Below are positions 1-64,000 of a stretch of DNA of 64,000 nucleotides, in pieces. The first letter of the stretch is position 1. Every line of letters begins with the position of its first letter. Position numbers and translations under genes: made by a program. Origin of the DNA: a virus. The stretch spans positions 29,290 through 93,289 of IMG/VR virus record IMGVR_UViG_3300026078_000023; one strand, given 5' to 3'. Below the pieces are notes generated by a model. It saw only the letters and a program-made list of their open reading frames with translations. It was not told the origin of the DNA and made no database searches.

Positions 1-80
1 CCGCCGAACCTCGCGTGGTTGGCCACGTGGACGTCCGCCACCACGGCGAACCCTGACCGCTGCTTCTTCTTGGCCGCCAT
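1..80 (-). CDS. 5' end of a metallophosphoesterase (Mre11/SbcD/T4 gp47-like nuclease); runs off the window
   Basis: Hand translation MAAKKKQRSGFAVVADVHVANHARFG contains the hydrophobic strand plus D-x-H motif I; lies directly downstream of recA. Confidence 0.6.
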   Translation of the reverse strand, partial: MAAKKKQRSGFAVVADVHVANHARFG

Positions 81-82
81 GG

Positions 83-1111
83 TCACTCCTTCTCCGGTTC
101 TTCACCGAGGTCCACCTGGACGTCGGGGGCGTCCGGGTTCACCTCCCACCCGAGCGCTACCCGGGCCTCCTTGAGGGACCGGCACCCCTTGTCGACGCAC
201 CCGACCTCGCGGGCGAACCGCATGGTCGACCGCTGGTCGTCCCACCCGCGCTCGAAGTCGAGCAGGGCGTGCGCGCTGTTGTTGCCCGAGATGAGGTGGT
301 TCTTGTTCGCGCGGAATTTGACCCACTTGCCGACGGTGGCCTTGCCGCTCTTGAAGGGGCCGCCGTGCGTGAGGCCGATCCGCAGGGACGCGTACTGCTT
401 GATGGCGCGCCCGCCGGCCGTCTCCTCGGTGGGCCCGTACATGACCCCGATCTTCGACCGGAGCTGGTTGACCAGGATGACGATCGCCAGGCGCTCGGAC
501 ACTAGCTTGTTCACCCGGCGCAGGCCGCGCGACCAGCTGGACGCCATCGCCCCGGGGATCTCCGAGTCGCGCAGGTCCTCGTCGAGGGCCTTCTTCGGGG
601 TCGTGCTCGGGACCGAGTCGAGGATGAACACCAGCTTGTTGCGCGCGCCGAACTTGGTCAGCGTCAGCGCCACCGAGGAGAGCCACTCCTCGACCGTGTT
701 GCTGGGCAGCAGGAGGACGTCGTCCCGCTTCACCTGGAACACATCGACCCAGTTCGGTTGGACCTTCCGTTCGCTGTCTCCGAGCGACGCCGTGGCGCCG
801 TCGCGCTGGGCGGCGGCGATCAGGCCGTTGACGAACGACGACTTACCGGCGTCCTCGAGCCCGGAGATCTCGACGACGCGCCCGTAGGGCAGGCCGCCGA
901 TCCCGAAGACGTGGCGGTCGAGCACCTCGATCCCGGTGGGCAGGACCTCCTTGACCGCCGAGTAGCCGCCCGTGCCGAGCGTGTCGGCGGCGTGCTCGTC
1001 CTTGAAGTGCGCCCGCACCGTGTCGCGCATCTTCTCGGTGAGGGTGCGGTTGTCCTGCTTCTTCTGGCGCGGCTTCGCCGGCGCCCGCTTCCGCTTCGTG
1101 TTCTTGGGCAT
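83..1111 (-). CDS. recA: RecA/UvsX-like recombinase
   Basis: PTGIEVLD..GIGGLPYGRVVEISGLEDAGKS (Walker A), FILDSV (Walker B), NQLRSKIGVMYG..E.TAGGRAIK.YASLR; probable start MPKNTK at 1111. Confidence 0.95.
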   Translation of the reverse strand: MPKNTKRKRAPAKPRQKKQDNRTLTEKMRDTVRAHFKDEHAADTLGTGGYSAVKEVLPTGIEVLDRHVFGIGGLPYGRVVEISGLEDAGKSSFVNGLIAAAQRDGATASLGDSERKVQPNWVDVFQVKRDDVLLLPSNTVEEWLSSVALTLTKFGARNKLVFILDSVPSTTPKKALDEDLRDSEIPGAMASSWSRGLRRVNKLVSERLAIVILVNQLRSKIGVMYGPTEETAGGRAIKQYASLRIGLTHGGPFKSGKATVGKWVKFRANKNHLISGNNSAHALLDFERGWDDQRSTMRFAREVGCVDKGCRSLKEARVALGWEVNPDAPDVQVDLGEEPEKE

Positions 1112-1260
1112 CAGGAGTTTCCTAAAAATTTCCCGACCAGGCGCGCGCCACCCCCTGGGGCGAACCGCGGAGATCGCCCGGACCATGGCTTGGGAGGCAG
1201 GGATTGGGGCGACCCCCGGGACGACCCGGCGGTGGCGCGCGCGCTGAGCGGAAAGCTAGG

Positions 1261-2370
1261 TCAGACCCGGCGCCCCGCGGCGCGGTGGTCGCGCCGGTAG
1301 CCCCACACCCCGTCCACCTCGATCCAGTCCTCCTCTTTGCCGCCGGAGGCGGGCGGGAGCTGGCGGTTGGCAGGCGCGGCGGCGTACGGGTCGTTCGGAC
1401 CGTCGACGGCCGGGCGCTCGCCGGAGCCCTCGACGATGCCGCGCATGGCGGTGTCGTCGGGCATGTCACGGAATTTGGTCAGGTCGTGCATCTGCTTCAG
1501 CCAGCCCATGTTGGCGAGCTTGGTCCGGGCGCGACCGGGGGAGACCTCGTAGGTGGTCTTGTCGACCATCTTGTCCCCGATCTTGACCTTGTTCTTCTGG
1601 TCGACGGTGCGGTCGATCACCAGGTTGAAGCCGGTCTCCGGGTGGGAGAAGTCGCCGCCGAGCTGCTCGTCGGTCTCCGGCTGGGCGAATATCCGGTTGA
1701 TCTTCTCGAACAGGGTCATCGTCACCTGGAGCCCGCGCGGGCCGCGCTCCATCTCCTCGGGCTTGTCCAGACGAACCGCGTTCATGAAGATCTCCTCCTT
1801 GGAGGAGAGGTCCTTGGCGATGAACTCCGCCGATTTCAGCGCCGCGGACGCGCGGGCGATCTTGAACAGGACCGACACGAGCTTGCACGTGAAGCAAGGC
1901 TCGTCGTTCATCTTCGACAGGCACACCGTCGCCTTGAACCCCTTGCCGAGGCTCGAGGCCTCGATGTCCATCACGCCGAGCTCGTCGGAGATCTGCTTCT
2001 TGGCGTCCTCAGGCAGGGCGGCGAGGATCCGGGTGGCGTCGTTCAGGCGCTCGTTGTTCACGCTGTGCGTCCACACGCGGTACCACAGGCGCCGGGTGCC
2101 CCGGATGGGGGGCAGCACGCGCCAGGTGGACTTGCCCTCCGGCGGCTTGACGACGGCGCCGGCGCGGCGCCGCTCCTCGGCGTCCTCCTCGTACTGGCCG
2201 TAGTCCTCGCGGACCCAATCCGGGTCGGCAGGTTCCCAGTCGGTCTCGCCAGTCGTCTCGACCGCGCCCTGGGCCTCCTGCTGGGCCCGGGCGACGTCCT
2301 TCGTCTCCCCGGCCCCCGCCGCCGCCGTCCCCTGCTCGGTCTCCGCTGCCTTCGTTCCCTTGCGTGCCAT
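1261..2370 (-). CDS. T4 gp32-like single-stranded DNA-binding protein
   Basis: KPPEGKSTWRVLPP, H..VC...EPCFTC metal-binding motif, DFSHPETGFNLVIDRT, TTYEVSP, acidic tail; adjacent to recA and uvsY-like genes. Confidence 0.8.
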   Translation of the reverse strand: MARKGTKAAETEQGTAAAGAGETKDVARAQQEAQGAVETTGETDWEPADPDWVREDYGQYEEDAEERRRAGAVVKPPEGKSTWRVLPPIRGTRRLWYRVWTHSVNNERLNDATRILAALPEDAKKQISDELGVMDIEASSLGKGFKATVCLSKMNDEPCFTCKLVSVLFKIARASAALKSAEFIAKDLSSKEEIFMNAVRLDKPEEMERGPRGLQVTMTLFEKINRIFAQPETDEQLGGDFSHPETGFNLVIDRTVDQKNKVKIGDKMVDKTTYEVSPGRARTKLANMGWLKQMHDLTKFRDMPDDTAMRGIVEGSGERPAVDGPNDPYAAAPANRQLPPASGGKEEDWIEVDGVWGYRRDHRAAGRRV

Positions 2371-2438
2371 GTGCTTGTCTCCGTTCGCGTGGTTGGTGAG
2401 GTGGTGTCTTCGTGTCGTTCGTGTGTTGGCCGGAGGTT

Positions 2439-2918
2439 CTACCTCGGCCGCCGGTCTCGGATCGACGGGTCGTTCTCGGCCTGCACCCGGAGGTCGGCCC
2501 CCAGGGAGACCAGCATCTCGCGCTTGGCGTTCACGGCGTCGACCATGTCCTGGGCCCGGGACTTGTTCGCCGCCACCTCCGCCACCTTCCGGCGAGCCCC
2601 CTGGTACTCCTCGTCGAGCACCAAGGCGTCGGCCGCCTGGTCCTCGGTCAGCGGCTTGATCTTCGTCCCGGCGCCGGCCGTTTCGATCTCCTCGAGCCGG
2701 GCCTTGCGGACGGCGGTCTTCACCCGCGCCTCCACCACCTCGAGGTCGAGCTCGGCGACCCGGAGCGCGAAGGCCGCCTCCGTGCGCTCGCTCAGCCAGC
2801 GGTGCAGCGTGGACGGGAGCTGGACGTACTCCTCCTGGATGGCCCCCGGCCGGATGGAGACGGCCCGCCGGATCTCCGCGGCGGTCTCTTGCCCCTGGGG
2901 CTTGACTGGCGCCGCCAT
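2439..2918 (-). CDS. UvsY-like recombination mediator
   Basis: Helical 159-aa protein with pattern IQEEYVQLP...LTEDQAADALVLDEEY...DAVNAKREMLVSLGADLR; lies next to the SSB and RecA genes. Confidence 0.65.
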   Translation of the reverse strand: MAAPVKPQGQETAAEIRRAVSIRPGAIQEEYVQLPSTLHRWLSERTEAAFALRVAELDLEVVEARVKTAVRKARLEEIETAGAGTKIKPLTEDQAADALVLDEEYQGARRKVAEVAANKSRAQDMVDAVNAKREMLVSLGADLRVQAENDPSIRDRRPR

Positions 2919-3469
2919 CAGCGCGCCAGCGCCTGCTTGAGGGCCTCGGTGAGTTTGCCGGCCAAGACGGCGTCGACCTGCGCCTTGACCGAGGTGCGCG
3001 CCTCGTCGACGACCTTGGTCATTTCCCTGGAGAACACCTCCTGCACGGCGGTGTGGATCATGCTCTGGAGCAGCGTCTTGTTGCTGCTCCGGTCGCCGCT
3101 CGGTGAGTTGAGGGACGTCACCACCAGCTCGGCGATGGTCCTGCGCTTCAGCTCCTTGCCCGAGTACACCTCGTGCTCGGGGATGCCCTCGGCGATCACG
3201 CGCGCCACCTCGGCGCCGACCAGGTCGCGCACGACCTCCGGGGTGATGGTGTTGACCGCCTCCTGAGCGCGCCGCTGGATCTCCTTCTGCGCCTGCTCCT
3301 TCCAGCCGCGCGCCACGATGATGCTCTCGAGCGCGCCGGTCATGACGTGCTCGAGCGCCGACACTGGGATCCCGCCGATCATCACGGTCGTCGCCTGCGA
3401 CGCCGCCTGGTTCGCGCGCGCCTCCTCGTACTCCCGCTCGTCTGGTTCTTCCGATCCGAATTCGCTCAT
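2918..3469 (-). CDS. Hypothetical helical protein
   Basis: ORF with SD (GAGGAG), typical codon bias, coupled to the downstream gene. Confidence 0.7.
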   Translation of the reverse strand: MSEFGSEEPDEREYEEARANQAASQATTVMIGGIPVSALEHVMTGALESIIVARGWKEQAQKEIQRRAQEAVNTITPEVVRDLVGAEVARVIAEGIPEHEVYSGKELKRRTIAELVVTSLNSPSGDRSSNKTLLQSMIHTAVQEVFSREMTKVVDEARTSVKAQVDAVLAGKLTEALKQALAR

Positions 3470-3500
3470 CTCGATCTCCTCTCGCGTTCGTCGTCTTCGT

Positions 3501-4076
3501 TCAGAGCAGGTCCTCGCAGGTGGCCTCGACGCGCTCGCGGAGCACGTCGGGCGGGACCACCTCGAGCACCGGGACGGCTCCGGCTGCCTGGAGCTGGGCG
3601 CAGGCGCGGTAGGCCTCCTCGGCCGTCTCGCACCCCTGCCGGCGGAGGGCCAGGACGAGCTGGCGCATGGTCTTCACCTTCGCGAGCGCCCCGACGTCCA
3701 GCCCCGATCCACCAGCAGGAGCGGCACCTCCGGCGGGTCCCGGCGGAACAGCGGCGACAGGTCCACCTGCCCGCCGTGGGACAGGGCCAGGAGCATCCGG
3801 TCCTGAACCGGCAGTACCACCAGTGGCGGCAGGGACGGGACCACCATCGGTGGCCGCGCCCGCTCCGCCTCGAACCACCTCCGGAGTTTCCGCCGGCCGA
3901 GCCGGTTGAGACGCCCCCGGTGCACCAGGAGCACCTGCTTTCGCCGCCGAGCCCTTCGCTTCGATGCCATGCGCTTCCCCCTCCTTCGCCGGACCCAGTG
4001 CGTTGCGGAACGCGAGGAGCGTGTCCAGGAACACCTGCTCCGACGAGTCACCTTCGATCTCGATCTTGATCCTCAT
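3501..4076 (-). CDS. Hypothetical protein with Ala/Gly/Pro-rich linker
   Basis: Start MRIKIEIEG overlaps the upstream stop (ATGA) and lies 7 nt after a CCGGCCAACAC motif. Confidence 0.7.
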   Translation of the reverse strand: MRIKIEIEGDSSEQVFLDTLLAFRNALGPAKEGEAHGIEAKGSAAKAGAPGAPGASQPARPAETPEVVRGGAGAATDGGPVPAATGGTAGSGPDAPGPVPRRAGGPVAAVPPGPAGGAAPAGGSGLDVGALAKVKTMRQLVLALRRQGCETAEEAYRACAQLQAAGAVPVLEVVPPDVLRERVEATCEDLL

Positions 4077-4372
4077 GCCCGACGTGTTGGCCGGGGCAGG
4101 ACGGTCCCGCACTCGCGGCACACGTGGACCACGTCTCCGAGGCCGATCCCGATGGTCGAGCAGACCACATCGAGGACGCTCATCCGGACGCGCAGCCGCC
4201 TCCCTCGCTCCAACCTGGACACGAACATGACGCTCCTGCCGAGTGCGGCGGCGACGTCTTCCTGCCTGACGCCGATTCGCTCGCGGGCCAATCTCAGCGC
4301 CGCGCCGATCCCGGGCGTCGCCGACACCCAGACCTCCTTCTTCGCCCGCGGCCTGCGGAGGTCAGGCATCAC
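4073..4372 (-). CDS. XRE-family HTH regulator with C-terminal CxxC
   Basis: IGAALRLARERIGVRQEDVAAALGRSVMFVSRLERG; C-terminal CRECG. Confidence 0.8.
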   Translation of the reverse strand: MMPDLRRPRAKKEVWVSATPGIGAALRLARERIGVRQEDVAAALGRSVMFVSRLERGRRLRVRMSVLDVVCSTIGIGLGDVVHVCRECGTVLPRPTRRA

Positions 4373-5751
4373 GGACCCGGGTCGTCTGGGGCGTCATAAA
4401 AGGCGGTGTAGCGCCCGTCCCACTGGACCGGGACCTGGCCCTCCACGTCGTCGCGGAACTTCGCGACGATGAGGGTCGCGTCCACCGGACCGCCGTTCCC
4501 CCGGTCGGCCTGGTCGCGCCACGGGAACATGACCACGTCGGCGTCCTGCTCGAGGGCGCCCGACTCGCGGAGGTCTGAGATGCGCGGGGGGCGCGGCTTC
4601 TTGTCCTTGGTCGCTTCGCGCGACAGGTGGACGATGAGGACGATCGTGATGCCGGTCGACTCGGCCAGCTTCTTGAGCGTCCTGGACATCATGTCGACGT
4701 CGGCCTTGCGGTCGCGCCCCGGATCCTCGGGGACCGTGAGGGACATCGAGTCGATCGCGACGACCTTCTTCGGCACCTCCCCCTCGCCGCGCGCAGCCGC
4801 GGCGCTGTTCACCGCGTAGGCCCACCGCCTGATCTCGGCGATCATGAGCTCGAACGTCAGGTCGTTCCGGTCGTCGATGGTGAGCGGAGCGGGGTCGAGC
4901 CTCTTGCCGGCCTCGTTGATCTGCCACCACTCGTCCTTGTTGAGCCGCGCGTGCTTGATCTTGCGCGCCTCCACCTTCGCGATGAACGAGATCATCTTCT
5001 CGACGATGCGCTGCTCGCCCATCTCCTGGCTGAAGAACAGCGAGTGGGCGGCGTCCGAGAGCGCGACCCGGACGAGCGTCGTGAGCACGTAGCTCGTCTT
5101 CGCGGCGCCGGGGCGACCGGCGACGATCACGTAGCCGCCGACCGGCCACCCGCCGAACTTGTCGTCGAAGGCGCGGATGCCGGTCGGGATCGCCACCGCG
5201 TGCTTCTTGCCCTCGCGCGCCTCCACCCGCTCGAGCACGCGCCCGACCACCTTGCCGACGCGCCGGGGTCCGTTCTCGCGCGCGTACGATCCGATCTGCT
5301 CGAGGTGACGCAGGTACTCGCCGGCCAGCTCCTCGGCGCTGGCGGCGGCGCCGTACGCGCGCCCGACCATCTCGCTTCCGTACGCGATCAGCTTCCGGAG
5401 CTCGGATTTCTCGCGCACGATGCGCGCGTAGTGCATCACAGCCTCCGACGTCGGGACGATGTTCGAGAGCTTGAGCAGGTACATCTCCCCGTCGGGGAGC
5501 CCTGACATCCGGTGCTTGTCGCGCAGGCGAGACGCGATCGTGATGACGTCGACCGAACTGCCGGACGCCTCCACCTCCTCGATCGCCTCCCAGATCTCCC
5601 GGTGCATCGGGAGCAGGAAGTCCTCCGTGCCGACCACCGCGCGCACGGCTGCCAGCCGCCCGGGCGCCTGTAGGATCGCGCCCAGCACCGCCATCTCGGC
5701 GTTCGGGTCACCGGGCGTCTTCCGCGTCCGGCCGTCAGTGGGCAGCGCCAT
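4369..5751 (-). CDS. dnaB: Replicative DNA helicase DnaB
   Basis: AEMAVLGAIL N-domain, IPTGIRAFD, AGRPGAAKT, FFSQEM, HLSR, PRISDLRESGALEQDADVVMF, IVAKFR. Confidence 0.95.
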   Translation of the reverse strand: MALPTDGRTRKTPGDPNAEMAVLGAILQAPGRLAAVRAVVGTEDFLLPMHREIWEAIEEVEASGSSVDVITIASRLRDKHRMSGLPDGEMYLLKLSNIVPTSEAVMHYARIVREKSELRKLIAYGSEMVGRAYGAAASAEELAGEYLRHLEQIGSYARENGPRRVGKVVGRVLERVEAREGKKHAVAIPTGIRAFDDKFGGWPVGGYVIVAGRPGAAKTSYVLTTLVRVALSDAAHSLFFSQEMGEQRIVEKMISFIAKVEARKIKHARLNKDEWWQINEAGKRLDPAPLTIDDRNDLTFELMIAEIRRWAYAVNSAAAARGEGEVPKKVVAIDSMSLTVPEDPGRDRKADVDMMSRTLKKLAESTGITIVLIVHLSREATKDKKPRPPRISDLRESGALEQDADVVMFPWRDQADRGNGGPVDATLIVAKFRDDVEGQVPVQWDGRYTAFYDAPDDPGP

Positions 5752-6231
5752 CTACCGCACCAGGCGCTGATCGCACGCGATGGCGTCGAGGACGATCCGC
5801 GGGCGCGGAAGGATGCAGACCACCCCGGGCGGCAGTCCGTTCGTCACCTGGATGAGGACGCCCTCGCCGCCGTTCACCTTGGCGCGCGGGTTCCGGCACG
5901 CGAGGCCGGCGCGGTGCTCGCACGGGCCGCAGAGCCGCGGGAAGGAGCCGGGGACCCCGGTCTCCCGCGCGTAGAGGCGCGGGTGCGCCGTCACCGCCCG
6001 GGAGCACCGCTCGTGGTCGCGCGCCACGAACACTAACGCCGCGTCGCCGGCGATCGGCCAATCACGCTCGTCGTGCTCGCGGAAGACCACCAGGTCCTCC
6101 GGGCTTCCGGGCGGGAGACCGCACAGGTTGCAGGCGGAGAGCGGGTCGCTCGGCCTTCGCGGGTGCCGGCTGAGCGGGACCGACTGCTGGATCGCCTTCG
6201 GGTCGTACTTCGGCTGGGGAGCTCGTCGCAT
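5752..6231 (-). CDS. Cys/His-rich hypothetical protein
   Basis: CNLCG, CGPCEH and other Cys pairs; a variant class II motif (CAGGCCAACAT) lies upstream. Confidence 0.6.
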   Translation of the reverse strand: MRRAPQPKYDPKAIQQSVPLSRHPRRPSDPLSACNLCGLPPGSPEDLVVFREHDERDWPIAGDAALVFVARDHERCSRAVTAHPRLYARETGVPGSFPRLCGPCEHRAGLACRNPRAKVNGGEGVLIQVTNGLPPGVVCILPRPRIVLDAIACDQRLVR

Positions 6232-6436
6232 GCTTGAACCTCGCCTCGATGTTGGCCTGACGCTCCGGGTGCGCCGTGAACCGCATGCAGGGTTGCTCGA
6301 CGGCTGGCTGGTTCTTGGCCAATTTGACCTGCCACCCGCGGCGCCGGAACCGGGTGACGCACGCCGCGCACATGATCTCGTGGCTGTCCCACTCGCGCTT
6401 GATCTCGTAGACCAGCCCGCGCGCCAGCGCGCTCAC
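6062..6436 (-). CDS. Possible small hypothetical protein (CAAC motif); overlaps the next gene
   Basis: GTGA overlap with the DnaC-like stop; VSALARGLVYEIKREWDSHEIMCAAC; the 170-nt 3' overlap makes it uncertain. Confidence 0.4.
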   Translation of the reverse strand: MSALARGLVYEIKREWDSHEIMCAACVTRFRRRGWQVKLAKNQPAVEQPCMRFTAHPERQANIEARFKHATSSPAEVRPEGDPAVGPAQPAPAKAERPALRLQPVRSPARKPGGPGGLPRARRA

Positions 6437-7098
6437 GAGACGCGCCGCCCGCGCAGGCTCTCGCCTTCGAATTGGATGAAGGCGCCGAGGGAGCGGACGC
6501 GCTCGGCCACCCGCTCGAAGCGGTACCGCGCCCGCACGTCGTCGACGAGGAGGTTCGTCGTCACGATCGTCAGGCGATGGTCCTCTGCGCGGCTGACGGT
6601 GACCTCCTCGAACAGCGTCCAGAACGACCCGCGCTCGTCGTTGAACTCGCTGCCCAGGTCGTCGACCACCAGCACCTGCGGCGAGAGCAGCCGGTCCACC
6701 TCGTCGGCGTCGTAGCGGTTCCAGCGCGCCAGCTGCATCGAGCGCACGAACAGCGCGCTCGAGACCCCCGGCCGCGTCGCCGCCCAGCACGCCGCCACCG
6801 ACTTCCCGGTCCCGACCCTCCCGGCCAAGAACACCAGGCTCTCGTGCGGGGCGAGCGAGCGCACCGCCGCCATCGGTTCCGTCAGGGTCGTCCCGGACTC
6901 CGCGAGCAGGACGTCCGCGATCACCCGCGGGACCCCGACCTCGTCCCGCATCCACCGCGCCTCCGCCGCGCGCCGCTCGGCTGCCTCCTCCCGCTCGGCC
7001 GCCGCCGCCGCCGCGATACCCTCGTCCGTCTTCGACCACGCCTCGAGGCGCGGCAGGTAGTCGCCGAACGTCTCGCCCTTCGCGCGCACCGGCTTCAC
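6433..7098 (-). CDS. DnaC/IstB-like AAA+ helicase loader
   Basis: GRVGTGKS Walker A, VLVVDDLGSE Walker B, TIVTTNL, ERVAERV, GESLR; GTG start overlaps the initiator stop. Confidence 0.9.
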   Translation of the reverse strand: MKPVRAKGETFGDYLPRLEAWSKTDEGIAAAAAAEREEAAERRAAEARWMRDEVGVPRVIADVLLAESGTTLTEPMAAVRSLAPHESLVFLAGRVGTGKSVAACWAATRPGVSSALFVRSMQLARWNRYDADEVDRLLSPQVLVVDDLGSEFNDERGSFWTLFEEVTVSRAEDHRLTIVTTNLLVDDVRARYRFERVAERVRSLGAFIQFEGESLRGRRVS

Positions 7099-8009
7099 AG
7101 CCCGACCCTCCCGGCCTTGAACGCGCCGCTCGAGACACCCGCGTAGCCGACGCCGTTCGACCTGGCCGCCCCGTTCCGCGGCCTGGCAGGCAGCCACTCC
7201 TGGTTGTGGCACTTGCCGTTGAACCACGTGGACAGGTCCTTCACGAACCCGGCCGCCGGCCGGTCCGAGAGCATGTACGCCGACCAGCTGGCGGCGACCA
7301 GGTCGAGCGGCGGCCGGCCGACCTTCACCCACGCGCGGTGGGCGGCGTCCTTCCCACCGCGCCGGCCGGTGACCGCCCAGATCGCCTCGAAGACCTCCGT
7401 GTAGCGCGGGGGGCGCGGCGGCGCGGCGGCGGCGCGCGGAACCTCCGGGTCTGCCTCTCCCGGAAGAGGCACAGAGACCAGACCAGGGATCACCGCTTGG
7501 TTCCCGGGGTTAGTTTTCGTTTTCGGCTCGGGCACATTTGTTTGTTCCGATCCGAAGGATCGGATGGAGGGAACGGGAAGGGGGGGAGAGGAGGGGAGAG
7601 GAAGGGAAGGGGGTTTCGCTTCGGTTTCCGTCCGCTTAACCGACCGGTTTACCGGTAGGTTTTCAGGTTCGGAAATCGCAGGCTTTTTTGGCCTACCCTT
7701 GCTTTTCGCACCGTTCGCGCGCTTGGACTCGACCAGGCGCTGGCCGTGGTAGTCGTAGGCCTCGACGAAGAGGCCCCCGTCGACCCACTTGCAGAGGGAC
7801 GCCTCGGTCGCCGCCTCGACGTCTTCTTGGGTCACGCCGGCGCACAGCATCAGCGCCCGGGCGCTGGACAGGCGAGTGAGCGGGAGCGTGTCCGTCTCGG
7901 CCTTCGCCGCGGCCGCCGCCAGCCTGAGCCAGACCCCGACGGCCGCGTGGGGGGCGTCGGCGAAGGGTGGGCGGTTGAGGACCTCCTGGTAGACCGCCGC
8001 GAACTTCAC
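7095..8009 (-). CDS. Phage replication initiator (lambda O/replisome-organiser-like)
   Basis: N-terminal winged-helix-like region, low-complexity linker, C-terminal FEAIWAVTGRRGGKDAAHRAW...FVKDLSTWFN; directly upstream of DnaC and DnaB. Confidence 0.75.
   Translation of the reverse strand: MKFAAVYQEVLNRPPFADAPHAAVGVWLRLAAAAAKAETDTLPLTRLSSARALMLCAGVTQEDVEAATEASLCKWVDGGLFVEAYDYHGQRLVESKRANGAKSKGRPKKPAISEPENLPVNRSVKRTETEAKPPSLPLPSSPPLPVPSIRSFGSEQTNVPEPKTKTNPGNQAVIPGLVSVPLPGEADPEVPRAAAAPPRPPRYTEVFEAIWAVTGRRGGKDAAHRAWVKVGRPPLDLVAASWSAYMLSDRPAAGFVKDLSTWFNGKCHNQEWLPARPRNGAARSNGVGYAGVSSGAFKAGRVGL
7480..7710. other. Putative replication origin inside the initiator gene
   Basis: Local drop in GC, repeated GGTTT/GGTTC words, purine tract 7565-7612, perfect hairpin TCCGATCC-GAA-GGATCGGA at 7546-7564. 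Confidence 0.45.
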
Positions 8010-8010
8010 C

Positions 8011-8138
8011 GGCGACCCCCGCGTGTCGCCTGAACAACCCGTCCCGTCTCGCGGAGCCCCCCCGGTGACCCTTGCCTAGGGGGCCACATGGTTGGACGAG
8101 CGCAACGGGTTGACCAGGGGACACGCGAGGATGTCGCC
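8011..8138 (-). ncRNA. Long imperfect rod-like hairpin (cis-leader or small RNA) immediately 5' of the initiator start
   Basis: Arms 8011-8042 and 8105-8138 are near-perfect reverse complements; inner stems continue the pairing. Confidence 0.5.
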
Positions 8139-8234
8139 ATCGGGGGAAGCTCCTTAGTTTTGGGGACCGGAAGAGGAACCCGGGTCGGCGATTTTCGCCG
8201 GCACGGTAGGCAGGCGGAACGATACCCGATTTTG

Positions 8235-8810
8235 TTACAGACCGGAAACGCGACCCTCCCGGCCGACCAGGCGGGCGACCGCGGCGCGGGCGCGTTCGTA
8301 CGCGCCTGGTTCGTTCCAGGCGCGGCAGAGGCCGCTCGGGTGGGGCAGGGACACGTACGGGACCGAGATCGCCTCGCCTTGCGCGAACCAGACCCCTTCC
8401 GCGAAGGGTTCGTATGGCACCCGGAACGCCTGGGCGACCCTGGCGCCCAGGAAGACCATGGGCAGCCGGCACGCCCGGAGGGCCTCGAGGCCGACCTCGG
8501 CGGCCCGCTCCCTGGCCTCCGCCAGGCGCCACGTCCGGCGGCACAGGTTCACCCGGCGGAAGTCCCGCACGTAGGTGCGGACGTCGACCCCCAGTACCAG
8601 CCGGCACAGGCGGTCCCCGGACGACCCGGCCGGCTTCGGGAAGAGGGCCATCTCCGGGCGGCCGCCGTAGGGGTTCGCCTCGCCGACCAGGACGGCGATG
8701 CGGGCGTCCTCGAGCAGCGGGTCGCGCCACCGGTGGCTCGGCAGGACGATCGCCGCCGCGATGTTGTCGACCAGGGCCTGGTCGATTTTGACCTTGGGTT
8801 TGTTTTTCAC
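8235..8810 (-). CDS. Uracil-DNA glycosylase superfamily protein
   Basis: VLVGEANP, SSGDRL, RVNLC, VFLGARVAQAF, LPHPSG motifs; GTG start overlaps the helicase stop. Confidence 0.75.
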   Translation of the reverse strand: MKNKPKVKIDQALVDNIAAAIVLPSHRWRDPLLEDARIAVLVGEANPYGGRPEMALFPKPAGSSGDRLCRLVLGVDVRTYVRDFRRVNLCRRTWRLAEARERAAEVGLEALRACRLPMVFLGARVAQAFRVPYEPFAEGVWFAQGEAISVPYVSLPHPSGLCRAWNEPGAYERARAAVARLVGREGRVSGL

Positions 8811-10222
8811 GTCACCCTCCCGATTGTCGCCGGTTCGACGATGCGGACGGTGTACCCGCGCGACCGCCAGGCCTCGACCCGGGCCCTGGCGTGGGCCTCG
8901 AGCCACTTGTTCCCCTGGTCGTAGATGTCCAGGAACGTCACCGTGCGCGGCTTGCCCTCGCAGACGCGCATGATGCGGCCGACCTTCTGGAGGGCGTCGA
9001 TCCGGCTGGCGCCGGCGCCGGCGTTGACGGCGCCCTCGACCTCCGGGATGTCGATCCCCTTGTTGAACACCTTGCTCGTCACGAGGACATCGCGGAGGCC
9101 GACCTTGAGCTCGTGGATCGCGCGGTTGCGCTTGGCGGTGTTGCTGGCGCCCTCCACGAACGTCGTGCGGACGTACCCGTCGAGCATCCGCGTCAGCGCG
9201 CGCCCGTGCGGCAGCTTCGAGAAGAACACCATCGACGGGCGCGGGCACAGCTGGCGGTTGATGACCAGGCTCCGGACCAGCGCGTTCCTGGCCTCATTCA
9301 GCGTCACGCCGGCCTCGTACACGACCGGGAACGAGCCGGTCATCTTCCCGTGGCGGTGGCGCACGCAGAAGATCTGAGGGTCGCACAGCCACCCGGCGTC
9401 GATGAGCGGTCGCGGCTGCACGTCGTGGATGAGCGGCCCCAAGATCCCCACCGCGCGGTAGTCGGCCTCGTCAGACCGCTCGAACGGCGTCGCCGAGAAC
9501 CCGAGCCGCCACCAGGCGCGCTCGCAGGCCATGGCCACCTTCGAGAACTCGTCGGCCGACAGGACCTGCACCTCGTCCCCGATCACCCCTTCGGTCTCCT
9601 CGAGGAGCTGCCGGACGCGCGGTTCACCCATGTTCTTGTGCAGCGTCTGCAGGGTGGCGACCGTGTAGCGGCGCGGGTTCCACTCCCCGTCACCCGCCAG
9701 GCCGGCGACCTCGCCGGTGCACTGGTAGAACCGGTCCGCCGCCTGGTGCATGAGGTCCTTCGTGTCCACCAGGACGAGCCACCGGCACCGGACCGCGCTT
9801 CCGATCGCCGAGAAGCACTGGGTCTTCCCGCTGCCGGTCGGCATCGACACCACGCCGCGCCCGCGGCGGAGGATCGCCTCCACGGCGACGTGCTGGTAGT
9901 CGCGGAGCCACCCGAACCCGGCAGCCCGCGCCATCGCCGCGTCCCGGTCCCCGCCCGGCGCCGGCGGGCGAGCGTCGACGAAATCGAGGGCGACCCCCGC
10001 CTCCCGCGCGCGCCCGGCCACCATGCGCGACAGGCCGGCCAGGAACCGGCTCTGCTTGCGCGAGAACAGGTGGACCGTCCCGTCCCACACCCCGGCCTCG
10101 TACGCCTCTGAGTACTCGGCGCCGGGGGGTTCGACCGTCAGGTAGCCGTCCAGCCAGTCGAGCTCGGCCGGCGTGGCGCCCTCGACGCGCGCCCACGTGT
10201 TGTCAGCGACGACGCGCATCAC
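8807..10222 (-). CDS. SF2 DNA helicase (UvsW-like)
   Basis: LRDYQ, MPTGSGKT, GDEVQ, FSATP, VFNKGIDIP, QKVGRIMR. Confidence 0.9.
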   Translation of the reverse strand: MMRVVADNTWARVEGATPAELDWLDGYLTVEPPGAEYSEAYEAGVWDGTVHLFSRKQSRFLAGLSRMVAGRAREAGVALDFVDARPPAPGGDRDAAMARAAGFGWLRDYQHVAVEAILRRGRGVVSMPTGSGKTQCFSAIGSAVRCRWLVLVDTKDLMHQAADRFYQCTGEVAGLAGDGEWNPRRYTVATLQTLHKNMGEPRVRQLLEETEGVIGDEVQVLSADEFSKVAMACERAWWRLGFSATPFERSDEADYRAVGILGPLIHDVQPRPLIDAGWLCDPQIFCVRHRHGKMTGSFPVVYEAGVTLNEARNALVRSLVINRQLCPRPSMVFFSKLPHGRALTRMLDGYVRTTFVEGASNTAKRNRAIHELKVGLRDVLVTSKVFNKGIDIPEVEGAVNAGAGASRIDALQKVGRIMRVCEGKPRTVTFLDIYDQGNKWLEAHARARVEAWRSRGYTVRIVEPATIGRVT

Positions 10223-10497
10223 GCAAATTTCTTACGGAGTCCCAGGTCGATGAGGAGCTTCTCGACCTGACGCCCGTCCATCACCAGCAGCGTGCCGGTC
10301 ACCTCGAACGACACGCCGCGCTCGTCGACGTCGTCCACCTTCCACCCGTCCGGGAGCGGGTGCAGGAGGTCGTTCTCGTCGATCGCCTCGAGCTTGGCCG
10401 CCAGCTCCGGTCCAGGGTCGGCGTGGATCTCGAACTCGACCACCAGGTGGTCCCACGGCGTCCCCGGTTCGCCGTACTTGTTCCGCCTCACGGTCAC
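10219..10497 (-). CDS. Hypothetical protein
   Basis: Translationally coupled ORF (VTVRRNKYGEP...). Confidence 0.6.
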   Translation of the reverse strand: MTVRRNKYGEPGTPWDHLVVEFEIHADPGPELAAKLEAIDENDLLHPLPDGWKVDDVDERGVSFEVTGTLLVMDGRQVEKLLIDLGLRKKFA

Positions 10498-10805
10498 GCC
10501 GCCCTGCGCTTCCTGGGCCGCTGGGCCGGCGCCGGCTGCTTCTTCGGCTGCCCCTGGAACGCCTCCGGGACCTTGCGCTTCAGGTCCGCCAGGCTCGCGT
10601 AGACGCTCATCCGCCCGGCCCCCCATTTCCGCTTGCGGACCTCCCCCAGGCGGATCCAGTGGTAGATGTTCGACCGGACGACCTTCGCAAGCTCGGCCGC
10701 CTCTTCGATGGGGACGAACGGCCCGCCGTCCGCCGCGGGGACCGAGTACATCACGGCGTTCCTGGCCTCGAGCATCGCCTTCTTCTTCGGGTCTTGGATC
10801 TTCAC
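10494..10805 (-). CDS. Excisionase/AlpA-like winged-HTH DNA-binding protein
   Basis: IEEAAELAKVVRSNIYHWIRLGEVRKRKWG. Confidence 0.7.
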   Translation of the reverse strand: MKIQDPKKKAMLEARNAVMYSVPAADGGPFVPIEEAAELAKVVRSNIYHWIRLGEVRKRKWGAGRMSVYASLADLKRKVPEAFQGQPKKQPAPAQRPRKRRAA

Positions 10806-10978
10806 GGTTGCCTCTCGTGTTGGGGGTTGTTGGTCATCGAGGCGCGCACCTTCTCGAGCGCCTCGAGGAACGTCGGGATCTTGGCCGTCTCCATCAGCTC
10901 GGCCGCCAGCTCGCGCTCCAGCTCCTCGCGGGTCAGGCCCGGCCGCGTCGTCTCCTGGTCGAACCCGTCGCTCGTCAC
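10802..10978 (-). CDS. Small hypothetical protein
   Basis: GTGA-coupled 58-aa ORF (VTSDGFDQ...). Confidence 0.5.
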   Translation of the reverse strand: MTSDGFDQETTRPGLTREELERELAAELMETAKIPTFLEALEKVRASMTNNPQHERQP

Positions 10979-11601
10979 GGCAGGACCGCCTCGGCCTCCT
11001 GCAGGGCCTCCCACAGCACGCCGGCGCGGGACGACGAGAGCGCGTGCCGAACGCGGAGGGCGGCGCGCTGCACCTGGTCCCGCCACAGGCCGGTCGCCTT
11101 GACGATCTCGGTGGTGTCCATCGCCGGCCCCTCGAGGCCGACCATGAGCGCGCCCACCTGCCGCGCGTCGTTCGGGAGCCGGCGGAGCGCCCGCTCCACC
11201 TCGCGCCGCCAGCGCACCCGCGCCGCCGCCGCCTTCAGGCGCGCCTCCGGGAGGCCCTCCACCTCGAGGGCGGCGTCCTCCGGGCTCTCCACCGGGAAGA
11301 TGACCTTCTCGGCCGGGACGCGGATCTGCAGCCGGCCGGCGAGCCCGGCCTTGGCCACGGCGCGGGAGATCGAGGTCGCGCTCAGCCACTTGTGCACGAG
11401 CGCCCCGACCGCGGTGACCATGCCGCGGTAGTAGTACGGCTCGGCCCTGCCGCGGCTGGGCTTGTAGTAGTTGGCCATCTCGAGGCCGACGAGCAGGGAC
11501 TCCTGCAGGATGTCGTCGCGCATGTGGGGTGGGAAGTGCTGGCCGAGGTGGCGGGTTACGGCCTGGGCGGCGCGCTCGATGGGGGCGTGGTCGACGGACA
11601 T
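10975..11601 (-). CDS. Phage-encoded sigma-70 family RNA polymerase sigma factor
   Basis: Region 2-like RDDILQESLLVGLEMANYYKPSRG..EPY; region 4-like ALRRLPNDARQV...MDTTEIVKATGLWRDQVQR; SD GGAGG. Confidence 0.75.
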   Translation of the reverse strand: MSVDHAPIERAAQAVTRHLGQHFPPHMRDDILQESLLVGLEMANYYKPSRGRAEPYYYRGMVTAVGALVHKWLSATSISRAVAKAGLAGRLQIRVPAEKVIFPVESPEDAALEVEGLPEARLKAAAARVRWRREVERALRRLPNDARQVGALMVGLEGPAMDTTEIVKATGLWRDQVQRAALRVRHALSSSRAGVLWEALQEAEAVLP

Positions 11602-11735
11602 GGGATCCTCCTGGTTGATTCTGACGTGGGGTATCGGAGCCTTGACGATTGGCTGCTTGGGTCTCACTCTGTCGGGAGCAGGCGCGTTCCTCCCTGGTTC
11701 GTGCCGTGGGGCTAGGCGGCCTCCCCGGGTCCAGG

Positions 11736-12029
11736 TCAAGCGTCACTGGACCCGGGGGGCATCCTCAGCGGGTTCCGGTGAGTAAGCTCGCGGCGCACCA
11801 CCCGGAGGACGACGCCGTCGCCAGCCACCCGGAGTTCACCTTCCTTGGTCTCCGCCAGGCGCTGGCCGTAGGCCATCAGGAGCTCGTAGGGGTCCACCAC
11901 GACCTCGACCGTTAGGTCCTCGATCCCGGTCACGACAGGACTCAGGAACCCCTTTCCGTCCGGCGCTAACACGGGCGCCTTGATCGCGTGGCGGATCCGC
12001 CCGGCGGGCATGGTGAGTTTGACGCTCAC
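11736..12029 (-). CDS. Hypothetical protein
   Basis: GTGA-coupled ORF VSVKLTMPAGR... Confidence 0.55.
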   Translation of the reverse strand: MSVKLTMPAGRIRHAIKAPVLAPDGKGFLSPVVTGIEDLTVEVVVDPYELLMAYGQRLAETKEGELRVAGDGVVLRVVRRELTHRNPLRMPPGSSDA

Positions 12030-12595
12030 CGCGCCTCCAGGTGCTTGCCGTAACGGACGTGGAGCGACTCGGAGCCCTCGGGGTCGCGGCACAGGTACTC
12101 GCGGCCGCTGGGGGCGATCTTGTCGACCACCAACTCGGACAGGAACGCGGCGGCGTACAGGCCGGACCCGGTGTACTTGGGGAGGAACTTTTTGGCGACG
12201 CGGACGGCGTCGCCGACCTTGAAGCGCGGCGCCTTCGGAGGCCGCCCGGCGGGGACGCGCTCCGAGTCGATGACCTGCAGGTGCGGGACCGCGCCGGTGA
12301 ACGATGCCGACCCCAGCGCGCCCCTCGCGGCGAGGAGGGCGACCGAGGCGTCCGAACCCGGCTTCGCGCTCTCGTTCGCGATCGCAGCGGCCACCACAGC
12401 GACGGCCTTCTGGCGGACCACCTCGGCACGCTCGAGGGCGCGGGCGAATTTGTACCAGGCGGACGGTTTGCCGGAGCGGCGCGCGGCCCTGGGTTCGGCG
12501 GGTTTCTTCGCGCTCGCGGCAGCGAGCGCGGCGCCGCGGAGGGCGGGCGTGACGGAGGCGGTGTCGTTCGTCGACGGCTTCGTGGGCTTGGCCAT
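12026..12595 (-). CDS. Basic hypothetical protein with SH3-like C-terminus
   Basis: SD AGGAG before MAKPTK; FKVGDAVRV motif. Confidence 0.65.
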   Translation of the reverse strand: MAKPTKPSTNDTASVTPALRGAALAAASAKKPAEPRAARRSGKPSAWYKFARALERAEVVRQKAVAVVAAAIANESAKPGSDASVALLAARGALGSASFTGAVPHLQVIDSERVPAGRPPKAPRFKVGDAVRVAKKFLPKYTGSGLYAAAFLSELVVDKIAPSGREYLCRDPEGSESLHVRYGKHLEAR

Positions 12596-12785
12596 GGTGG
12601 TCTCCTGGTTCGGTGGTTTCATGGGTTCGTGGGTTCGTGGTTGGCACCGCTGGCACGTGCGAGTCCGCCGCGGTGTCGTCCGGTTGCCTTTCCGGGGCGC
12701 CGCTGCAGCGGCGTTGTCCCGGCCCTCGCTTGCTGAACGGACCGTGCGAGCCCGGAGGCGACCCTCCGGGCCCGAGGCGGTCAGC

Positions 12786-13883
12786 TCAGGCCGCCTTGAG
12801 TACGTCGCCGGCCAGCCGCTCGAGCTCCAGCTTCTTCTCGGGCTCGGCGGTGTTGCGGGCGACCAGGCTGATGGCGTTCGAGAAGCGCCACATGGTGTTC
12901 CCCGGGGGGAGCTCGACGACGTCGGGGGAGTTGAAGGCCTCGGCGATCTTCTCGGCGTCGCCCACCAGGACCTTCTTCTTCAGGCCGGCGAGGGTGACCT
13001 TGGGGTCGATGCCCTGGGCGTGGGCCGCGGTGATCTTCCCGGCGGTCTCGGCGATCTTGGCGTCGGACAAGAGCGCCCGGGCGGTGTCGCGCGCGGCCAG
13101 CGTGGCGACCCGGGTGTCGGCCTCGAGCGTCTGCCGCGACCACTGGATGTCCTCGGAGAGGGCGCGGCCGAGGTGGACCTGGCGGAGGTTCTGCTCCATG
13201 GTGGCGCCGTTGAAACAGGCCAGCCGGAAGGCGAAGGTGCGCAGGCTGTTGGCGCCGGCGCCGAAGTCGCTGTTCGACCAGGCGAACCCGAACACCATGA
13301 ACTCGCCGGGCGCCGGCTCGATGATGCGGGGGACGATGAACTTCATCTCGCACCGGATGTCGGACATGACGCCGTCGACCACCACGGCGCCGACCCGCTG
13401 GGCCTCGCCGACCAGGACGTCGAGGATGGGCCGCGCGTCGATGCGGCGGAACTTGTCGCTGAGGACCGCGCGGACGTTGCCGCCGGCCGCGCGCACCAGG
13501 TAGCGCGCCTTCGCGTTCCCGAAGTGCAGGCCGTCGGTCAGGTTGCGGGCCACCAGCTCGCGGCCCCACTCGCCCTGGCCGAGGAGGTGGTCGACGTACG
13601 CCATCGGCATGGACGCCTGAGAGGCGACGTTGCCGAGCGCGTGGCGGTGGAGCGGAGCCGCCACCGCGGTCCGCCCGTCCGCGGTGCCGACGTTGAGCAC
13701 CAGGCGCCCGCCGTCAGCGTCAGAGACGGTCATCCGCGTGGCGGGCGAGATGTAGTCGGCCGGGACCTCGCGGGCCACGCGCTCCATGGTGGCGACGGCC
13801 CGGACCTGGCCCTCTTGGATGTAGCGGTCGAGGCGGCCGGTGGCGATGGACTTCTGCTCCGGGGTCGATGCGATCAGCGTCAT
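12786..13883 (-). CDS. DUF932/DUF945-family protein
   Basis: RAVLSDKFRRID, FAWSNSDFG, FRLACFNG, H.GR, TMWRFSNAIS; strong SD AAGGAG before MTLIAST. Confidence 0.8.
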   Translation of the reverse strand: MTLIASTPEQKSIATGRLDRYIQEGQVRAVATMERVAREVPADYISPATRMTVSDADGGRLVLNVGTADGRTAVAAPLHRHALGNVASQASMPMAYVDHLLGQGEWGRELVARNLTDGLHFGNAKARYLVRAAGGNVRAVLSDKFRRIDARPILDVLVGEAQRVGAVVVDGVMSDIRCEMKFIVPRIIEPAPGEFMVFGFAWSNSDFGAGANSLRTFAFRLACFNGATMEQNLRQVHLGRALSEDIQWSRQTLEADTRVATLAARDTARALLSDAKIAETAGKITAAHAQGIDPKVTLAGLKKKVLVGDAEKIAEAFNSPDVVELPPGNTMWRFSNAISLVARNTAEPEKKLELERLAGDVLKAA

Positions 13884-13951
13884 TTGTGGCTCCTTCGTTC
13901 GTGCGTTTGTGGGTTTGTGGCGCCGGGCCCAACCGCTGCCCGACGCAGACA

Positions 13952-13980
13952 TGATTACCGTAATGAAAAACCGTTCGCAA
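13952..13980 (-). promoter_or_regulatory. Putative early promoter with TTTTCATTACGGTA box
   Basis: TTGCGA-17-TAATCA on the minus strand in an AT-rich gap; shares a 14-bp box with 15217-15230. Confidence 0.55.
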
Positions 13981-13983
13981 ATG

Positions 13984-14011
13984 AAAAGAGCCTGGGTCGG
14001 CTCTTTTTTTT
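13984..14011. terminator. Bidirectional intrinsic terminator
   Basis: AAAAGAGCC-TGGGTC-GGCTCTTTT followed by a T run. Confidence 0.8.
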
Positions 14012-14023
14012 ACGGTGGGGCGA

Positions 14024-14617
14024 TCAGGCCTCGCCCGCGCGCTCGGCGGGGCGGACCTCGCGCAGGAGGTCGTAGATGCGGACGATCGGGGACGTGCCGA
14101 GGAGGGCTCCCCCGGTGGCGTACTGGGATTCAACGGCGGCGGCGGCGATCCCGGACGCCTTGGTAGCGGCCTCGACGATTCGCCGCAGGCGGGTGATCTC
14201 AGCCACGACCTGCTCGTGCTTCGCGCCCGGCATGCCGGCGGCGGCGGCCACCTCCACGGCCCGGGAGCCGGAGACCGAGTCCGACAGCATGGCGATGTCC
14301 GACAGCATGGCGATCTTGTCCTGCATGACCCGGGCGACCTGCTGGACGAGCGCCCGGGGGTCCACGGCGCGCGGGACGGCTGAGTCGTCCGGCAGGGTGA
14401 CGAATCCCGGTAGGCCCGCCTGTTCGGCGTGCCACTGGGCGGCGTGCGCGTGGCAGGCGCCGTCCCCGTCGCAGGCGTCCTCGCACCCGATCGGGTCGAG
14501 GCACTCGTCGACCGCGGCGCACAAGCCGGGGCACTTCTCGCCCGCCGGGGCGCCGTCGCGGTGGAAATCGCACCGGCCCTCGGTCGTGCAGATCAGGACC
14601 CCCTGCCCGGTGGTCAC
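14024..14617 (-). CDS. Hypothetical protein, Cys-rich N-terminus
   Basis: GTGA-coupled; eight Cys in the first ~55 aa; contains an 18-bp tandem duplication at 14280-14315. Confidence 0.6.
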   Translation of the reverse strand: MTTGQGVLICTTEGRCDFHRDGAPAGEKCPGLCAAVDECLDPIGCEDACDGDGACHAHAAQWHAEQAGLPGFVTLPDDSAVPRAVDPRALVQQVARVMQDKIAMLSDIAMLSDSVSGSRAVEVAAAAGMPGAKHEQVVAEITRLRRIVEAATKASGIAAAAVESQYATGGALLGTSPIVRIYDLLREVRPAERAGEA

Positions 14618-14874
14618 GCGCGCACCGCCGTGATCCGAAGGACGGTGTCGTACAGGGTGTGGACGACGGACTGGAGGTCCTCGCCGGTGCGCGTGACCGA
14701 CCACTTCGACGCGTGCTCGCCGAGGTCGTCGCTGTAGCTGTGAACCACCTTCCACGACACGTGAACGTGCCACTTTCCGAACACGCGGTACGTCTCCAGC
14801 ACCGCGCTCGATTTGTCCATCCACGCGACGAAATCGAGGACCTTGCGCGTAATGATCATCCCGTCGGGAGTCAC
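14614..14874 (-). CDS. Hypothetical protein
   Basis: GTGA-coupled ORF VTPDGMIITRK... Confidence 0.55.
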   Translation of the reverse strand: MTPDGMIITRKVLDFVAWMDKSSAVLETYRVFGKWHVHVSWKVVHSYSDDLGEHASKWSVTRTGEDLQSVVHTLYDTVLRITAVRA

Positions 14875-15146
14875 GCCGGCACCTGGCCGCTGCAGGAGGT
14901 GCATGTGGCGTCGACCACGCCGTTGAAGCCCTCGCACCCGTACGGGCACGCGTCGAAGCCGCGGTCCACCGCCACGGCCCCGGTGTCGTTGCAGACGCAC
15001 GGGCCGGAGGCGAACTTGGCCAGGACCTCGCGCGCCACCCGGCGCGCCTCGTCCAGGTCCTGGGTGTCGGGGCGGGTGTACGGGGTGACGAGCTCGGCGA
15101 TGACGGCTGAGATCGGCGCGTCGGAACAGCTGGCGGTCTTTTCCAT
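14871..15146 (-). CDS. Small zinc-finger-like protein
   Basis: CVC, CPYGC, CTSC; SD GGAGGT. Confidence 0.6.
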   Translation of the reverse strand: MEKTASCSDAPISAVIAELVTPYTRPDTQDLDEARRVAREVLAKFASGPCVCNDTGAVAVDRGFDACPYGCEGFNGVVDATCTSCSGQVPA

Positions 15147-15212
15147 CTGGCTACCTCCCTGGGTTTCTGGCGGCGGGTCCCGTGGGGCGGGAACCCATCA
15201 CCAATTCAGATC

Positions 15213-15242
15213 GGTATACCGTAACGAAAACTTAAACGCCAA
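15213..15242 (-). promoter_or_regulatory. Putative early promoter with TTTTCGTTACGGTA box
   Basis: TTGGCG-18-TATACC with AT-rich UP-like element; 13/14 match to the box at 13956-13969. Confidence 0.55.
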
Positions 15243-15286
15243 ATAAAAATAGTCGCCCGACGGTGGCGGGCGGGCCGGATCGGGAT

Positions 15287-15691
15287 CTACCGGCGGGAGG
15301 CCAGGGCGCGCAGGAACTCGGACCGGATGCGCCCCCGGAGCCACCGGTGGTGGGCGTAGTAGGCATCGATCAGCTCGTACCTCCGGGCGCGCATCTCTTC
15401 CAGGCGGAGGCGCTCCTCCTCGAGGTCGCGCTCCTCCGACCCGACGTCGCGCGCCTTGCGGCGCGGGAGCGACACGCCGCGCGCCGGATCGACGTCCACG
15501 AACCAGGTCACGGCGTCGAACACGGTGCGCGCGTACACGAGCACGCGCCGCGTCTTCTTGGTGCACACGATGAAGGCGGGCGATCCGTCGATCCACATGG
15601 AGGACACGATGGTCCTGCGCCCGACCACCTCGCGCCCGCGGATCGCGTCGGCGCACAGCGCATGCACGCGCGCGGCGCGCGACTCGCTCAC
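15287..15691 (-). CDS. Hypothetical protein
   Basis: GTGA-coupled ORF VSESRAARV... Confidence 0.55.
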   Translation of the reverse strand: MSESRAARVHALCADAIRGREVVGRRTIVSSMWIDGSPAFIVCTKKTRRVLVYARTVFDAVTWFVDVDPARGVSLPRRKARDVGSEERDLEEERLRLEEMRARRYELIDAYYAHHRWLRGRIRSEFLRALASRR

Positions 15692-15930
15692 GAGCTGCCA
15701 CGCGGCTTCTCGTCGTGCGCGTGGCGGATCGTCGCGGTGCCTTCGTTCAATTGGTTCGCGACGTTCGCGCACAGGTTAGCCACCACCAGCGCGCTCGGAG
15801 CGTGCGATCCCGTGACGACGGCGTCGACGCCGTCCCACGCGATGACGACTACGGCGGTGAAGCCGAATTTCTCGGCGGCCTCCTGCGCGATCATTCGAAC
15901 CGCCACCCCGACCTCAGTGGTGATGATCAC
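15688..15930 (-). CDS. Hypothetical protein
   Basis: GTGA-coupled ORF VIITTEVGV... Confidence 0.55.
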   Translation of the reverse strand: MIITTEVGVAVRMIAQEAAEKFGFTAVVVIAWDGVDAVVTGSHAPSALVVANLCANVANQLNEGTATIRHAHDEKPRGSS

Positions 15931-16508
15931 CGGAGCCCCAGCTTGCCGAAGTGCGCGAGCAAGAGCGCGTCGGCGCGGTCGATGAGCAGCGCGCCCTTCG
16001 GCCCGCGCAACATGCCGGCGGCCTTCGGATAGAGGCGCTGCGCGAACGGGATCACCGCCTCCTTCGTCTTTGGCTCTCCGTGCATCAGGACCGATTTCCA
16101 ATGCGACGAATGGACCGCCTGGTAGGTCGACGTTCGCTCGCCTTCGACGCTGCAGACGGCGAGCAGCATCTGCCACAGGCCCCAGCCCTCACCGGACGCG
16201 AACGCGTAGACCGCGCCCTGTCTCACCATACCGCCGCGGATCGCCGGCATCGGTTGCACCTTCTCGATCGTGAAGTGGTCGACGCGCGCGTCGCGGACCA
16301 TGCGCAGCATCTCGATCGGTAGGTACACCCGGTGCTGTTTCTTGTTCCCGGCCTTCGTCTTGGTGGTCTTCTCCACCCAGGCCGTCGGGACGTCGTGGAA
16401 CTCGACGTCGCCGCTGGGCCTGATGACGGCGAGGCACCCGTCCTTCCCGGGGTCGATCCCCCCGAACGAGCGCTGGTCTTGGGCCCCCGGTGCGGTCTGA
16501 TTTTCCAT
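15927..16508 (-). CDS. RuvC-like Holliday junction resolvase
   Basis: GIDPGKDG, TIEKVQPMP, AFASGEGWG, HWK, RADALLLA catalytic pattern. Confidence 0.85.
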   Translation of the reverse strand: MENQTAPGAQDQRSFGGIDPGKDGCLAVIRPSGDVEFHDVPTAWVEKTTKTKAGNKKQHRVYLPIEMLRMVRDARVDHFTIEKVQPMPAIRGGMVRQGAVYAFASGEGWGLWQMLLAVCSVEGERTSTYQAVHSSHWKSVLMHGEPKTKEAVIPFAQRLYPKAAGMLRGPKGALLIDRADALLLAHFGKLGLR

Positions 16509-16515
16509 GCCCCGG

Positions 16516-16526
16516 ATGTTGGCCGG
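16516..16526 (-). promoter_or_regulatory. CCGGCCAACAY motif (class II), 7 nt before the RuvC ATG
   Basis: Same 11-mer at 2423, 4084, 45674, 55996 and 59828. Confidence 0.65.
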
Positions 16527-16541
16527 GGACGGCCGCGGCTG

Positions 16542-16820
16542 CTACCAGCAGGAGGCGGTGACGATGCCGTTCGAGCCGGTGACCATGCGGAACCACACCT
16601 TCTGGTACCGAGACCCCGGGCGCGAGGTCGACTTGAAGTTCGCGCTGTCGAGTCGGCCGTGGTCGTTCTTGCCGTCGAAGGAGAACGCGATCACGACCGT
16701 CGCCGTGGGGGTGAACATCTCGAGGCCGTTCCGGGGGACATACCCGAAGTCCACCTCCGGGGTGGCCGCGTAGGTGGTCGTGGACGTGATCGCCGCGGTG
16801 GTGACGCTGGAGGCAGCCAT
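16542..16820 (-). CDS. Small beta-rich protein, possible virion decoration
   Basis: Leaderless promoter directly upstream; FSFDG.NDHG.L...KVWFR. Confidence 0.65.
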   Translation of the reverse strand: MAASSVTTAAITSTTTYAATPEVDFGYVPRNGLEMFTPTATVVIAFSFDGKNDHGRLDSANFKSTSRPGSRYQKVWFRMVTGSNGIVTASCW

Positions 16821-16859
16821 GCGGACAGCCTACGCGCCAGCGCGCGCGGCAGTCAAAGC

Positions 16860-17234
16860 TCAGTCCCCGGCGATCACGTACTCGATGCGGCCGGCGCCCG
16901 CCAGGCTGACCGAGGTGAGCGGGTCGCCGGCGCCGGGGGCGTGCAGGACGAGCAGGTCCGAGAACGGGATCCGCTGGTTCGCCCCGCCCGTCGCGCTGCT
17001 GACCACCGCCACCATGGCCTGCCCGTCGAGGGCCCGGACCGCCAGGAAGCGGATCGCCGTCACGGCCCCGGGGGACAGCTGGGTCGTCCCGGAGACCGAG
17101 AACGCGCCGCCGTCCTGGGCGGCGTAGTTCCGGCCGGACACGTCCAGCGCGACCGTTGCGTGAGCTCCACCTGACCCGGTGGGCGACGACGGGGACAGCG
17201 TGACCTCACCGGAGACGACGAGCTTGCTGGACAT
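16860..17234 (-). CDS. Beta-rich putative virion protein, paralog of 52978-53379
   Basis: Shares RFLA.R, LVLHAPGAGD and GAG.I.YVIAGD with 52978-53379. Confidence 0.75.
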   Translation of the reverse strand: MSSKLVVSGEVTLSPSSPTGSGGAHATVALDVSGRNYAAQDGGAFSVSGTTQLSPGAVTAIRFLAVRALDGQAMVAVVSSATGGANQRIPFSDLLVLHAPGAGDPLTSVSLAGAGRIEYVIAGD

Positions 17235-17243
17235 CGGGCCATC

Positions 17244-17621
17244 TTAGCGGCGGCCGCGCGCCGGCGTCGACTCGCGCGCCGAGGCCCTGCGGTCGGCGAA
17301 CACGGCCTGGATCCCCTCCCCGGGTAGGCCGAGGTACCCGACCGGGGCCTGGAGGACCGTGGGTTCGCGGCAGACGAACCACCTGGCGTTGCCGCGGCAC
17401 CTGCCCGGGCCCTGCCCGCCGGCCGGCCCCAGGAACTCGCCGTAGCTGCCGGGCGGGTCGATGCTCTCGTCCACCAGGTCGATCGGCCCCGTGCACCCTG
17501 GGCACAGGCTCTTGACGACGGTGGGGACGTCGTCGAATGGCGCCGCGTCGATGTCTACCGACGGCGGGGTCGGCACCAGCCGCCTGGCGACCGCGGGGAC
17601 CGGTGGCGGCAGCTTGGCCAT
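17244..17621 (-). CDS. Hypothetical protein (CPGC motif)
   Basis: ORF with SD-like TAAGGT. Confidence 0.55.
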   Translation of the reverse strand: MAKLPPPVPAVARRLVPTPPSVDIDAAPFDDVPTVVKSLCPGCTGPIDLVDESIDPPGSYGEFLGPAGGQGPGRCRGNARWFVCREPTVLQAPVGYLGLPGEGIQAVFADRRASARESTPARGRR

Positions 17622-17626
17622 TGACC

Positions 17627-18022
17627 TTAGGACCTGCTCTTGCGGCCCGGCGACGAGCCGTCCCCGCGCTCGCGGATCAGGCGCCGGCGGGTCTCGCTCG
17701 TCTCCCCGGGCGCCGACGAGGCCGCGGGCGCCGCCATGGCCCGCTCGATCTCGCGCGCTTCGACGAGCGCGAGGTCGCCCTGTCGCAGCAGTTCCGGCGC
17801 GAATTCCCTTACTGCGTCGTTGAAAAGCCGGAGAGCCTGGCTTTTGTGGACTCCGACAGCTCCGACAGCTCCTCCTTGAATCTCGAGTAGAGTGTCGAGA
17901 GCTCTCCGGAGTCGACGCCAGTGACGACGGCTCTCCTGGTCCTCCCGGAGACGACGGTTTGCTTCTTCGACACGCGCTGCCCTACCCACCCCCGCACTGC
18001 CGTTGCGATGTTCATCGGACAT
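17627..18022 (-). CDS. Hypothetical protein; a second ORF (17809-18015) is nested in another frame
   Basis: SD GGGGG; atypical codon usage over the nested part. Confidence 0.5.
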   Translation of the reverse strand: MSDEHRNGSAGVGRAARVEEANRRLREDQESRRHWRRLRRALDTLLEIQGGAVGAVGVHKSQALRLFNDAVREFAPELLRQGDLALVEAREIERAMAAPAASSAPGETSETRRRLIRERGDGSSPGRKSRS

Positions 18023-18055
18023 GTCCCCCGTCCATGTTGATGGGTGAAACGTAGA

Positions 18056-18703
18056 TCACTTGCCAGACGCTCCGCCGGAATTCGTCTGTGGCTGTTGAGG
18101 CGCCGGTGTCGGTGGAACTGGCACCACCTCGGGCGGCTTCGGCGGCGGTGCCGGCGGCGCTTCCTGGTTCTTCGGCGGCAGCGGCGGCGGCTCGAGCGGG
18201 ATCGGCTTGATGATCGCCGCCGGCCGCTTCACGCGCGCCGCGAGCTCGGCGGCGTTCTTCGCGGCATTCTCCTTGACCGCCTTCACCAGCCCCGGGTCGA
18301 TGCGCCGCCGAGCTGGGCGACCCTCCACGACGAAGTCCTGGGCGACGATCACCGCGCTCTGCGCCTTCTGGGTCTTCTCGATGGCGGCCAGGCGATCGTC
18401 CATCGCCTTGATGACCGGGCCCATCTTGTTCACGTCCTCGGCCAGGCTCATCCACCGCAGCCTGACCGCGCTCTCCGTCTCCTTCGTGACCTCGGCCGCC
18501 TTCTCGTCGACCTTGGCCGTCGTCTTGAGGTGCGCGAAGGCCCCGCCCGCGAGCAACGTCAGCAGCGGCCACAGGCCGCGCTCGAGGAAGAGGTGGAACC
18601 CCTTGCTTTCGCGCAGCTGCGCCAGCCAGCCGTCGGAGCCGTCGTCCTCGACTGCGCGCGCCCGCATGGGGGACGGCGGGGTCTGGCGATCGTCGGTGTT
18701 CAC
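18056..18703 (-). CDS. Membrane-anchored coiled-coil protein, possible inner-membrane spanin
   Basis: TM segment LWPLLTLLAGGAFA, coiled coil, Pro-rich tail; directly after the holin. Confidence 0.5.
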   Translation of the reverse strand: MNTDDRQTPPSPMRARAVEDDGSDGWLAQLRESKGFHLFLERGLWPLLTLLAGGAFAHLKTTAKVDEKAAEVTKETESAVRLRWMSLAEDVNKMGPVIKAMDDRLAAIEKTQKAQSAVIVAQDFVVEGRPARRRIDPGLVKAVKENAAKNAAELAARVKRPAAIIKPIPLEPPPLPPKNQEAPPAPPPKPPEVVPVPPTPAPQQPQTNSGGASGK

Positions 18704-19161
18704 GTGCTACCGGCGACGGGCGCCACGGGGACCGCGTTGGCAGCAGCCACGCGCGCCAGCTTCATCTGGTCGTAGGCCGATTCGATCTTGGCCAGCAGGT
18801 CAGACGTCACCGCCGCCGCGGTCATCGCCTTGAGCTTCTGCATGTCGTCGACGTCCTTGGCGGCGACCTGCCGGAGCTTCGCCAGGGCCGTGCTGCGCAG
18901 GGCCTCCTGGTCGGCGGAGTCGATCTTCCCGTCGCCGGCCCTGGCGGCGAGCTCCTTGTAGGTCGTCGCGGCCACCTCGCGGACGATCTCGGCGGCCGAG
19001 TCGGTCACGCGGTCGAGCACGCCCCGGAGCTGCTCGTTCTTCGTCTTCGCGGCGACCAGCTTCTTCACCTCGAGCACGATGAGCGGCATCAGGATGCCCA
19101 TGACCGCGCCGAGCGCCGGGATGACCACCTCGACGATGAACTTCAAGACGGCCTGGTTCAT
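18700..19161 (-). CDS. Holin (LL-H-like)
   Basis: Single N-terminal TM, then VTDSAAEIVREV..T..ELA..AGDGKI...AKIESAY; leaderless promoter. Confidence 0.7.
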   Translation of the reverse strand: MNQAVLKFIVEVVIPALGAVMGILMPLIVLEVKKLVAAKTKNEQLRGVLDRVTDSAAEIVREVAATTYKELAARAGDGKIDSADQEALRSTALAKLRQVAAKDVDDMQKLKAMTAAAVTSDLLAKIESAYDQMKLARVAAANAVPVAPVAGST

Positions 19162-19208
19162 TCGCCCGATGATGGAGCACGCGGCCTGCGCCGCGCAAAT
19201 TTCGCCGA

Positions 19209-19469
19209 CTACTGCTGGCAGGCGTCCCACTGCGCGCAAGTCCGCGCCGCGGTGAGGCATCCGACGGGGTAAGTGAACACGCCGGAGGCGACCACGTTCT
19301 CGCACGCCTGGTCGCAGAGCGGGCCGACGTCCGGGCAGTGCATCGACTGGGCGTTCTGGCACGCGGTCGCGCACGTGGCGCCCTCGACGGGCGGGGGGAG
19401 CGGAGTCGGCGGCGGGACGACGGTGGCGCAGCCGGCGGCGAGGAAGACGAGGACGAGTAGCTTCGGCAT
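19209..19469 (-). CDS. Small Cys-rich lipoprotein
   Basis: MPKLLVLVFLAAG-C lipobox, Pro linker, 8 further Cys. Confidence 0.75.
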   Translation of the reverse strand: MPKLLVLVFLAAGCATVVPPPTPLPPPVEGATCATACQNAQSMHCPDVGPLCDQACENVVASGVFTYPVGCLTAARTCAQWDACQQ

Positions 19470-20279
19470 CTAGAACCCCCTGTAACGCGGGACGCTGTAC
19501 GCGACCCACAGGTCATCGGTCCGGTCGTCCTCGACGTAGTCCCAGCTCATGTCGAAGTACCCGCCCTGGAACACGCCGGGGCCCCAGGACGTCAGGGTCC
19601 GGACGGCCTCCGGGCTGTGCCCGCACCAGACCATGGCGTGGCCGCCGGCGATCTTGTCGGACGGTCCGGGCGGCTCGGCGATCCCGGACTTCCCCAGCTC
19701 GCCACCGCAGAACGCCTCCGACACGTCGGTCCCGAACACCACCAGGTGGCCGGCGCCGAGGGAGCGCTTGACGTCGTCGACGCGCTGGCCGCCGGTGCTC
19801 AAGATCCGACGGTAGTCGACCTCCGGCCGCGGCCCATCGGCCACGCTCTGGGGGAAGGCCGCCTCCATGACCTGCAGCGGCGGGCGGCGCCTCCACCGGT
19901 CGTCGTCCGTCGTGTACGGCCACGCCGTCTCGGGGGCGAACCCGAACGTGTTCATCCCCTGGAACGCCAGGTGAATGAAGGCGCCGGCGTCCTCGTCCTG
20001 CTCGCCGGCGATGGCGCGGGCGAGCCAGTAGATCGCCCACCGCGACGGCAGCGGCGTCGAGGCCGGCGCGCCGGCGACGAGCTGGCCGCCGCGGATCAGG
20101 TTGGCGGAGGAGTTGCCGACGCAGGACGAGTAGGGGCCCTGGTCGACGACCTCGGTCAGGGAAACCAGGGTGGACCGCTCGGGGACCTCCCCGCCGTTGA
20201 GCCTGTGCGCGGCGAAGGGCCGCGTCCTGTCCCCGCCGTTCGGCGGGCGCTTGTACCCGGTCTGTCGGATCGTCGTCAC
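19470..20279 (-). CDS. Papain-like (C1A) cysteine peptidase
   Basis: DQGPYSSCVGNS (Gln/Cys), GGHAM (His), TSWG in place of NSWG, GYFDMSWDY. Confidence 0.85.
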   Translation of the reverse strand: MTTIRQTGYKRPPNGGDRTRPFAAHRLNGGEVPERSTLVSLTEVVDQGPYSSCVGNSSANLIRGGQLVAGAPASTPLPSRWAIYWLARAIAGEQDEDAGAFIHLAFQGMNTFGFAPETAWPYTTDDDRWRRRPPLQVMEAAFPQSVADGPRPEVDYRRILSTGGQRVDDVKRSLGAGHLVVFGTDVSEAFCGGELGKSGIAEPPGPSDKIAGGHAMVWCGHSPEAVRTLTSWGPGVFQGGYFDMSWDYVEDDRTDDLWVAYSVPRYRGF

Positions 20280-20599
20280 GCGGACCCCCTCGCTGCCACG
20301 ACCAGCTCGGCCGCGACGGTTGGTTCGATCTCGAATCGGAGCGCGGTCATCGCGACGGCCTCCGCCGCGTGCATGCGGGCGTGGGTCGCGACGGAGGCGC
20401 GCGCTGATGCCTCCCCGGCGGCCTCGGCGATCCGCCGCTGGACGAGGATCCGATTGGCCCCGCCGAGGAACACGTCGAACCCGAGCTCGACCAGGAGCTG
20501 GGCGCCGGCGGCCGTGAGCGACACGGCGGGGATCCCGAGGTGCTTGGCCACCTCGAGCGCGTCCTCGATCACCTTCTGGACGACGCGTGGGTCAGCCAC
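20276..20599 (-). CDS. Hypothetical protein
   Basis: Coupled ORF VADPRVVQKV... Confidence 0.55.
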   Translation of the reverse strand: MADPRVVQKVIEDALEVAKHLGIPAVSLTAAGAQLLVELGFDVFLGGANRILVQRRIAEAAGEASARASVATHARMHAAEAVAMTALRFEIEPTVAAELVVAARGSA

Positions 20600-20759
20600 C
20601 GGGGGCACCGGTGGTCTTCCAGATCACGAATCCCGTCCCGATGACGAACGCCACGAACGCGACCAACAGGACCACCTCGAACATGACCTGCGCGCGCGGG
20701 CTGACCCCGCACTCGTGGTCAGGGGGGGACGAGACGTCGTAGTCGCGGTCGACGGGCAC
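20592..20759 (-). CDS. 55-aa single-TM membrane protein (not in the ORF track)
   Basis: Hand translation VPVDRDYDVSSPPDHECGVSPRAQVMFEVVLLVAFVAFVIGTGFVIWKTTGAPGG*. Confidence 0.5.
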   Translation of the reverse strand: MPVDRDYDVSSPPDHECGVSPRAQVMFEVVLLVAFVAFVIGTGFVIWKTTGAPGG

Positions 20760-20763
20760 CTGG

Positions 20764-21237
20764 TCAGGCCCCGAAGACGAGCGGCTCGGGGACCACGAAC
20801 CCGCCTGACGGTGCGGCCCCGGCCCTGCCCCCGGGCGTGGCGCGCCTGACGCCGTACGGTCCCAAGATCGCGAGGGCGTCGTTGTAGAGCCCCTTGAAGT
20901 CGCCGAACGCCAGGTCGACCTGGGCCCGCGTCAGCTCGGTGATCCCGTCGCACGTCCGGACGGCAGCGTCGATCGCCACCTTCGTCTTGGCGAACAGGGC
21001 GTCCAGGTCCTTTCGCTTGGCGGGGTCCAGGTTGATGGTCTGAGAGACCGACTCGAGCACGCCGACCACGAGGAGCGCGTCCTGGGCGTACTTCTGGACG
21101 TCGACCTTCGCGATGACGTCGGTCACCGGCTTGACAGTCGCGCAGCCGGGACTCGAGACGATCGAGGCGGTGCCGGCGACGGCGGCCATGGTGCCGATGA
21201 TTGCGGCGGCGATGACGGGGAAGCGCGGTGGTCTCAT
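20764..21237 (-). CDS. Putative lipoprotein
   Basis: Hydrophobic signal ending in SSPG-C, helical mature domain; TTGACA leaderless promoter. Confidence 0.65.
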   Translation of the reverse strand: MRPPRFPVIAAAIIGTMAAVAGTASIVSSPGCATVKPVTDVIAKVDVQKYAQDALLVVGVLESVSQTINLDPAKRKDLDALFAKTKVAIDAAVRTCDGITELTRAQVDLAFGDFKGLYNDALAILGPYGVRRATPGGRAGAAPSGGFVVPEPLVFGA

Positions 21238-21289
21238 GCCGACGATGCTGCGCCGGCCGAGGCGCAGCTGTCAACGTCCGGCCGCGGCG

Positions 21290-21766
21290 CTACTCGTCGC
21301 CGGCCGGCTTGGAGTCGGACTTGCGGGCCTCGAGCACCTCGTCGATCGGGGGCAGTTCCTGCTGCTCGGAGGCCTTGGACGCGGCCACCTCGGCGGCTCG
21401 AGCGGCGGCTTGCTCGGCGTCCCTGGCGGCGGCGGCGATCTCGGCGTCGCGGGCGGCGACGGCGGCCGCGCGGGCGACGTCACCGGGGTGGTTGACGAGC
21501 TCGACGATCTCCCACTCCTTGGACTCGAACTCCGGCGCGGTGGCGTGCCAGTCGTGGAGCCGGTGGCCGGTGTCCGTGAAGACGCCGATCGTGTCGGCCC
21601 CGGCGGCGCCGGCGATCCCGACGTACCCCATTGCGATCGGGCCCGAGTACTGGCCGGCGGGCGTCTGCACGTTCGGGGCGGTCCAGTTGGCGTGCCGGGC
21701 GAACTTCCCGTTCTTGATTGCCTCCTGGACCTGCTTCCAGCCCTTGCCCTTCGCGATCGTCTTCAT
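21290..21766 (-). CDS. DUF2829/Tad2-like protein (candidate anti-defence nucleotide sponge)
   Basis: WKQVQEAIKNGKFARHANW ... DWHATAPEFESKEWEIVE matches the family pattern F..AL.ALK.G..V.R.GW ... W.ASQ.D.LA.DW.IV. Confidence 0.6.
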   Translation of the reverse strand: MKTIAKGKGWKQVQEAIKNGKFARHANWTAPNVQTPAGQYSGPIAMGYVGIAGAAGADTIGVFTDTGHRLHDWHATAPEFESKEWEIVELVNHPGDVARAAAVAARDAEIAAAARDAEQAAARAAEVAASKASEQQELPPIDEVLEARKSDSKPAGDE

Positions 21767-21805
21767 GGCAACGGAGTGTAGTACAGGACCGGGCCCGCCG
21801 GATAT

Positions 21806-22474
21806 TCAGGCGAACGCCCGGCCGCCGCCCGCGGCCGGATCGTGGTCCTCGCGCCAGGAGCGCGACACGCGCCCCTCGAGACCCCCGTTGCCCACCGCGC
21901 TCGCGGCGCCGACGTGCTGCACGAGGGAGGGCACCACGATCGCGTAGGACAGGCCCAGCGTCGCGCCCAGCAGGGCGAGCTGGTTGTCCGAGCCAACCCG
22001 GTCGAATGACGTGCAGCCCATGTAGCGCATGAGCCCGCACGTCCGCAGCGGGAACTTGATGGCCTGCGCGTAGACGAAGCCCTCCGGCCGCCGCGAGACC
22101 CACAGGCCGTGGGGCATCTCCCACGTGCTGCCGATGTCAAAGAGGCTCACCCAGGCGACGTCATGCGGGACCTGCAGTATCTCCGCGCAGCGCGCACCGT
22201 TGCGGCACCAGCGCACGTCGTCCTCGACGGCGATCAGATCTTCGCCGGCCTCGTAGGCGAGGCTGGCGGCGCGCCAGAGCGTCCACCGGTTGTCCGGCGT
22301 GGCGGTGGCCGGCCGCTCGAAGGCGTCGAGGGTCCAGCCCTTGGGCAGCTCGCCAACGGGGGACAGCGAGTCGCTCACGACCACGCGGCGGCCCTCGGCC
22401 GAGGCGTCCGTCGAGGCGAGCGTGGCTGCGAGGTACGAGGCTCCCGGGCGCGGGTGGGTGAGGACGGCGATCAC
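21806..22474 (-). CDS. GT-A fold glycosyltransferase
   Basis: IAVLTHPR..SYL..TL, LIAVEDD (DxD-like), YAQAIKFP, PSLVQHVGAAS. Confidence 0.7.
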   Translation of the reverse strand: MIAVLTHPRPGASYLAATLASTDASAEGRRVVVSDSLSPVGELPKGWTLDAFERPATATPDNRWTLWRAASLAYEAGEDLIAVEDDVRWCRNGARCAEILQVPHDVAWVSLFDIGSTWEMPHGLWVSRRPEGFVYAQAIKFPLRTCGLMRYMGCTSFDRVGSDNQLALLGATLGLSYAIVVPSLVQHVGAASAVGNGGLEGRVSRSWREDHDPAAGGGRAFA

Positions 22475-24015
22475 TCCTGGAACCTCCCCGTGATGTACAG
22501 GCCGATGGCGCCGCTGTTGATCGTTCCGGAGGCGACGGAGATGCGGATCCCCACGATGTCGCCCGCGGAAAAGACTTGCGTCGACGTGGCAGTACCCCCC
22601 GCGGTCGAGCCGGCGAAGAACGTCCCCAGGGTAATGACGGGCGTTCCGTTGAGGACGACTTGGACGCTGTACGTGGGCGAGCCGGTGCCCGCCAGCGTGT
22701 TCAGCATGATGTCGAACGCCCAGTCCTGCGCGGTGCTGTCGTTGGGGACGCGGAAACCGAAGAACGACGTCGCAAACTCAGTGATGTAACCGACGCCGAT
22801 GTAGAACGACGAGCTCGCAAGCGTGGTTCCGGGGAAGCCGCTGCGGCAGCCCCAGGTCAGGCTGTACTGCTTCCCCACCTTGAAGGTCGACGCCGAGAAT
22901 TTCGCCGGCCCGGAGACGGTCAACTCCTGTATGGTCCCCGGACCGAGACTTCCGCTACCGAGCAGGACGTTCGCCGAGCTGGTCGTTTGGATCTTGGTGT
23001 AACTGACGGTGTTGTTGCCATACGCCCCCGTGGCCAATTGGCCGAACCCGAGGAAGCCACCGCTCTCGCGCAGCGCGAAACTTGTGCTCGAGCTCGTCGC
23101 GATGTCCGCCCTCGCGCCCGTTGAGCCGCCTGCCACGCCGAGCACGGAGAGGGCGGACCCGTTGGCGACGGCCACCGTGGGGTTCGCGGCGGTGCCACCG
23201 ATGGTGATCTGAGAGCCCCCCGTCACCGACAGGACGCCGGTGTTGTTCACGACGGGGTTGGTCCCCGTGCCCGTGATCGAGATGCCGGTACCGGCCGTCA
23301 CCGACGCCACGCCGGCCCCGGAGGTGAAGTCGACGAAGGCCGCGGTCCCGTTGTCGACGAGGGTGAACTTGTTCGAGAACTGCAGGTTCGTGTGGTGGGT
23401 GATCGGCGTCCCGGACGAGTCCCTGGTGTTGACCACGCCGCCGTTGATCACGACGGGCGACGCCGGGGATCCGGTGATCGAGATGCCGGACCCGGCGTTG
23501 ACCAGCAGGACGCCGGTGTTGTTGACGACCGGGTTGGTCCCCGTGCCCGTGATGCTGATGCCGGTACCGGCCGTCACCGACGCCACGCCTGTCGTCCCTG
23601 GGACTGCCGGGTAGTTCACCATCACCCAGGCCCCGGACGCCCCCAGCGAGGTGTCGTACCGGAACGTGTAGATCGTGTTCGCGGTCGTGGTGACGTTGGC
23701 GCCGCCGATGAGGAGCATCGGCCGCTCGCTGCCCGACGGGGCTGAGTTGTGGGTGAGGACCTTCGGGGCCTCGGTCAGGAAGTCGACGTGCTGACCGTCC
23801 GAGACGCCGCCGGCGTCGATCCGGAAGATCGTCGTCAGGCCGGCGCCCGTGATGTGGAAGTAGTCGCCCGGGTAGGACGGGATCAGCGCCGCCGACGCGG
23901 CGATGTCCGGGCCGCGCCGGAACTCGCCCTGGATGGTGAAGTCGGTCAAGGACTGCGACTTGGCGGTGTTGTTCTCGCCGTGCAGCCGGAGTCCCTGTGT
24001 CGTGATGAATCCCAT
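22471..24015 (-). CDS. Tail fibre-like protein with V.SV.AG.GISI.GT..NP repeats
   Basis: Four repeat units, Ser/Thr/Gly-rich, beta-sandwich C-terminus; lies after the baseplate genes. Confidence 0.75.
   Translation of the reverse strand: MGFITTQGLRLHGENNTAKSQSLTDFTIQGEFRRGPDIAASAALIPSYPGDYFHITGAGLTTIFRIDAGGVSDGQHVDFLTEAPKVLTHNSAPSGSERPMLLIGGANVTTTANTIYTFRYDTSLGASGAWVMVNYPAVPGTTGVASVTAGTGISITGTGTNPVVNNTGVLLVNAGSGISITGSPASPVVINGGVVNTRDSSGTPITHHTNLQFSNKFTLVDNGTAAFVDFTSGAGVASVTAGTGISITGTGTNPVVNNTGVLSVTGGSQITIGGTAANPTVAVANGSALSVLGVAGGSTGARADIATSSSTSFALRESGGFLGFGQLATGAYGNNTVSYTKIQTTSSANVLLGSGSLGPGTIQELTVSGPAKFSASTFKVGKQYSLTWGCRSGFPGTTLASSSFYIGVGYITEFATSFFGFRVPNDSTAQDWAFDIMLNTLAGTGSPTYSVQVVLNGTPVITLGTFFAGSTAGGTATSTQVFSAGDIVGIRISVASGTINSGAIGLYITGRFQE
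23231..23589. repeat. ~83-bp direct repeat (23231-23313 / 23507-23589)
   Basis: Both copies encode GVASVTAGTGISITGTGTNPVVNNTGVL and differ only synonymously. Confidence 0.85.
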
Positions 24016-24022
24016 CGTCTAC

Positions 24023-26077
24023 TCAGTAGGAGGAGAACCCGGCGTTCTTGCCGACCTGCCAGATCGGCAGGTCCGACCAGTTGTAGTTGGTGCCCGTGAC
24101 GAGGAGCTGACTCGCGGCCGACGTCGTCGCCGTGAACGCGGTCGACGGCGAGGGATTCGACGACGAGAGCTTGGACCCCGGGTCGAGGATGTTCACGATG
24201 AAACCGGTGTTGCTGGACCCGAAGATCCCGTCCACCGACGCCTGCGCGCCGCCGATCACCTGGATCGCCGAGGCCGAGCAGTCGAACACGTAGAGCGTCC
24301 CCAGGCGACCGTTGCAGCCGACCAGGAGCTGGCAGCTGCCGGTCTTCGCGATCAGGTTAGTGTTCACCTGGAGGTTGCCGGTCCATGCCGACATGAACGC
24401 CGACGAGAGCCACAGGCAACGGTTCGGGGCGGTGGTCCCGGAGAAGGTGAAGCTCCCGACGTTCACGCAGCCCTGGACCACGCAGCCGGACGGGACCGAG
24501 GCGCCCGACGCGCGCCACCCGCAGTGCCGGATCTGGGCCTGGCCGCCGGCGACCTTGTCCAGGTCCAGCAGGACCAGGTGGCAGTTCAGGGTCGTGACCC
24601 CAGCGTTGGAGACCGGGAGGATGACGGACGGGAACTTCGGGAGCGAGAGGACCTCGTAGTTGTCCCCGCTCACGAACGACGCAGAGGCCGTGCCGGCGGC
24701 GGTCGTCGCCGGCCAGCCGTTCGTCGGGGAGATCTCCGCGGTCTTGGCCACGTTCTCGTAGCCCATCGCCGCGTACTTCAGCCCGTCCGTCCTCCTGATG
24801 ATCCGCGACCCGGAAGAGGTGGACAGGCACCCGGACGCCGACCAGGACGTCGGCAGGGACGAGTCGGAGACGGTCCACGGCGCGTCGGCCGCGCCGGTCA
24901 GCGTCCCTGACCGGACCACCGTCGGGACGCCCACGAACAGCAGGGGGTTCGCCGTGTATGACCCGACCTGTGTCCCGTGCATGATGGGGGTCAGGTTCAA
25001 GGAGGCGTGCGCCGTGTCGCTCATCCACCGGACGGTGGTGGCCTGGGCCAGGGCCACCCCTTTCACGCGGCGCACGAACTCGTCGGCGGTCCGGAGCGGG
25101 TGGGTGTCGTCGACCCCGGTCTGCTCGTCGGTGGCGACGCCCGAGACGTTGGCCTCGTCGATGCTCCACGTCGCCTGGGTCTGCCAGATCTGGCTCGGGA
25201 ACCCGAGCCGGATCCACCGGCCCAGGGCACCACCGTCTGCCAGGACCGTGATGCCGTCGACGATCGCCGACGAGCCGGGGACGAACACGAAGAAGTCGTG
25301 CAGCGTCAGGACCTCGCAGATGTGGCAGTCGCTCGTCAGGAAGACCGACGTGTCGATCGCCACCATCCCGGTCAGGTTGGTGCGCCGGAACAGCGTGTTC
25401 GCTGCGCCGCCGCCACCGCCGCCGCTCGAGTTGATGATCGGGTTCTGGGCGGTGCCCGTGATGCTAATGTTCGTTCCGGCGCTGATGGTCAGGACGCCGG
25501 CGTTGTTGATGACCGGGTTCGTCACGGTCCCGGTGACTGAGATCCCCGTGCCGGCCGTGACGGTGTCGACGCCGCCCCCGCCCCCGGCGTTCTGGCGGAA
25601 GTACTCCAGCCACCGGATCGCCTGGGTCTTCCACCCCTGGCTGATGTTCGCCTTCTCGGTGTCCTCGGTGGACTCGAAGCCGCCCATCTTCCGGAGCGGC
25701 AGCGGCGTCCCGCCCGGACCCGTCACGAACAGGCCCGACAGGCGCGCCAGGAGCACCACCCGGCGGGTCTCGCCGGGAGACCCCGGGTTGATGACCGCCT
25801 CGAGGACGTACGTCCCGTCCGTGTGGTAGACGCCGTCGTTCGCGTCGACCGTGAACGAGCACGACGAGGCGTAGGCCAGGGTGATCGGCTCCGGGCCGGC
25901 GCCGCCGACCACCGACCCCTCGGGCCGACCCTTCAGGACCCACTTGACCGTGCTGACGCCGACCATCGAGGTCAGCGAGGCGGTCACCACGTCGCCGGCG
26001 GCGAGGTCCTCGCGGTACCCGATGACGGCGGGGCCGCCGTTCCTGGTGCTCTGTACCTGTACCGACTCGAAGGCCAT
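24023..26077 (-). CDS. Tail fibre/tailspike-like protein
   Basis: Two copies of the same repeat, FVFVP..S..VDGITV..G..GRW module, beta-helix-like C-terminus. Confidence 0.7.
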   Translation of the reverse strand: MAFESVQVQSTRNGGPAVIGYREDLAAGDVVTASLTSMVGVSTVKWVLKGRPEGSVVGGAGPEPITLAYASSCSFTVDANDGVYHTDGTYVLEAVINPGSPGETRRVVLLARLSGLFVTGPGGTPLPLRKMGGFESTEDTEKANISQGWKTQAIRWLEYFRQNAGGGGGVDTVTAGTGISVTGTVTNPVINNAGVLTISAGTNISITGTAQNPIINSSGGGGGGAANTLFRRTNLTGMVAIDTSVFLTSDCHICEVLTLHDFFVFVPGSSAIVDGITVLADGGALGRWIRLGFPSQIWQTQATWSIDEANVSGVATDEQTGVDDTHPLRTADEFVRRVKGVALAQATTVRWMSDTAHASLNLTPIMHGTQVGSYTANPLLFVGVPTVVRSGTLTGAADAPWTVSDSSLPTSWSASGCLSTSSGSRIIRRTDGLKYAAMGYENVAKTAEISPTNGWPATTAAGTASASFVSGDNYEVLSLPKFPSVILPVSNAGVTTLNCHLVLLDLDKVAGGQAQIRHCGWRASGASVPSGCVVQGCVNVGSFTFSGTTAPNRCLWLSSAFMSAWTGNLQVNTNLIAKTGSCQLLVGCNGRLGTLYVFDCSASAIQVIGGAQASVDGIFGSSNTGFIVNILDPGSKLSSSNPSPSTAFTATTSAASQLLVTGTNYNWSDLPIWQVGKNAGFSSY

Positions 26078-26083
26078 CGCCGC

Positions 26084-27544
26084 TCAGACGAGGCCGCGGA
26101 CCCCGTGTCCGTACGCCTTCACGTAGAGGTTGATGAGGGGGGACCCGGACGGAGTGTTCTGGATGATCACGTAGGCGAGGCCGTTCGACAGGTCGTCGAG
26201 GGGGACCGCCGCGGTGCCGCCGATGATGACCCCGCCCGTGCCGGCCGTGACCGCCAGGGAGGCGCAGGCGTCGTTGAAGCCGTTCGGCGGGCCCATCGAC
26301 GACGGGTTGAGGTGCATGCTGATGTTCAGCGGCGACCCGGTGACCGATCCCGGGGACATGGTCACGACGACCTCGCGCTTGATGAGCGGCATCGACGCCA
26401 GGACGGCGGGGGACGCCGCGACCGTGAGCTGCTGCTCGAGGCCCCACTTGCCGTACGTGCGCTCGGCCGTCATCACGCAGGGCTGCCGGTTCGTGGTCCC
26501 CTTGTAGACGAACCCGAGGCCGATGTAGAGGGCGCTGGTGCGCGCCACGCCGCGCGGGGTGTTGATGCTGGCGTTCGGGTGGCCCTCGCTGTCGGGCGGG
26601 GTCGTGCTCTCCACGATGACCGCGGGGATCCAGAACGGCGTCCCCAGGATGGTCTGGATCGACCCCTGCCCCTGGTCCGGCCGCCCGGCCACCAGGTAGA
26701 TGTAGTAGGGCCTGGAGGAATTCGCCGGGGCAGCCGTCGCGAACGGGTTGGCCCCGGCGTCCTGGTACACCTGCGGCGACCCGGTGAACTCGATCAGCTC
26801 GCCGTTGATCAGCACGCGGTGCTTAACGCCGTTCAGGGTCAGGTCAGACGAGGCCGTCGTCGGGTCGGTGGCGTTCGACCACAGCAGCCGGCACCCGGCC
26901 AGGATGCGGCTCTCGAGCGCGCCGGGGGCGACCGTCTTGCGCCACAGCCGGCGCCGGAAGGTGAAGGCCCCGGCGTTCGCCGACGCCGCCGGCACGAACA
27001 CCTCGTAGAGCGCGCACTTGTGCGCGGGGACCGCCGGCGGGACGGGCGTCGAGGACGGCGTCCCCGTGACCACCGAGAGCGTCGTGCTGGGATTCGTCGT
27101 CTTGTAGACGTTCTCCGGCGTGGTGTTGCGGGTCTGCGGGTCGAGCAGGATGTTCCGGCTCTGGAGGTCGGTGTCGACCGACGACGGATCGCCGACGATG
27201 AGGTCTACCCGGTGGTTCGTGAGGTCGGGGTTGCTGAACGACAGCGGCGTCGCCGGCCAGCGCATGACGATGTTCGAGCTGTCGTCGGCCGTCAGGTTCG
27301 GCATCGTCGGGTCCCAGAAGAAGCCGGAGCCCTTCGGGATCGTGGCCGTGTACCCGCTCGTGTCGCCGAACACGTCGTGGATCTCGATCGCCCCGGAGAT
27401 CGGCGAGTCGTCGTCCGCGGTGCCACCCATGTAGGCGACCATGTCCTGCAGCTCGCGCGAGGACAGGCGCTGCAGGCGGTTCAGGTCGCCGGAGAGGAGC
27501 TGCTCGCGGGCGGCGAACCCGACGCGAGAGAAGCCTGCTGCCAT
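26084..27544 (-). CDS. Baseplate/fibre attachment protein
   Basis: N-terminal F..REQLLSGDLNRLQ, NHRVDLIV, PPAVP..CALYEVFVPA; gene position. Confidence 0.6.
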   Translation of the reverse strand: MAAGFSRVGFAAREQLLSGDLNRLQRLSSRELQDMVAYMGGTADDDSPISGAIEIHDVFGDTSGYTATIPKGSGFFWDPTMPNLTADDSSNIVMRWPATPLSFSNPDLTNHRVDLIVGDPSSVDTDLQSRNILLDPQTRNTTPENVYKTTNPSTTLSVVTGTPSSTPVPPAVPAHKCALYEVFVPAASANAGAFTFRRRLWRKTVAPGALESRILAGCRLLWSNATDPTTASSDLTLNGVKHRVLINGELIEFTGSPQVYQDAGANPFATAAPANSSRPYYIYLVAGRPDQGQGSIQTILGTPFWIPAVIVESTTPPDSEGHPNASINTPRGVARTSALYIGLGFVYKGTTNRQPCVMTAERTYGKWGLEQQLTVAASPAVLASMPLIKREVVVTMSPGSVTGSPLNISMHLNPSSMGPPNGFNDACASLAVTAGTGGVIIGGTAAVPLDDLSNGLAYVIIQNTPSGSPLINLYVKAYGHGVRGLV

Positions 27545-27584
27545 GTCGGCGAAGTTACACGAGCGCCGGAGGCGCTGTCAGTTT

Positions 27585-28994
27585 TTACGGCCAGGGCTGG
27601 ATCAGGTGGACCCACACCGTCCCCACGACGTTCAGGAAGTTCGTCCCGTCCGACCGGCCGCGCCCGTGGATCACCGTGACCGGGATCTGCGGGACCTTGA
27701 CCGCGACCGTGTCGCGCGCGCTGCGCTCCGGGGTGTCGATGACCTGGCTGTCCCAGGTGACGAACCGCATGTGGCAGGTGGACCCGGGGATCGGGTTCGC
27801 GGAGGACATCCCCACCGTGCAGCCGACGATCATCCAGGCCGTGTTCGGAGGCGCCGAGATGACCCAGGCGTCGTTGTCCCCGGCCGACGTCGTCAGGCCC
27901 ATCTCCGCGATCACCGTCGGGCGCTGGAGGAACAGGTCGAAGTTGACCCCGCCCGCCTTGGCCTGCGAGACGTGCTGGTACACCGAGAGCAGCCCGGCCA
28001 GGACCCCCGGGGGGAGCGTCAGCCAGGCGTCCAGGTACCCCATCATGGGGTCGTCGGCGAAGCCTTCGTCCAGGAACATCGCCTGCGCTTCCCGGTCGCT
28101 CACGTAGTCCCCGGCCTGCACCTCGAAGTAGGCGCGGGCGACGCGCCGGTCGGAGAGCGTCGTCACCTCGTCGTCCAGGAAGTCGCCCCCCAGGCCGGGG
28201 ACGTCCGTGGTCCCGGCGATCGCCGTGAACGAGTAGAGCCCGTCCGCCGCCTTCTTGGACGGGGTGGCGAGGTCCTGGAAGGGCTCGCCCACCAGGAACG
28301 GCGGCAGGCCGGTCCTCTGGGCGATGGACCTGACCAGCGCCGAGATCGCCTCGGGTGACACCAGATCGGCGATATTGCGGACCCGGGCCCGGAACTCGTC
28401 CTCCTGCTCCCCCGGCTGCTGCAGGAGCCCGCGCTCCCCGCCGTGCACCGCCAGCCAGTTCGCCGCCCCGCCCGTGATGAGCGTGCTCGAGGCGACCACG
28501 AACGTGTCATCGCCGTTCCCGGTCGTCCCGGCGGGGGCGATCAGGTTCTGCACGCCGGCCACGACCGGGGCGTCGGGGGCGACTTGGAACACGGCCTCGT
28601 CCTCCGTGTTCACGAGCTCGGACCGGCGGTCCGTCTCCACCGGCACGGAGACTGTGATGGTCCCGGCCGAGACCGGCACGTCCGTCTGAGACCGGGCGAG
28701 GACGCCGCGCTCGTCGAGGAACCGGTAGCCGCGCGGGATGACCCCGCCGTAGAGCGCGGTGGTCCGGGTCAGGGTGATGACCGCCACCCCGCGCTGCCCG
28801 GCCGAGCTCGCCGAGATCGTCAGGGCGTCCCGGTTGTGGACGATGGCGGTCCCCAGGCGCGCCATCTGGGCCACCGTCGCCATGACGATCGCCGCCGAGT
28901 CCGGGTCGTCGAGGAGCGGCTGCAGCCACCCCCACTCGTCCGTGTTCGCGCGGAGCAGCTCGAGCAGCGTCTCCTGGGTCTCGGGCGTCGCCAC
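27585..28994 (-). CDS. Baseplate wedge protein (J/I-like)
   Basis: VIPRGYRF, ITGG, HGGERGLLQQPGEQEDEFRARVR; follows baseplate J. Confidence 0.65.
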   Translation of the reverse strand: MATPETQETLLELLRANTDEWGWLQPLLDDPDSAAIVMATVAQMARLGTAIVHNRDALTISASSAGQRGVAVITLTRTTALYGGVIPRGYRFLDERGVLARSQTDVPVSAGTITVSVPVETDRRSELVNTEDEAVFQVAPDAPVVAGVQNLIAPAGTTGNGDDTFVVASSTLITGGAANWLAVHGGERGLLQQPGEQEDEFRARVRNIADLVSPEAISALVRSIAQRTGLPPFLVGEPFQDLATPSKKAADGLYSFTAIAGTTDVPGLGGDFLDDEVTTLSDRRVARAYFEVQAGDYVSDREAQAMFLDEGFADDPMMGYLDAWLTLPPGVLAGLLSVYQHVSQAKAGGVNFDLFLQRPTVIAEMGLTTSAGDNDAWVISAPPNTAWMIVGCTVGMSSANPIPGSTCHMRFVTWDSQVIDTPERSARDTVAVKVPQIPVTVIHGRGRSDGTNFLNVVGTVWVHLIQPWP

Positions 28995-28997
28995 GGG

Positions 28998-29360
28998 TTA
29001 CGTCACCACGCCGTTCGTGACGTGACCGTGCCAGCACCCGACGTCGATAGACGGGGACAGGGTCAGGTCGTGGAACCCGGTCCCGGACACCACCCACCTG
29101 GACGGCTTGCCGACCCGACCCTGGGACCCGGCGTCGTCCGGCACCGGCGCGCAGCCGCGCGGGTTCGCGAACGACACGCGCACGGCGTGCGGGCGACCGC
29201 CGTCGAGCGGGAACTCCGGCTTCCCGTACCCGCACGGGCACCAGAACTGGACGCCGTCGGCACCATCGATCGAGTCCGTGTAGGTGCAGCCGCGCGCGGT
29301 CGTGTCCTTCACGAACTTGGCCTCGAACCACGGGTCATCAAAGCGAGCGATCATGTTCAC
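28998..29360 (-). CDS. DUF6527-like Cys/His protein
   Basis: FWCPCG..H...W...G...LTLSPSI..GCWHGHVTNG. Confidence 0.7.
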   Translation of the reverse strand: MNMIARFDDPWFEAKFVKDTTARGCTYTDSIDGADGVQFWCPCGYGKPEFPLDGGRPHAVRVSFANPRGCAPVPDDAGSQGRVGKPSRWVVSGTGFHDLTLSPSIDVGCWHGHVTNGVVT

Positions 29361-30463
29361 TCGAAGCTGACGTCCTCCGCGCGGACGCGGATGATCGTCT
29401 GGTTGTCAGGGGGGACCACGTCGCCGGCCGGCTCCTGGACCGATGCCTCGGTGGCGATGACGCCCGGGACTGCGCGCGCGGCCGCGTAGACGTCCGAGCG
29501 CAACAGGGACTGGCCGGGGCGCAGGAACTGCGTCATGGCCACGATCGTCGAGCGGACCTCGTTGGTGGCCCGGACGGTGTCGATGCCGGTCGAGAACGAC
29601 AGGCGGTACCGGACGTCCTCGAATGCCACCTGACCGCCTGACAGGAAGACGGGGATCCCGCAGGCCCGGAACTCGAGCAGGACGTCGCGCACGGCCTGGA
29701 GCACGAGGGACGTCGCGTTGCCGTCTTCGTCCCCGACGATGAGCTCCACCGCGCCGGCCGGCAGCGCGGTCCCCGGGTTCACGATCTCGTAGGCGGTGGA
29801 CACGGCCACGCCCGGGACGGTGGTCGCGGCGTACTGGATCGCGCCCAGCGTCGCCCGCCGCAGGGTGAGGAAGTAGGACCGGATCCGCCCGCGGAAGGCC
29901 GGGTCCGTCTCCTGGTTCGACCCGCCCGCCGCCGGGGTCGTGTTCGAGACGATGATCGTCGTGTCGAACGGGGCGTCCTGGAACGTCCACAGCGTGCCGG
30001 CGGTGACGTTCTGCTCCGGGCCCACCAGCTGGGCCACGCCGGTCGCCTTCAGCATCAGGTCCGAGGGGCCGAACACGACGTCCGTCTTGAGGGCGAAGAC
30101 GTTCCCCCCCGGCGTGGAGATCCGAGTCCCGGCGTCGACCGTGCCGCCGCCGGCCGCCGCGGTCGGGCGCTGCATGAACCAGTCGACGGTCGCCGCCGCC
30201 GCCGGCTTGCGCGTGATGCCGAACCGGTCGAAGGCGATCCGGTCGAGCTCGGCGCCGCGCGCGCTGTCGACGAACATGGCGCGCATGCAGTTGGCCCAGC
30301 CGGCGGAGAGCGCTTCGCCCATGAGGGCGGACTGCCCGACCACCAGGTTGACGTCCGAGCCCTCGACGTCGACCACCTTCGGGTTGATGCGCGTGCCCGA
30401 CGCCGTGACGATGTACCGGCGCCCGACGCGGAACAGGGCGTCCCTGGTCAGCAAGTCAGCCAA
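29357..30463 (-). CDS. Baseplate J-like protein
   Basis: ARGAELD..RFGITRKPA, G...N, AAGGSNQETDPAFRGRI, TVPGV. Confidence 0.9.
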   Translation of the reverse strand: MADLLTRDALFRVGRRYIVTASGTRINPKVVDVEGSDVNLVVGQSALMGEALSAGWANCMRAMFVDSARGAELDRIAFDRFGITRKPAAAATVDWFMQRPTAAAGGGTVDAGTRISTPGGNVFALKTDVVFGPSDLMLKATGVAQLVGPEQNVTAGTLWTFQDAPFDTTIIVSNTTPAAGGSNQETDPAFRGRIRSYFLTLRRATLGAIQYAATTVPGVAVSTAYEIVNPGTALPAGAVELIVGDEDGNATSLVLQAVRDVLLEFRACGIPVFLSGGQVAFEDVRYRLSFSTGIDTVRATNEVRSTIVAMTQFLRPGQSLLRSDVYAAARAVPGVIATEASVQEPAGDVVPPDNQTIIRVRAEDVSFE

Positions 30464-31355
30464 GGCTCACCACCTCTCCGTTCTGGTCGACGACGAGCTT
30501 GGCCGGGACGGTCCCCGACCGGCGCGTCTTGATGCGGGCGTCCACCGTGGTCAGCCCCCCGCCGGTCACCGAGACCTTCGTCTCCACCGCCCTGGCCTCC
30601 GGTTCGCGCAGGAGCTGCGGCCGGGCCTCGTCGCGGAGCTGGGACATCTTGGCCGTGGTCGCCAGGCCCTTGAGCGGGATCGACAGGCCGTAGTCCGGCA
30701 GCCACGAGAAGGCCGCCTTCTGCGTCCCCAGGCGCCGGAGCGCGCGCTTGCGGATGCCCACGTCGGCCACCTTGGACTGCGGCGGCTCGGGGGCGATGTC
30801 CCCGCCGTCGAACACCCACCGGCCCTCCCGGTTCCAGAAGTCGGTCAGGTCCTGGCTGCGCTCGGGACGCTTGGTCTCCTGGATCAGGGTGACCCCCGAG
30901 AGGTCGGCCGAGTACGGAGCGCCCAGGTCGCCGCCCGCCGCGGACACGAGCGCCTTGACGGTCACTCGGTACCTCACCCCCGCCACCAGCGCCCGGTCGA
31001 CGTGGACGTCCACGCCGCGCTCGTCGGACTGGATGTACAGGAAGTTCCCGCCCTCGTCGTAGACCGGGACCCCCCCGTTGCCGACGCCGTAGGCCGGCCA
31101 GGCGAGCGAGTCGTGGTCGACGCCCACGGGCACCGGGGCCTCAGCCACGCCGTCCACCACCGAGAACAGGTAGTTCGCGACGTTCAGGGCGTCGCGCGTG
31201 CCCGCCGGGGACCAGCGCTGGGGGTCCTCCGTGAACACGACGCGGACCACCTGTCCGGCCACGGCCAGGGCCCGGACGACGGAGATCGGCCCGCCGGATC
31301 CGAATGGGTCGCCGTACGCCTCCGCGCCGAAGCCGCCGGGCTTGGTCTGTGGCAC
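30456..31355 (-). CDS. Baseplate wedge/sheath initiator (gp25/W-like C-terminus) with Ig-like N-terminus
   Basis: RRLGTQKAAFSWLPDYG...LLREPE; upstream of J. Confidence 0.65.
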   Translation of the reverse strand: MPQTKPGGFGAEAYGDPFGSGGPISVVRALAVAGQVVRVVFTEDPQRWSPAGTRDALNVANYLFSVVDGVAEAPVPVGVDHDSLAWPAYGVGNGGVPVYDEGGNFLYIQSDERGVDVHVDRALVAGVRYRVTVKALVSAAGGDLGAPYSADLSGVTLIQETKRPERSQDLTDFWNREGRWVFDGGDIAPEPPQSKVADVGIRKRALRRLGTQKAAFSWLPDYGLSIPLKGLATTAKMSQLRDEARPQLLREPEARAVETKVSVTGGGLTTVDARIKTRRSGTVPAKLVVDQNGEVVSLG

Positions 31356-31364
31356 GAGACCAGA

Positions 31365-32144
31365 CTACTCGCCGTTGATGACGTTCGACAAGAACGCGGC
31401 CGACTGGGCCTCGAACGCCTGGACGGCGAGCAGGGCGGCGTTGAGCCCCGGCGACAAGAGCGGCAGCGGCGTCACCGTGGCCGCCGCTATCAGCAACTGG
31501 AGCGCGGCCTCGAGCTGCTGGTGGAACTGCTGCTGCGCCTGGCGGTAGGTGGAGCCCTTCAGGTACGCCTCCGCCGCGCCGGCGCCGTGCAGGCGGACGG
31601 TGCCGTCCGGATCGATCCGGACGGTCCCGCTGCCGTTCATGATCTGGACCCCGCCGTCCGCGTCGAGGAGGGCGCGCGCCCCGCCGTCCGTCCTGACGTC
31701 CACCGGGACCCCGCGGGCGTGCACGAGTAGCCGGTCGTTCTGGAACACCGGCAGGCCGTCGTCCCCCACCGGCAGCGGCCCGGACGCACCCGACACCGCC
31801 GCCAGGACCTGGGGGACCATCGAGGCGTCCCCGTCCGGGAAGCCCAAGATCACCTGGTCGCCGGGCTCGAGCGGGCAGTGCGCGGAGACGCGCCCGCCGC
31901 CCCAGCCCCACCGCGCCGTCATCGGCTGCATGCTGGGCTCGAGGACGACGTCGACCTCCGCCCCGCTCGGGGTGATGACCACCGCGTTCCGGTTGCTGAA
32001 GTCCGGCTTGCCGGTCTCGTCGTCGACCACGGCCACGGTCGCGTAGGACATCCAGAAGCGCAGGTCCACGCCGGCGGTGCGGAGCCCCTGCGCGAACCTG
32101 GTCATGTCCAGCGCGCGCCGCGACGCCATCGACCTGGCCCTCAC
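31365..32144 (-). CDS. Baseplate central spike (gpV/gp5/Gp138-like)
   Basis: OB-fold with PLEPGDQVILGFPDGD, beta-repeat C-terminus; GTGA-coupled start. Confidence 0.75.
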   Translation of the reverse strand: MRARSMASRRALDMTRFAQGLRTAGVDLRFWMSYATVAVVDDETGKPDFSNRNAVVITPSGAEVDVVLEPSMQPMTARWGWGGGRVSAHCPLEPGDQVILGFPDGDASMVPQVLAAVSGASGPLPVGDDGLPVFQNDRLLVHARGVPVDVRTDGGARALLDADGGVQIMNGSGTVRIDPDGTVRLHGAGAAEAYLKGSTYRQAQQQFHQQLEAALQLLIAAATVTPLPLLSPGLNAALLAVQAFEAQSAAFLSNVINGE

Positions 32145-34312
32145 CCGCCACCTCCCGCCGCCCGCTCGGCCAGGCTCAGGAGGAGCGCGTCCTGGTTCGC
32201 CTGGAGGGCGGCCGCCCGCGCGTCCGGCTTCTTCCCGCTCACCTTCGCCTTGTAGTGGTCGTCGGCCGCCTTGTCCTGCGCGGAGAGCGACGCCGGGTTG
32301 TTCCGCGCCTCCTGGTACCCGGCCACCTCGACCGTCACCTGGAAGCCCTCCTGGGCGTCCCAGCGGTAGCAGACGGAGCGCACGTAGAACCAGTCGGTCA
32401 GCTTGGCCGACTGGTAGGCGGCGTCGATCTTGGCCATGATGCGGTCGAGCTGGTCGCGCTTGCCGGCGGCCACCAGCGCCCGGGACGCCGGGTTCTCGAG
32501 CAGGGCCTTCCGGATGAACGCCGGGTTCGCGCGCCGGTCCATCAGCTGGGACAGGTTGTCGGTAGCCACGTCGTTCGAGGCCGGGTCCTCCACTTGGCGG
32601 GCGACCATGATCCGGACGCATGCCCCCGGGCGCAGGCGCAGGAGGTCGGGGTTCTCGTTGTGGGTCTCGGGGCGGGTGGGGTCGAGGTAGCTCGACAGCT
32701 CGTCCGTCTCGATGGTGGCGGTCACCTCGTGCTGGCTGATCGTGTGGTACAGGGCGACGGCGACCCGCTCCAGCTCGGCCTGGGTCCGCACCTCGCGGAT
32801 CACGCGGACCACCTCCTCCTCGATCGGTTGGTGGCCGCGCGCCGATCCGGCAGGCCCGGTGCCGGCGGCGCTGACGATGGTCGCGCGCGGCGTCTTGGGG
32901 AACACGGCCTCTAGGGTCCGCTCCCCCGGCCGGCCGTCGGGGTTGTGGGCGAGGACGCGCACGCGCGGGACGCGCTTCGTCCGGCCGTACTTGCGGGACA
33001 CCTTGTACTTGCGGATGTTCTTCCCCCACACCAGCAGGCGGACCTGGGTGGTGATCTCGCGCGACCCGCCGATGGTCACCGTCCGCTCGAAGCCGTCCGC
33101 CGGCCCGCCGGGGATCGTGGTCCCGCCCTGGGGCGTCTCCTTCAGGTTCTGCGGCGGCACGATCAGGATGTTGTTCGCGCCGATCGGGTTGATGCGGCCG
33201 TCGGGCTCGCGCACGACCACGCTCGGGTCGTAGACCGGGATCATCCCGGCCAGGAGGCACGCGCGGGTGACCAGGTCCCACACCGTCACCTCGACCTGGG
33301 GGGCGATCGACGGCATGCCCACGCCCGCCGGCACGCCGCCGCCCGGGTCGGCCGCCGGGTCGAGTCCCGGGGGGACGCCGGAGGCCTGGACCTGCCCGCC
33401 GGCCGCCGCGCGCGAGGACGCCGTCTGGAGCGAGCGCTTGAGGCGCTTGGCGTCGATCCGGGGGGCCTTGGCCGGGTCGACGTTGGGGAAGTACCGGACG
33501 CCGATGGCGTCGCCCAGGGTGCCGTTGAACTCCGGCACGGCGGCGATGATCTTGCGGACGTAGTCGGCCAGGTCCTCGCCCCCTTTCGCCACCCGGCGCG
33601 TCGGCGCGAACGGGTCGAACTTCGCGTCGATGAGGCGCTTCTCCAGGCTGTACGCCTCGATCGTCAGGCGCAGGTCGTCGTCGGACGCCTCCAGGCTCTC
33701 CTCATCGGCGTAGCCGCGGAACACCGGCGCCGAGTGCATGACCTGGGGCACCCACACGCCTGGGTCCTGGTAGTCGTCGACCGCGACGGTCCCCCAGAAC
33801 ACCTCGACGAGCAGGGCCCGGACCACGTCCGGCAGGACTGGGAAGTCGGCGAGCGGCACCTCGACGGTGACCTTGTCGGCGGTCTTGAAGCCGTTGAGGT
33901 CGGCGCTGAGCCCCGTCGGGATCACCGCGATCTGCACCGTGAGGCCGTCCCCCGGCTTCCCGAGCGGCGCCGCCTCGTCGACGGCCCCCTTGCGGTCGCT
34001 GCGGCCGCGGCCCGCCCGCGCGCGCCCGGCGACCACCGCCGTGTCGGCTGCCAGGTCCCGCTCCCCGGAGGCCCGGCGGACTGCCTGGAGGTGGGCGTCG
34101 AACGCGGCGGTGGCGGCGGCGCGCGCGGCCGCCGTCTTGGCCGGGCGGCCCTCCTGCAGCGCGTCCGGCCCGTCGTCGTTCGAGAAGTCCTCGAGGCGGA
34201 CGGTGAGCCGGACGACCACCGCCGGCCGGTAGGTGTACTTCGCCGTCCGCGAGCGCACCAGGCGCTGCGCGGAGGCCACGCCGACCGGGGCTATCAGGTC
34301 GGAGATGCCCAC
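32141..34312 (-). CDS. Baseplate hub (gp27/gpD-like)
   Basis: Size, position, PVFRGYAD, TVWDLV, LRPGACV, FYVRSV.Y.W..GF. Confidence 0.65.
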   Translation of the reverse strand: MGISDLIAPVGVASAQRLVRSRTAKYTYRPAVVVRLTVRLEDFSNDDGPDALQEGRPAKTAAARAAATAAFDAHLQAVRRASGERDLAADTAVVAGRARAGRGRSDRKGAVDEAAPLGKPGDGLTVQIAVIPTGLSADLNGFKTADKVTVEVPLADFPVLPDVVRALLVEVFWGTVAVDDYQDPGVWVPQVMHSAPVFRGYADEESLEASDDDLRLTIEAYSLEKRLIDAKFDPFAPTRRVAKGGEDLADYVRKIIAAVPEFNGTLGDAIGVRYFPNVDPAKAPRIDAKRLKRSLQTASSRAAAGGQVQASGVPPGLDPAADPGGGVPAGVGMPSIAPQVEVTVWDLVTRACLLAGMIPVYDPSVVVREPDGRINPIGANNILIVPPQNLKETPQGGTTIPGGPADGFERTVTIGGSREITTQVRLLVWGKNIRKYKVSRKYGRTKRVPRVRVLAHNPDGRPGERTLEAVFPKTPRATIVSAAGTGPAGSARGHQPIEEEVVRVIREVRTQAELERVAVALYHTISQHEVTATIETDELSSYLDPTRPETHNENPDLLRLRPGACVRIMVARQVEDPASNDVATDNLSQLMDRRANPAFIRKALLENPASRALVAAGKRDQLDRIMAKIDAAYQSAKLTDWFYVRSVCYRWDAQEGFQVTVEVAGYQEARNNPASLSAQDKAADDHYKAKVSGKKPDARAAALQANQDALLLSLAERAAGGGG

Positions 34313-34313
34313 G

Positions 34314-34805
34314 TCAGCCGGCGCTCCTCTCGCGCTGGCACGGAGGGCACTCGCACTCGGTCTGCAGGGCGACGTGCTGGTCCCATTCCGGTGGGTGGGG
34401 GGCCAGCACCGAGATCCTGACGTCGTCGATCAGGCCTGCGCGGCTCGGATGCGGGTCCCAGACCATCTTCCCGTGGCGGGCGACGACGATGTGCCTCTCG
34501 GCGGCGCCCAGCGTCCCCGTGCGCACCGTCGTCCCGCTCAGGAAGTGGTACCCCGGGTCGCGGAACGCGAACACCGACAGGATCGTCGACGGGAGCCTGT
34601 CGAAGTACGCGAGTCCGTGGTGCTTCCTCAAGTAGGCCTGCAGCAGGTTCTGGAAGTACGGCTCCTGCCGGCGCCCGTCAGGCCCGCGTCGATCGCACGC
34701 GGACTGATCCGGGAGCGACGCCGGTTCGACCTCCAGGACGCACGCTATTGCCGTCTGGAAGCAGTTGCCGCGATCACCGAACGTCGTCTGGGTGTACTCC
34801 CTCAT
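34314..34805 (-). CDS. Peptidase C39-like/papain-fold accessory protein
   Basis: QT..GNCFQTAIACVL ... HIVV..GKMVWDPHP (Cys/His/Asp). Confidence 0.55.
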   Translation of the reverse strand: MREYTQTTFGDRGNCFQTAIACVLEVEPASLPDQSACDRRGPDGRRQEPYFQNLLQAYLRKHHGLAYFDRLPSTILSVFAFRDPGYHFLSGTTVRTGTLGAAERHIVVARHGKMVWDPHPSRAGLIDDVRISVLAPHPPEWDQHVALQTECECPPCQRERSAG

Positions 34806-34809
34806 GGGA

Positions 34810-35994
34810 TCAGCACTGGGCGCCCAAATCGGACGACGCGCCCGGCTGGACGCGCGGGATGTAGGTCGGGCGGGGCGGCACGTCCCCGGGGCCGGTCGGG
34901 ATCGAGGGCACCAGCATCCCGTCCACCCCGTTGAACGACGCGATCGACCACCCGAGGTCCGGGTCCCCGTAATAGCGCAGCGCCAGGTCGCGGTAGCTCG
35001 TCCCCGCGGGGGCCTCGACCTCGGCGATGATGTCCGGCTCGACCAGCTCGATCACGCCCGTCCTGAGACGAACCAGGCGCTCGCGCGACTCGCCGTGGAC
35101 CACCAGCTGCTGGAGCCGGTCGTCCGCCGCGCGCAGCAGGTCGAGGGCGCTGTCCCGGACTTCGATCTGCAGGAGGTCCAGGTTGAGGAGCGTCGACTCC
35201 ATGACGCGGACGCTGCGCAGGCCGTCCTCGCAGGCGGCGACCATCCGGAGCGCGGCGACGGTCGGGATGACCGTGACGGCCTGGACCTGGGCCTGGGCGT
35301 CCTGCAGGGCGCCGACCGCCGTGTCGATCGACGCCTGGGCCTGCTCCATGGCCTGCTCGGCGAGCTGGGGGAACCCGTTCGCCCCACCCGGCCCCTGGGC
35401 GAAGGCCGTCCAGCTGGCGGATGACATCTCGAGGGCGTCGGTCGCGTCGGCCACGTCCTGCCGCGGGTTGACCGCCGGGGTCGACGTCACGGTGGGCGCC
35501 GCCGGGTCGCCGGCCGACCGCCACTCGAAGGTGAGCTCCCACTGGCAGTCCTGGATCCGGGGGAACGTGAACTTCGCGTTCGAGATGATGCCGATCCGCA
35601 CGATCCCCCGCCCCGAGGCGCTGGGGTTCTCGCCGGCGTCGACCGCCCCGCCCCAGGTGACCTCCACGCTCACCCCGCGGTCGGCCAGGTCCTCGAACAG
35701 GCTGTGGTAGCCGGCGGCGGCGCCGTCCCACAGCTTGCGGTCGTTCCACTCGCCCGTCAGGACGGTGGGCTTCTTGATGGAGCCGAGCGGCTGCTGGCTG
35801 GCGTTCTTGTTGCCCGGGTAGAACGTCGTCTTCACCCGCTGGCCGCCCTCCACCGTGAAGCTCTGGAAGGGGCCCGCCCAGCCGGCGAGCTTGACGACCC
35901 CGGGCATCTCGCCGGGCTGCAGGTCGGCCACCGAGAGCTCGCCCTCGAGCACCCGGATCTGAAGCGCCCCCGCCTGGGTGTCGGCCGTGGCCAT
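34810..35994 (-). CDS. Tail tube initiator with C-terminal LysM-like (gpX) domain
   Basis: YPG...SQQPLG N-domain; SYRDLALRYYGDPDLGWSIASFNG. Confidence 0.75.
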   Translation of the reverse strand: MATADTQAGALQIRVLEGELSVADLQPGEMPGVVKLAGWAGPFQSFTVEGGQRVKTTFYPGNKNASQQPLGSIKKPTVLTGEWNDRKLWDGAAAGYHSLFEDLADRGVSVEVTWGGAVDAGENPSASGRGIVRIGIISNAKFTFPRIQDCQWELTFEWRSAGDPAAPTVTSTPAVNPRQDVADATDALEMSSASWTAFAQGPGGANGFPQLAEQAMEQAQASIDTAVGALQDAQAQVQAVTVIPTVAALRMVAACEDGLRSVRVMESTLLNLDLLQIEVRDSALDLLRAADDRLQQLVVHGESRERLVRLRTGVIELVEPDIIAEVEAPAGTSYRDLALRYYGDPDLGWSIASFNGVDGMLVPSIPTGPGDVPPRPTYIPRVQPGASSDLGAQC

Positions 35995-36004
35995 GAGGAA
36001 CAGA

Positions 36005-37717
36005 CTACTCGGACAGCGGCTCGGCTGTCATGGCCTGGGTCCGCTTGCTCACGTAGCCCTCGAGGTTGTCGGCGAACCGCACGAAGGCGCGGTCCGGGTC
36101 GGTCTCCTCGTTCTTCCAGGTGACGTGCACGCCGCCCGTGAAGTTGTTGTTGATGACCTGCTTCGCGAACTTCCGGTCGGCGTCGTTGGTCTTCGTGACG
36201 GCCTGGGCGTTAATGGTGGCGAGCAGCGGCGAGACGGCGTCGGCGATGGCGGCGGGGACCTTGGCAACGTCCATCACCCGGTCTCCCACGCCGAAGTACT
36301 TCTTCAGCAGCTGGGAGTCGGTGGCGTCGAACTGGCCGCCCTTGTACTCGGCCTTGAGCCTGTCCATGTTGACGGAGAACCGGCCGGCGGCGTCGGCGCC
36401 CACGATCCCCATCTTCTCGAGCACGGCGATCGACTTGCGCGCCGCCTTCTCCTGGGCCTCGGCCAGCGGCCCGCCGGCGGCCGAGCGGGAGAGCGCCGCC
36501 AGGTTGGCGAGCTTGCTCACCATGTCGCCGGAGCGCTCCTGCTTCTCCTGGCCGGCCTGCATCCGATTTGCGATGAGGTCCCCGAAGGCGGAGCCCACCA
36601 GGTAGGCGGCCTCGGCGGCGATCGTCAACTTGGCGACCTTCCCCAGGACGCCGGCCGCACCGCCGGCGAGCGGGGCCAGCCCTGACCCGGCGCCGCCCGC
36701 GGCCTGGATGGCGGCGGCGGCGCCGCCGAGCCTCTCGGCCATGCTGGCGATCTTCATCCCGGCCGTGATCGCCGCGAACGCCGCCCAGTGCTCCCGGATC
36801 TTCCCGACCACGTCGGCGAGCGTGGTGAACACCTTGAGGAGCTTCTCCCCGGTGTCCTCGACCAGGCTCTTGCCGTTCTCGCGGGTCTCCTTCAGGTGCT
36901 TGGCCCACGTCTGCATCCGCCCGGCGACGTCCTTGAAGATCGGGGACGTCAGGTCGCGCAGGGTGTCGCCGACGACGTTGCGGATCTTCGCCAGGGCACC
37001 GCCGATGCCGTTGTTCATCTCGTCGGCGATCTGGACGCCGCCCTGCAGGAACTTCTGGATGTGCTCGAAGCGCTGCGCCTGGGTGAGCTTGTGCATGTTG
37101 CCGGTCGCCCGGCCGAGGGCGATCGAGAACGGGTCGACGCCGCGCACGGTGCCGGTCTTGAGCGCGCGGGTGATGGTGTCGACGGCCTGCTCGCCGGCGA
37201 CCTGGAACCTGACCGCGTTGGCGGACAGCTTCGTCGTCAGGTCCATCACCTTCTCCTGGGACATCCCCAGGCCGCCGACCGCCAGGGCGGTCTTCTTGTA
37301 GATCCCCACCGTCGAGTCGAGGACGGTGCCGAAGCGCGCCGACGTCTCGTCGAGCTCGTCGGTGATGTCCTTGGCGAGCTTCATCGACCGCCGGTACCGG
37401 TCGATCTCAGTCGCCCCCTTCTCAAACTCGAGGGCGCCCGCCAGGACGCTGGCGATGCCCTTCTGGGAGCGGGCGAATTCGGCGTTCTCGTCCTTGATGC
37501 GCTCGAGGAGGGACCCGATCCCGTAGCCCACCCCGAAGGCCGCGGCCGCCGTCAGGTTCTGCTCGCGCCGGAAGTCGCGCACGCTCTCGCGCAGCTCCTC
37601 CGACTTGTGGTGAGCGTGCATGAATGACCCGGCCACCCGGTCGAGGTGGGACTGGAGCCCGCGGTCCGCCGCGGTGAACTCCGTCCTCACCTCCTTGGTC
37701 TGCACCTGGCCGCTCAT
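36005..37717 (-). CDS. Tape measure protein (short, 570 aa)
   Basis: Helical Ala/Gly/Lys-rich protein following the chaperones. Confidence 0.8.
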   Translation of the reverse strand: MSGQVQTKEVRTEFTAADRGLQSHLDRVAGSFMHAHHKSEELRESVRDFRREQNLTAAAAFGVGYGIGSLLERIKDENAEFARSQKGIASVLAGALEFEKGATEIDRYRRSMKLAKDITDELDETSARFGTVLDSTVGIYKKTALAVGGLGMSQEKVMDLTTKLSANAVRFQVAGEQAVDTITRALKTGTVRGVDPFSIALGRATGNMHKLTQAQRFEHIQKFLQGGVQIADEMNNGIGGALAKIRNVVGDTLRDLTSPIFKDVAGRMQTWAKHLKETRENGKSLVEDTGEKLLKVFTTLADVVGKIREHWAAFAAITAGMKIASMAERLGGAAAAIQAAGGAGSGLAPLAGGAAGVLGKVAKLTIAAEAAYLVGSAFGDLIANRMQAGQEKQERSGDMVSKLANLAALSRSAAGGPLAEAQEKAARKSIAVLEKMGIVGADAAGRFSVNMDRLKAEYKGGQFDATDSQLLKKYFGVGDRVMDVAKVPAAIADAVSPLLATINAQAVTKTNDADRKFAKQVINNNFTGGVHVTWKNEETDPDRAFVRFADNLEGYVSKRTQAMTAEPLSE

Positions 37718-37893
37718 CCCTTGTCTCCGTTCTCCCTCTTGACGATGTCAGCGAGGGCGCGCTCGAGCTTCGTGGCCTGCTCGCGGGTGAGCCCGAGCGC
37801 CTCCGACCAGCGGACGTGTCCGTACCGGCACAGGTAGGCCAGGCGCCCGTAGGTGCTGGCCTCGAACCTGCGCAGGTTGAAGCGCACGCTCAC
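37714..37893 (-). CDS. Tail assembly chaperone, -1 frame extension (gpGT/E'-like)
   Basis: VSVRFNLRRFEASTYGRLAYLCRYGHVRWSEALGLT...; reached by a -1 shift at A AAA AAC. Confidence 0.7.
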   Translation of the reverse strand: MSVRFNLRRFEASTYGRLAYLCRYGHVRWSEALGLTREQATKLERALADIVKRENGDKG

Positions 37894-38261
37894 CCCACCG
37901 TGGTCGTGAGGTTTTTTACGAAATCGTCCAGCTCGCCGGCGTCGAGGCCGTCGTTCTCGAGCTTGGCCCAGGCGACCTTCAAGTACGCGCGCACCTGGGG
38001 CGACTGCTCGTCGAGCCAGTCGAGGTTGTCGCTGGCCGGCTTGCCATCGATCTCGAACACCACCCGGCGGAGGACCTCGGCGTCGAGGGCCTTCTGCGTC
38101 CCGCCGACCAGCTGCGCGGCCTTGGCGGCGTCGAGCTCCTCCCCCAGGGTCGGCGGCCGCATCTTGAACTTCTCGATGTCGGTCGGCCAGACGCGGGCCT
38201 TCGCGGGGATCTCGCCCGACATGACCGGGCGCTTCAGGGTGCTATCGAGGGACTTGCTCAT
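37890..38261 (-). CDS. Tail assembly chaperone
   Basis: Between tube and tape measure; MRPPTLGEELDA; slippery heptamer near the 3' end. Confidence 0.8.
   Translation of the reverse strand: MSKSLDSTLKRPVMSGEIPAKARVWPTDIEKFKMRPPTLGEELDAAKAAQLVGGTQKALDAEVLRRVVFEIDGKPASDNLDWLDEQSPQVRAYLKVAWAKLENDGLDAGELDDFVKNLTTTVG
37911..37917 (-). other. Programmed -1 frameshift site A AAA AAC
   Basis: GTA AAA AAC in frame (rare codons for this genome), X XXY YYZ pattern. Confidence 0.7.
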
Positions 38262-38309
38262 CGTGCCTGCCTTCCTCCGGGCCCGGGATTGGGCCCGTCC
38301 GGCACGATG

Positions 38310-38750
38310 CTACGCGATTACCTTGAAGTCCGGGGCCTCGGCCGTGAGCTTGAGGGGGACGTAGGCGTCGCGGCCGGACATGCTGAAGCCCGGGTCCTGG
38401 AAGTGCAGGTCGCTGACGCTGATGCGCTTCCGCTTCTGCTGGAAGGCCATCGAGAACGTCACGTTGATCTGCGTGTCGGCCGCCGAGGTGCGCCGGGACG
38501 CGCGGTCCCGGATGGCCTCCAAGATCTCGATGATCTCCGGCGACTCGGCGTCGATCGACAGTTCCAGGGCCACGCCCCGGTAGATGTCGTCCCTCCGGTC
38601 GGTCGTCTCTCCGAGGTAGCTCTTGCGGAGGATGTCGACCTTCACGGTGAAGGTCAGCGACTCGACCGCGGTCAGGGTGCGCTTGAGCTCCCCGCCCTTG
38701 GTGAGGCGGATCTGGATCTCCTGGCCCTTGATTCTCAGCTCGTCAGCCAC
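38310..38750 (-). CDS. Tail tube protein
   Basis: 146 aa after the sheath; RIKGQE, YLGETTDRRDDIYRG. Confidence 0.75.
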   Translation of the reverse strand: MADELRIKGQEIQIRLTKGGELKRTLTAVESLTFTVKVDILRKSYLGETTDRRDDIYRGVALELSIDAESPEIIEILEAIRDRASRRTSAADTQINVTFSMAFQQKRKRISVSDLHFQDPGFSMSGRDAYVPLKLTAEAPDFKVIA

Positions 38751-38764
38751 GCTCGTTTCCTTTC

Positions 38765-39055
38765 TCAGGCCGCCTGTCCGGGAACCACGATCTTTCCGAT
38801 CTGGGCCATGTACTTCACGCTCAGCGATTCGACCTGGACCTCTATTTGCCTGACACCAATCGCCGCGAGGCCCGGGCCGATGCCATGCGCGACCACGCTG
38901 AACCCGCTGATCTCTCCGGAAGCGACCAGCTCCTCGAGAAACTTCCTCGCCTTTTTCGACCAGTCGGCCACCACGGCGTCGTCGGCCGGGCGATCGAGGT
39001 AGCCCTCGGCGAGCTCGCCGAGGAAGTCGGACACCTTCTGCTTCGTGTTCTCCAT
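38765..39055 (-). CDS. Stand-alone paralog of the tail-sheath C-terminal domain
   Basis: Aligns by eye to the last ~105 aa of 39069-40781 (DF..LAE, PA, FLE.L, G.R.I.V.V, Y..QIG..V). Confidence 0.65.
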   Translation of the reverse strand: MENTKQKVSDFLGELAEGYLDRPADDAVVADWSKKARKFLEELVASGEISGFSVVAHGIGPGLAAIGVRQIEVQVESLSVKYMAQIGKIVVPGQAA

Positions 39056-39068
39056 GCCAACAGTCCTA

Positions 39069-40781
39069 CTACGCCGCCGCGTCCACGGTGACCGGGATAG
39101 TGACGGTCTCGCCGATCTGAGTGCGGTAGACGATGTAGTCGTTCGTCGCCAGGAGGCGGACGTAGACCAGGATCACTCGGATCCCGACCGACGTCAGGGC
39201 CGCCGTGTTCCCGCCGTCGGGGTCGACCTTGTACGCCTGGATCCGCTGGAGCGACGGCTGGTCCGTCGACAGCAGGGTCTCGAGGAACGCGACGTTCTCG
39301 CCCACCAGCGCGTCGATCCGGTCCTGAGTCGCCGGGCTCTTGAGGAACGGCGCCGCCTGCTCCGCCAGGCTGTCCTGGATGAAGTCCGCCATGCGCCGGC
39401 GCTTGATGGGGGTGCGCGTCGGGTAGGACGCGCTGTTCGCCGCGGTCACGCCCTGCATCCACTGCCAGCCGGTGGACCGGTCCTTGTAGAGCGCGCACAC
39501 GCCGGCGCGGATGAGGTTCGCCTGGTCGCCCTTCGACAGTGGCGAGACCTTGAACGCGTCCTCGAGCTCCGTGATGTCCTGGATGTACGGATTCGCCTCG
39601 CCCGGGTTGTGCTCCTCGGGGATGTTCGACAGGGTCGACGCCATCGCCGACGCCGCGTCGGTGGTGACGTTCACCGAGCCGAATTCGGTCACGACGATCT
39701 TGCGGTGCGGGAAGGCGATGATCGCGCGCTCTCCGCCGGACGGCTGGGCGTACCCGTCCGCCGCCGCCAGGCCGATCGCCGCCGTCTTGGCGGTGCTGGC
39801 CGCCGCCACCGTCGCCGCCGTCGCCGGGTCGGCCGCCACGACCGCCATGCGCCCGCGGGCCATCTCCGAGCAGGCCACCGCGTTCGACACGAGGGCCACC
39901 CGGATCGCCGAGGTCCGGCGGGCCGACCACAGGACCACGATGTTCGGGGTGACGTCGCCGTCGCCCGGGATGGTCTTGTCGACCGCCGCGACGTACTGCG
40001 ACTCGAGGCGAGCTGCCAGCGTCGTGCCGGCGCCGGGCGGCCACAGCACGGTCGAGTTCGTGACCGCCGTGATAGTGGTCGTCGCCGCCACGTTCGACAG
40101 GGTCGGGTCGAGGACGAACACGATCGCCGCGATCGCCGTCGCCACCACCGGCTCGACCACCCGGATCGGAAAGCACGGGACCTGGACCGTGACCGCGTTG
40201 GTGGTCAGCGCCGTCCCCTTCGGGATGGTGAAGTCGCCCGACGCCGCGAACACGCGGGTCGAGCCGGCGAACGTGGCCGCCGAGCCGAACCGAGCCCCGG
40301 CCGGGATGAGGATGTCCTTGGCCGTGTTGCTGCTGCCGTCCTGGTCGACGGTGGCCACCGTCACCGTCACCGACAGGGTCGCCTTCGTCGTGCCGGCGTC
40401 CGCCGTCACTGCCTCGTGGTCGACGCGCAAGATCGCCAGGCGCCGAAACGTCCTCTTGTAGAGCGAGAGGTTCCCGTTCCCGTTCCACGGCGCGTACCCG
40501 ATCGCCGTGCTGGTGACGTCGGCCGAGCCGTCCTGGACGCCGGCGGCGGACTGGCTGAAGTACTTGTAGACCGTGCCGCCGAACAGGGCCGCCTGCTCGC
40601 CGCCGTCGGTGACTTCTGTCGGGACGAAGGGTCCCTTCACGAACTCGCCGATGACGCAGCACAGGCCGGGCGCCGTGCCGATCGAGATGACGGGACCCGT
40701 CTCGTCGATGACGACGATCTGGGGGACCGCCGTGATCTCAGCCAGGGTCGGGGTGGTGTCGCGTCGCAGGACGAATGCCAT
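39069..40781 (-). CDS. Contractile tail sheath protein
   Basis: IGEFVKGP..PT.V N-terminus; LIRAGV, QGVT, RRRMADFIQDSL C-terminus. Confidence 0.85.
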   Translation of the reverse strand: MAFVLRRDTTPTLAEITAVPQIVVIDETGPVISIGTAPGLCCVIGEFVKGPFVPTEVTDGGEQAALFGGTVYKYFSQSAAGVQDGSADVTSTAIGYAPWNGNGNLSLYKRTFRRLAILRVDHEAVTADAGTTKATLSVTVTVATVDQDGSSNTAKDILIPAGARFGSAATFAGSTRVFAASGDFTIPKGTALTTNAVTVQVPCFPIRVVEPVVATAIAAIVFVLDPTLSNVAATTTITAVTNSTVLWPPGAGTTLAARLESQYVAAVDKTIPGDGDVTPNIVVLWSARRTSAIRVALVSNAVACSEMARGRMAVVAADPATAATVAAASTAKTAAIGLAAADGYAQPSGGERAIIAFPHRKIVVTEFGSVNVTTDAASAMASTLSNIPEEHNPGEANPYIQDITELEDAFKVSPLSKGDQANLIRAGVCALYKDRSTGWQWMQGVTAANSASYPTRTPIKRRRMADFIQDSLAEQAAPFLKSPATQDRIDALVGENVAFLETLLSTDQPSLQRIQAYKVDPDGGNTAALTSVGIRVILVYVRLLATNDYIVYRTQIGETVTIPVTVDAAA

Positions 40782-40823
40782 CTGGCCTCCGCGGACCATC
40801 CTGTAGCGCGCAGCGCGCGCGGG

Positions 40824-41462
40824 TCAAGGAATTGGCCCGTCTCCTACATCCACGACCATCTTCAGCTTGAACGGCTGGACCGGCCCGACCACCACGTGGG
40901 GCGCCTCGCAGCGGACCACGAACTCGGCCTCCTCGATATTCCGGGCGGCGCTGTCGGCGTCGTCCGGCTTCCTCGAGGAGATGAGGGTGTAGCGGGCGGG
41001 GACCCCGTAGTAGTCCGGCAGGGTGGTGATGATCCCGTAGCGCACGCCCTCGTCCGTCATCAGGACCCGCGGGTCGACGAACATCTCCTCGATCCCACCC
41101 TTGATGGCGGTGCGCTCCGCCCCGGTCGTCGCCCGCGCCTGGACCACGAGGTCCTTGGTCCCCTCGGAGAGCTTGTAGAGCCCGAACCCGGGTTCTCCCC
41201 TGCGCTCCCACGTGTCCTCGAGGAGCGCCGGCGTGTTCTCCGGCGCCGAGTAGGTGATGTCGTTGTCCGGCAGCACGCACGCCGCCGGCGCCACGTTCCC
41301 GTCGTTCAGGCCCGGCCACTCGTCGAACACCTCGAGGAAGCGCACCGGGCCGCCGGGGGCCGGGAACACCGCCGCCTCGAGGAGGCGCTTGAGGCCGCGC
41401 GCCATGGCGGTCTCGAGGTCGCAGGTGCGCCGACGGCTGAACTCCTCGCGGGTGATCGGCAT
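40824..41462 (-). CDS. Tail terminator/neck protein
   Basis: Position between the HK97 gp10-like gene and the sheath. Confidence 0.55.
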   Translation of the reverse strand: MPITREEFSRRRTCDLETAMARGLKRLLEAAVFPAPGGPVRFLEVFDEWPGLNDGNVAPAACVLPDNDITYSAPENTPALLEDTWERRGEPGFGLYKLSEGTKDLVVQARATTGAERTAIKGGIEEMFVDPRVLMTDEGVRYGIITTLPDYYGVPARYTLISSRKPDDADSAARNIEEAEFVVRCEAPHVVVGPVQPFKLKMVVDVGDGPIP

Positions 41463-41980
41463 CAGGCCCCCCTCCCCGCGACGTCGGCCCGGAGCGCCTC
41501 GCTGACGTCGCGCTCGAGCCGGAGCGAGGCGATCTGGAGGACGTGGCGCCCCTTGATGCCGCGGCGCTTGATCGCGCGGGCGATGAGGAACGCCACGCTC
41601 CGGACCTCTGAATCGCGGGACCGCGCGGCGTGCGTGGCGCCCGGGTCGCCGGCGATCTTCTTCCTGGAGACCCAGTCGATGATCACCTTCAGCGGGGGCG
41701 CCTTGGCGCCGATCCGCCGGCCCCATTCGATGATCGAGGCGTAGGGCGAGCTGTTGTAGAACGCCGCCCCGGTCGGGATGTCGTCGGCGTGCCAGTCGCG
41801 GCGGTACGTCTCGCGGTCCACCGGCGCGCGCGGCGCCAGGGCGGAGATGACCTCCTGGACGCGCTGGGGGCCCCTGAGCTTCACGGTGCGGCGGATGACC
41901 TCGACGGCCTCCTCGACCGGGCGCGCCTGCTCGCGGTAGTAGCGCGCCATCCCGTCGAAGCTGTAGGTCTCGCCGGGCAT
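41462..41980 (-). CDS. HK97 gp10-like neck/tail completion protein
   Basis: APVDRETYRRDW, NSSPYASIIEWG, IARAIKRRG. Confidence 0.75.
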   Translation of the reverse strand: MPGETYSFDGMARYYREQARPVEEAVEVIRRTVKLRGPQRVQEVISALAPRAPVDRETYRRDWHADDIPTGAAFYNSSPYASIIEWGRRIGAKAPPLKVIIDWVSRKKIAGDPGATHAARSRDSEVRSVAFLIARAIKRRGIKGRHVLQIASLRLERDVSEALRADVAGRGA

Positions 41981-42597
41981 CAGAAGTCGCTCCGCTGGTA
42001 CCCGCCGCGCCGACCGCGGTCGTAGTCCTGGCGGGTGACCGTGACCCGCCAGCCGAAGCCGTCGCGCTGGAGCTCGGGCACGGCGACCGGCGGGGAGAAC
42101 CGGCGCGGCGCCGGCGGCGGCCGCTGCGGCGTCAGCTCGACCACCTCGTAGAAGAAGTCGACGTTCCGCTTCGACGTGCGCTGGAGGACCGGGTCCTGCA
42201 GGTCGGGGGTCCGCCCCATCAGGTCGTCCTCGCTGTAGATGCCGGCGGAGATCTGGTCGATCACCAGGTCCCCTTGTTCGATCGTCCCGGTGGCCTCGAC
42301 CACGCGCCGGACCGAGTCGACGTCGCGCACGCGCGGTGGCGGGACGAGCTCGCGCCGGGAGATCTCCACCTGCTGCCCCTCGCCGCGCTCGATGCCGGAC
42401 CACTGCACGTGCACCAGGTACACGCGGTGACGCCGGACGCCGAACTTGGCCGGGAGGCGCCGGACGCGGTCGACTACGCCCTGCAGGCGCCACGCGAGCG
42501 ACGCGGGCGCCTGGTTCGGCGCGGGCCCGCGGAGCTGCCCGGTGACCTCCGGGAGGTCGGCTCCTGGGACCCCCGTCGGTACGCGGTCAGCCGCCAC
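41980..42597 (-). CDS. Head closure/stopper protein
   Basis: Position; G.IEQGDL. Confidence 0.5.
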   Translation of the reverse strand: MAADRVPTGVPGADLPEVTGQLRGPAPNQAPASLAWRLQGVVDRVRRLPAKFGVRRHRVYLVHVQWSGIERGEGQQVEISRRELVPPPRVRDVDSVRRVVEATGTIEQGDLVIDQISAGIYSEDDLMGRTPDLQDPVLQRTSKRNVDFFYEVVELTPQRPPPAPRRFSPPVAVPELQRDGFGWRVTVTRQDYDRGRRGGYQRSDF

Positions 42598-42607
42598 GGA
42601 TCAACCC

Positions 42608-43096
42608 TTACAGGATCTCTTCGACGGCAGGGGCGACCTCGGACCAGCGCACCAGGAGGTCGATCTGGACGTTCGGCGTCGGGGTGAACCCGGAGTTCGT
42701 GGTGTGCTTCACGCCCAGCTTGTCGCCGGCGTTGAACGAGATCGGCACCGACAGGAGCTTGATGCCGGAGGTCGCCGTGGTCAGGTCGGCCGCGTCGCCG
42801 GACGCCGTCCCGCCCACCGTCGCCTGCGCCGTGCACGTCCCCGCCGTCACGGCGGTGCTCAGCTGCCAGATCAGCCCCATGATCTTCCCGGGACGACCAG
42901 CCACGACCGACGTGGGGGCATTCGTGTCGATGCCCTGGTACTTCTCGGCGACGCCCGACTGGCTGGCGGCCAGCGCGTCGACGCGGAACTGCCCGAGCTG
43001 GCCGATCCGGGCGTTCGCCGTCTCGAGCGCCGGCTCATTGCACTTCTCGACCCGAACCTTGCCGCCGCCCTGGTCGATGACTCTTCGCGTGTTCAT
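42608..43096 (-). CDS. Beta-sandwich virion protein
   Basis: FNAGDKLGV resembles FSAGDIVGI at the C-terminus of the fibre 22471-24015. Confidence 0.55.
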   Translation of the reverse strand: MNTRRVIDQGGGKVRVEKCNEPALETANARIGQLGQFRVDALAASQSGVAEKYQGIDTNAPTSVVAGRPGKIMGLIWQLSTAVTAGTCTAQATVGGTASGDAADLTTATSGIKLLSVPISFNAGDKLGVKHTTNSGFTPTPNVQIDLLVRWSEVAPAVEEIL

Positions 43097-43108
43097 GCTG
43101 GCTGCTCC

Positions 43109-43534
43109 TCAGGAGTGGATGACTTGCCGCGACCGCCCGACACCCGCCGTCGTCGCGTAGCGCTCAGAGTACGGGTTGACGGGCGCGCCGAGCAAATTCG
43201 AGAGCCGCTGGACCCAGCGGTTGTACTCGGCCTCGAGGGCGCCGGTGGCGTCCTTGTTGATGACGATGTTGTCGACCTTGTCGGCGTCGACCTGCTCGAC
43301 GATCTCCATCAGGCGCTGCTCGATGCGCGCGAGGTTGGCCAGGAACATGCGCAGCCGGCCGACGGACGACTCGGGGATCCGCTCCAGCGCCATGGCCACC
43401 AGGAACTGGGGCTGCGTGGCGGCGGGGATCCCGAGCGTGATGGAGGCCGCCGCCAGCTGCTGGGCCTGGTAGCCCATGTGCAGCAGGACGGCGGTCTTCT
43501 CCTCCTGGCTCAGTACGGCGGTCGCTTCGGCCAC
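43109..43534 (-). CDS. Head-tail adaptor
   Basis: LSQEEK..V..HMGY, helical, L...LG.P.NP; leaderless promoter. Confidence 0.6.
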   Translation of the reverse strand: MAEATAVLSQEEKTAVLLHMGYQAQQLAAASITLGIPAATQPQFLVAMALERIPESSVGRLRMFLANLARIEQRLMEIVEQVDADKVDNIVINKDATGALEAEYNRWVQRLSNLLGAPVNPYSERYATTAGVGRSRQVIHS

Positions 43535-43573
43535 GGACCCAGACTAGCAGGGCGCCGCGGCCGGAGTGAAGGA

Positions 43574-43963
43574 CTAGGCCACGGCGTCGTCTTCGACCTC
43601 GCCCGATTCGCGCGCGGCGACCGACCATGCCGGCTCCTCGCACGGCTCCAGTTTCACGCCTGACGCCACGAGCTGGCCGATGTCGTAGGACGTCGACCGG
43701 ATGACCTTCCCCTTCGGCATGCGCGTCCTGCCGGATTTGTTCGAGACCTCGCCGTCCTCGAGGACGCGGAACCATTGGACCTCGACCTCGTGGCCGCCGT
43801 CCGCCTTCGCCGGGGCCGCCGCGCGAGCTGCCGGCCTGCGGGCCGGGGGCGGCGACGGGTTGGCGACCTGGCCGTCGGACGAGCCGGCGACGTTCTCGGA
43901 CTGAGCCTGATCCGCCACCGCCTCGACGGCGGCTCGCTTACTTCCTCCCAGGGGCTTCGACAT
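43574..43963 (-). CDS. Hypothetical protein
   Basis: SD AAGGA; typical codon bias. Confidence 0.65.
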   Translation of the reverse strand: MSKPLGGSKRAAVEAVADQAQSENVAGSSDGQVANPSPPPARRPAARAAAPAKADGGHEVEVQWFRVLEDGEVSNKSGRTRMPKGKVIRSTSYDIGQLVASGVKLEPCEEPAWSVAARESGEVEDDAVA

Positions 43964-43986
43964 GGGTCCTCATCCTTTCGGGGCCG

Positions 43987-44038
43987 AAAAGAGAACGGCC
44001 CGCCCCGCCAGACTGTCCTGGCGAGAGCGGGCCGTCAA
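43987..44038 (-). terminator. Long hairpin terminator overlapping a TTGACG-17-CAGTCT promoter
   Basis: ACGGCCCGC..CGCCAG / CTGGCG..GCGGGCCGT followed by TCTCTTTT. Confidence 0.6.
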
Positions 44039-44050
44039 CGGCGACCGGGA

Positions 44051-44476
44051 TCAGGTGCCGCTGGGGGCGTCCGAACCGGGGGTCGCGTCCGGGGGGGTCG
44101 CCGCCTGGTCGGAAGGCGCGGTGGGCGACGGCGCCGGAGGGGGGGGCGTGGCGGGGACGGCCGGGGTGCTGCCGGTATTCGCGGCGACGGCCATGGAGAG
44201 CGCCTCGGCACTGCCCATGAGCGAGGCCCGGAGGTCCGCCAGCTTGGCGGCGTCGGTGCCGGCCGCGGCCAATTCCGCGTTGATCCCCTGGATCAGGGTG
44301 AGGGCCGACTTCTCGACCTCGACGCTCTTGGCGACTTGGTCGGCGAGGTCGGCGATGCGCTGGTTCAGGTCGGTGATGCTTCCCATGATGGTCCTCACGT
44401 TTCTGGCGGTCTCCTCCACGGAGAGCAGGGCGTGATGGACGCGGTGGAGGACGCGATCGATCCGCTCGAAGAACAT
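44051..44476 (-). CDS. Coiled-coil hypothetical protein
   Basis: MFFERIDR start 6 nt after GTGACT-18-TACTCT. Confidence 0.7.
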   Translation of the reverse strand: MFFERIDRVLHRVHHALLSVEETARNVRTIMGSITDLNQRIADLADQVAKSVEVEKSALTLIQGINAELAAAGTDAAKLADLRASLMGSAEALSMAVAANTGSTPAVPATPPPPAPSPTAPSDQAATPPDATPGSDAPSGT

Positions 44477-44508
44477 GCCGGCAGAGTACACCCGCCGGGC
44501 CCGTCGAG

Positions 44509-45666
44509 TCACCCCGCGGCGGCGACCAGGGCGCGATCTACCACCTCGCCGAGGCAGTTCAGGCAGCACCTGCCGCTGCCCTCGCCCGGGCGCCTGTCGA
44601 TGCCGCCCACGCACACCAGGCAGCGGCGCACCCCGTCCGGGCCGGGTTCGCTCCACCCGGCGTCGTCCGCGACGTCGCCCTCGACCACGATCGCGACGTC
44701 CTCGACGACGACCTCATCGGCGGCGCTGGCGGCCGCCGCGGCGCGCTCGATCTTGTCGTGCCAGCCCTTGTTGTGCCCGGTCCTCCCGCAGACCTTGCAC
44801 ACCTGCTCGCGCCGGCCGCCGATGAGCGGGCCCTCGCCGGGCGGCGGCTGACCAGCGGGCCCCGGCTCCGCCGGCGCCGGCGCGGGCACGGGCACGGGCA
44901 CGGGGACGTCGCGTCCTCCGCGCCGACGCGCCCAGCTCGCGCGCTGGCCGGCGGAGATGCGCTCCCGCTGCTCGTCCGTGAGCCTGGACCCGCGAGGGCG
45001 CCCGCCGCGCTTCGCCTGGCGCTCCGGTCCGCCCTGGGCGGGGCGTTCTTGTTCGACCTGGCCAGCGGGGGCGGGCGCCGACGACGGCGCGCCTGGCGCG
45101 AACCAGCGCGCCTCGCCGCTCTCCTGGCGGGCGACGAGGACCAGGGACATGGCCACGTCGGCCGACTGCTCGTCCTCGAATGGGCCCCCGTCCATGGGCG
45201 GCATCCCCTCGCGGGGGATCTCCCACCACCACCCGTCCTCCCGCTGGGCGACGCGCGGCCTGGACGGTCGCCGGCGCTCCTGGCGCCTCGCCCGCCGGAT
45301 CGCGCCCAGCTCTCGCTCCGCCTCCCAGATCTGCTCGGCGACCCGGCGCTGGCGCCCCCGCAGGCGCCCGAGCTCCTCCTCGAGCTGCTCCTCGGTGCGC
45401 GGCCCGGGCTCCGCCTCACCAGCCGGTTCCCGCAGGACCGGCTCTTCCGTCAAGCACGGCGCCGTTTGTAAAGCAGGCCCGGTTCTGTCAAGCACGGGCG
45501 GCCGCGGGACGCTGCAGAACGCCAGCGCCCGGACCGCCTCGTCCCTGGTCCGGAACGGGCCGCCCCAGAAGAACCCGCCCGCGCTGGCGGCGCGCCAGAC
45601 CCAGCCGCCGCCCTGGGGGTGGACGACCAGGTCGGTCCCGTCTTCCTGGCGCCACTCGTTCCTCAC
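44509..45666 (-). CDS. Multi-module putative nucleic-acid-binding accessory protein
   Basis: Two W.W..GGPF.....A modules, NUMOD3-like LTDEQRERISAGQRASWARRR, zinc knuckle CKVCGRTGH, CxxC/CxxC tail. Confidence 0.6.
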   Translation of the reverse strand: MRNEWRQEDGTDLVVHPQGGGWVWRAASAGGFFWGGPFRTRDEAVRALAFCSVPRPPVLDRTGPALQTAPCLTEEPVLREPAGEAEPGPRTEEQLEEELGRLRGRQRRVAEQIWEAERELGAIRRARRQERRRPSRPRVAQREDGWWWEIPREGMPPMDGGPFEDEQSADVAMSLVLVARQESGEARWFAPGAPSSAPAPAGQVEQERPAQGGPERQAKRGGRPRGSRLTDEQRERISAGQRASWARRRGGRDVPVPVPVPAPAPAEPGPAGQPPPGEGPLIGGRREQVCKVCGRTGHNKGWHDKIERAAAAASAADEVVVEDVAIVVEGDVADDAGWSEPGPDGVRRCLVCVGGIDRRPGEGSGRCCLNCLGEVVDRALVAAAG

Positions 45667-45693
45667 CTCGACGATGTTGGCCGGTCGCGCCCC

Positions 45694-45726
45694 AAAATGA
45701 AACGGGGCCCCGCGTGGGACCCCGTT
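45694..45726 (-). terminator. Intrinsic terminator after the major capsid gene
   Basis: AACGGGGTCCC-ACGC-GGGGCCCCGTT then TCATTTT. Confidence 0.75.
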
Positions 45727-45751
45727 AGGAGAGACGACCAGGCGGCGAGGG

Positions 45752-47116
45752 TTACTCGCCGTGGATGCAGACCACGGCGCGCTTGAACGTCGCCGGGGAC
45801 GAGGCCGCGAGCTCGTCGCTCGGGATCGGCCAGTCGCCCGAGATGCTCCAGGACGACGCCGTCACCTGCTGCAGGCGGTCCAGGGGCGCCCGCATGATGA
45901 GGCGGATCCGCTCGGTCATGACCTGGATGCCGCCGTTCGTCACAGCGAACTCCCCGATCTTGCCCATCACGCCCGCCTCGCTGATGTAGCGAGACTCGTC
46001 GAGGTACTTCTCTTCGACCACGCCCTGGCCCGTCACGATCGGGCGGTGGACCGAGATGCCACCGGCGTTCGTCACCTCGAACCCGTGCGTCGCACCGTTG
46101 ATGGTGTCGGTGTCGCAGTTCGTGAGGTACGGGACCTCGTTGTTCTCGTAGAACGCGGCGTTCAGCATCACCTTGATGACGAACTCGCGGTAGTGGATGC
46201 CCTCGGGCAGCGACTGGTTGAGCCGCTGGAACTCGTTGTCGCCGAACACCTGGTTCACCGACGCGGGGTCCACGTGGAAGTGGTACATCCCGTCCTCGTG
46301 GGTGGGGATGTTGTTGAAGCGCAGCTTCGCGATCGCCGAGCGGACGTCGCCCAGCGTGAAGGTGTCGGACGACGTGATGTCGTCGACCGACGTGCCGCCG
46401 CCCGAGTACACCAGGTCGGTCCGGTTCGCCGAGAGCACCGATGAGCGCGCCGCCAAGTTCGAGCCGAGCGCAGGGGAGATGGTCAGGGTCCCGCCGTGGA
46501 CCTCGTCGCCCGAGGTGTCCGAGGTGAACCCGGTGATCTGGCCGGCGTATGCGATGGCCGGGATCGTGATGCTGATCGGGTTCGTGCTCGAGACCAGCTG
46601 CGGTCGGCCCTGGTACAGCTTGCGAGTGAAGCCGCCCAGGTTCGCGACGTGGATCGTCGAGTTGCCGGACGTCTGCGCGACGTCGGTCACCGTGTTGCCG
46701 GAGACGTACGCGTTGTAGATCCGATCGCGCACGACGCGGTTGATCGACTGGCCGGCCTGCATGCCCAGCGCCTGCATGTTGCTCAGGTACTGGCTGGCCA
46801 GCGTGACGTAGCTGGTCGGCATGTGCGTGTCCACCGTGTCGCTCCACTGGGCCGCGGTCGCGTCCCACTGCTCGGTCTGGGGCGTCTTCGGCATCGGGTC
46901 CTGACCCGGCGTGGTGGGCCGGGTGCGGACCTTCATCAGGCCACGGCGGGTGAACGTCTGCGAGCCGCCCAGGTTCTGCGCCCACAGCTCTGCGTTCGCC
47001 TCCATGCGGAACAGCAGGCGCGGGAACAGGGCGTCGCGGAACATGCGCTGGAGCGTTCGGTCCTGGATGGTGGCGACGACGCTCGGGTTGAACGCGACGG
47101 AAATGTTGTCGGCCAT
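45752..47116 (-). CDS. Major capsid protein
   Basis: 454 aa after the scaffold; strong SD, own promoter and terminator; LGMQAGQSINRVVRD, APLDRLQQ..SW. Confidence 0.85.
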   Translation of the reverse strand: MADNISVAFNPSVVATIQDRTLQRMFRDALFPRLLFRMEANAELWAQNLGGSQTFTRRGLMKVRTRPTTPGQDPMPKTPQTEQWDATAAQWSDTVDTHMPTSYVTLASQYLSNMQALGMQAGQSINRVVRDRIYNAYVSGNTVTDVAQTSGNSTIHVANLGGFTRKLYQGRPQLVSSTNPISITIPAIAYAGQITGFTSDTSGDEVHGGTLTISPALGSNLAARSSVLSANRTDLVYSGGGTSVDDITSSDTFTLGDVRSAIAKLRFNNIPTHEDGMYHFHVDPASVNQVFGDNEFQRLNQSLPEGIHYREFVIKVMLNAAFYENNEVPYLTNCDTDTINGATHGFEVTNAGGISVHRPIVTGQGVVEEKYLDESRYISEAGVMGKIGEFAVTNGGIQVMTERIRLIMRAPLDRLQQVTASSWSISGDWPIPSDELAASSPATFKRAVVCIHGE

Positions 47117-47140
47117 GGTCTGTGATCTCCTTGGTTAATC

Positions 47141-47170
47141 AAGCTGCCAGGACGACGACTCCGCCGTCAA
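47141..47170 (-). promoter_or_regulatory. Sigma70-like promoter of the major capsid gene
   Basis: TTGACG-18-CAGCTT followed by SD AAGGAG. Confidence 0.65.
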
Positions 47171-47174
47171 GAAA

Positions 47175-48008
47175 TCAGCCGAAGTTGTGGCGAGAGCGGA
47201 GGTGACGGTTGAACTCCTCGGGAGACATGTCGTCGACGTCCTTCGGCGGCGGTGGCGCCGGCGGCGTCGCTGACGTCGGCGCGCCACCACCGGGAGCGGT
47301 GCTCTCTGGCGGCGCAGTCGCCGGGGGCACCGGGACGACCTGCGGCGGGGCCGCTGGCGCGCCGAACAGGTACGGCATGTCGGCCTTCATCCCGACGAAG
47401 AACGCGCGCGGCTCTTTCGCCTTCTCGGGGCCCTCGGTGCGGACGTGCTGCTGGTACTGGTCCAGCGCGAAGGCGATGTGCTTCTCGACGATCCCCGCCG
47501 CCATCGCGTCCTGCCGCAGGCCGAGCTCGAACACCTCGGCCTCGTGGCGCGACTGCAGGCGCTTGTACTTCGTCTTCCACTTGTCGCCGCGCTGGCGCTC
47601 GCGCTGGGTCCGCTCGTCGGGCGGATCGCCCGCGCCGGGCGCCGCCGGAGCGGCCGCCGCGGGTGCGGGAGCCGCCGCGGGTGCCGGCGGCGTCGCCTGC
47701 TTCGCCCGCGCCAAAATCGCCTTGGCCTCCTCGAGCGTGCAGCCGAGCTCGTCCTGGACCATCTGCTGCGCGCGGCGAGCGGCGCGCTTCTTCAGGTCGG
47801 CCTCCGGGATGCGGTGAACGCGGCCGGGCTGACCGGGGGCGGCGGCGGGCGGCGCGCCGGGGGCCGGGGCCGCGGGTGCGGCGGCGGGCGCTGCGGCCGG
47901 TGCCGGTGCGGCGGGTGCCGCGGGGGCTGCGGCGGCGGGCGCGGCAGCGGGTGCCGCGGGTGCGGCGGGCGGGTTGGTACCTGGGATCGTCTCCTGCTCT
48001 GGCGGCAT
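47175..48008 (-). CDS. Capsid scaffolding protein
   Basis: Ala/Pro-rich, coiled coil, PYLFG, C-terminal DDMSPEEF. Confidence 0.8.
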   Translation of the reverse strand: MPPEQETIPGTNPPAAPAAPAAAPAAAAPAAPAAPAPAAAPAAAPAAPAPGAPPAAAPGQPGRVHRIPEADLKKRAARRAQQMVQDELGCTLEEAKAILARAKQATPPAPAAAPAPAAAAPAAPGAGDPPDERTQRERQRGDKWKTKYKRLQSRHEAEVFELGLRQDAMAAGIVEKHIAFALDQYQQHVRTEGPEKAKEPRAFFVGMKADMPYLFGAPAAPPQVVPVPPATAPPESTAPGGGAPTSATPPAPPPPKDVDDMSPEEFNRHLRSRHNFG

Positions 48009-48171
48009 CGTGCTCTCTCTCAGTCGGTCCCTCGGGTCGGTGTGCGTGGCCGGATTTAACCGCCCGGCCGGGCGTGGGGGAGGGAACCGCGGACCCCTAC
48101 CCGAGGACCCCCGCTGATACGGACGGCGCGCCCGGGGGTACCCCGGATGCTCGGCGCGCCGCCCGCGCGGA

Positions 48172-48582
48172 TCACTTGTCGAGGGGCTGGCTGAGCCCGG
48201 ACCGGGTCACGTCCGACGCCTTCGCGTACGTGAAGGCGGCCACGGTCACCGCGTCGGCGGTGTTGAAGAGGACCTTCTTGTTGCCGTCCCAGATGGCCTC
48301 GCCGGGGACCGGGACGAGCGCGCCGGGACCCGAGATCGGGCCCTGCCGGACGGACTTGATGCCGGTCGACGTGGCGGTGGTCGCGTTCACCAGCACGAGC
48401 GACGTCGGCTGGTTCGCCAGCGTCGCGACGTTCGACGTCACGGACACGCCGGTCTCCGTGGCGGTGAGACCGGACAGGAGCAGGTTGAGCAAGTCGCCGA
48501 ACTGCAGCGAGCGGAACACGTCCGCCACGCGGTTCGGGTTCCCGCTGTTGAGGCTGTCGCGGATCGTGGACTCGGCTGCCAT
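48172..48582 (-). CDS. Putative head decoration protein
   Basis: Small beta-rich ORF, SD AGGAG, TTGACA promoter. Confidence 0.55.
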   Translation of the reverse strand: MAAESTIRDSLNSGNPNRVADVFRSLQFGDLLNLLLSGLTATETGVSVTSNVATLANQPTSLVLVNATTATSTGIKSVRQGPISGPGALVPVPGEAIWDGNKKVLFNTADAVTVAAFTYAKASDVTRSGLSQPLDK

Positions 48583-48657
48583 TGGTGAATCTCCTAGTGA
48601 GCGGTTGACGTGCGCGGCTGGTGCGTCGTCCAGACTGCGTCGCGCGCGGTCGCGGTG

Positions 48658-50910
48658 TCAAGGAACGGAGGCGTCGGAAAGCACGACCAGGTCGACCTCC
48701 CCGATGCCGGAGATCGCGAGACCCGTCAGGCGCGAGGCCGACAGCCACAGCAGCCCGGACAAGGGGACCACGGCGGTCCCGCTCGAGGACGTCAGGTGCA
48801 GGGCGACGTCGCGCCCGCCGATCCGGGAGGCGGCCACGAACGTCGCGGCGCGGGACAGCTCCATCTGGTACGGGTCGTCGCGGCGCCGGCGCAGCTGGAG
48901 GCGCCCGCAGAACGACGTGACCGCCAGGAGGCGCCGGTCGCAGTCGGCCACCTCGTCCCCGGCGAGGACGGCCACCAGGCGAGCGCTCACCTCGCCGACG
49001 CTGAGCGGCTGGATGACGATCCCACCGGACGGCACGATCCGCCCGGCCGCGGTCGCCACTGCCTGGCCTGCGACCCCCACCGCCACCGAGAGCGACACGG
49101 CGCCGGCCGCGGTCGCCAGCTGCTGGCCGCCGACCGGCCTCGAGGCGCCCGGAACCGGCTGCCCGGCGGCAACGCCCGCGCCAGCGCCCGCCAGGGCGAC
49201 CACCGAGGTCGGGGAGAGCGCCCCCGGCGACCCGGAGGCCGCCTGCCCCGCGAGGACAGTGGCGCTCTGCGGGGCGACCACGCCGCCGGCGACGCTGGCC
49301 GCCGACCCGGAGGTCGCCCTGGCCAGCGCCGGGGAGGCCGTGCCCGGGGAAGCCGCGGCCGCCGCCCCCAGGAGGGTGAGCACCGACGCCGGGGACGCGC
49401 TCCCGGCGGCCGAGTTCGCGCCCTGCCCCGTGAGAGCTACCGTCACGCTGACGCCGAGGGCGCCGGCCAGGGCCTGGAGCGCCTGCCCGACGAGGACCAC
49501 GCCCCCGGGGGTCGACAGGTTGCCGGCCTGGGCCTGGGCCTGGGCGCCGGCCAGGAACGCGGCCACGGCCGGGACCTGCGAGCCCTGGGCCCCGGTGGCG
49601 GCGATCCCGGACAGGGCCCGCGCGATCGCGGGCGACGCGGTGCCGGTGACCGCGGCCACCGCCTGACCCCCGACCGCCAGCGAGAGCGTGACGGTGACCG
49701 CCCCGGCCGCCGCGGTGGCGGCTTGGCCCGCCAGGGCGACCACGGACGCCGGCGCGAGCGCACCGGAGGCGCCCGTCGCCGCCTGCCCCGCCGGTGTGAC
49801 GGCCGCCGACGCCGCCACCGACCCGGAGGCGGTCCCGGCCTGCTGCCCAGACACCGCCTTGCTCAGGGCGGGCGTCACCGCGCCGGCCGCCGCGGTCCCC
49901 GCCTGGCCGGGGAGCGGGACGGACGAGGTGACGCCGGCGGCCCCGGCCGAGCCCGCCAGTTGCTGGCCGGACAGCGCGAGGGAGGTGGCCGGGGTTGTGG
50001 TCCCCGCGGCCGAGCTAGCGGCGGACCCCGACGCGGCCACGTTCGTAGCGGGGAGCGCGGTGCCGGCGGAGGCCGTCGCCACTTGGCCAGACAGCGACAC
50101 CGTCACGCCGGAGGCGACAGTGAGGCCGTCGTCGTCGACGATCCTGCCCATCGCCCACGGGTCCGCGCCGAACAGCTGGACCTCGGCCTTGGTCAGGTTG
50201 CGCGTCCAGATCCACGCCCCCGCCAGCTGCGCCACGCCCGCCGCGATGTTCTGGGTCCCCAGGATCACGTCGCTCGCGGTGGGGATGCGCGCCGCCCCAC
50301 CGCCGCCGAGCGTGCCGATCGATCCGACCACGCCCGGTTCGAGCAGCAAGCCGCCGACGCCGCCGCCGGCGTTGATGTCCTGGTAGCTCCAGACGATCAG
50401 CCGAAAGCGCGAGGTCGTGAAACCGGAGGTGCCGGGAGAGGACTGGCCGCGGTTGTTCTGCTGCGTGTAGACCTGGCCGGCGACGAAGTTGCTGCCGAAC
50501 CCGACGCTGCCGCTCTCCTGGTTCGGGGCGGTGTTGTTGTTGTAGGTGCCGATGCCAACGATCGGCACCTGCGTCCCGGCGGTCGCCGTCGTGACGCGGA
50601 AGAGGGCCGCGAACGTGATGCCCCAGCGGCCGGTCGCGTTGGCCGCGAGCTCCTGGTGGAGCATCGGCGTGAGGGCCGCCTTCCACCGGATCTCCTTCGT
50701 CCCGCTTAGCGAAACGGCGGGACCGACCTCTCCGGAGACGAAGTCGGCCCCAACCAGTCCGGACGGCGTCCCGATCGCACCCGACACCAGGTCCTTGAAG
50801 CCGGCCGAGCCGCCGTGCTCGGTCAGCGCAGCGAAGAACCCCAGGTCCTGGCTGAGGGGATGGTGCTCGTTGAACCTCACCACCTCCGGCTTTACGGGAA
50901 AGCCAGCCAT
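48658..50910 (-). CDS. Putative head fibre: lectin/LamG-like N-domain, ~20-aa Ala/Gly repeats, C-terminal anchor domain
   Basis: IWTRNLTKAEV (LamG-like end); roughly 18 L.G.AA..A.G repeats; C-terminus resembles 16860-17234. Confidence 0.65.
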   Translation of the reverse strand: MAGFPVKPEVVRFNEHHPLSQDLGFFAALTEHGGSAGFKDLVSGAIGTPSGLVGADFVSGEVGPAVSLSGTKEIRWKAALTPMLHQELAANATGRWGITFAALFRVTTATAGTQVPIVGIGTYNNNTAPNQESGSVGFGSNFVAGQVYTQQNNRGQSSPGTSGFTTSRFRLIVWSYQDINAGGGVGGLLLEPGVVGSIGTLGGGGAARIPTASDVILGTQNIAAGVAQLAGAWIWTRNLTKAEVQLFGADPWAMGRIVDDDGLTVASGVTVSLSGQVATASAGTALPATNVAASGSAASSAAGTTTPATSLALSGQQLAGSAGAAGVTSSVPLPGQAGTAAAGAVTPALSKAVSGQQAGTASGSVAASAAVTPAGQAATGASGALAPASVVALAGQAATAAAGAVTVTLSLAVGGQAVAAVTGTASPAIARALSGIAATGAQGSQVPAVAAFLAGAQAQAQAGNLSTPGGVVLVGQALQALAGALGVSVTVALTGQGANSAAGSASPASVLTLLGAAAAASPGTASPALARATSGSAASVAGGVVAPQSATVLAGQAASGSPGALSPTSVVALAGAGAGVAAGQPVPGASRPVGGQQLATAAGAVSLSVAVGVAGQAVATAAGRIVPSGGIVIQPLSVGEVSARLVAVLAGDEVADCDRRLLAVTSFCGRLQLRRRRDDPYQMELSRAATFVAASRIGGRDVALHLTSSSGTAVVPLSGLLWLSASRLTGLAISGIGEVDLVVLSDASVP

Positions 50911-50916
50911 GGCGAA

Positions 50917-51417
50917 CTACGCGATGGTCTCGTAGACCGGCTTGACCGTGATCCGATGGTTGCCGGACGTCGCGTTCAGGTTGACGCCGGTGTTGTGGAC
51001 CGCGAAGACCACGAACTGCGCCGGGCACTTCCCGCCGAACAGCGCGGCGACCGAGACGTTGGTGAATTCGTAGGCGACGTTCGAGGTAGCGGTGACGATC
51101 CCGACCCACGCCATGCGGCCGTACTGCTGGAGCTGGGCGCGGCTGGTGACGGTCTCGGCGCTGTTGGTCCCGTCGAACACGTCGGGCCAGTTCGTGTCGT
51201 CGCTCTTGGCGATGACCCACACCTCGATCGCCGTGTCCACGGTGGGCGTCGTGCCCGTCGTGATCTTCCCGGACAGGAGGTAATCCAGGTACACGTTCGT
51301 CGTGTTGTCGATCGCGTCGGACTCCTCGCCGGCGACCAGCGTCGACGACGTCGCCAGCGACGCCAGCGGGATCGTCAGGGCCGACGAGGCTACGTATGTG
51401 AGCTTCCGGGTGGCCAC
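50917..51417 (-). CDS. Putative virion structural protein
   Basis: Beta-rich; LASLA..S.AIDNT, V.NNTG-like end. Confidence 0.6.
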   Translation of the reverse strand: MATRKLTYVASSALTIPLASLATSSTLVAGEESDAIDNTTNVYLDYLLSGKITTGTTPTVDTAIEVWVIAKSDDTNWPDVFDGTNSAETVTSRAQLQQYGRMAWVGIVTATSNVAYEFTNVSVAALFGGKCPAQFVVFAVHNTGVNLNATSGNHRITVKPVYETIA

Positions 51418-51437
51418 GGCTCAGGCTCGTTTCTCTA

Positions 51438-51728
51438 TCAGGTGCCGGCCTTCGGCCCCTTGGCCGCCTTGGGGTCCTGGCCCCACCCCTTCTCGACCCG
51501 GCGCTCCACGCGCTTCACGTGGCTGGTCCCCGGGATCTTGTACTCGACCCAGTGCAAGTCGCTGTCGGGAGCAGAGGTGTCCTCCCCCGTCGTGACCTCG
51601 AGGTTGTCCGTCGGGACCGGCACCTCGACGTCCCTGGTGACCGGGACGCCGAATGCGGCACCGAGCGCGTCGGCGTCCACCGGAACGCCGACGACGGCGG
51701 GCCGGTTGCTCTTGAAGTAGTTCGCCAT
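51438..51728 (-). CDS. Hypothetical protein
   Basis: ORF MANYFKSNRP... Confidence 0.55.
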   Translation of the reverse strand: MANYFKSNRPAVVGVPVDADALGAAFGVPVTRDVEVPVPTDNLEVTTGEDTSAPDSDLHWVEYKIPGTSHVKRVERRVEKGWGQDPKAAKGPKAGT

Positions 51729-51739
51729 CGCCGGACGCC

Positions 51740-52207
51740 TCAGGCGATGCGGAGCAGGCCGTTGGTGGCGTCGTTGGTCGGCATGGTCAGGGTGAAGTTC
51801 CCGGCCGTGACCGACTGCGACCCGAACGTGTAGACGCCCACCGCCCGGTTGCTCTGGGTGCTGTTGTAGAGCAGGCACGCGTCCACCGTGGTGAGCGTGA
51901 CCGTGGTCCAGGCGAAGTTCGCGGAGGGCGTCCAGAACGCGGTGGTGCCGGTCGACGTCGGCGCGGTGCCGTTCGTGACCGTCACGCCGCCGGCCGTGTA
52001 GCCGGTCCCGCTCGCCTCGTTGGTCGTGCTGTAGACGGTGGTCGCGGCGCCGAGGGACCCGGCCGTCGTGAACAGGGCCGCCTTGAAGGTGTCCGTGGTC
52101 GGGGCCGTCAGCGACGTCCGCGACACCAGGGTCACGGCGCCGAACTGGTGGGCGCCGAGCATGAGCTCGACCTTGAACGACGTGCAGATCGCTTGAACGT
52201 TCGCCAT
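51740..52207 (-). CDS. Conserved phage virion protein
   Basis: CTSFKVEL..H.F, FKAALF, NEASGTGYTAGG, AGNFTLTMP. Confidence 0.7.
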   Translation of the reverse strand: MANVQAICTSFKVELMLGAHQFGAVTLVSRTSLTAPTTDTFKAALFTTAGSLGAATTVYSTTNEASGTGYTAGGVTVTNGTAPTSTGTTAFWTPSANFAWTTVTLTTVDACLLYNSTQSNRAVGVYTFGSQSVTAGNFTLTMPTNDATNGLLRIA

Positions 52208-52210
52208 TTC

Positions 52211-52756
52211 TCAGCTCATCCTTCCCTGTTCGCCCGCCATGGACGGGATCACTTTTTTACGCACGTAGACCGACCGGTGGACGTGCTCCTCGCGGCCCGG
52301 CTCGTAGAATTCGACAGCGGTCACGTACTCGTCGGGGCCGTCGTCCTCGGTCCGACGGACGACCAGGCCGGCCACGGGCCGGAGCCGGAACCCCTGCCCA
52401 TCGCGGTAGTCGATGGGGATCGTCCCGTCCTCGGCGACGAGGTGCTGCGGCTCCGCGAACCTCGGGTCCTTGTAGGAGTACCGGATCCCGCGGTAGTCGT
52501 CGCCCTTCGCGAACAGCGCCGCCTCGGAGCGGTGCACGCGCTCGGCGCCGAGCCAGTACTCGACGAAGTAGCCGAACCTGGCGCCGTCGTCGATCGAACC
52601 GGTCCGCCGCTCGAGCAGCTCGTCCGGGACGGACACCTCGTAGCGCCCCGAGGCGTCGAGGTCGCCGGACACGGTCCCGACGTCGAAACCACCGAGCGAC
52701 AGCTTCCCCCCTTGCAGGGCGAGCAGGTTTCCGGGGACGCTGCAGGGGACGCTCAT
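52211..52756 (-). CDS. Hypothetical protein
   Basis: MSVPCSVPG start just after TTGACA-18-CAGCAT. Confidence 0.65.
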   Translation of the reverse strand: MSVPCSVPGNLLALQGGKLSLGGFDVGTVSGDLDASGRYEVSVPDELLERRTGSIDDGARFGYFVEYWLGAERVHRSEAALFAKGDDYRGIRYSYKDPRFAEPQHLVAEDGTIPIDYRDGQGFRLRPVAGLVVRRTEDDGPDEYVTAVEFYEPGREEHVHRSVYVRKKVIPSMAGEQGRMS

Positions 52757-52977
52757 TGCCTGAGGGCCATGCTGCGGCCCGCGCGTCCGCGGTGTCAAGA
52801 TTTCAGCGGAGAGGCGAGGGCGCGTCGTGCGCCAGTCCTACCGCGGCGCCCACGAGGGCGGAGAGCGCCAGGCGGCCGCGGCGCCGCCCCTCGCGCTCGA
52901 CCTGGTAGAGCAGGGTCGGCCGGACGCGCCAGTACCACCATGGCACGTCGCCGTAGTCGTTCGACCGGCGACGTCGG

Positions 52978-53379
52978 CTAGCCGACGTCGCCGGCGATGA
53001 CGTAGCTGATGTCACCCGCGCCTACCACCTTGATCGCGGTCATCTCGTCGCCGGCGCCGGGGGCGTGCAGGACGAGCTCGTCGGAGATGGGGACGACCTG
53101 GTCGACGCCGCCGTTCGGGCTGGAGAGCAGGAGCCGCATCGGGAGTTGGGTCCTGAACGCCAGGAAGCGGACCTTCGCGATGCCCTCGAGCGGGATGACG
53201 TACGGCGACCCGAGGTTCGGGTTCTGGACGTTGGGGCGGCCGCTCTTCCACGCGCCGTACGCGGCCTGCGTGAAGATCTGGAGCGTGTCCGTGAGGGACG
53301 GCGACCCCGGGTAGCAGCTGCCGGTCACGGGGGAGACCACGACCGCGCCGGTGACCTGGACGAGTGCTGGCTGTCCCAT
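52978..53379 (-). CDS. Beta-rich putative virion protein, paralog of 16860-17234
   Basis: 31-bp identical DNA block (53047-53077 = 16923-16953) and shared motifs. Confidence 0.75.
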   Translation of the reverse strand: MGQPALVQVTGAVVVSPVTGSCYPGSPSLTDTLQIFTQAAYGAWKSGRPNVQNPNLGSPYVIPLEGIAKVRFLAFRTQLPMRLLLSSPNGGVDQVVPISDELVLHAPGAGDEMTAIKVVGAGDISYVIAGDVG

Positions 53380-53570
53380 CAGAAGTCCACCAGGGGTGTG
53401 CCGACGGGGTACGAGTCCCCGATCGGGTTGGGGTTGCGGACCGGGTTGAGGGCGGTGCCCCAGGCCTCGTCCTCGGGGATCCGGTGGTCGCCGCGCGCGC
53501 GGGCGAACCCGGCCTCTGGGTCGACCACGGGGAGACCGTCGCGGACGGAGATCTCAGCGGGCGTCGGCAC
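53379..53570 (-). CDS. Small hypothetical protein
   Basis: Coupled 63-aa ORF. Confidence 0.55.
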   Translation of the reverse strand: MPTPAEISVRDGLPVVDPEAGFARARGDHRIPEDEAWGTALNPVRNPNPIGDSYPVGTPLVDF

Positions 53571-53572
53571 CC

Positions 53573-53770
53573 TCAGTCGCCCCTCAGGTTCTTGTAGGGG
53601 GTCGGGTTGCTGACGGGCAGGGTGGCGGACGGGTCGTCCGGGAGGTTCCCGGACGACTCGCGCTCCAGCGCGGAGACCGACGGCGCCTCGGACGCCGGCA
53701 CCGGCACGAGGACCGGGAGCACGGCCCCGGGTCGGGGCGGCGTCATCGGCGTCTTGAAAGGGAGCGGCAT
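53573..53770 (-). CDS. Small Pro-rich hypothetical protein
   Basis: SD GGAGG. Confidence 0.55.
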   Translation of the reverse strand: MPLPFKTPMTPPRPGAVLPVLVPVPASEAPSVSALERESSGNLPDDPSATLPVSNPTPYKNLRGD

Positions 53771-53780
53771 GGCCGGCCTC

Positions 53781-54158
53781 CTAGTCGTCGCCTTCGTCCG
53801 TCTCGTCGTCCTCGCCGGAACCCTCGTCCTCGGCGTGCTCCTCGTCGTAGTCGTCGGCGAGCTCGGTCACGTCCTCGAGGAACGTCTTCAGGTCCTCGTT
53901 GAGGGCGTCCAGGCGCTTGCGGAACGCCTTGGCGTCGGCGGCCGGGAGCTTGATCTCGGAGAGCGCCTCCATGTGCGCGGTGGCGTCCTCCTCGAGGCCG
54001 CGCAGGCACTCGCCCAGCGTCTTCGCGGCGCCGGCGTCACCCGCGGCGCCGGCGCCACCGGCGGCGTCCCCGCCCACGCTGCCGGCGCCCTTCTTCGGGG
54101 TCGCGGCTCGGTTCTGGGCCCAGTTGCTCACCTGACTCGCGTCGAACTCTCTGGCCAT
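53781..54158 (-). CDS. Acidic hypothetical protein
   Basis: MAREFDASQ start 6 nt after TTGACA-18-CATCCT. Confidence 0.7.
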   Translation of the reverse strand: MAREFDASQVSNWAQNRAATPKKGAGSVGGDAAGGAGAAGDAGAAKTLGECLRGLEEDATAHMEALSEIKLPAADAKAFRKRLDALNEDLKTFLEDVTELADDYDEEHAEDEGSGEDDETDEGDD

Positions 54159-54204
54159 GGGCCGAGGATGGGGCGCGCGGCGCTGCGGTGTCAAGGAAAC
54201 CGGA

Positions 54205-54546
54205 TCACCGACCGCGGCACCCGCGGCGCGCGACCAGCCCGGGGGCGCGCGCGTGGCCGCGCGTGGCGCGCGGGACGACCGCGATCGGACTCGGCAGCGG
54301 CGGCGGGCACCAGCGCAGCGCGCGCGCCCTCAGCGGCAGGACACGCTCCAGGTTCGCCAGGTCCAGGCCGTCGCGCGGGCTGTTACTGCTGAGGTGCTCG
54401 ATCACCAGGGCGATGCCGCCTCGCACGCGCATCTCGGTCGCGCTCGTCGCGCCCGCGGTCGAATCCCAGGTGACGATGACGACCGAGGTCCCCCCGTACG
54501 TGACTTCGATCGGCGGCGACGCCGCGGTGCTGGCGTAGGCCGTCAC
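54205..54546 (-). CDS. Hypothetical protein
   Basis: GTGA-coupled ORF. Confidence 0.45.
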   Translation of the reverse strand: MTAYASTAASPPIEVTYGGTSVVIVTWDSTAGATSATEMRVRGGIALVIEHLSSNSPRDGLDLANLERVLPLRARALRWCPPPLPSPIAVVPRATRGHARAPGLVARRGCRGR

Positions 54547-55463
54547 AGTCCCCTCGTGCTCGGGTCGACCGGGCCCATGCTGTCGAGCACCGGCGACGCC
54601 GGCCAGCTGGCCTCCCAGGGGATGACGATCTCGCGGTCGTTCGGGCGGTTGGGCGGCTGCATGTAGTGGACGACCTTCCCGGTGGGGACGCCGTGGCTGT
54701 TCTTCACCACCCACAAGAACGGCTTGTCGACGTCGACCGTCTGGCCGTTGAGGTCGATGCTGTCCCGCCCGGTGCGTTCGTCCAGGGTGGCCACTAGGCG
54801 CTTCTGGAGCCGGGGGACGTCCTTGCGGAGCTCCTCCATGCCCACCTGCTTGGCGACCCCGTAGCTGTAGGCCGACTCTGTCCTGACGATGCGCTCGGCG
54901 CGCCAGCGCTCGCCGTCGAAGATCCCCGAGGTCCCGGCCACCCGGTCGACCGCGTCGTCCACGCCCTCGCCCTGCAGGATGGACTGGGTCATCTGGTCGC
55001 GGACGGCCTTGACCACGGGCGCGCCGTAGAGCTCGGAGGACGCGCGGTAGCGGTCGAGGAGGGACGGGGCGACGTCCGGGTAGGCCGCCTGGAAGACGGC
55101 CGCCTGGCGCGGCTGGAGCACGGGCGTCACGCCCCGGAAGTTGTCCTGCAGGACCTCGACGGCCTGGACCAGGTGGCGGGGGGCCAGGTCGGCGGCGGTG
55201 CGCCCGGTGTCCTCGAGGCGGTCGACGATCCCGGTGCGCACCTCGTGCACGGCGGCCGCCACCTGGGCGAGGACGATCCGCATGTGGTGGGCGCCGAAGG
55301 TGTCCCCCTTGCCGGCGCGCACCAGCGCCTTGAGCTTCCGCTCGAGGTCGGCGCGGGCGCGCTCGTAGGACGGGCGCAGCTTCTGGACGCCGCGGATCTC
55401 CGTCAGGCCGAACAGCTGGCGCCGGTGCAGGTCGATGACGCGGCGGATGTCGGAGACGGCCAC
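54543..55463 (-). CDS. Minor head protein (Mu gpF/SPP1 gp7 family)
   Basis: RAERIVRTESAYSY, KRLVATLDERT, LNGQ, PPNRPNDR. Confidence 0.85.
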   Translation of the reverse strand: MAVSDIRRVIDLHRRQLFGLTEIRGVQKLRPSYERARADLERKLKALVRAGKGDTFGAHHMRIVLAQVAAAVHEVRTGIVDRLEDTGRTAADLAPRHLVQAVEVLQDNFRGVTPVLQPRQAAVFQAAYPDVAPSLLDRYRASSELYGAPVVKAVRDQMTQSILQGEGVDDAVDRVAGTSGIFDGERWRAERIVRTESAYSYGVAKQVGMEELRKDVPRLQKRLVATLDERTGRDSIDLNGQTVDVDKPFLWVVKNSHGVPTGKVVHYMQPPNRPNDREIVIPWEASWPASPVLDSMGPVDPSTRGL

Positions 55464-55482
55464 GGGCCCGATGCTACCCCGG

Positions 55483-55974
55483 TCACCCGGCGAAGATCAG
55501 GTCCAGGACCGCGATCGCCGCCGCCTCGCGCGCCTCGCGCTCGCCGAAATCGGCCCTGTTGAACCGGTCGAAGAGCAGCATGGCGACGTTCGCGACGTAG
55601 GTGTGCCGGAGGTCGGCGTCGCCCTCGAAGGCGTTCGCCATCGTCCGGCGCGCGGCCATGAACCTGTCCGAGAACACCGCCTCGTTCACGCGCTCGGCCA
55701 GGAGCAGCGCCATGGCCTCCAGGAGCACCGACGCGTTGACCGCAGCGGCGGCCGTCTCGGGGCGGAGCGCGGACGCCTTCTCGCGGACCATGGACTCGAC
55801 CCACCCGCGCGCCCGCTTCACGCTCATCACCGGGAGGGCGGGTCCGCCGCGATCCACCTCGAGCAAGATCTGCGCGAACGCCTCCCCGAGCTCGCCGTCG
55901 AACTCCTTCTCCCGGTTCCCGGGCGTGGTCCACGCTTGAGCTGCCAATCCACGCGCTGCCTCGATGGTCATCAT
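55483..55974 (-). CDS. Hypothetical protein
   Basis: SD GGAGG; class II motif upstream. Confidence 0.65.
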   Translation of the reverse strand: MMTIEAARGLAAQAWTTPGNREKEFDGELGEAFAQILLEVDRGGPALPVMSVKRARGWVESMVREKASALRPETAAAAVNASVLLEAMALLLAERVNEAVFSDRFMAARRTMANAFEGDADLRHTYVANVAMLLFDRFNRADFGEREAREAAAIAVLDLIFAG

Positions 55975-56010
55975 GCGGTCTCCCTCCTGCCCGGTGTGTT
56001 GGCCGGTGGT

Positions 56011-56496
56011 TCAGACGCGCGGGGGCCAGTTCCAGCAGCCGGGTTTCGGCACGTCGTCCGGCGCCTGCTTGCACCGGTTGAAGAACAAGCCGCCGGGGTT
56101 GAGGACGACCAGGTCGACGAGGTCTCCGGCTTCGTCGTCCACGACCGCAGCGATGATCGCGGCGCGCGGCTGCGGCAGGTACTCGCCGCCGGGCGTGCCA
56201 TACGACTGGTAGTGGACGATCCGACCGACGCTCGGCTTCTGCTTCGGAGGCGCGGACTGCGCGAGCGACTCGCGTTCCGGGAGCTTGCCGATCTTCCGCA
56301 CGAGGGCGCCGATCGCCTGGTCGTAGTCCTGCCCCTCGGGCCTGAGCTCGATCCACCGCTTGTACGCGGCGGAGGCGTGCTCCCTCCGCATCTGGTGCTC
56401 TCCGGCCTTGATCACGAGCGCCTCCGGGATCTCAGCCTCGGCTTCGAGGTACTCGAGCAGCGCGGCCTCAGATTTCGTCAACTCTGCCTGGTCCAT
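56011..56496 (-). CDS. Hypothetical protein with PSVGRIVHY...W.WPPRV domain
   Basis: SD AGGAGG before MDQAEL; motif common in small phage proteins. Confidence 0.7.
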   Translation of the reverse strand: MDQAELTKSEAALLEYLEAEAEIPEALVIKAGEHQMRREHASAAYKRWIELRPEGQDYDQAIGALVRKIGKLPERESLAQSAPPKQKPSVGRIVHYQSYGTPGGEYLPQPRAAIIAAVVDDEAGDLVDLVVLNPGGLFFNRCKQAPDDVPKPGCWNWPPRV

Positions 56497-56518
56497 GGCG
56501 GTCCTCCTGGGGCCGAAC

Positions 56519-56740
56519 TTACACGAGGTCCTCGTGGACCCACAGCCGGATGACGTCGCCTGGGGCGCCCGACAGATCCTCGTAGACCTCAAGCGTGTGC
56601 GGGTGCGGCCGCGCGCCGGGACCGGCGCAGCTCTCGCAGGTCCGCACGACCAGCGTGACCCGGGTCCGCGAGATCAGGCGCCCGAAGTCGACCCCGGCGG
56701 CGTCGACGGCCTCCTGGCGCGTCCGGTAGGTCTCGGCCAC
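56519..56740 (-). CDS. Small hypothetical protein (CxxC..H.H)
   Basis: ORF track, coupled. Confidence 0.5.
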   Translation of the reverse strand: MAETYRTRQEAVDAAGVDFGRLISRTRVTLVVRTCESCAGPGARPHPHTLEVYEDLSGAPGDVIRLWVHEDLV

Positions 56741-56743
56741 CTG

Positions 56744-57256
56744 TCAGCCGGCGGGCTTGAGGTCGCTCACCACCAGGCGCAGGGTGCCGCGGCCCCTCCC
56801 GAACGGGTCGTCTGGCGCCCGGACCCCCTGGCTGGGGACGGCCTCGCTGTCGTCGCTGGCCAGGCCCTCGAACAGGTACCGGGTCTGCTCGCTGGGAGCC
56901 AAGTCGGGCAGGTTGGCCAGCGTCTGGTCCCACGGGTCGGGGATGACCACGCCGTCCTTGGTGAGGGGCCGAAGGAGGCGCGTGTTGCGCGTCACCGTGC
57001 GCGCCGGGGCGGCGTGGGCGCCGTGGGGCATGGGGGGCATGGCCTGGGGCGAGAACGCCCCGCCTGGGGCGAATGGCTGCGCCACGGGGGGCGCCAGGGG
57101 CACCAAGACCGGGATCGCGCCCTGCATCACGTACCCGTAGCCGGGGGGCGGGACGGGGAGGGTCGCTTGCGGGGTCGCTGGGGCCGGAGGGGTGGGGGCC
57201 GCCGACCGACGACCCCGACCAGCCCAGGCCGCCAATTTGTCCCGGTTGATGCTCAC
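56744..57256 (-). CDS. Pro-rich hypothetical protein
   Basis: GTG 7 nt after the extended -10 TGcTACCCT. Confidence 0.6.
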   Translation of the reverse strand: MSINRDKLAAWAGRGRRSAAPTPPAPATPQATLPVPPPGYGYVMQGAIPVLVPLAPPVAQPFAPGGAFSPQAMPPMPHGAHAAPARTVTRNTRLLRPLTKDGVVIPDPWDQTLANLPDLAPSEQTRYLFEGLASDDSEAVPSQGVRAPDDPFGRGRGTLRLVVSDLKPAG

Positions 57257-57275
57257 CCGTACGAGGGTAGCACGG

Positions 57276-57872
57276 TCACGCGACCGGCTCGATCCCGGCG
57301 CGCTTCAGCTGGAACCGGAGCTGGGCGGCGACCGAGCGGTGCTGGGCGGCCTGCTGGCGGGCGGCGGCGACCTGGGCGCTGGCTATCTCGGCGGCCCGCT
57401 CCTCCACCGCCCGGCCGTGGGGCGAGCAGCGGTAGGCGCGCCGGACGATGGCGCACAGGAGCTCGCGGGACACCGGCTTGGCCTCGGTCTCGAGCGGATG
57501 GACCCGCCAGCGCAGTTCGTTCCCCTCGGCCACCAGCAGGCCGTGTCCGGCTGGGACCTCGTGCTGGTGGACGATCCCGTGGTCACCGGCGACGATGACC
57601 CACTGGTCGCAGAACTGACCGACCGCCTCGCGCTTGATGGGGCGGGCGATCTCACGCAACCAGTCCGACCGGGACGACTTCATCTCGAACCCGGTGAGGT
57701 GCAGGCCCTGGGACGGCCACAGCGACAGCGCGAGCGCGTCGGCCACGCGCTGCCGCTTCCACCCGGTGGCGTTCGCGACGTGCGGCAGGAGGACGTGGGC
57801 CGGCTCGCAGTAGAGCCTCGCCAGCATGTCGAACAACTCCGCCTCCGTCCGCGCGTCGCTCACGCTGGACAT
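57276..57872 (-). CDS. MmcB-like PD-(D/E)xK nuclease
   Basis: RVADAL..WPS.G..GFEMKSSRSDWLRE..K..FCDQW. Confidence 0.8.
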   Translation of the reverse strand: MSSVSDARTEAELFDMLARLYCEPAHVLLPHVANATGWKRQRVADALALSLWPSQGLHLTGFEMKSSRSDWLREIARPIKREAVGQFCDQWVIVAGDHGIVHQHEVPAGHGLLVAEGNELRWRVHPLETEAKPVSRELLCAIVRRAYRCSPHGRAVEERAAEIASAQVAAARQQAAQHRSVAAQLRFQLKRAGIEPVA

Positions 57873-58573
57873 CAGGACCCGAACGTCCGCGAGACAGGGC
57901 CGCAGTAGCCGTTGCCGTCCGGCCACGGGGTGGCCCCGGAGTACCCGACCACCCAGTAGGGCGCGAAGGCGTTCGTCCCGCCGACCTGCTGCAGGCCGGC
58001 CACCGGCACCGTCACCGGCCAGGACTTTACCGGGCCGTTGGCGACGTGGCCGTACACGTTGCAACTGAGGACGGCGGTGTTGTAGAGCACGGCGTATTGC
58101 GACGAGTACGCCATCGTCGCCGTGGGGCAGCTGATGGTGGACACCGCCCGATCTGGGTTGTTGAAGAGGTACGCGAACGACCCGCCGACCGTCGTGTGCC
58201 AGACCGCCGGCATCGTCCCCGGCGGGGGGAAGCCGTCGTAGCTCTGGTAGATCGTGGTGTACATCCGGTACGAGACGGTGTTCGCGCAGATGTAGGGACC
58301 GTCGCGGTTCACGGCGTCGCTGACCGAGCCGACCACGAAGTCGTAGACCACGTAGTGGTACGGAGTCCACAGCGCCGAATTCGTCGGCGTCGCGTCGTCG
58401 TGCACGTCCGGGCGCGGCGGTGGGATCTCCGCCGGCATCGGCATCATGGTCGGCGTCACGGCCGCCGCCGGCTGCACGTCGTCCCCGCACCCGCTGAGCA
58501 GCGCCCCCGTGCACGCCACCGCGCACGCCGTCGCCAGCACCAGCATCCCTCGCCTGTATCTCTCGATCGTCAT
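57872..58573 (-). CDS. Lipoprotein
   Basis: Basic N-terminus, hydrophobic core, LSG-C lipobox; SD GGAGG. Confidence 0.75.
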   Translation of the reverse strand: MTIERYRRGMLVLATACAVACTGALLSGCGDDVQPAAAVTPTMMPMPAEIPPPRPDVHDDATPTNSALWTPYHYVVYDFVVGSVSDAVNRDGPYICANTVSYRMYTTIYQSYDGFPPPGTMPAVWHTTVGGSFAYLFNNPDRAVSTISCPTATMAYSSQYAVLYNTAVLSCNVYGHVANGPVKSWPVTVPVAGLQQVGGTNAFAPYWVVGYSGATPWPDGNGYCGPVSRTFGS

Positions 58574-58624
58574 CGTCGCCTCCTCGGTTCGTTTGTTTTC
58601 CGGTATTCGGTCGTGATTAAAGAT

Positions 58625-58831
58625 TCACCTCAGGTCGTCGATCAGGCGCTCGACCAGCTGCGCCTCGCTGCGCGACACGCCGCCGAGCATGATCTGTCGG
58701 TCGAGCCACGCCTGCACCGCGCGCGACGGCGACGACTTCTCCTCCGAGCACACGTGGTGGAGCGGGCCGTTTCCGTTCGAATCGAAGTAGACGACGGGGT
58801 TCTCCTTCGACCCGTCCATCGGCGTGCTCAT
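58625..58831 (-). CDS. Small hypothetical protein
   Basis: ATGA-coupled ORF. Confidence 0.5.
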   Translation of the reverse strand: MSTPMDGSKENPVVYFDSNGNGPLHHVCSEEKSSPSRAVQAWLDRQIMLGGVSRSEAQLVERLIDDLR

Positions 58832-59820
58832 TCGTCGAACGCCTCCACGTTGGTCTTCTCGTCGAACGCCTCCACGTCGATCTCGTCGTAGACGTGGCCG
58901 AGGACGCGGACCGAGGTGACGCCGTGACGCTCGAGCAGCGGCGCGAGGCGCGCGGCAATCGGCCTCACCTCCTCTCCTTCGCGGTCGTGGAACTCGAGGA
59001 CCAGCGTGAAGCCGAGCGATCCGGGGTCGGGTTCCAGCCGCAGTTCGTACTCGCCGCCCGGGCAGTTGTGGTCATACGGCGGACCCTCTTCGGACCACCG
59101 TTCGATCTCCGCCTCGATCTCGTGGATGGCGGTGTCGACGGCCTTTCGAGCGAGGCCGAGGGGGGTGCCTTCGATCTTGAGCTGCTTCCGTTGCACCGGC
59201 GGTGCCTGCTGCGCCTGCCACTCGGTCAGGTGGTTCTTTAGGAGCGCGGCCGCGACGACGTCTTCGGTGACGGCCATCCTCAAGTACGACATGTCCTCGA
59301 CCACCGCGAGCATCTCCTTGACGCCGAGGCCGCCGCGGCGAGCAAGTGTCGCTAGGTCTTGGTCGTGATTCTTGATGGCCTGCGCCTCGTGCGGCGCCAG
59401 GAACGCCCACGGCACGGTGAGGATGCCGAGCTTGTGGTCATCGGAGTGGACGGGGAAACCGACGGGCGCCGGAGGCGGCGCCTCCGGTCCGGGCCGCTCG
59501 CCAGCGCGCTCCTCCAGTTCGGCGGCGTGGTGGATGAGAGAGATCAGCGCCTTCGATCCCTTGTCGAACTCGACCCAGTCGATGATGTCGTAGCGGTCGC
59601 AGAGGACGCGCCCCCGGTCGGTGACCCGGAACGTGTATTTGCCGCTGTCGACGGTGACCTTCGTGTCTGCCATGGGGTTCCTCTCGGTTGGTGTGCTGTC
59701 GGGCGGCGTCACCTCTACCAGGCCGTAGTTGACGGTCCCGAACCCGGCGTGGCACCGGGCGCCCTCCGGGACGTCCCCGTGGTCCTGGATCTCGAACCGG
59801 CGGAAGTAGCGCGTCGCCAT
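58828..59820 (-). CDS. Multi-domain hypothetical protein (possible internal start at 59673)
   Basis: Start 7 nt after CCGGCCAACAC; VPW.....HE.QA..NH.Q.L..LA.RGGL module. Confidence 0.65.
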   Translation of the reverse strand: MATRYFRRFEIQDHGDVPEGARCHAGFGTVNYGLVEVTPPDSTPTERNPMADTKVTVDSGKYTFRVTDRGRVLCDRYDIIDWVEFDKGSKALISLIHHAAELEERAGERPGPEAPPPAPVGFPVHSDDHKLGILTVPWAFLAPHEAQAIKNHDQDLATLARRGGLGVKEMLAVVEDMSYLRMAVTEDVVAAALLKNHLTEWQAQQAPPVQRKQLKIEGTPLGLARKAVDTAIHEIEAEIERWSEEGPPYDHNCPGGEYELRLEPDPGSLGFTLVLEFHDREGEEVRPIAARLAPLLERHGVTSVRVLGHVYDEIDVEAFDEKTNVEAFDE

Positions 59821-59845
59821 GCCCCAGGTGTTGGCCGGCGGCGGC

Positions 59846-60253
59846 CTACGACACCAGGAGGCCGAGCTCCAGCGCCAGCTGGCGGAGGTCGCCGGGGAGC
59901 GCGGCGCGGGCGTCGACCACGGCGGTCGCCGGGGGCGCGCCGGGGGCCTCCCACACGCGCACCAGGTCCCAGACGCCGAGCGCGCGCAGCTGGTCGCGGA
60001 GCGCGGCCTGGGCCACCCAGGCGACCTCGGCGTCGGCTGGCACGCGGCCGGTGAGGACCCAGTCCTCTTGGTCGCCCGGGACGGCGTCGACGCTGGGGGC
60101 GGCGGCCGGGGAGACCAGCCACACGCGCCCGCCGGCCTCGGAGGCGGCGACCAAGAACTCGGCGGCGCCTGGGACCAGCTCCAGGACGCCGTCCAGGTTG
60201 CGGCGGGCGATGCCGCCCTCGAGCGCGACGGCCACCTCGAAGGGGTGCGTCAC
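59846..60253 (-). CDS. Hypothetical protein, degenerate HAD-like
   Basis: VAVALEGGI, VPGAAEFL, AVVDARA echo the HAD protein at 61055-61558 without its catalytic Asp residues. Confidence 0.5.
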   Translation of the reverse strand: MTHPFEVAVALEGGIARRNLDGVLELVPGAAEFLVAASEAGGRVWLVSPAAAPSVDAVPGDQEDWVLTGRVPADAEVAWVAQAALRDQLRALGVWDLVRVWEAPGAPPATAVVDARAALPGDLRQLALELGLLVS

Positions 60254-60633
60254 CCGCGCACCGCCGGGAACGTGGACGGCTCGTCGACGAGCGCGGGGAA
60301 GAGGGGCCGGTCGCTCATGATCAGCTTCGGGAACAAGGCGTCGCGGAACACGTGCCGCATGATGGCGTCGGCCGTGCGCGCCGTCGCCGCGCCCATGAGC
60401 CGCATGGATTCGAGCATGTCCGGCGTCGTCGCCGGGAAGAAGTCGACGGTCACCGACGTCACGATCGCCGGCGGCGCGACCAGCGCCGCCACCGCTTCGA
60501 CCTGGCGGGCGACCGGCAGCGCCAGCGCGCCCATCAGGAAGAACCGGCGACCGCGGTTCACGCGCTGCTCGCAGACGCCCCCCGGGAACGGGCATTCGCC
60601 GCACCTGGGGCACCTCGGGGCGAGCAGCGTCAT
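60250..60633 (-). CDS. Small protein with CxxC, Tat-like RRFFL motif and a capsid-like peptide
   Basis: CPRCGEC; NRGRRFFLMGALAL; FRDALFPKL. Confidence 0.6.
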   Translation of the reverse strand: MTLLAPRCPRCGECPFPGGVCEQRVNRGRRFFLMGALALPVARQVEAVAALVAPPAIVTSVTVDFFPATTPDMLESMRLMGAATARTADAIMRHVFRDALFPKLIMSDRPLFPALVDEPSTFPAVRG

Positions 60634-61058
60634 GGCAGGTACTTTAGCGCGAGGCCGTTGCACAGGACGTGCATGACGTTGTCCGCGATGATGAGCAGCC
60701 ACACCGCGAGGAAATCTGGAACGCCGGGCGGGTAGCCGGTCTTCTCGCAGCTCTTCCACGAGAGCCGGTGCGTCGACCGGATGAGGCCGGGGATCGGAGG
60801 CGTGTCCCAGCCACCGAAGCCGACGTTCTTCGCCCAGCACACGAACCGCGCCAGCCGCCACCTGTCGATCACGAAGTGCGTCCCGACGATGACGGCGAGC
60901 GCCGGCCACGACTGCGTGATGACGGCGAACGGCCACGCGTAGGTGACCGCGTGCACGAGCGCGGCGACGCTGCGCTTCGTCTTGTTGCTCGCCATCCAGT
61001 CCGACTGGATCACGTAGTCGCCCACCGCGTGGCACACCAGCTGGTCGGCGGTGATCAC
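60630..61058 (-). CDS. DUF3307-family membrane protein
   Basis: HAVGDYVIQSDWMASNK, HAVTY, HFVID, ADNVMH. Confidence 0.85.
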   Translation of the reverse strand: MITADQLVCHAVGDYVIQSDWMASNKTKRSVAALVHAVTYAWPFAVITQSWPALAVIVGTHFVIDRWRLARFVCWAKNVGFGGWDTPPIPGLIRSTHRLSWKSCEKTGYPPGVPDFLAVWLLIIADNVMHVLCNGLALKYLP

Positions 61059-61558
61059 GGCTGCGGCGCCCCCTTCTTCACCGCGCACCACGGCCGGTGC
61101 ATTCGCAGTTCGATTGAATTCGGGAAGTGCTTGCCGTCGAACCGCCACGCGCGGTCGTCGACGTAGACGATCGCCGCCGGCTTGCGCGACGTGACCCGGA
61201 TGCCCGAGGCGACGTCGTCGCCGATGACAGGTGCGCAACCGAAGTGCGCCATGATCTGCTGGCGCAGCCACCTGCGGATCGCCCACCACCCCCACGGGCG
61301 CGACGCGCGCGCAGAGCACACGACCACGTCGAAGTGCTCCACCAGTTCGACCAGCCACTCGATCGCTCCCGGAACCGGGCCGTCAAGGATGACGCTCGCG
61401 CCGCGCCACCCGGACGTGTACGCGTGCAGGACGCCGTCGAAGTCGATGCTGATCGTTGGCCGACGGCGGCGCTTCGGCGACTCCTTGAACACGATCGCAG
61501 TGATTACCATGAAGCCGGCTACGGCGACGCACGTGCCGACCACGTTGACCAGATTCAC
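61055..61558 (-). CDS. HAD-superfamily phosphatase with N-terminal TM
   Basis: IDFDGVLH, PVPGA, CSAR, KP..VYVDDRA. Confidence 0.85.
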   Translation of the reverse strand: MNLVNVVGTCVAVAGFMVITAIVFKESPKRRRRPTISIDFDGVLHAYTSGWRGASVILDGPVPGAIEWLVELVEHFDVVVCSARASRPWGWWAIRRWLRQQIMAHFGCAPVIGDDVASGIRVTSRKPAAIVYVDDRAWRFDGKHFPNSIELRMHRPWCAVKKGAPQP

Positions 61559-61681
61559 GGCCGCCCCCTTCTCCGGTGCCACCAATGGCGACAGAAGTGC
61601 CCGTCGAGGCACCGCCAAGGCAGCCAGCACAGCAGGCACCAGCCGGCGTCGCGCAGGGTCCAATTGCGCCCCTTCATTGCC

Positions 61682-62059
61682 TCAGTACCTGTCCCCGAAC
61701 ACGCCGCGCGCGATGGCATCTCCGACCTTCTTGACGAGCTCCTCTCTCCCTTCGCCGAGGACGCGCTTGTCCCACGCTTCGGCGACGATGCTGCGGAGCT
61801 TCTCGACGTTCTCCGGTTTCAAGAACTCCTCCTCGGCCAGCTTCCGCGCCACGTCGCTCGCAGCCGACGCGAAGATCCGCTGCAGGTCGCTGGGAGCGTT
61901 CCACGTGCCCTCCAGGAGCTTGCGGATCGCGCTCGTGACCAGCTGGTCGCGCTGCTCCGGCGCCAGGGCCTTGATGAGGGCCTCCTGCAAGAACTGCCGG
62001 ACCATGTCCTCGTCCAGGATGAACTTGAACCCCTCGCTCGTCTTCACTGCGTCAGCCAT
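61682..62059 (-). CDS. Helical hypothetical protein
   Basis: SD GGAGG. Confidence 0.65.
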   Translation of the reverse strand: MADAVKTSEGFKFILDEDMVRQFLQEALIKALAPEQRDQLVTSAIRKLLEGTWNAPSDLQRIFASAASDVARKLAEEEFLKPENVEKLRSIVAEAWDKRVLGEGREELVKKVGDAIARGVFGDRY

Positions 62060-62091
62060 GCGCGGACCTCCCTCTGCCGGGGATGTTGACC

Positions 62092-63843
62092 CTACCTGGC
62101 GTCCGTGTCACCCGCCGGCTGCCCGCCGGCCCCCTCGCGCCGAGCGGCCGAGGCGTCGGAGGCGGCGGCGCCGGTCAGCTGGCGGGGCGGGGCGAGGCCA
62201 GCGGTGGCCTGCTCGAGGAGGCGCTGGGTGTCGGCCTCCTGCTCGGTGTTGGCCTTGGCCAGCATGGCGTCGACGTCGCGCACCTGGAACACCTCGCCGG
62301 CCACGCTGGCGGCGGCGGTGCGCTGGTCGATGAGCCCGCCCGTCTTGGCGCCGGTGGCCACCTGGACCCGGATCAGGTCCTCGGCCGGGCTGCTGTTGAA
62401 GTACGGCCCCCACTTGAGCTCGATCACGCCGCCCTCGCCGAGCCGGTGGGGGACCGGCAGGCCGTCCTTGTCGCGGGCCGGCTCGATGTCCCAGGTGAAC
62501 ACGCCGACGCGCGGGTTGCCCTGCTCGTCGGGCGGCAGCTGGATCCGCTTCTCGGAGAACGTCTGGACGATGCGGATCACGATGGCGGCGGCGTCCTTCA
62601 TGGCGCGGCCGTACTGGGCGCGCTTCTTATCGGCGCGCTGGATCATGGGGCGGAACATGAGCTTGATGGCCAAACTGGAGGCGGCGGCCGCGCCGACCTC
62701 CTTCGGGTCGACGAACACGTAGCCGGTGCGCCGGGAGATCCACTGCTCGAGCTTCCCGCAGAACTCCATGGCGGAGGCGAGGCCGGTGCCGGCCAGCTCG
62801 AGGAGCTCGGCCCTGCCCTTGTCCGACAGCTCGATGGTGTTGTCGGAGCCGGTGCGGACGGCGCCCATCTCCTTGGCCTTCGGGTCGTCGGCGATGACGA
62901 TGGACGGGTCGACGGTGGCGAGCTCGCCCTTGTTGATCTGGCTCATCAGCCGGTCGAGGGCGTCGACCTGCTTCCAGGCGCCGTCGCAGTCGGGCAGGCC
63001 GTCCGGCTCGTCGTCGGCCGAAGTGTTCTGGACCCACACGCCGGGGAAGAACCCGAGGTCGTGCTTGACGGTCAGCTCGGGCACCGGGACCCACGCCCAC
63101 GTGCGCGAGTCGTCCATCCGGATCGGGCGGTACGTGACGTCCTCCGACTCGGTCACGATCCGGCGGTGCACCACCTCGACCAGCCTGCGCGTCGGGTTTC
63201 CCTTGTCGTCTTGGTCGTCGACCTCCACCTTGGCGATGCGCCAGATCAGGAGCGCCCCCAGCTGGAGCGCGCGCCGGTTGCGCCACAGGGGGATCGCGAA
63301 CCGCCGGTTGATGACCTCCATGTCGATGCGCCCGTCCCGCGCCGCGAACAGCGCCAGGACCGAGCCGACCGAGCCGCCGAGGTCGCGGGCGTAGCACCAC
63401 TTCTGGTCCCAGCTCATCCGGTCGAACAGGGCGTGGAGCATGGCCTCCGACTGCGGGTCGCCCTGGACCGTCAGCTCGGGGGCCGCCTGCTCCGAGAACA
63501 TCAGGTCCGTGTAGCCCTCGACGATGGTCGCGCAGGCCCCCGTCTCGATGGAGGGGCGCTTCTGCCGGGTGCTGAGGGCCACGTTCATCGGCATCGAGAA
63601 CCCGCGCGGGACCGCCGCCGCCGGCGAGATGGTCTCGTAGTCGTCGGCCGTCATGCCCCACCAGTCGGTCTGCTGGTGGGCGTACTGCTCGCCGCGCCAG
63701 TGGGCCTCGTACCGCTCCAGCTGCTTCGAGTCCTCGTCGGCGCCGTAGGGCGGCTGGGCGTTCTTCTCCAGGTAGGTCCGCGCCATGGACGGGTCGAGCG
63801 TGTAGGACCCCAAGATCGGCTGGCCGGACGGCAAGATCGGCAT
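62092..63843 (-). CDS. Portal protein (SPP1-like)
   Basis: 583 aa; HDLGFFPGVWVQN, DALDRLMSQ, AELLE..G, SSLAIKLMFRPMI, ELKWGPYF. Confidence 0.85.
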   Translation of the reverse strand: MPILPSGQPILGSYTLDPSMARTYLEKNAQPPYGADEDSKQLERYEAHWRGEQYAHQQTDWWGMTADDYETISPAAAVPRGFSMPMNVALSTRQKRPSIETGACATIVEGYTDLMFSEQAAPELTVQGDPQSEAMLHALFDRMSWDQKWCYARDLGGSVGSVLALFAARDGRIDMEVINRRFAIPLWRNRRALQLGALLIWRIAKVEVDDQDDKGNPTRRLVEVVHRRIVTESEDVTYRPIRMDDSRTWAWVPVPELTVKHDLGFFPGVWVQNTSADDEPDGLPDCDGAWKQVDALDRLMSQINKGELATVDPSIVIADDPKAKEMGAVRTGSDNTIELSDKGRAELLELAGTGLASAMEFCGKLEQWISRRTGYVFVDPKEVGAAAASSLAIKLMFRPMIQRADKKRAQYGRAMKDAAAIVIRIVQTFSEKRIQLPPDEQGNPRVGVFTWDIEPARDKDGLPVPHRLGEGGVIELKWGPYFNSSPAEDLIRVQVATGAKTGGLIDQRTAAASVAGEVFQVRDVDAMLAKANTEQEADTQRLLEQATAGLAPPRQLTGAAASDASAARREGAGGQPAGDTDAR

Positions 63844-63849
63844 GCGGAC

Positions 63850-63879
63850 AGACTACCGGTGCAGCGCCGCGCGCAGCAA
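63850..63879 (-). promoter_or_regulatory. Leaderless sigma70-like promoter of the portal gene (representative of the 18-bp spacer class)
   Basis: TTGCTG-18-TAGTCT-GTCCGC-ATG. Confidence 0.7.
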
Positions 63880-64000
63880 GCTACCCGGCGAGCTGGCGCC
63901 AGGCCCAGCGCAGGAGGCGCGCCAGCCAGCCGGCGCGGGGCGGGGGCGCGAGCTCGGCCGGGTCCACCACCTGGAGGTGCTCCTCACCGCCCGACCACCC

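Follow-up and report, generated by a model that had tools for sequence, protein, structure and literature searches.

A CCGGCCAACAY word in the -10 position as the probable single element of a promoter class in an uncultured phage that encodes a divergent sigma factor

The 11-base word CCGGCCAACAY, written out as CCGGCCAACA(C/T), is repeated in the position of a -10 box ahead of about 15 genes of an uncultured high-GC phage. We think it probable that this word is the single element of a phage-specific promoter class, and we regard the phage's own sigma factor as its likeliest reader. Counted from the transcription start, the element would cover positions -18 to -8; CAACAY would take the place of the -10 hexamer, CCGGC would extend it upstream in the manner of an extended -10, and the class would specify no -35 element. 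Transcription would begin 8 nt after the motif, so that at 8 of 15 sites the start codon's own first base, A or G, would be the +1 of a leaderless mRNA, and at the other 7 the +1 would be the first base of a 10- to 45-nt leader. The reader would be host core RNA polymerase carrying the sigma-70-family protein encoded at 10975-11601, and expression of this sigma would in turn depend on a second kind of promoter, the host-type TTACGGTA class, which has a -35 box.

RESULTS

Occurrence, strand bias, and variants of the motif

The window, that is, the whole 64,000-nucleotide stretch analyzed (positions 29290-93289 of the phage genome, G000), contains six exact copies of CCGGCCAACAY, all on the minus strand and each at the coordinates given for it by the first-pass annotation, and none on the plus strand. 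Shuffled sequence is expected to hold 0.10 copies in the window, and 0 of 100 shuffles reached 6. Across the whole genome (93,289 bp) the exact copies number 11, with the plus strand again free of them; since all of the approximately 152 genes are encoded on the minus strand, the copies lie on the coding strand. Within the window the 8-mer core GGCCAACA occurs eight times, likewise on the minus strand only. Both variants that had been reported near 6249 and 62083 are real (Table 1), and two more, CCGGTCAACAT and GAGGCCAACAC, are found in G000 beyond the window, giving 15 promoter-like sites in the genome (11 exact copies and 4 close variants).

Nine of the 11 exact copies fall entirely in noncoding DNA, which makes up 5% of the genome, and 10 of 11 end no more than 60 nt from a called start (P = 1e-9). 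The claim that copies always sit just upstream of a gene start holds for the 11-mer and fails for the 9-mer core GGYCAACAY, given that 3 of its 18 copies in G000 are intragenic (62254, 23434, and 3257). We agree with the earlier observation that no common -35 is visible, as the information content upstream of the 11-mer nowhere exceeds 0.5 bit, either across the 15 G000 sites or in the G001, G003, and G005 sets. A canonical sigma-A promoter was considered and rejected; there is no TTGACA-like -35 box, and the hexamer part is CAACAC at 10 of the 15 sites and CAACAT at 5 rather than TANNNT.

Table 1. Features of the window; promoters, transcription starts (+1), and leaders are predictions.
Feature	Position	Strand	Sequence	Spacing, +1, or leader	Gene or context
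Promoter	2423..2433	-	CCGGCCAACAC	+1 = A at 2415; 45-nt A/C-rich leader with GGAGA	ATG 2370 of gp32-like SSB (1261-2370)
Promoter	4084..4094	-	CCGGCCAACAC	7 nt to ATG 4076	Within last codons of gene 4073-4372; ORF 3501-4076, 191 aa, middle part Ala/Gly/Pro-rich
Promoter (variant)	6249..6259	-	CAGGCCAACAT	+1 = A at 6241; 10-nt leader	ATG 6231 of 159-aa gene, then DnaB-like helicase (4369-5751)
Divergent sigma-70-family protein, candidate motif reader	10975..11601	-			208 aa; sigma2 and sigma4, without sigma3
Core of separate promoter class with -35 box	13956..13963	-	TTACGGTA	TTGCGn, 17 nt, TAnnnn	After terminator
Second copy of this class	15217..15224	-			Follows terminator and A/T-rich stretch
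Promoter	16516..16526	-	CCGGCCAACAT	7 nt to ATG 16508	RuvC-like resolvase (15927-16508)
Promoter	45674..45684	-	CCGGCCAACAT	7 nt to GTG 45666	ORFan 44509-45666, 385 aa
Promoter	55996..56006	-	CCGGCCAACAC	+1 = A at 55988; leader with GGAGGG	ATG 55974; gene 55483-55974, 163 aa
Leaderless promoter	59828..59838	-	CCGGCCAACAC	7 nt to ATG 59820	ORFan 58828-59820, 330 aa
Promoter (variant)	62083..62093	-	AGGGTCAACAT	+1 = A at 62075; leader with GAGGGAGG	Overlaps portal stop codon; ATG 62059; ORF 61682-62059, 125 aa
-10 box of canonical leaderless portal promoter	63850..63855	-	TAGTCT	TTGCTG, 18 nt, TAGTCT, 6 nt, ATG	Portal

Spacing to start codons

Eight of the 15 sites have a start codon exactly 7 nt past the motif. 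Seven of these are exact copies (7 of 11; binomial P = 2e-9), 3 of them beyond the window; the other four are the starts for which this spacing had been proposed, and it holds for every one of them, including the GTG. Each of the seven starts at +8 opens an ORF of 89 to 385 amino acids. At the remaining 7 sites, where a leader mostly carries a clear Shine-Dalgarno sequence, the eighth base after the motif is A (5 sites) or G (2 sites), on a strand of G000 in which A accounts for 16% of bases. These purines at the predicted +1 support the -10 geometry, in which the start sites are themselves positions deduced from the sequence.

The same genome provides a ruler for this distance. Canonical leaderless promoters in G000 (portal, 31355, 17234, 16820, and others) are of the actinobacterial type, in which TANNNT typically precedes the start by 6 to 7 nt, and here carry TANNNT 6 to 8 nt ahead of an ATG or GTG, and we took the one at the portal gene as the internal measure of the distance from -10 box to ATG. 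By this measure, CAACAY followed by 7 nt would stand exactly in the -10 position. The two kinds of site share the spacing from hexamer to start, the A at hexamer position 2, and the purine at +1. They differ in that the motif has no -35, has CAACAY instead of TANNNT, has an extra invariant 5-nt extension upstream, and is invariant over the whole 11-mer rather than degenerate. The leaderless, -10-only geometry put forward in the first-pass annotation is thus supported by the canonical leaderless spacing, the purines at leadered +1 positions, and the same register and junctions in related phages.

Genes downstream of the motif

The targets had been described as SSB/RecA, RuvC, and accessory genes. 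The gp32-like SSB and the RuvC-like resolvase stand, and RecA as the product of 1261-2370 was rejected for want of any RecA match. The motif at 45674..45684 directly adjoins a hairpin and T-run terminator downstream of the major capsid gene, and Pfam and PHROG searches with gene 58828-59820 gave no match. Assignment of the promoters to a "middle" class is unsupported, given that the sites are spread over virion and replication modules alike.

The sigma-family protein and its own promoter

The protein at 10975-11601, which had been called a sigma factor, has no Pfam match when searched alone. The profile of its family, compared with solved sigma structures, gave a best whole-protein E value of 3.6e-11 (SigA, regions 2 and 4), with profile positions 12-122 aligning to region 2 of SigA, RpoS, and FliA and positions 130-198 aligning to region 4 of SigA and RpoD. 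Sigma70_r2 (PF04542) is matched by 30 of 41 family members and is carried by a 43% identical homologue, and a weak NCBIfam SigM match covers residues 120-194. The AF2 model has a pLDDT of 91.6, and among the Foldseek matches listed almost all are sigma factors (E of ~1e-3), with low TM because of domain orientation. A sigma2 domain (regions 2.1-2.4) is thus indicated by the family profile and by PF04542 in relatives, and a sigma4 helix-turn-helix domain by the profile, the SigM match, and AF2/Foldseek. Judged by profile and predicted fold, this is a real but divergent sigma-70-family protein, and the call made earlier is upheld. A tblastn search with it against 50,697 cultured phage records found nothing at E <= 1.

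The TTACGGTA promoter at 13956..13963 heads the operon that runs from 13883 to the sigma gene. In G001, G003, and G007, too, an TTACGGTA element precedes the sigma gene, by 82 to 190 nt, and the class is present in all four near-complete sigma-bearing phages. It is a host-type class with a -35 box, distinct from the CCGGCCAACAY class.

Replacement of the motif in related phages

The motif changes among relatives while keeping its place. G001, whose sigma is 44% identical, has 11 copies of GGYCAACAY on the coding strand only. G003 (sigma ~29% identical) lacks GGYCAACAY and has seven copies of CGGACAATGATC, coding strand only, which keep the register to the ATG. They stand at three orthologous junctions, those of the RuvC-like gene, of the gene that follows the terminase ATPase, and of the one that follows "...PEMLGE". 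At the RuvC-like junction, G001 has GGCCAACAT where G003 has CGGACAATGATC. G007 (sigma ~23% identical) has nine copies of GCTAACT, coding strand only, six of which are the full CGGGCTAACTTC, and CGGGTAATATCC was found in G005 and G004. The same-register versions in relatives are CGGA-CAATGA-TC, which stands at the same gene junctions as the motif in G000, CGGG-TAATAT-CC, and CGGGC-TAACTT-C; common to all versions are GG at -16/-15 and A at -12/-11.

With one discovery script, a motif was recovered in four of four near-complete sigma-bearing phages (G000, G001, G003, and G007) and in none of four near-complete, sigma-less distant relatives (G006, G008, G010, and G011). Two partial genomes depart from this pattern. 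G005 (68% complete) has a motif, and no sigma was found in that part; its sigma may lie off the contig, because the entire RuvC-to-sigma block is missing there. In G009, a 38% fragment with the sigma present, no motif was found. A further point against pairing the sigma with the motif is that the motif is common to G000 and G001, whose sigmas are only 44% identical and differ at the positions aligned with sigma70 Q437 and T440.

DISCUSSION

We infer the pairing of sigma and motif, and with it the order of the cascade, from circumstantial evidence: the two co-occur, they diverge in step, and the sigma gene lies behind a different promoter class. This pairing is a correlation across few, related genomes. 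A host-type -10 hexamer, TANNNT, carries T at both ends; given that CAACAC lacks both, it is unlikely to be read by the host primary sigma.

The motif could instead be a promoter read by a host sigma, primary or alternative, perhaps with a phage co-factor, and the phage sigma would then serve another class such as TTACGGTA. Two observations that count against our pairing fit this explanation. The phage sigma has a sigma4 domain, yet the -35 of the motif class is unconserved, and it is the TTACGGTA class that has a -35 in all four phages; furthermore, the hexamers of G005 and G007 (TAATAT and TAACTT) are canonical TANNNT sequences that a host sigma could read. The presence of a motif in G005, where the sigma went undetected, points the same way, although the missing block there weakens this point. 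We nevertheless consider reading by a host sigma rather unlikely. The C at both hexamer ends of 10 G000 sites is far from TANNNT, and the whole 11- to 12-mers do not vary inside one genome but take different forms at the same junctions of close relatives, a pattern that a phage-encoded reader explains better than a shared host sigma. In addition, the conservation of the TTGCG/TTACGGTA element across the four phages is not matched by the predicted sigma4 recognition helix, which varies.

A signal acting in RNA, either a start-associated translation signal or a site at which polycistronic RNA is cut back to give leaderless ends, would suit the fixed 7 nt to start codons without a Shine-Dalgarno sequence at eight sites, and read-through transcripts of the co-oriented genes would include the motif. 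The motif is evidently not needed beside the start codon, because at 7 sites it lies 10 to 45 nt upstream, and the interval mostly holds an ordinary Shine-Dalgarno sequence. The motif has no Shine-Dalgarno-like content itself, no consistent RNA fold surrounds it (z of -2.1 to +1.7), there is no Rfam match, and its position is that of the -10 box in canonical leaderless promoters; we therefore hold such a signal to be improbable. The start-associated sequence of Cluster K mycobacteriophages, a translation signal of this sort, includes a Shine-Dalgarno core and is located 3 to 8 bp before every associated start, which it always abuts. It resembles the motif as a short conserved word a few bases before many starts in a phage of probable Actinomycetota hosts, and it was rejected as an identity for the motif on account of that missing Shine-Dalgarno content and the 7 of 15 sites at a distance. 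Least probable by our estimate is a DNA site for a factor other than RNA polymerase (a phage regulator's operator, or a Chi-like or packaging signal): strand specificity, over-representation, and strict conservation would fit, but the motif is asymmetric and neither an inverted nor a direct repeat, it occurs only at gene 5' ends with single-base spacing that Chi-like and packaging sites do not require, and no other promoter, whether TANNNT or -35 box, overlaps it.

A phage-sigma promoter with a single element is not unprecedented in kind, as phiEco32 gp36 and T4 gp55 illustrate. The gp36 protein reads the single element tAATGTAtA via a sigma2-like domain, and in the related phage 7-11 the promoters occupy comparable places in the genome and follow another consensus (PMC4331800, PMC8948821, PMC12276001). 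[quoted passage not shown] It differs in that its element is GC-rich, is 11 nt long, extends to -18, and lacks a T at either end of the hexamer, and in that most of its targets would be leaderless; no co-factor like gp79 of phiEco32 was identified in this phage. The sigma at 10975-11601 has no detectable sequence similarity to gp36, so that, given the tblastn result, the resemblance would be one of mode of action and not of family.

In T4, late promoters consist of TATAAATA at -10 and are read by gp55, a protein that is limited to a sigma2-like part and depends on gp33 and the gp45 sliding clamp. The likeness to G000 is the -10-only promoter with a phage-encoded reader of the sigma family, here a candidate one; the protein at 10975-11601 differs in its confident sigma4-like domain, and the element sequences are unrelated.

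A broader reading, which we advance only tentatively and would put at slightly under an even chance, is that an undescribed sigma-70 subfamily, carried by a clade of uncultured contractile-tailed phages of high GC content, has co-diversified with lineage-distinct promoters of a single 11- to 12-bp element. CCGGC-CAACAY and its three counterparts at the same junctions would then belong to natural sets of orthogonal sigma/promoter pairs that are free of a -35, can do without the near-universal T that ends the -10 hexamer, and make leaderless mRNAs.

In summary, our findings open no new category, given that one-box promoters read by phage sigmas are already known. If confirmed, they would lay out how an uncultured 93-kb rhizosphere phage organizes its transcription, with promoters of three classes: a host-type one with a -35 driving the sigma gene, a canonical leaderless class on virion genes, and the one-box class. 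They would also provide a small natural series of co-changed sigma/promoter variants, which could reveal which sigma2 residues read which hexamer positions and could yield compact, orthogonal parts for leaderless expression in high-GC bacteria.

RESULTS

G000 is a 93,289-bp IMG/VR phage record that is rated complete by CheckV and in which the window occupies bases 29290-93289. The sequencing runs containing its DNA, which is ~70% GC, are rhizosphere metagenomes. A codon-bias gene caller placed ~152 genes, every one of them on the minus strand, with products that include a portal, a major capsid protein, a MuF-like head protein, a gp32-like SSB, a RuvC-like resolvase, and DnaB-like and SF2 helicases. 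No cultured phage matched G000 at the DNA level; the closest capsid match among cultured phages is Streptomyces phage Kromp (33%), and an Actinomycetota host is plausible.

The six minus-strand copies of the 11-mer CCGGCCAACAY claimed in the first-pass annotation are all present, compared to 0.10 expected in the window, and the minus strand of the whole genome holds 11 copies, with the plus strand having none. Four additional sites at gene starts carry one or two mismatches (two in the window, plus CCGGTCAACAT and GAGGCCAACAC outside it), for a total of 15 promoter-like sites; three more copies of the 9-mer core GGYCAACAY sit within genes and lack the remaining features. Noncoding sequence makes up 5% of the genome, and 9 of the 11 exact copies are wholly noncoding, and for 10 a called start lies no more than 60 nt beyond the motif (p = 1e-9). 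The claimed 7-nt gap to the start codon was borne out, with ATG or GTG exactly there in 7 of 11 exact copies (p = 2e-9), opening ORFs of 89 to 385 aa. The motif is real and far beyond chance. Most first genes downstream of it are ORFans, and two of these have similar N termini (MRIKIEIEG... in the window, MKVKIEKLV... outside it; see the table). The former also has a long Ala/Gly/Pro-rich middle that misled frame-based gene callers into splitting the ORF.

At the seven leadered sites, where no start codon follows the 7-nt gap, the base in that position (+8, the predicted transcription start) is always a purine (five A, two G), the A content of the strand being 16%. Leaders at these sites are 10 to 45 nt long, and most contain a clear Shine-Dalgarno (SD) sequence. 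Information content by position gave the motif sharp edges, and all upstream positions hold ≤0.5 bit; therefore, there is no -35 box, in agreement with the original observation. The assignment of targets fared less well. The supposed RecA gene encodes the gp32-like SSB instead, and the description of a "middle" class that avoids virion genes is unproven, given that the replication and virion modules both contain sites, those in the latter lying after portal, after capsid, and before a MuF-like gene region. The site at 45674 lies immediately 3' of a hairpin and T-run terminator downstream of the capsid gene.

Coordinates of features in G000 and one relative
Feature	Sequence	Position	Strand	Detail
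Mismatched motif copies	window	6249-6259, 62083-93
gp32-like SSB gene	window	1261-2370
Sigma ORF	window	10975-11601	-	208 aa; SD GGAGG
TTACGG-class copies	window	13956-13963, 15217-15224	-
TTACGG-class copy	G000 genome	17116-17123	-
Canonical leaderless -10 boxes	window	63850-63855, 43541-43546, 36002-36007, 31362-31367, 17241-17246, 16827-16832, others	-
A/C-rich 5' leaders	window	2371-2415, 12623-12670, 13884-13930	-
ORFan with similar N terminus	window	3501-4076	-
ORFan with similar N terminus	G000 genome	14218-14487	-
Second weak sigma region 2 match	relative G007	G007:C1:42727-42882	+	E 1e-4

G000 also carries canonical leaderless promoters, which serve portal, tail, and other virion genes. 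That of the portal gene reads TTGCTG, 18 nt, TAGTCT, 6 nt, ATG, and TANNNT is likewise found 6 to 8 nt ahead of the start codons at 31355, 17234, 16820, 43534, 35994, 27544, and elsewhere. The class has a weak -35, an 18-nt GC-rich spacer, a TAGTCT- or TAGGCT-type -10, and 6 to 8 nt before ATG or GTG; a simple sigma-70 consensus scanner returned zero promoters in window positions 1-20000. Given this spacing, CAACAY plus 7 nt occupies exactly the position of the host's -10 hexamer, and CCGGC is an upstream extension placed like an extended -10 element.

Related phages carry their own versions of the motif. G001 (92,779 bp; capsid 79% and sigma 44% identical) has 11 copies of GGYCAACAY, all on the coding strand and arranged as in G000, with the 7-nt gap or a leader, and the 16.5-kb fragment G002 (capsid 90% identical) has two. 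G003 (87,462 bp; capsid 70% and sigma ~29% identical) has none and instead carries seven copies of CGGACAATGATC, with zero on the opposite strand and 0.01 expected. G005 and G004, both with a capsid 63% identical, carry CGGGTAATATCC 10 and three times, respectively. In G007 (83 kb; RuvC 46% identical, sigma present at ~23% identity), GCTAACT occurs nine times on the coding strand and never on the other, six of the nine being the full CGGGCTAACTTC. When aligned by start codon, all four versions place a hexamer at -13 to -8 (CAACAY, CAATGA, TAATAT, and TAACTT), have in common GG at -16/-15 and A at -12/-11, and show no -35 box. Three orthologous junctions have the element in each of G000, G001, and G003, with G003 using its own version. 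One precedes the RuvC-like gene, one precedes the gene that follows the terminase ATPase, and one comes after the gene ending ...PEMLGE. The intergenic sequence flanking the element is not conserved at these junctions, and therefore selection acts on the element itself, with its place constant and its sequence varying by lineage.

A search for further carriers of CCGGCCAACAYNNNGGNCATG gave 41 single matches across viral contigs. At 13 inspected viral loci with a repeated core, the copies lie within coding sequence (Pro-Ala-Asn-x-x-Ala-Met and similar), and the phages concerned have at most one protein match to G000; these matches are background and add no carriers. Motifs of the same kind, such as GTGTAA, GCACTGTT, and CATCGNGTA, occur in many other uncultured phages. 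Naive k-mer statistics were swamped by very long tandem hexanucleotide arrays in G007 (IMGVR_UViG_3300044819_000016) and G009 (IMGVR_UViG_3300037137_000983), with GGCTCC- and GCCGTA-type units and single 10-mers in 30 to 40 copies; these arrays probably encode repetitive proteins.

The proposed sigma factor on its own had no match in Pfam or PHROG and only weak matches to NCBIfam SigM. Homologues occur in metagenomes, and one of them bears Sigma70_r2; a profile search gave 57 relatives, 30 of 41 aligned family members match Sigma70_r2, and the family profile matched SigA, RpoS, SigB, and FliA in the PDB (E down to 3.6e-11), covering both regions 2 and 4. AlphaFold gave a confident model (pLDDT 91.6), and among the Foldseek matches listed for it almost all are sigma factors. 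Collectively, these results uphold the identification of the protein as a sigma, one that is divergent and has two domains. It had no match in 50,697 cultured-phage records. Locus searches with two of the sigma alignments found G001 alone among viral contigs, nothing among genome contigs, and, among metagenome contigs, a second G001 copy and three 1- to 3-kb contigs without the motif. G007 also has a second, weak region 2 match, which lies ~1.3 kb upstream of its main sigma gene and could represent either another sigma-like gene or a fragment.

The sigma gene is not located behind the motif. It is preceded instead by a third, strongly conserved promoter-like class with a -35 box, in which TTGCGn or TTGACn is followed by 17 nt of A/T-rich spacer, with TTACGG at its end, and by TAnnnn. 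One copy heads the sigma operon of G000, and in G001, G003, and G007 one copy precedes the sigma gene by 82 to 190 nt. The class is limited to these four near-complete sigma-bearing phages, with three or four copies per genome, often 3' of a terminator. The SSB gene and two genes heading the sigma operon are preceded by long A/C-rich, G-poor 5' leaders with the repeats ACGAAC, CCACGAACC, and CACAAAC, and G007 has a similar CAACCAACC leader; such leaders may enhance translation or form part of an RNA-based control.

DISCUSSION

CCGGCCAACAY is very probably a one-box promoter of the -10 type, as predicted from its position and geometry. A role as a signal for translation or RNA processing is unlikely, given that it also occurs away from start codons, which mostly have their own SD, and has no SD content itself; RNA folds around six sites were inconsistent (z -2.1 to +1.7), and Rfam found no family in the window. 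We considered an ECF-type -35, since GGCCAAC resembles GGAAC, and rejected it: the -10 would fall within ORFs, where nothing is conserved. We also rejected a CCGG...CCGG mini-hairpin spanning the motif, which is present at only about one-third of sites and lacks conservation in G001. Chi-like or packaging sites would have no single-base-precise tie to start codons.

The phage sigma is the leading candidate for the reader of this one-box promoter. CAACAC lacks both T's of TANNNT, which makes the host primary sigma a poor candidate. Within each genome the 11- to 12-mers are invariant, yet at shared junctions they differ from one relative to another, a pattern pointing to a reader encoded by the phage itself. 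The sigma fits this description, and it too diverges across these lineages. One unbiased discovery script recovered a motif of this kind from each of the four near-complete genomes that carry the sigma and from none of four near-complete genomes that lack it (G006, G008, G010, and G011), a contrast that weighs little because the sigma-less relatives are distant. Against the pairing, G005 has a motif and no sigma was found in the 68% of its genome covered, a contig from which the entire RuvC-to-sigma block is missing. The hexamers of G005 and G007 are canonical and could be readable by the host. Two further points also count against it: G000 and G001 have a common motif at just 44% sigma identity, and no -35 box is conserved despite the protein's sigma4 domain. 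Residues of the sigma2 helix, which spans positions 54-80 of the protein, were uninformative about specificity, since the positions aligned with Q437 and T440 of sigma70 are not the same even in G000 and G001, whose motif is. Taken jointly, a one-box promoter with the phage sigma as its reader is the best reading, which we infer with somewhat better than even confidence.

T4 gp55 late promoters consist of a -10 element only, as the predicted G000 promoters do. The mode of action proposed here also matches that of phiEco32, whose phage sigma gp36 uses its sigma2-like domain to recognize tAATGTAtA, the one element of the middle and late promoters; in the related phage 7-11, promoters at comparable places in the genome follow another consensus (PMC4331800, PMC8948821, PMC12276001). 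Among the same sources, the gp36 C-terminal domain touches the -35 region too, even though the promoters are single-element, which tempers the objection raised by the sigma4 domain. No homology between the G000 sigma and gp36 is detectable, and the system is therefore like that of phiEco32 in kind and outside the gp36 family.

The invariant TTACGG piece is unexplained by the needs of a host sigma and may be an operator. The position of the sigma gene behind the TTACGG class, and not behind the motif, fits a cascade in which a host-type promoter would drive expression of the sigma, which would in turn activate the one-box class.
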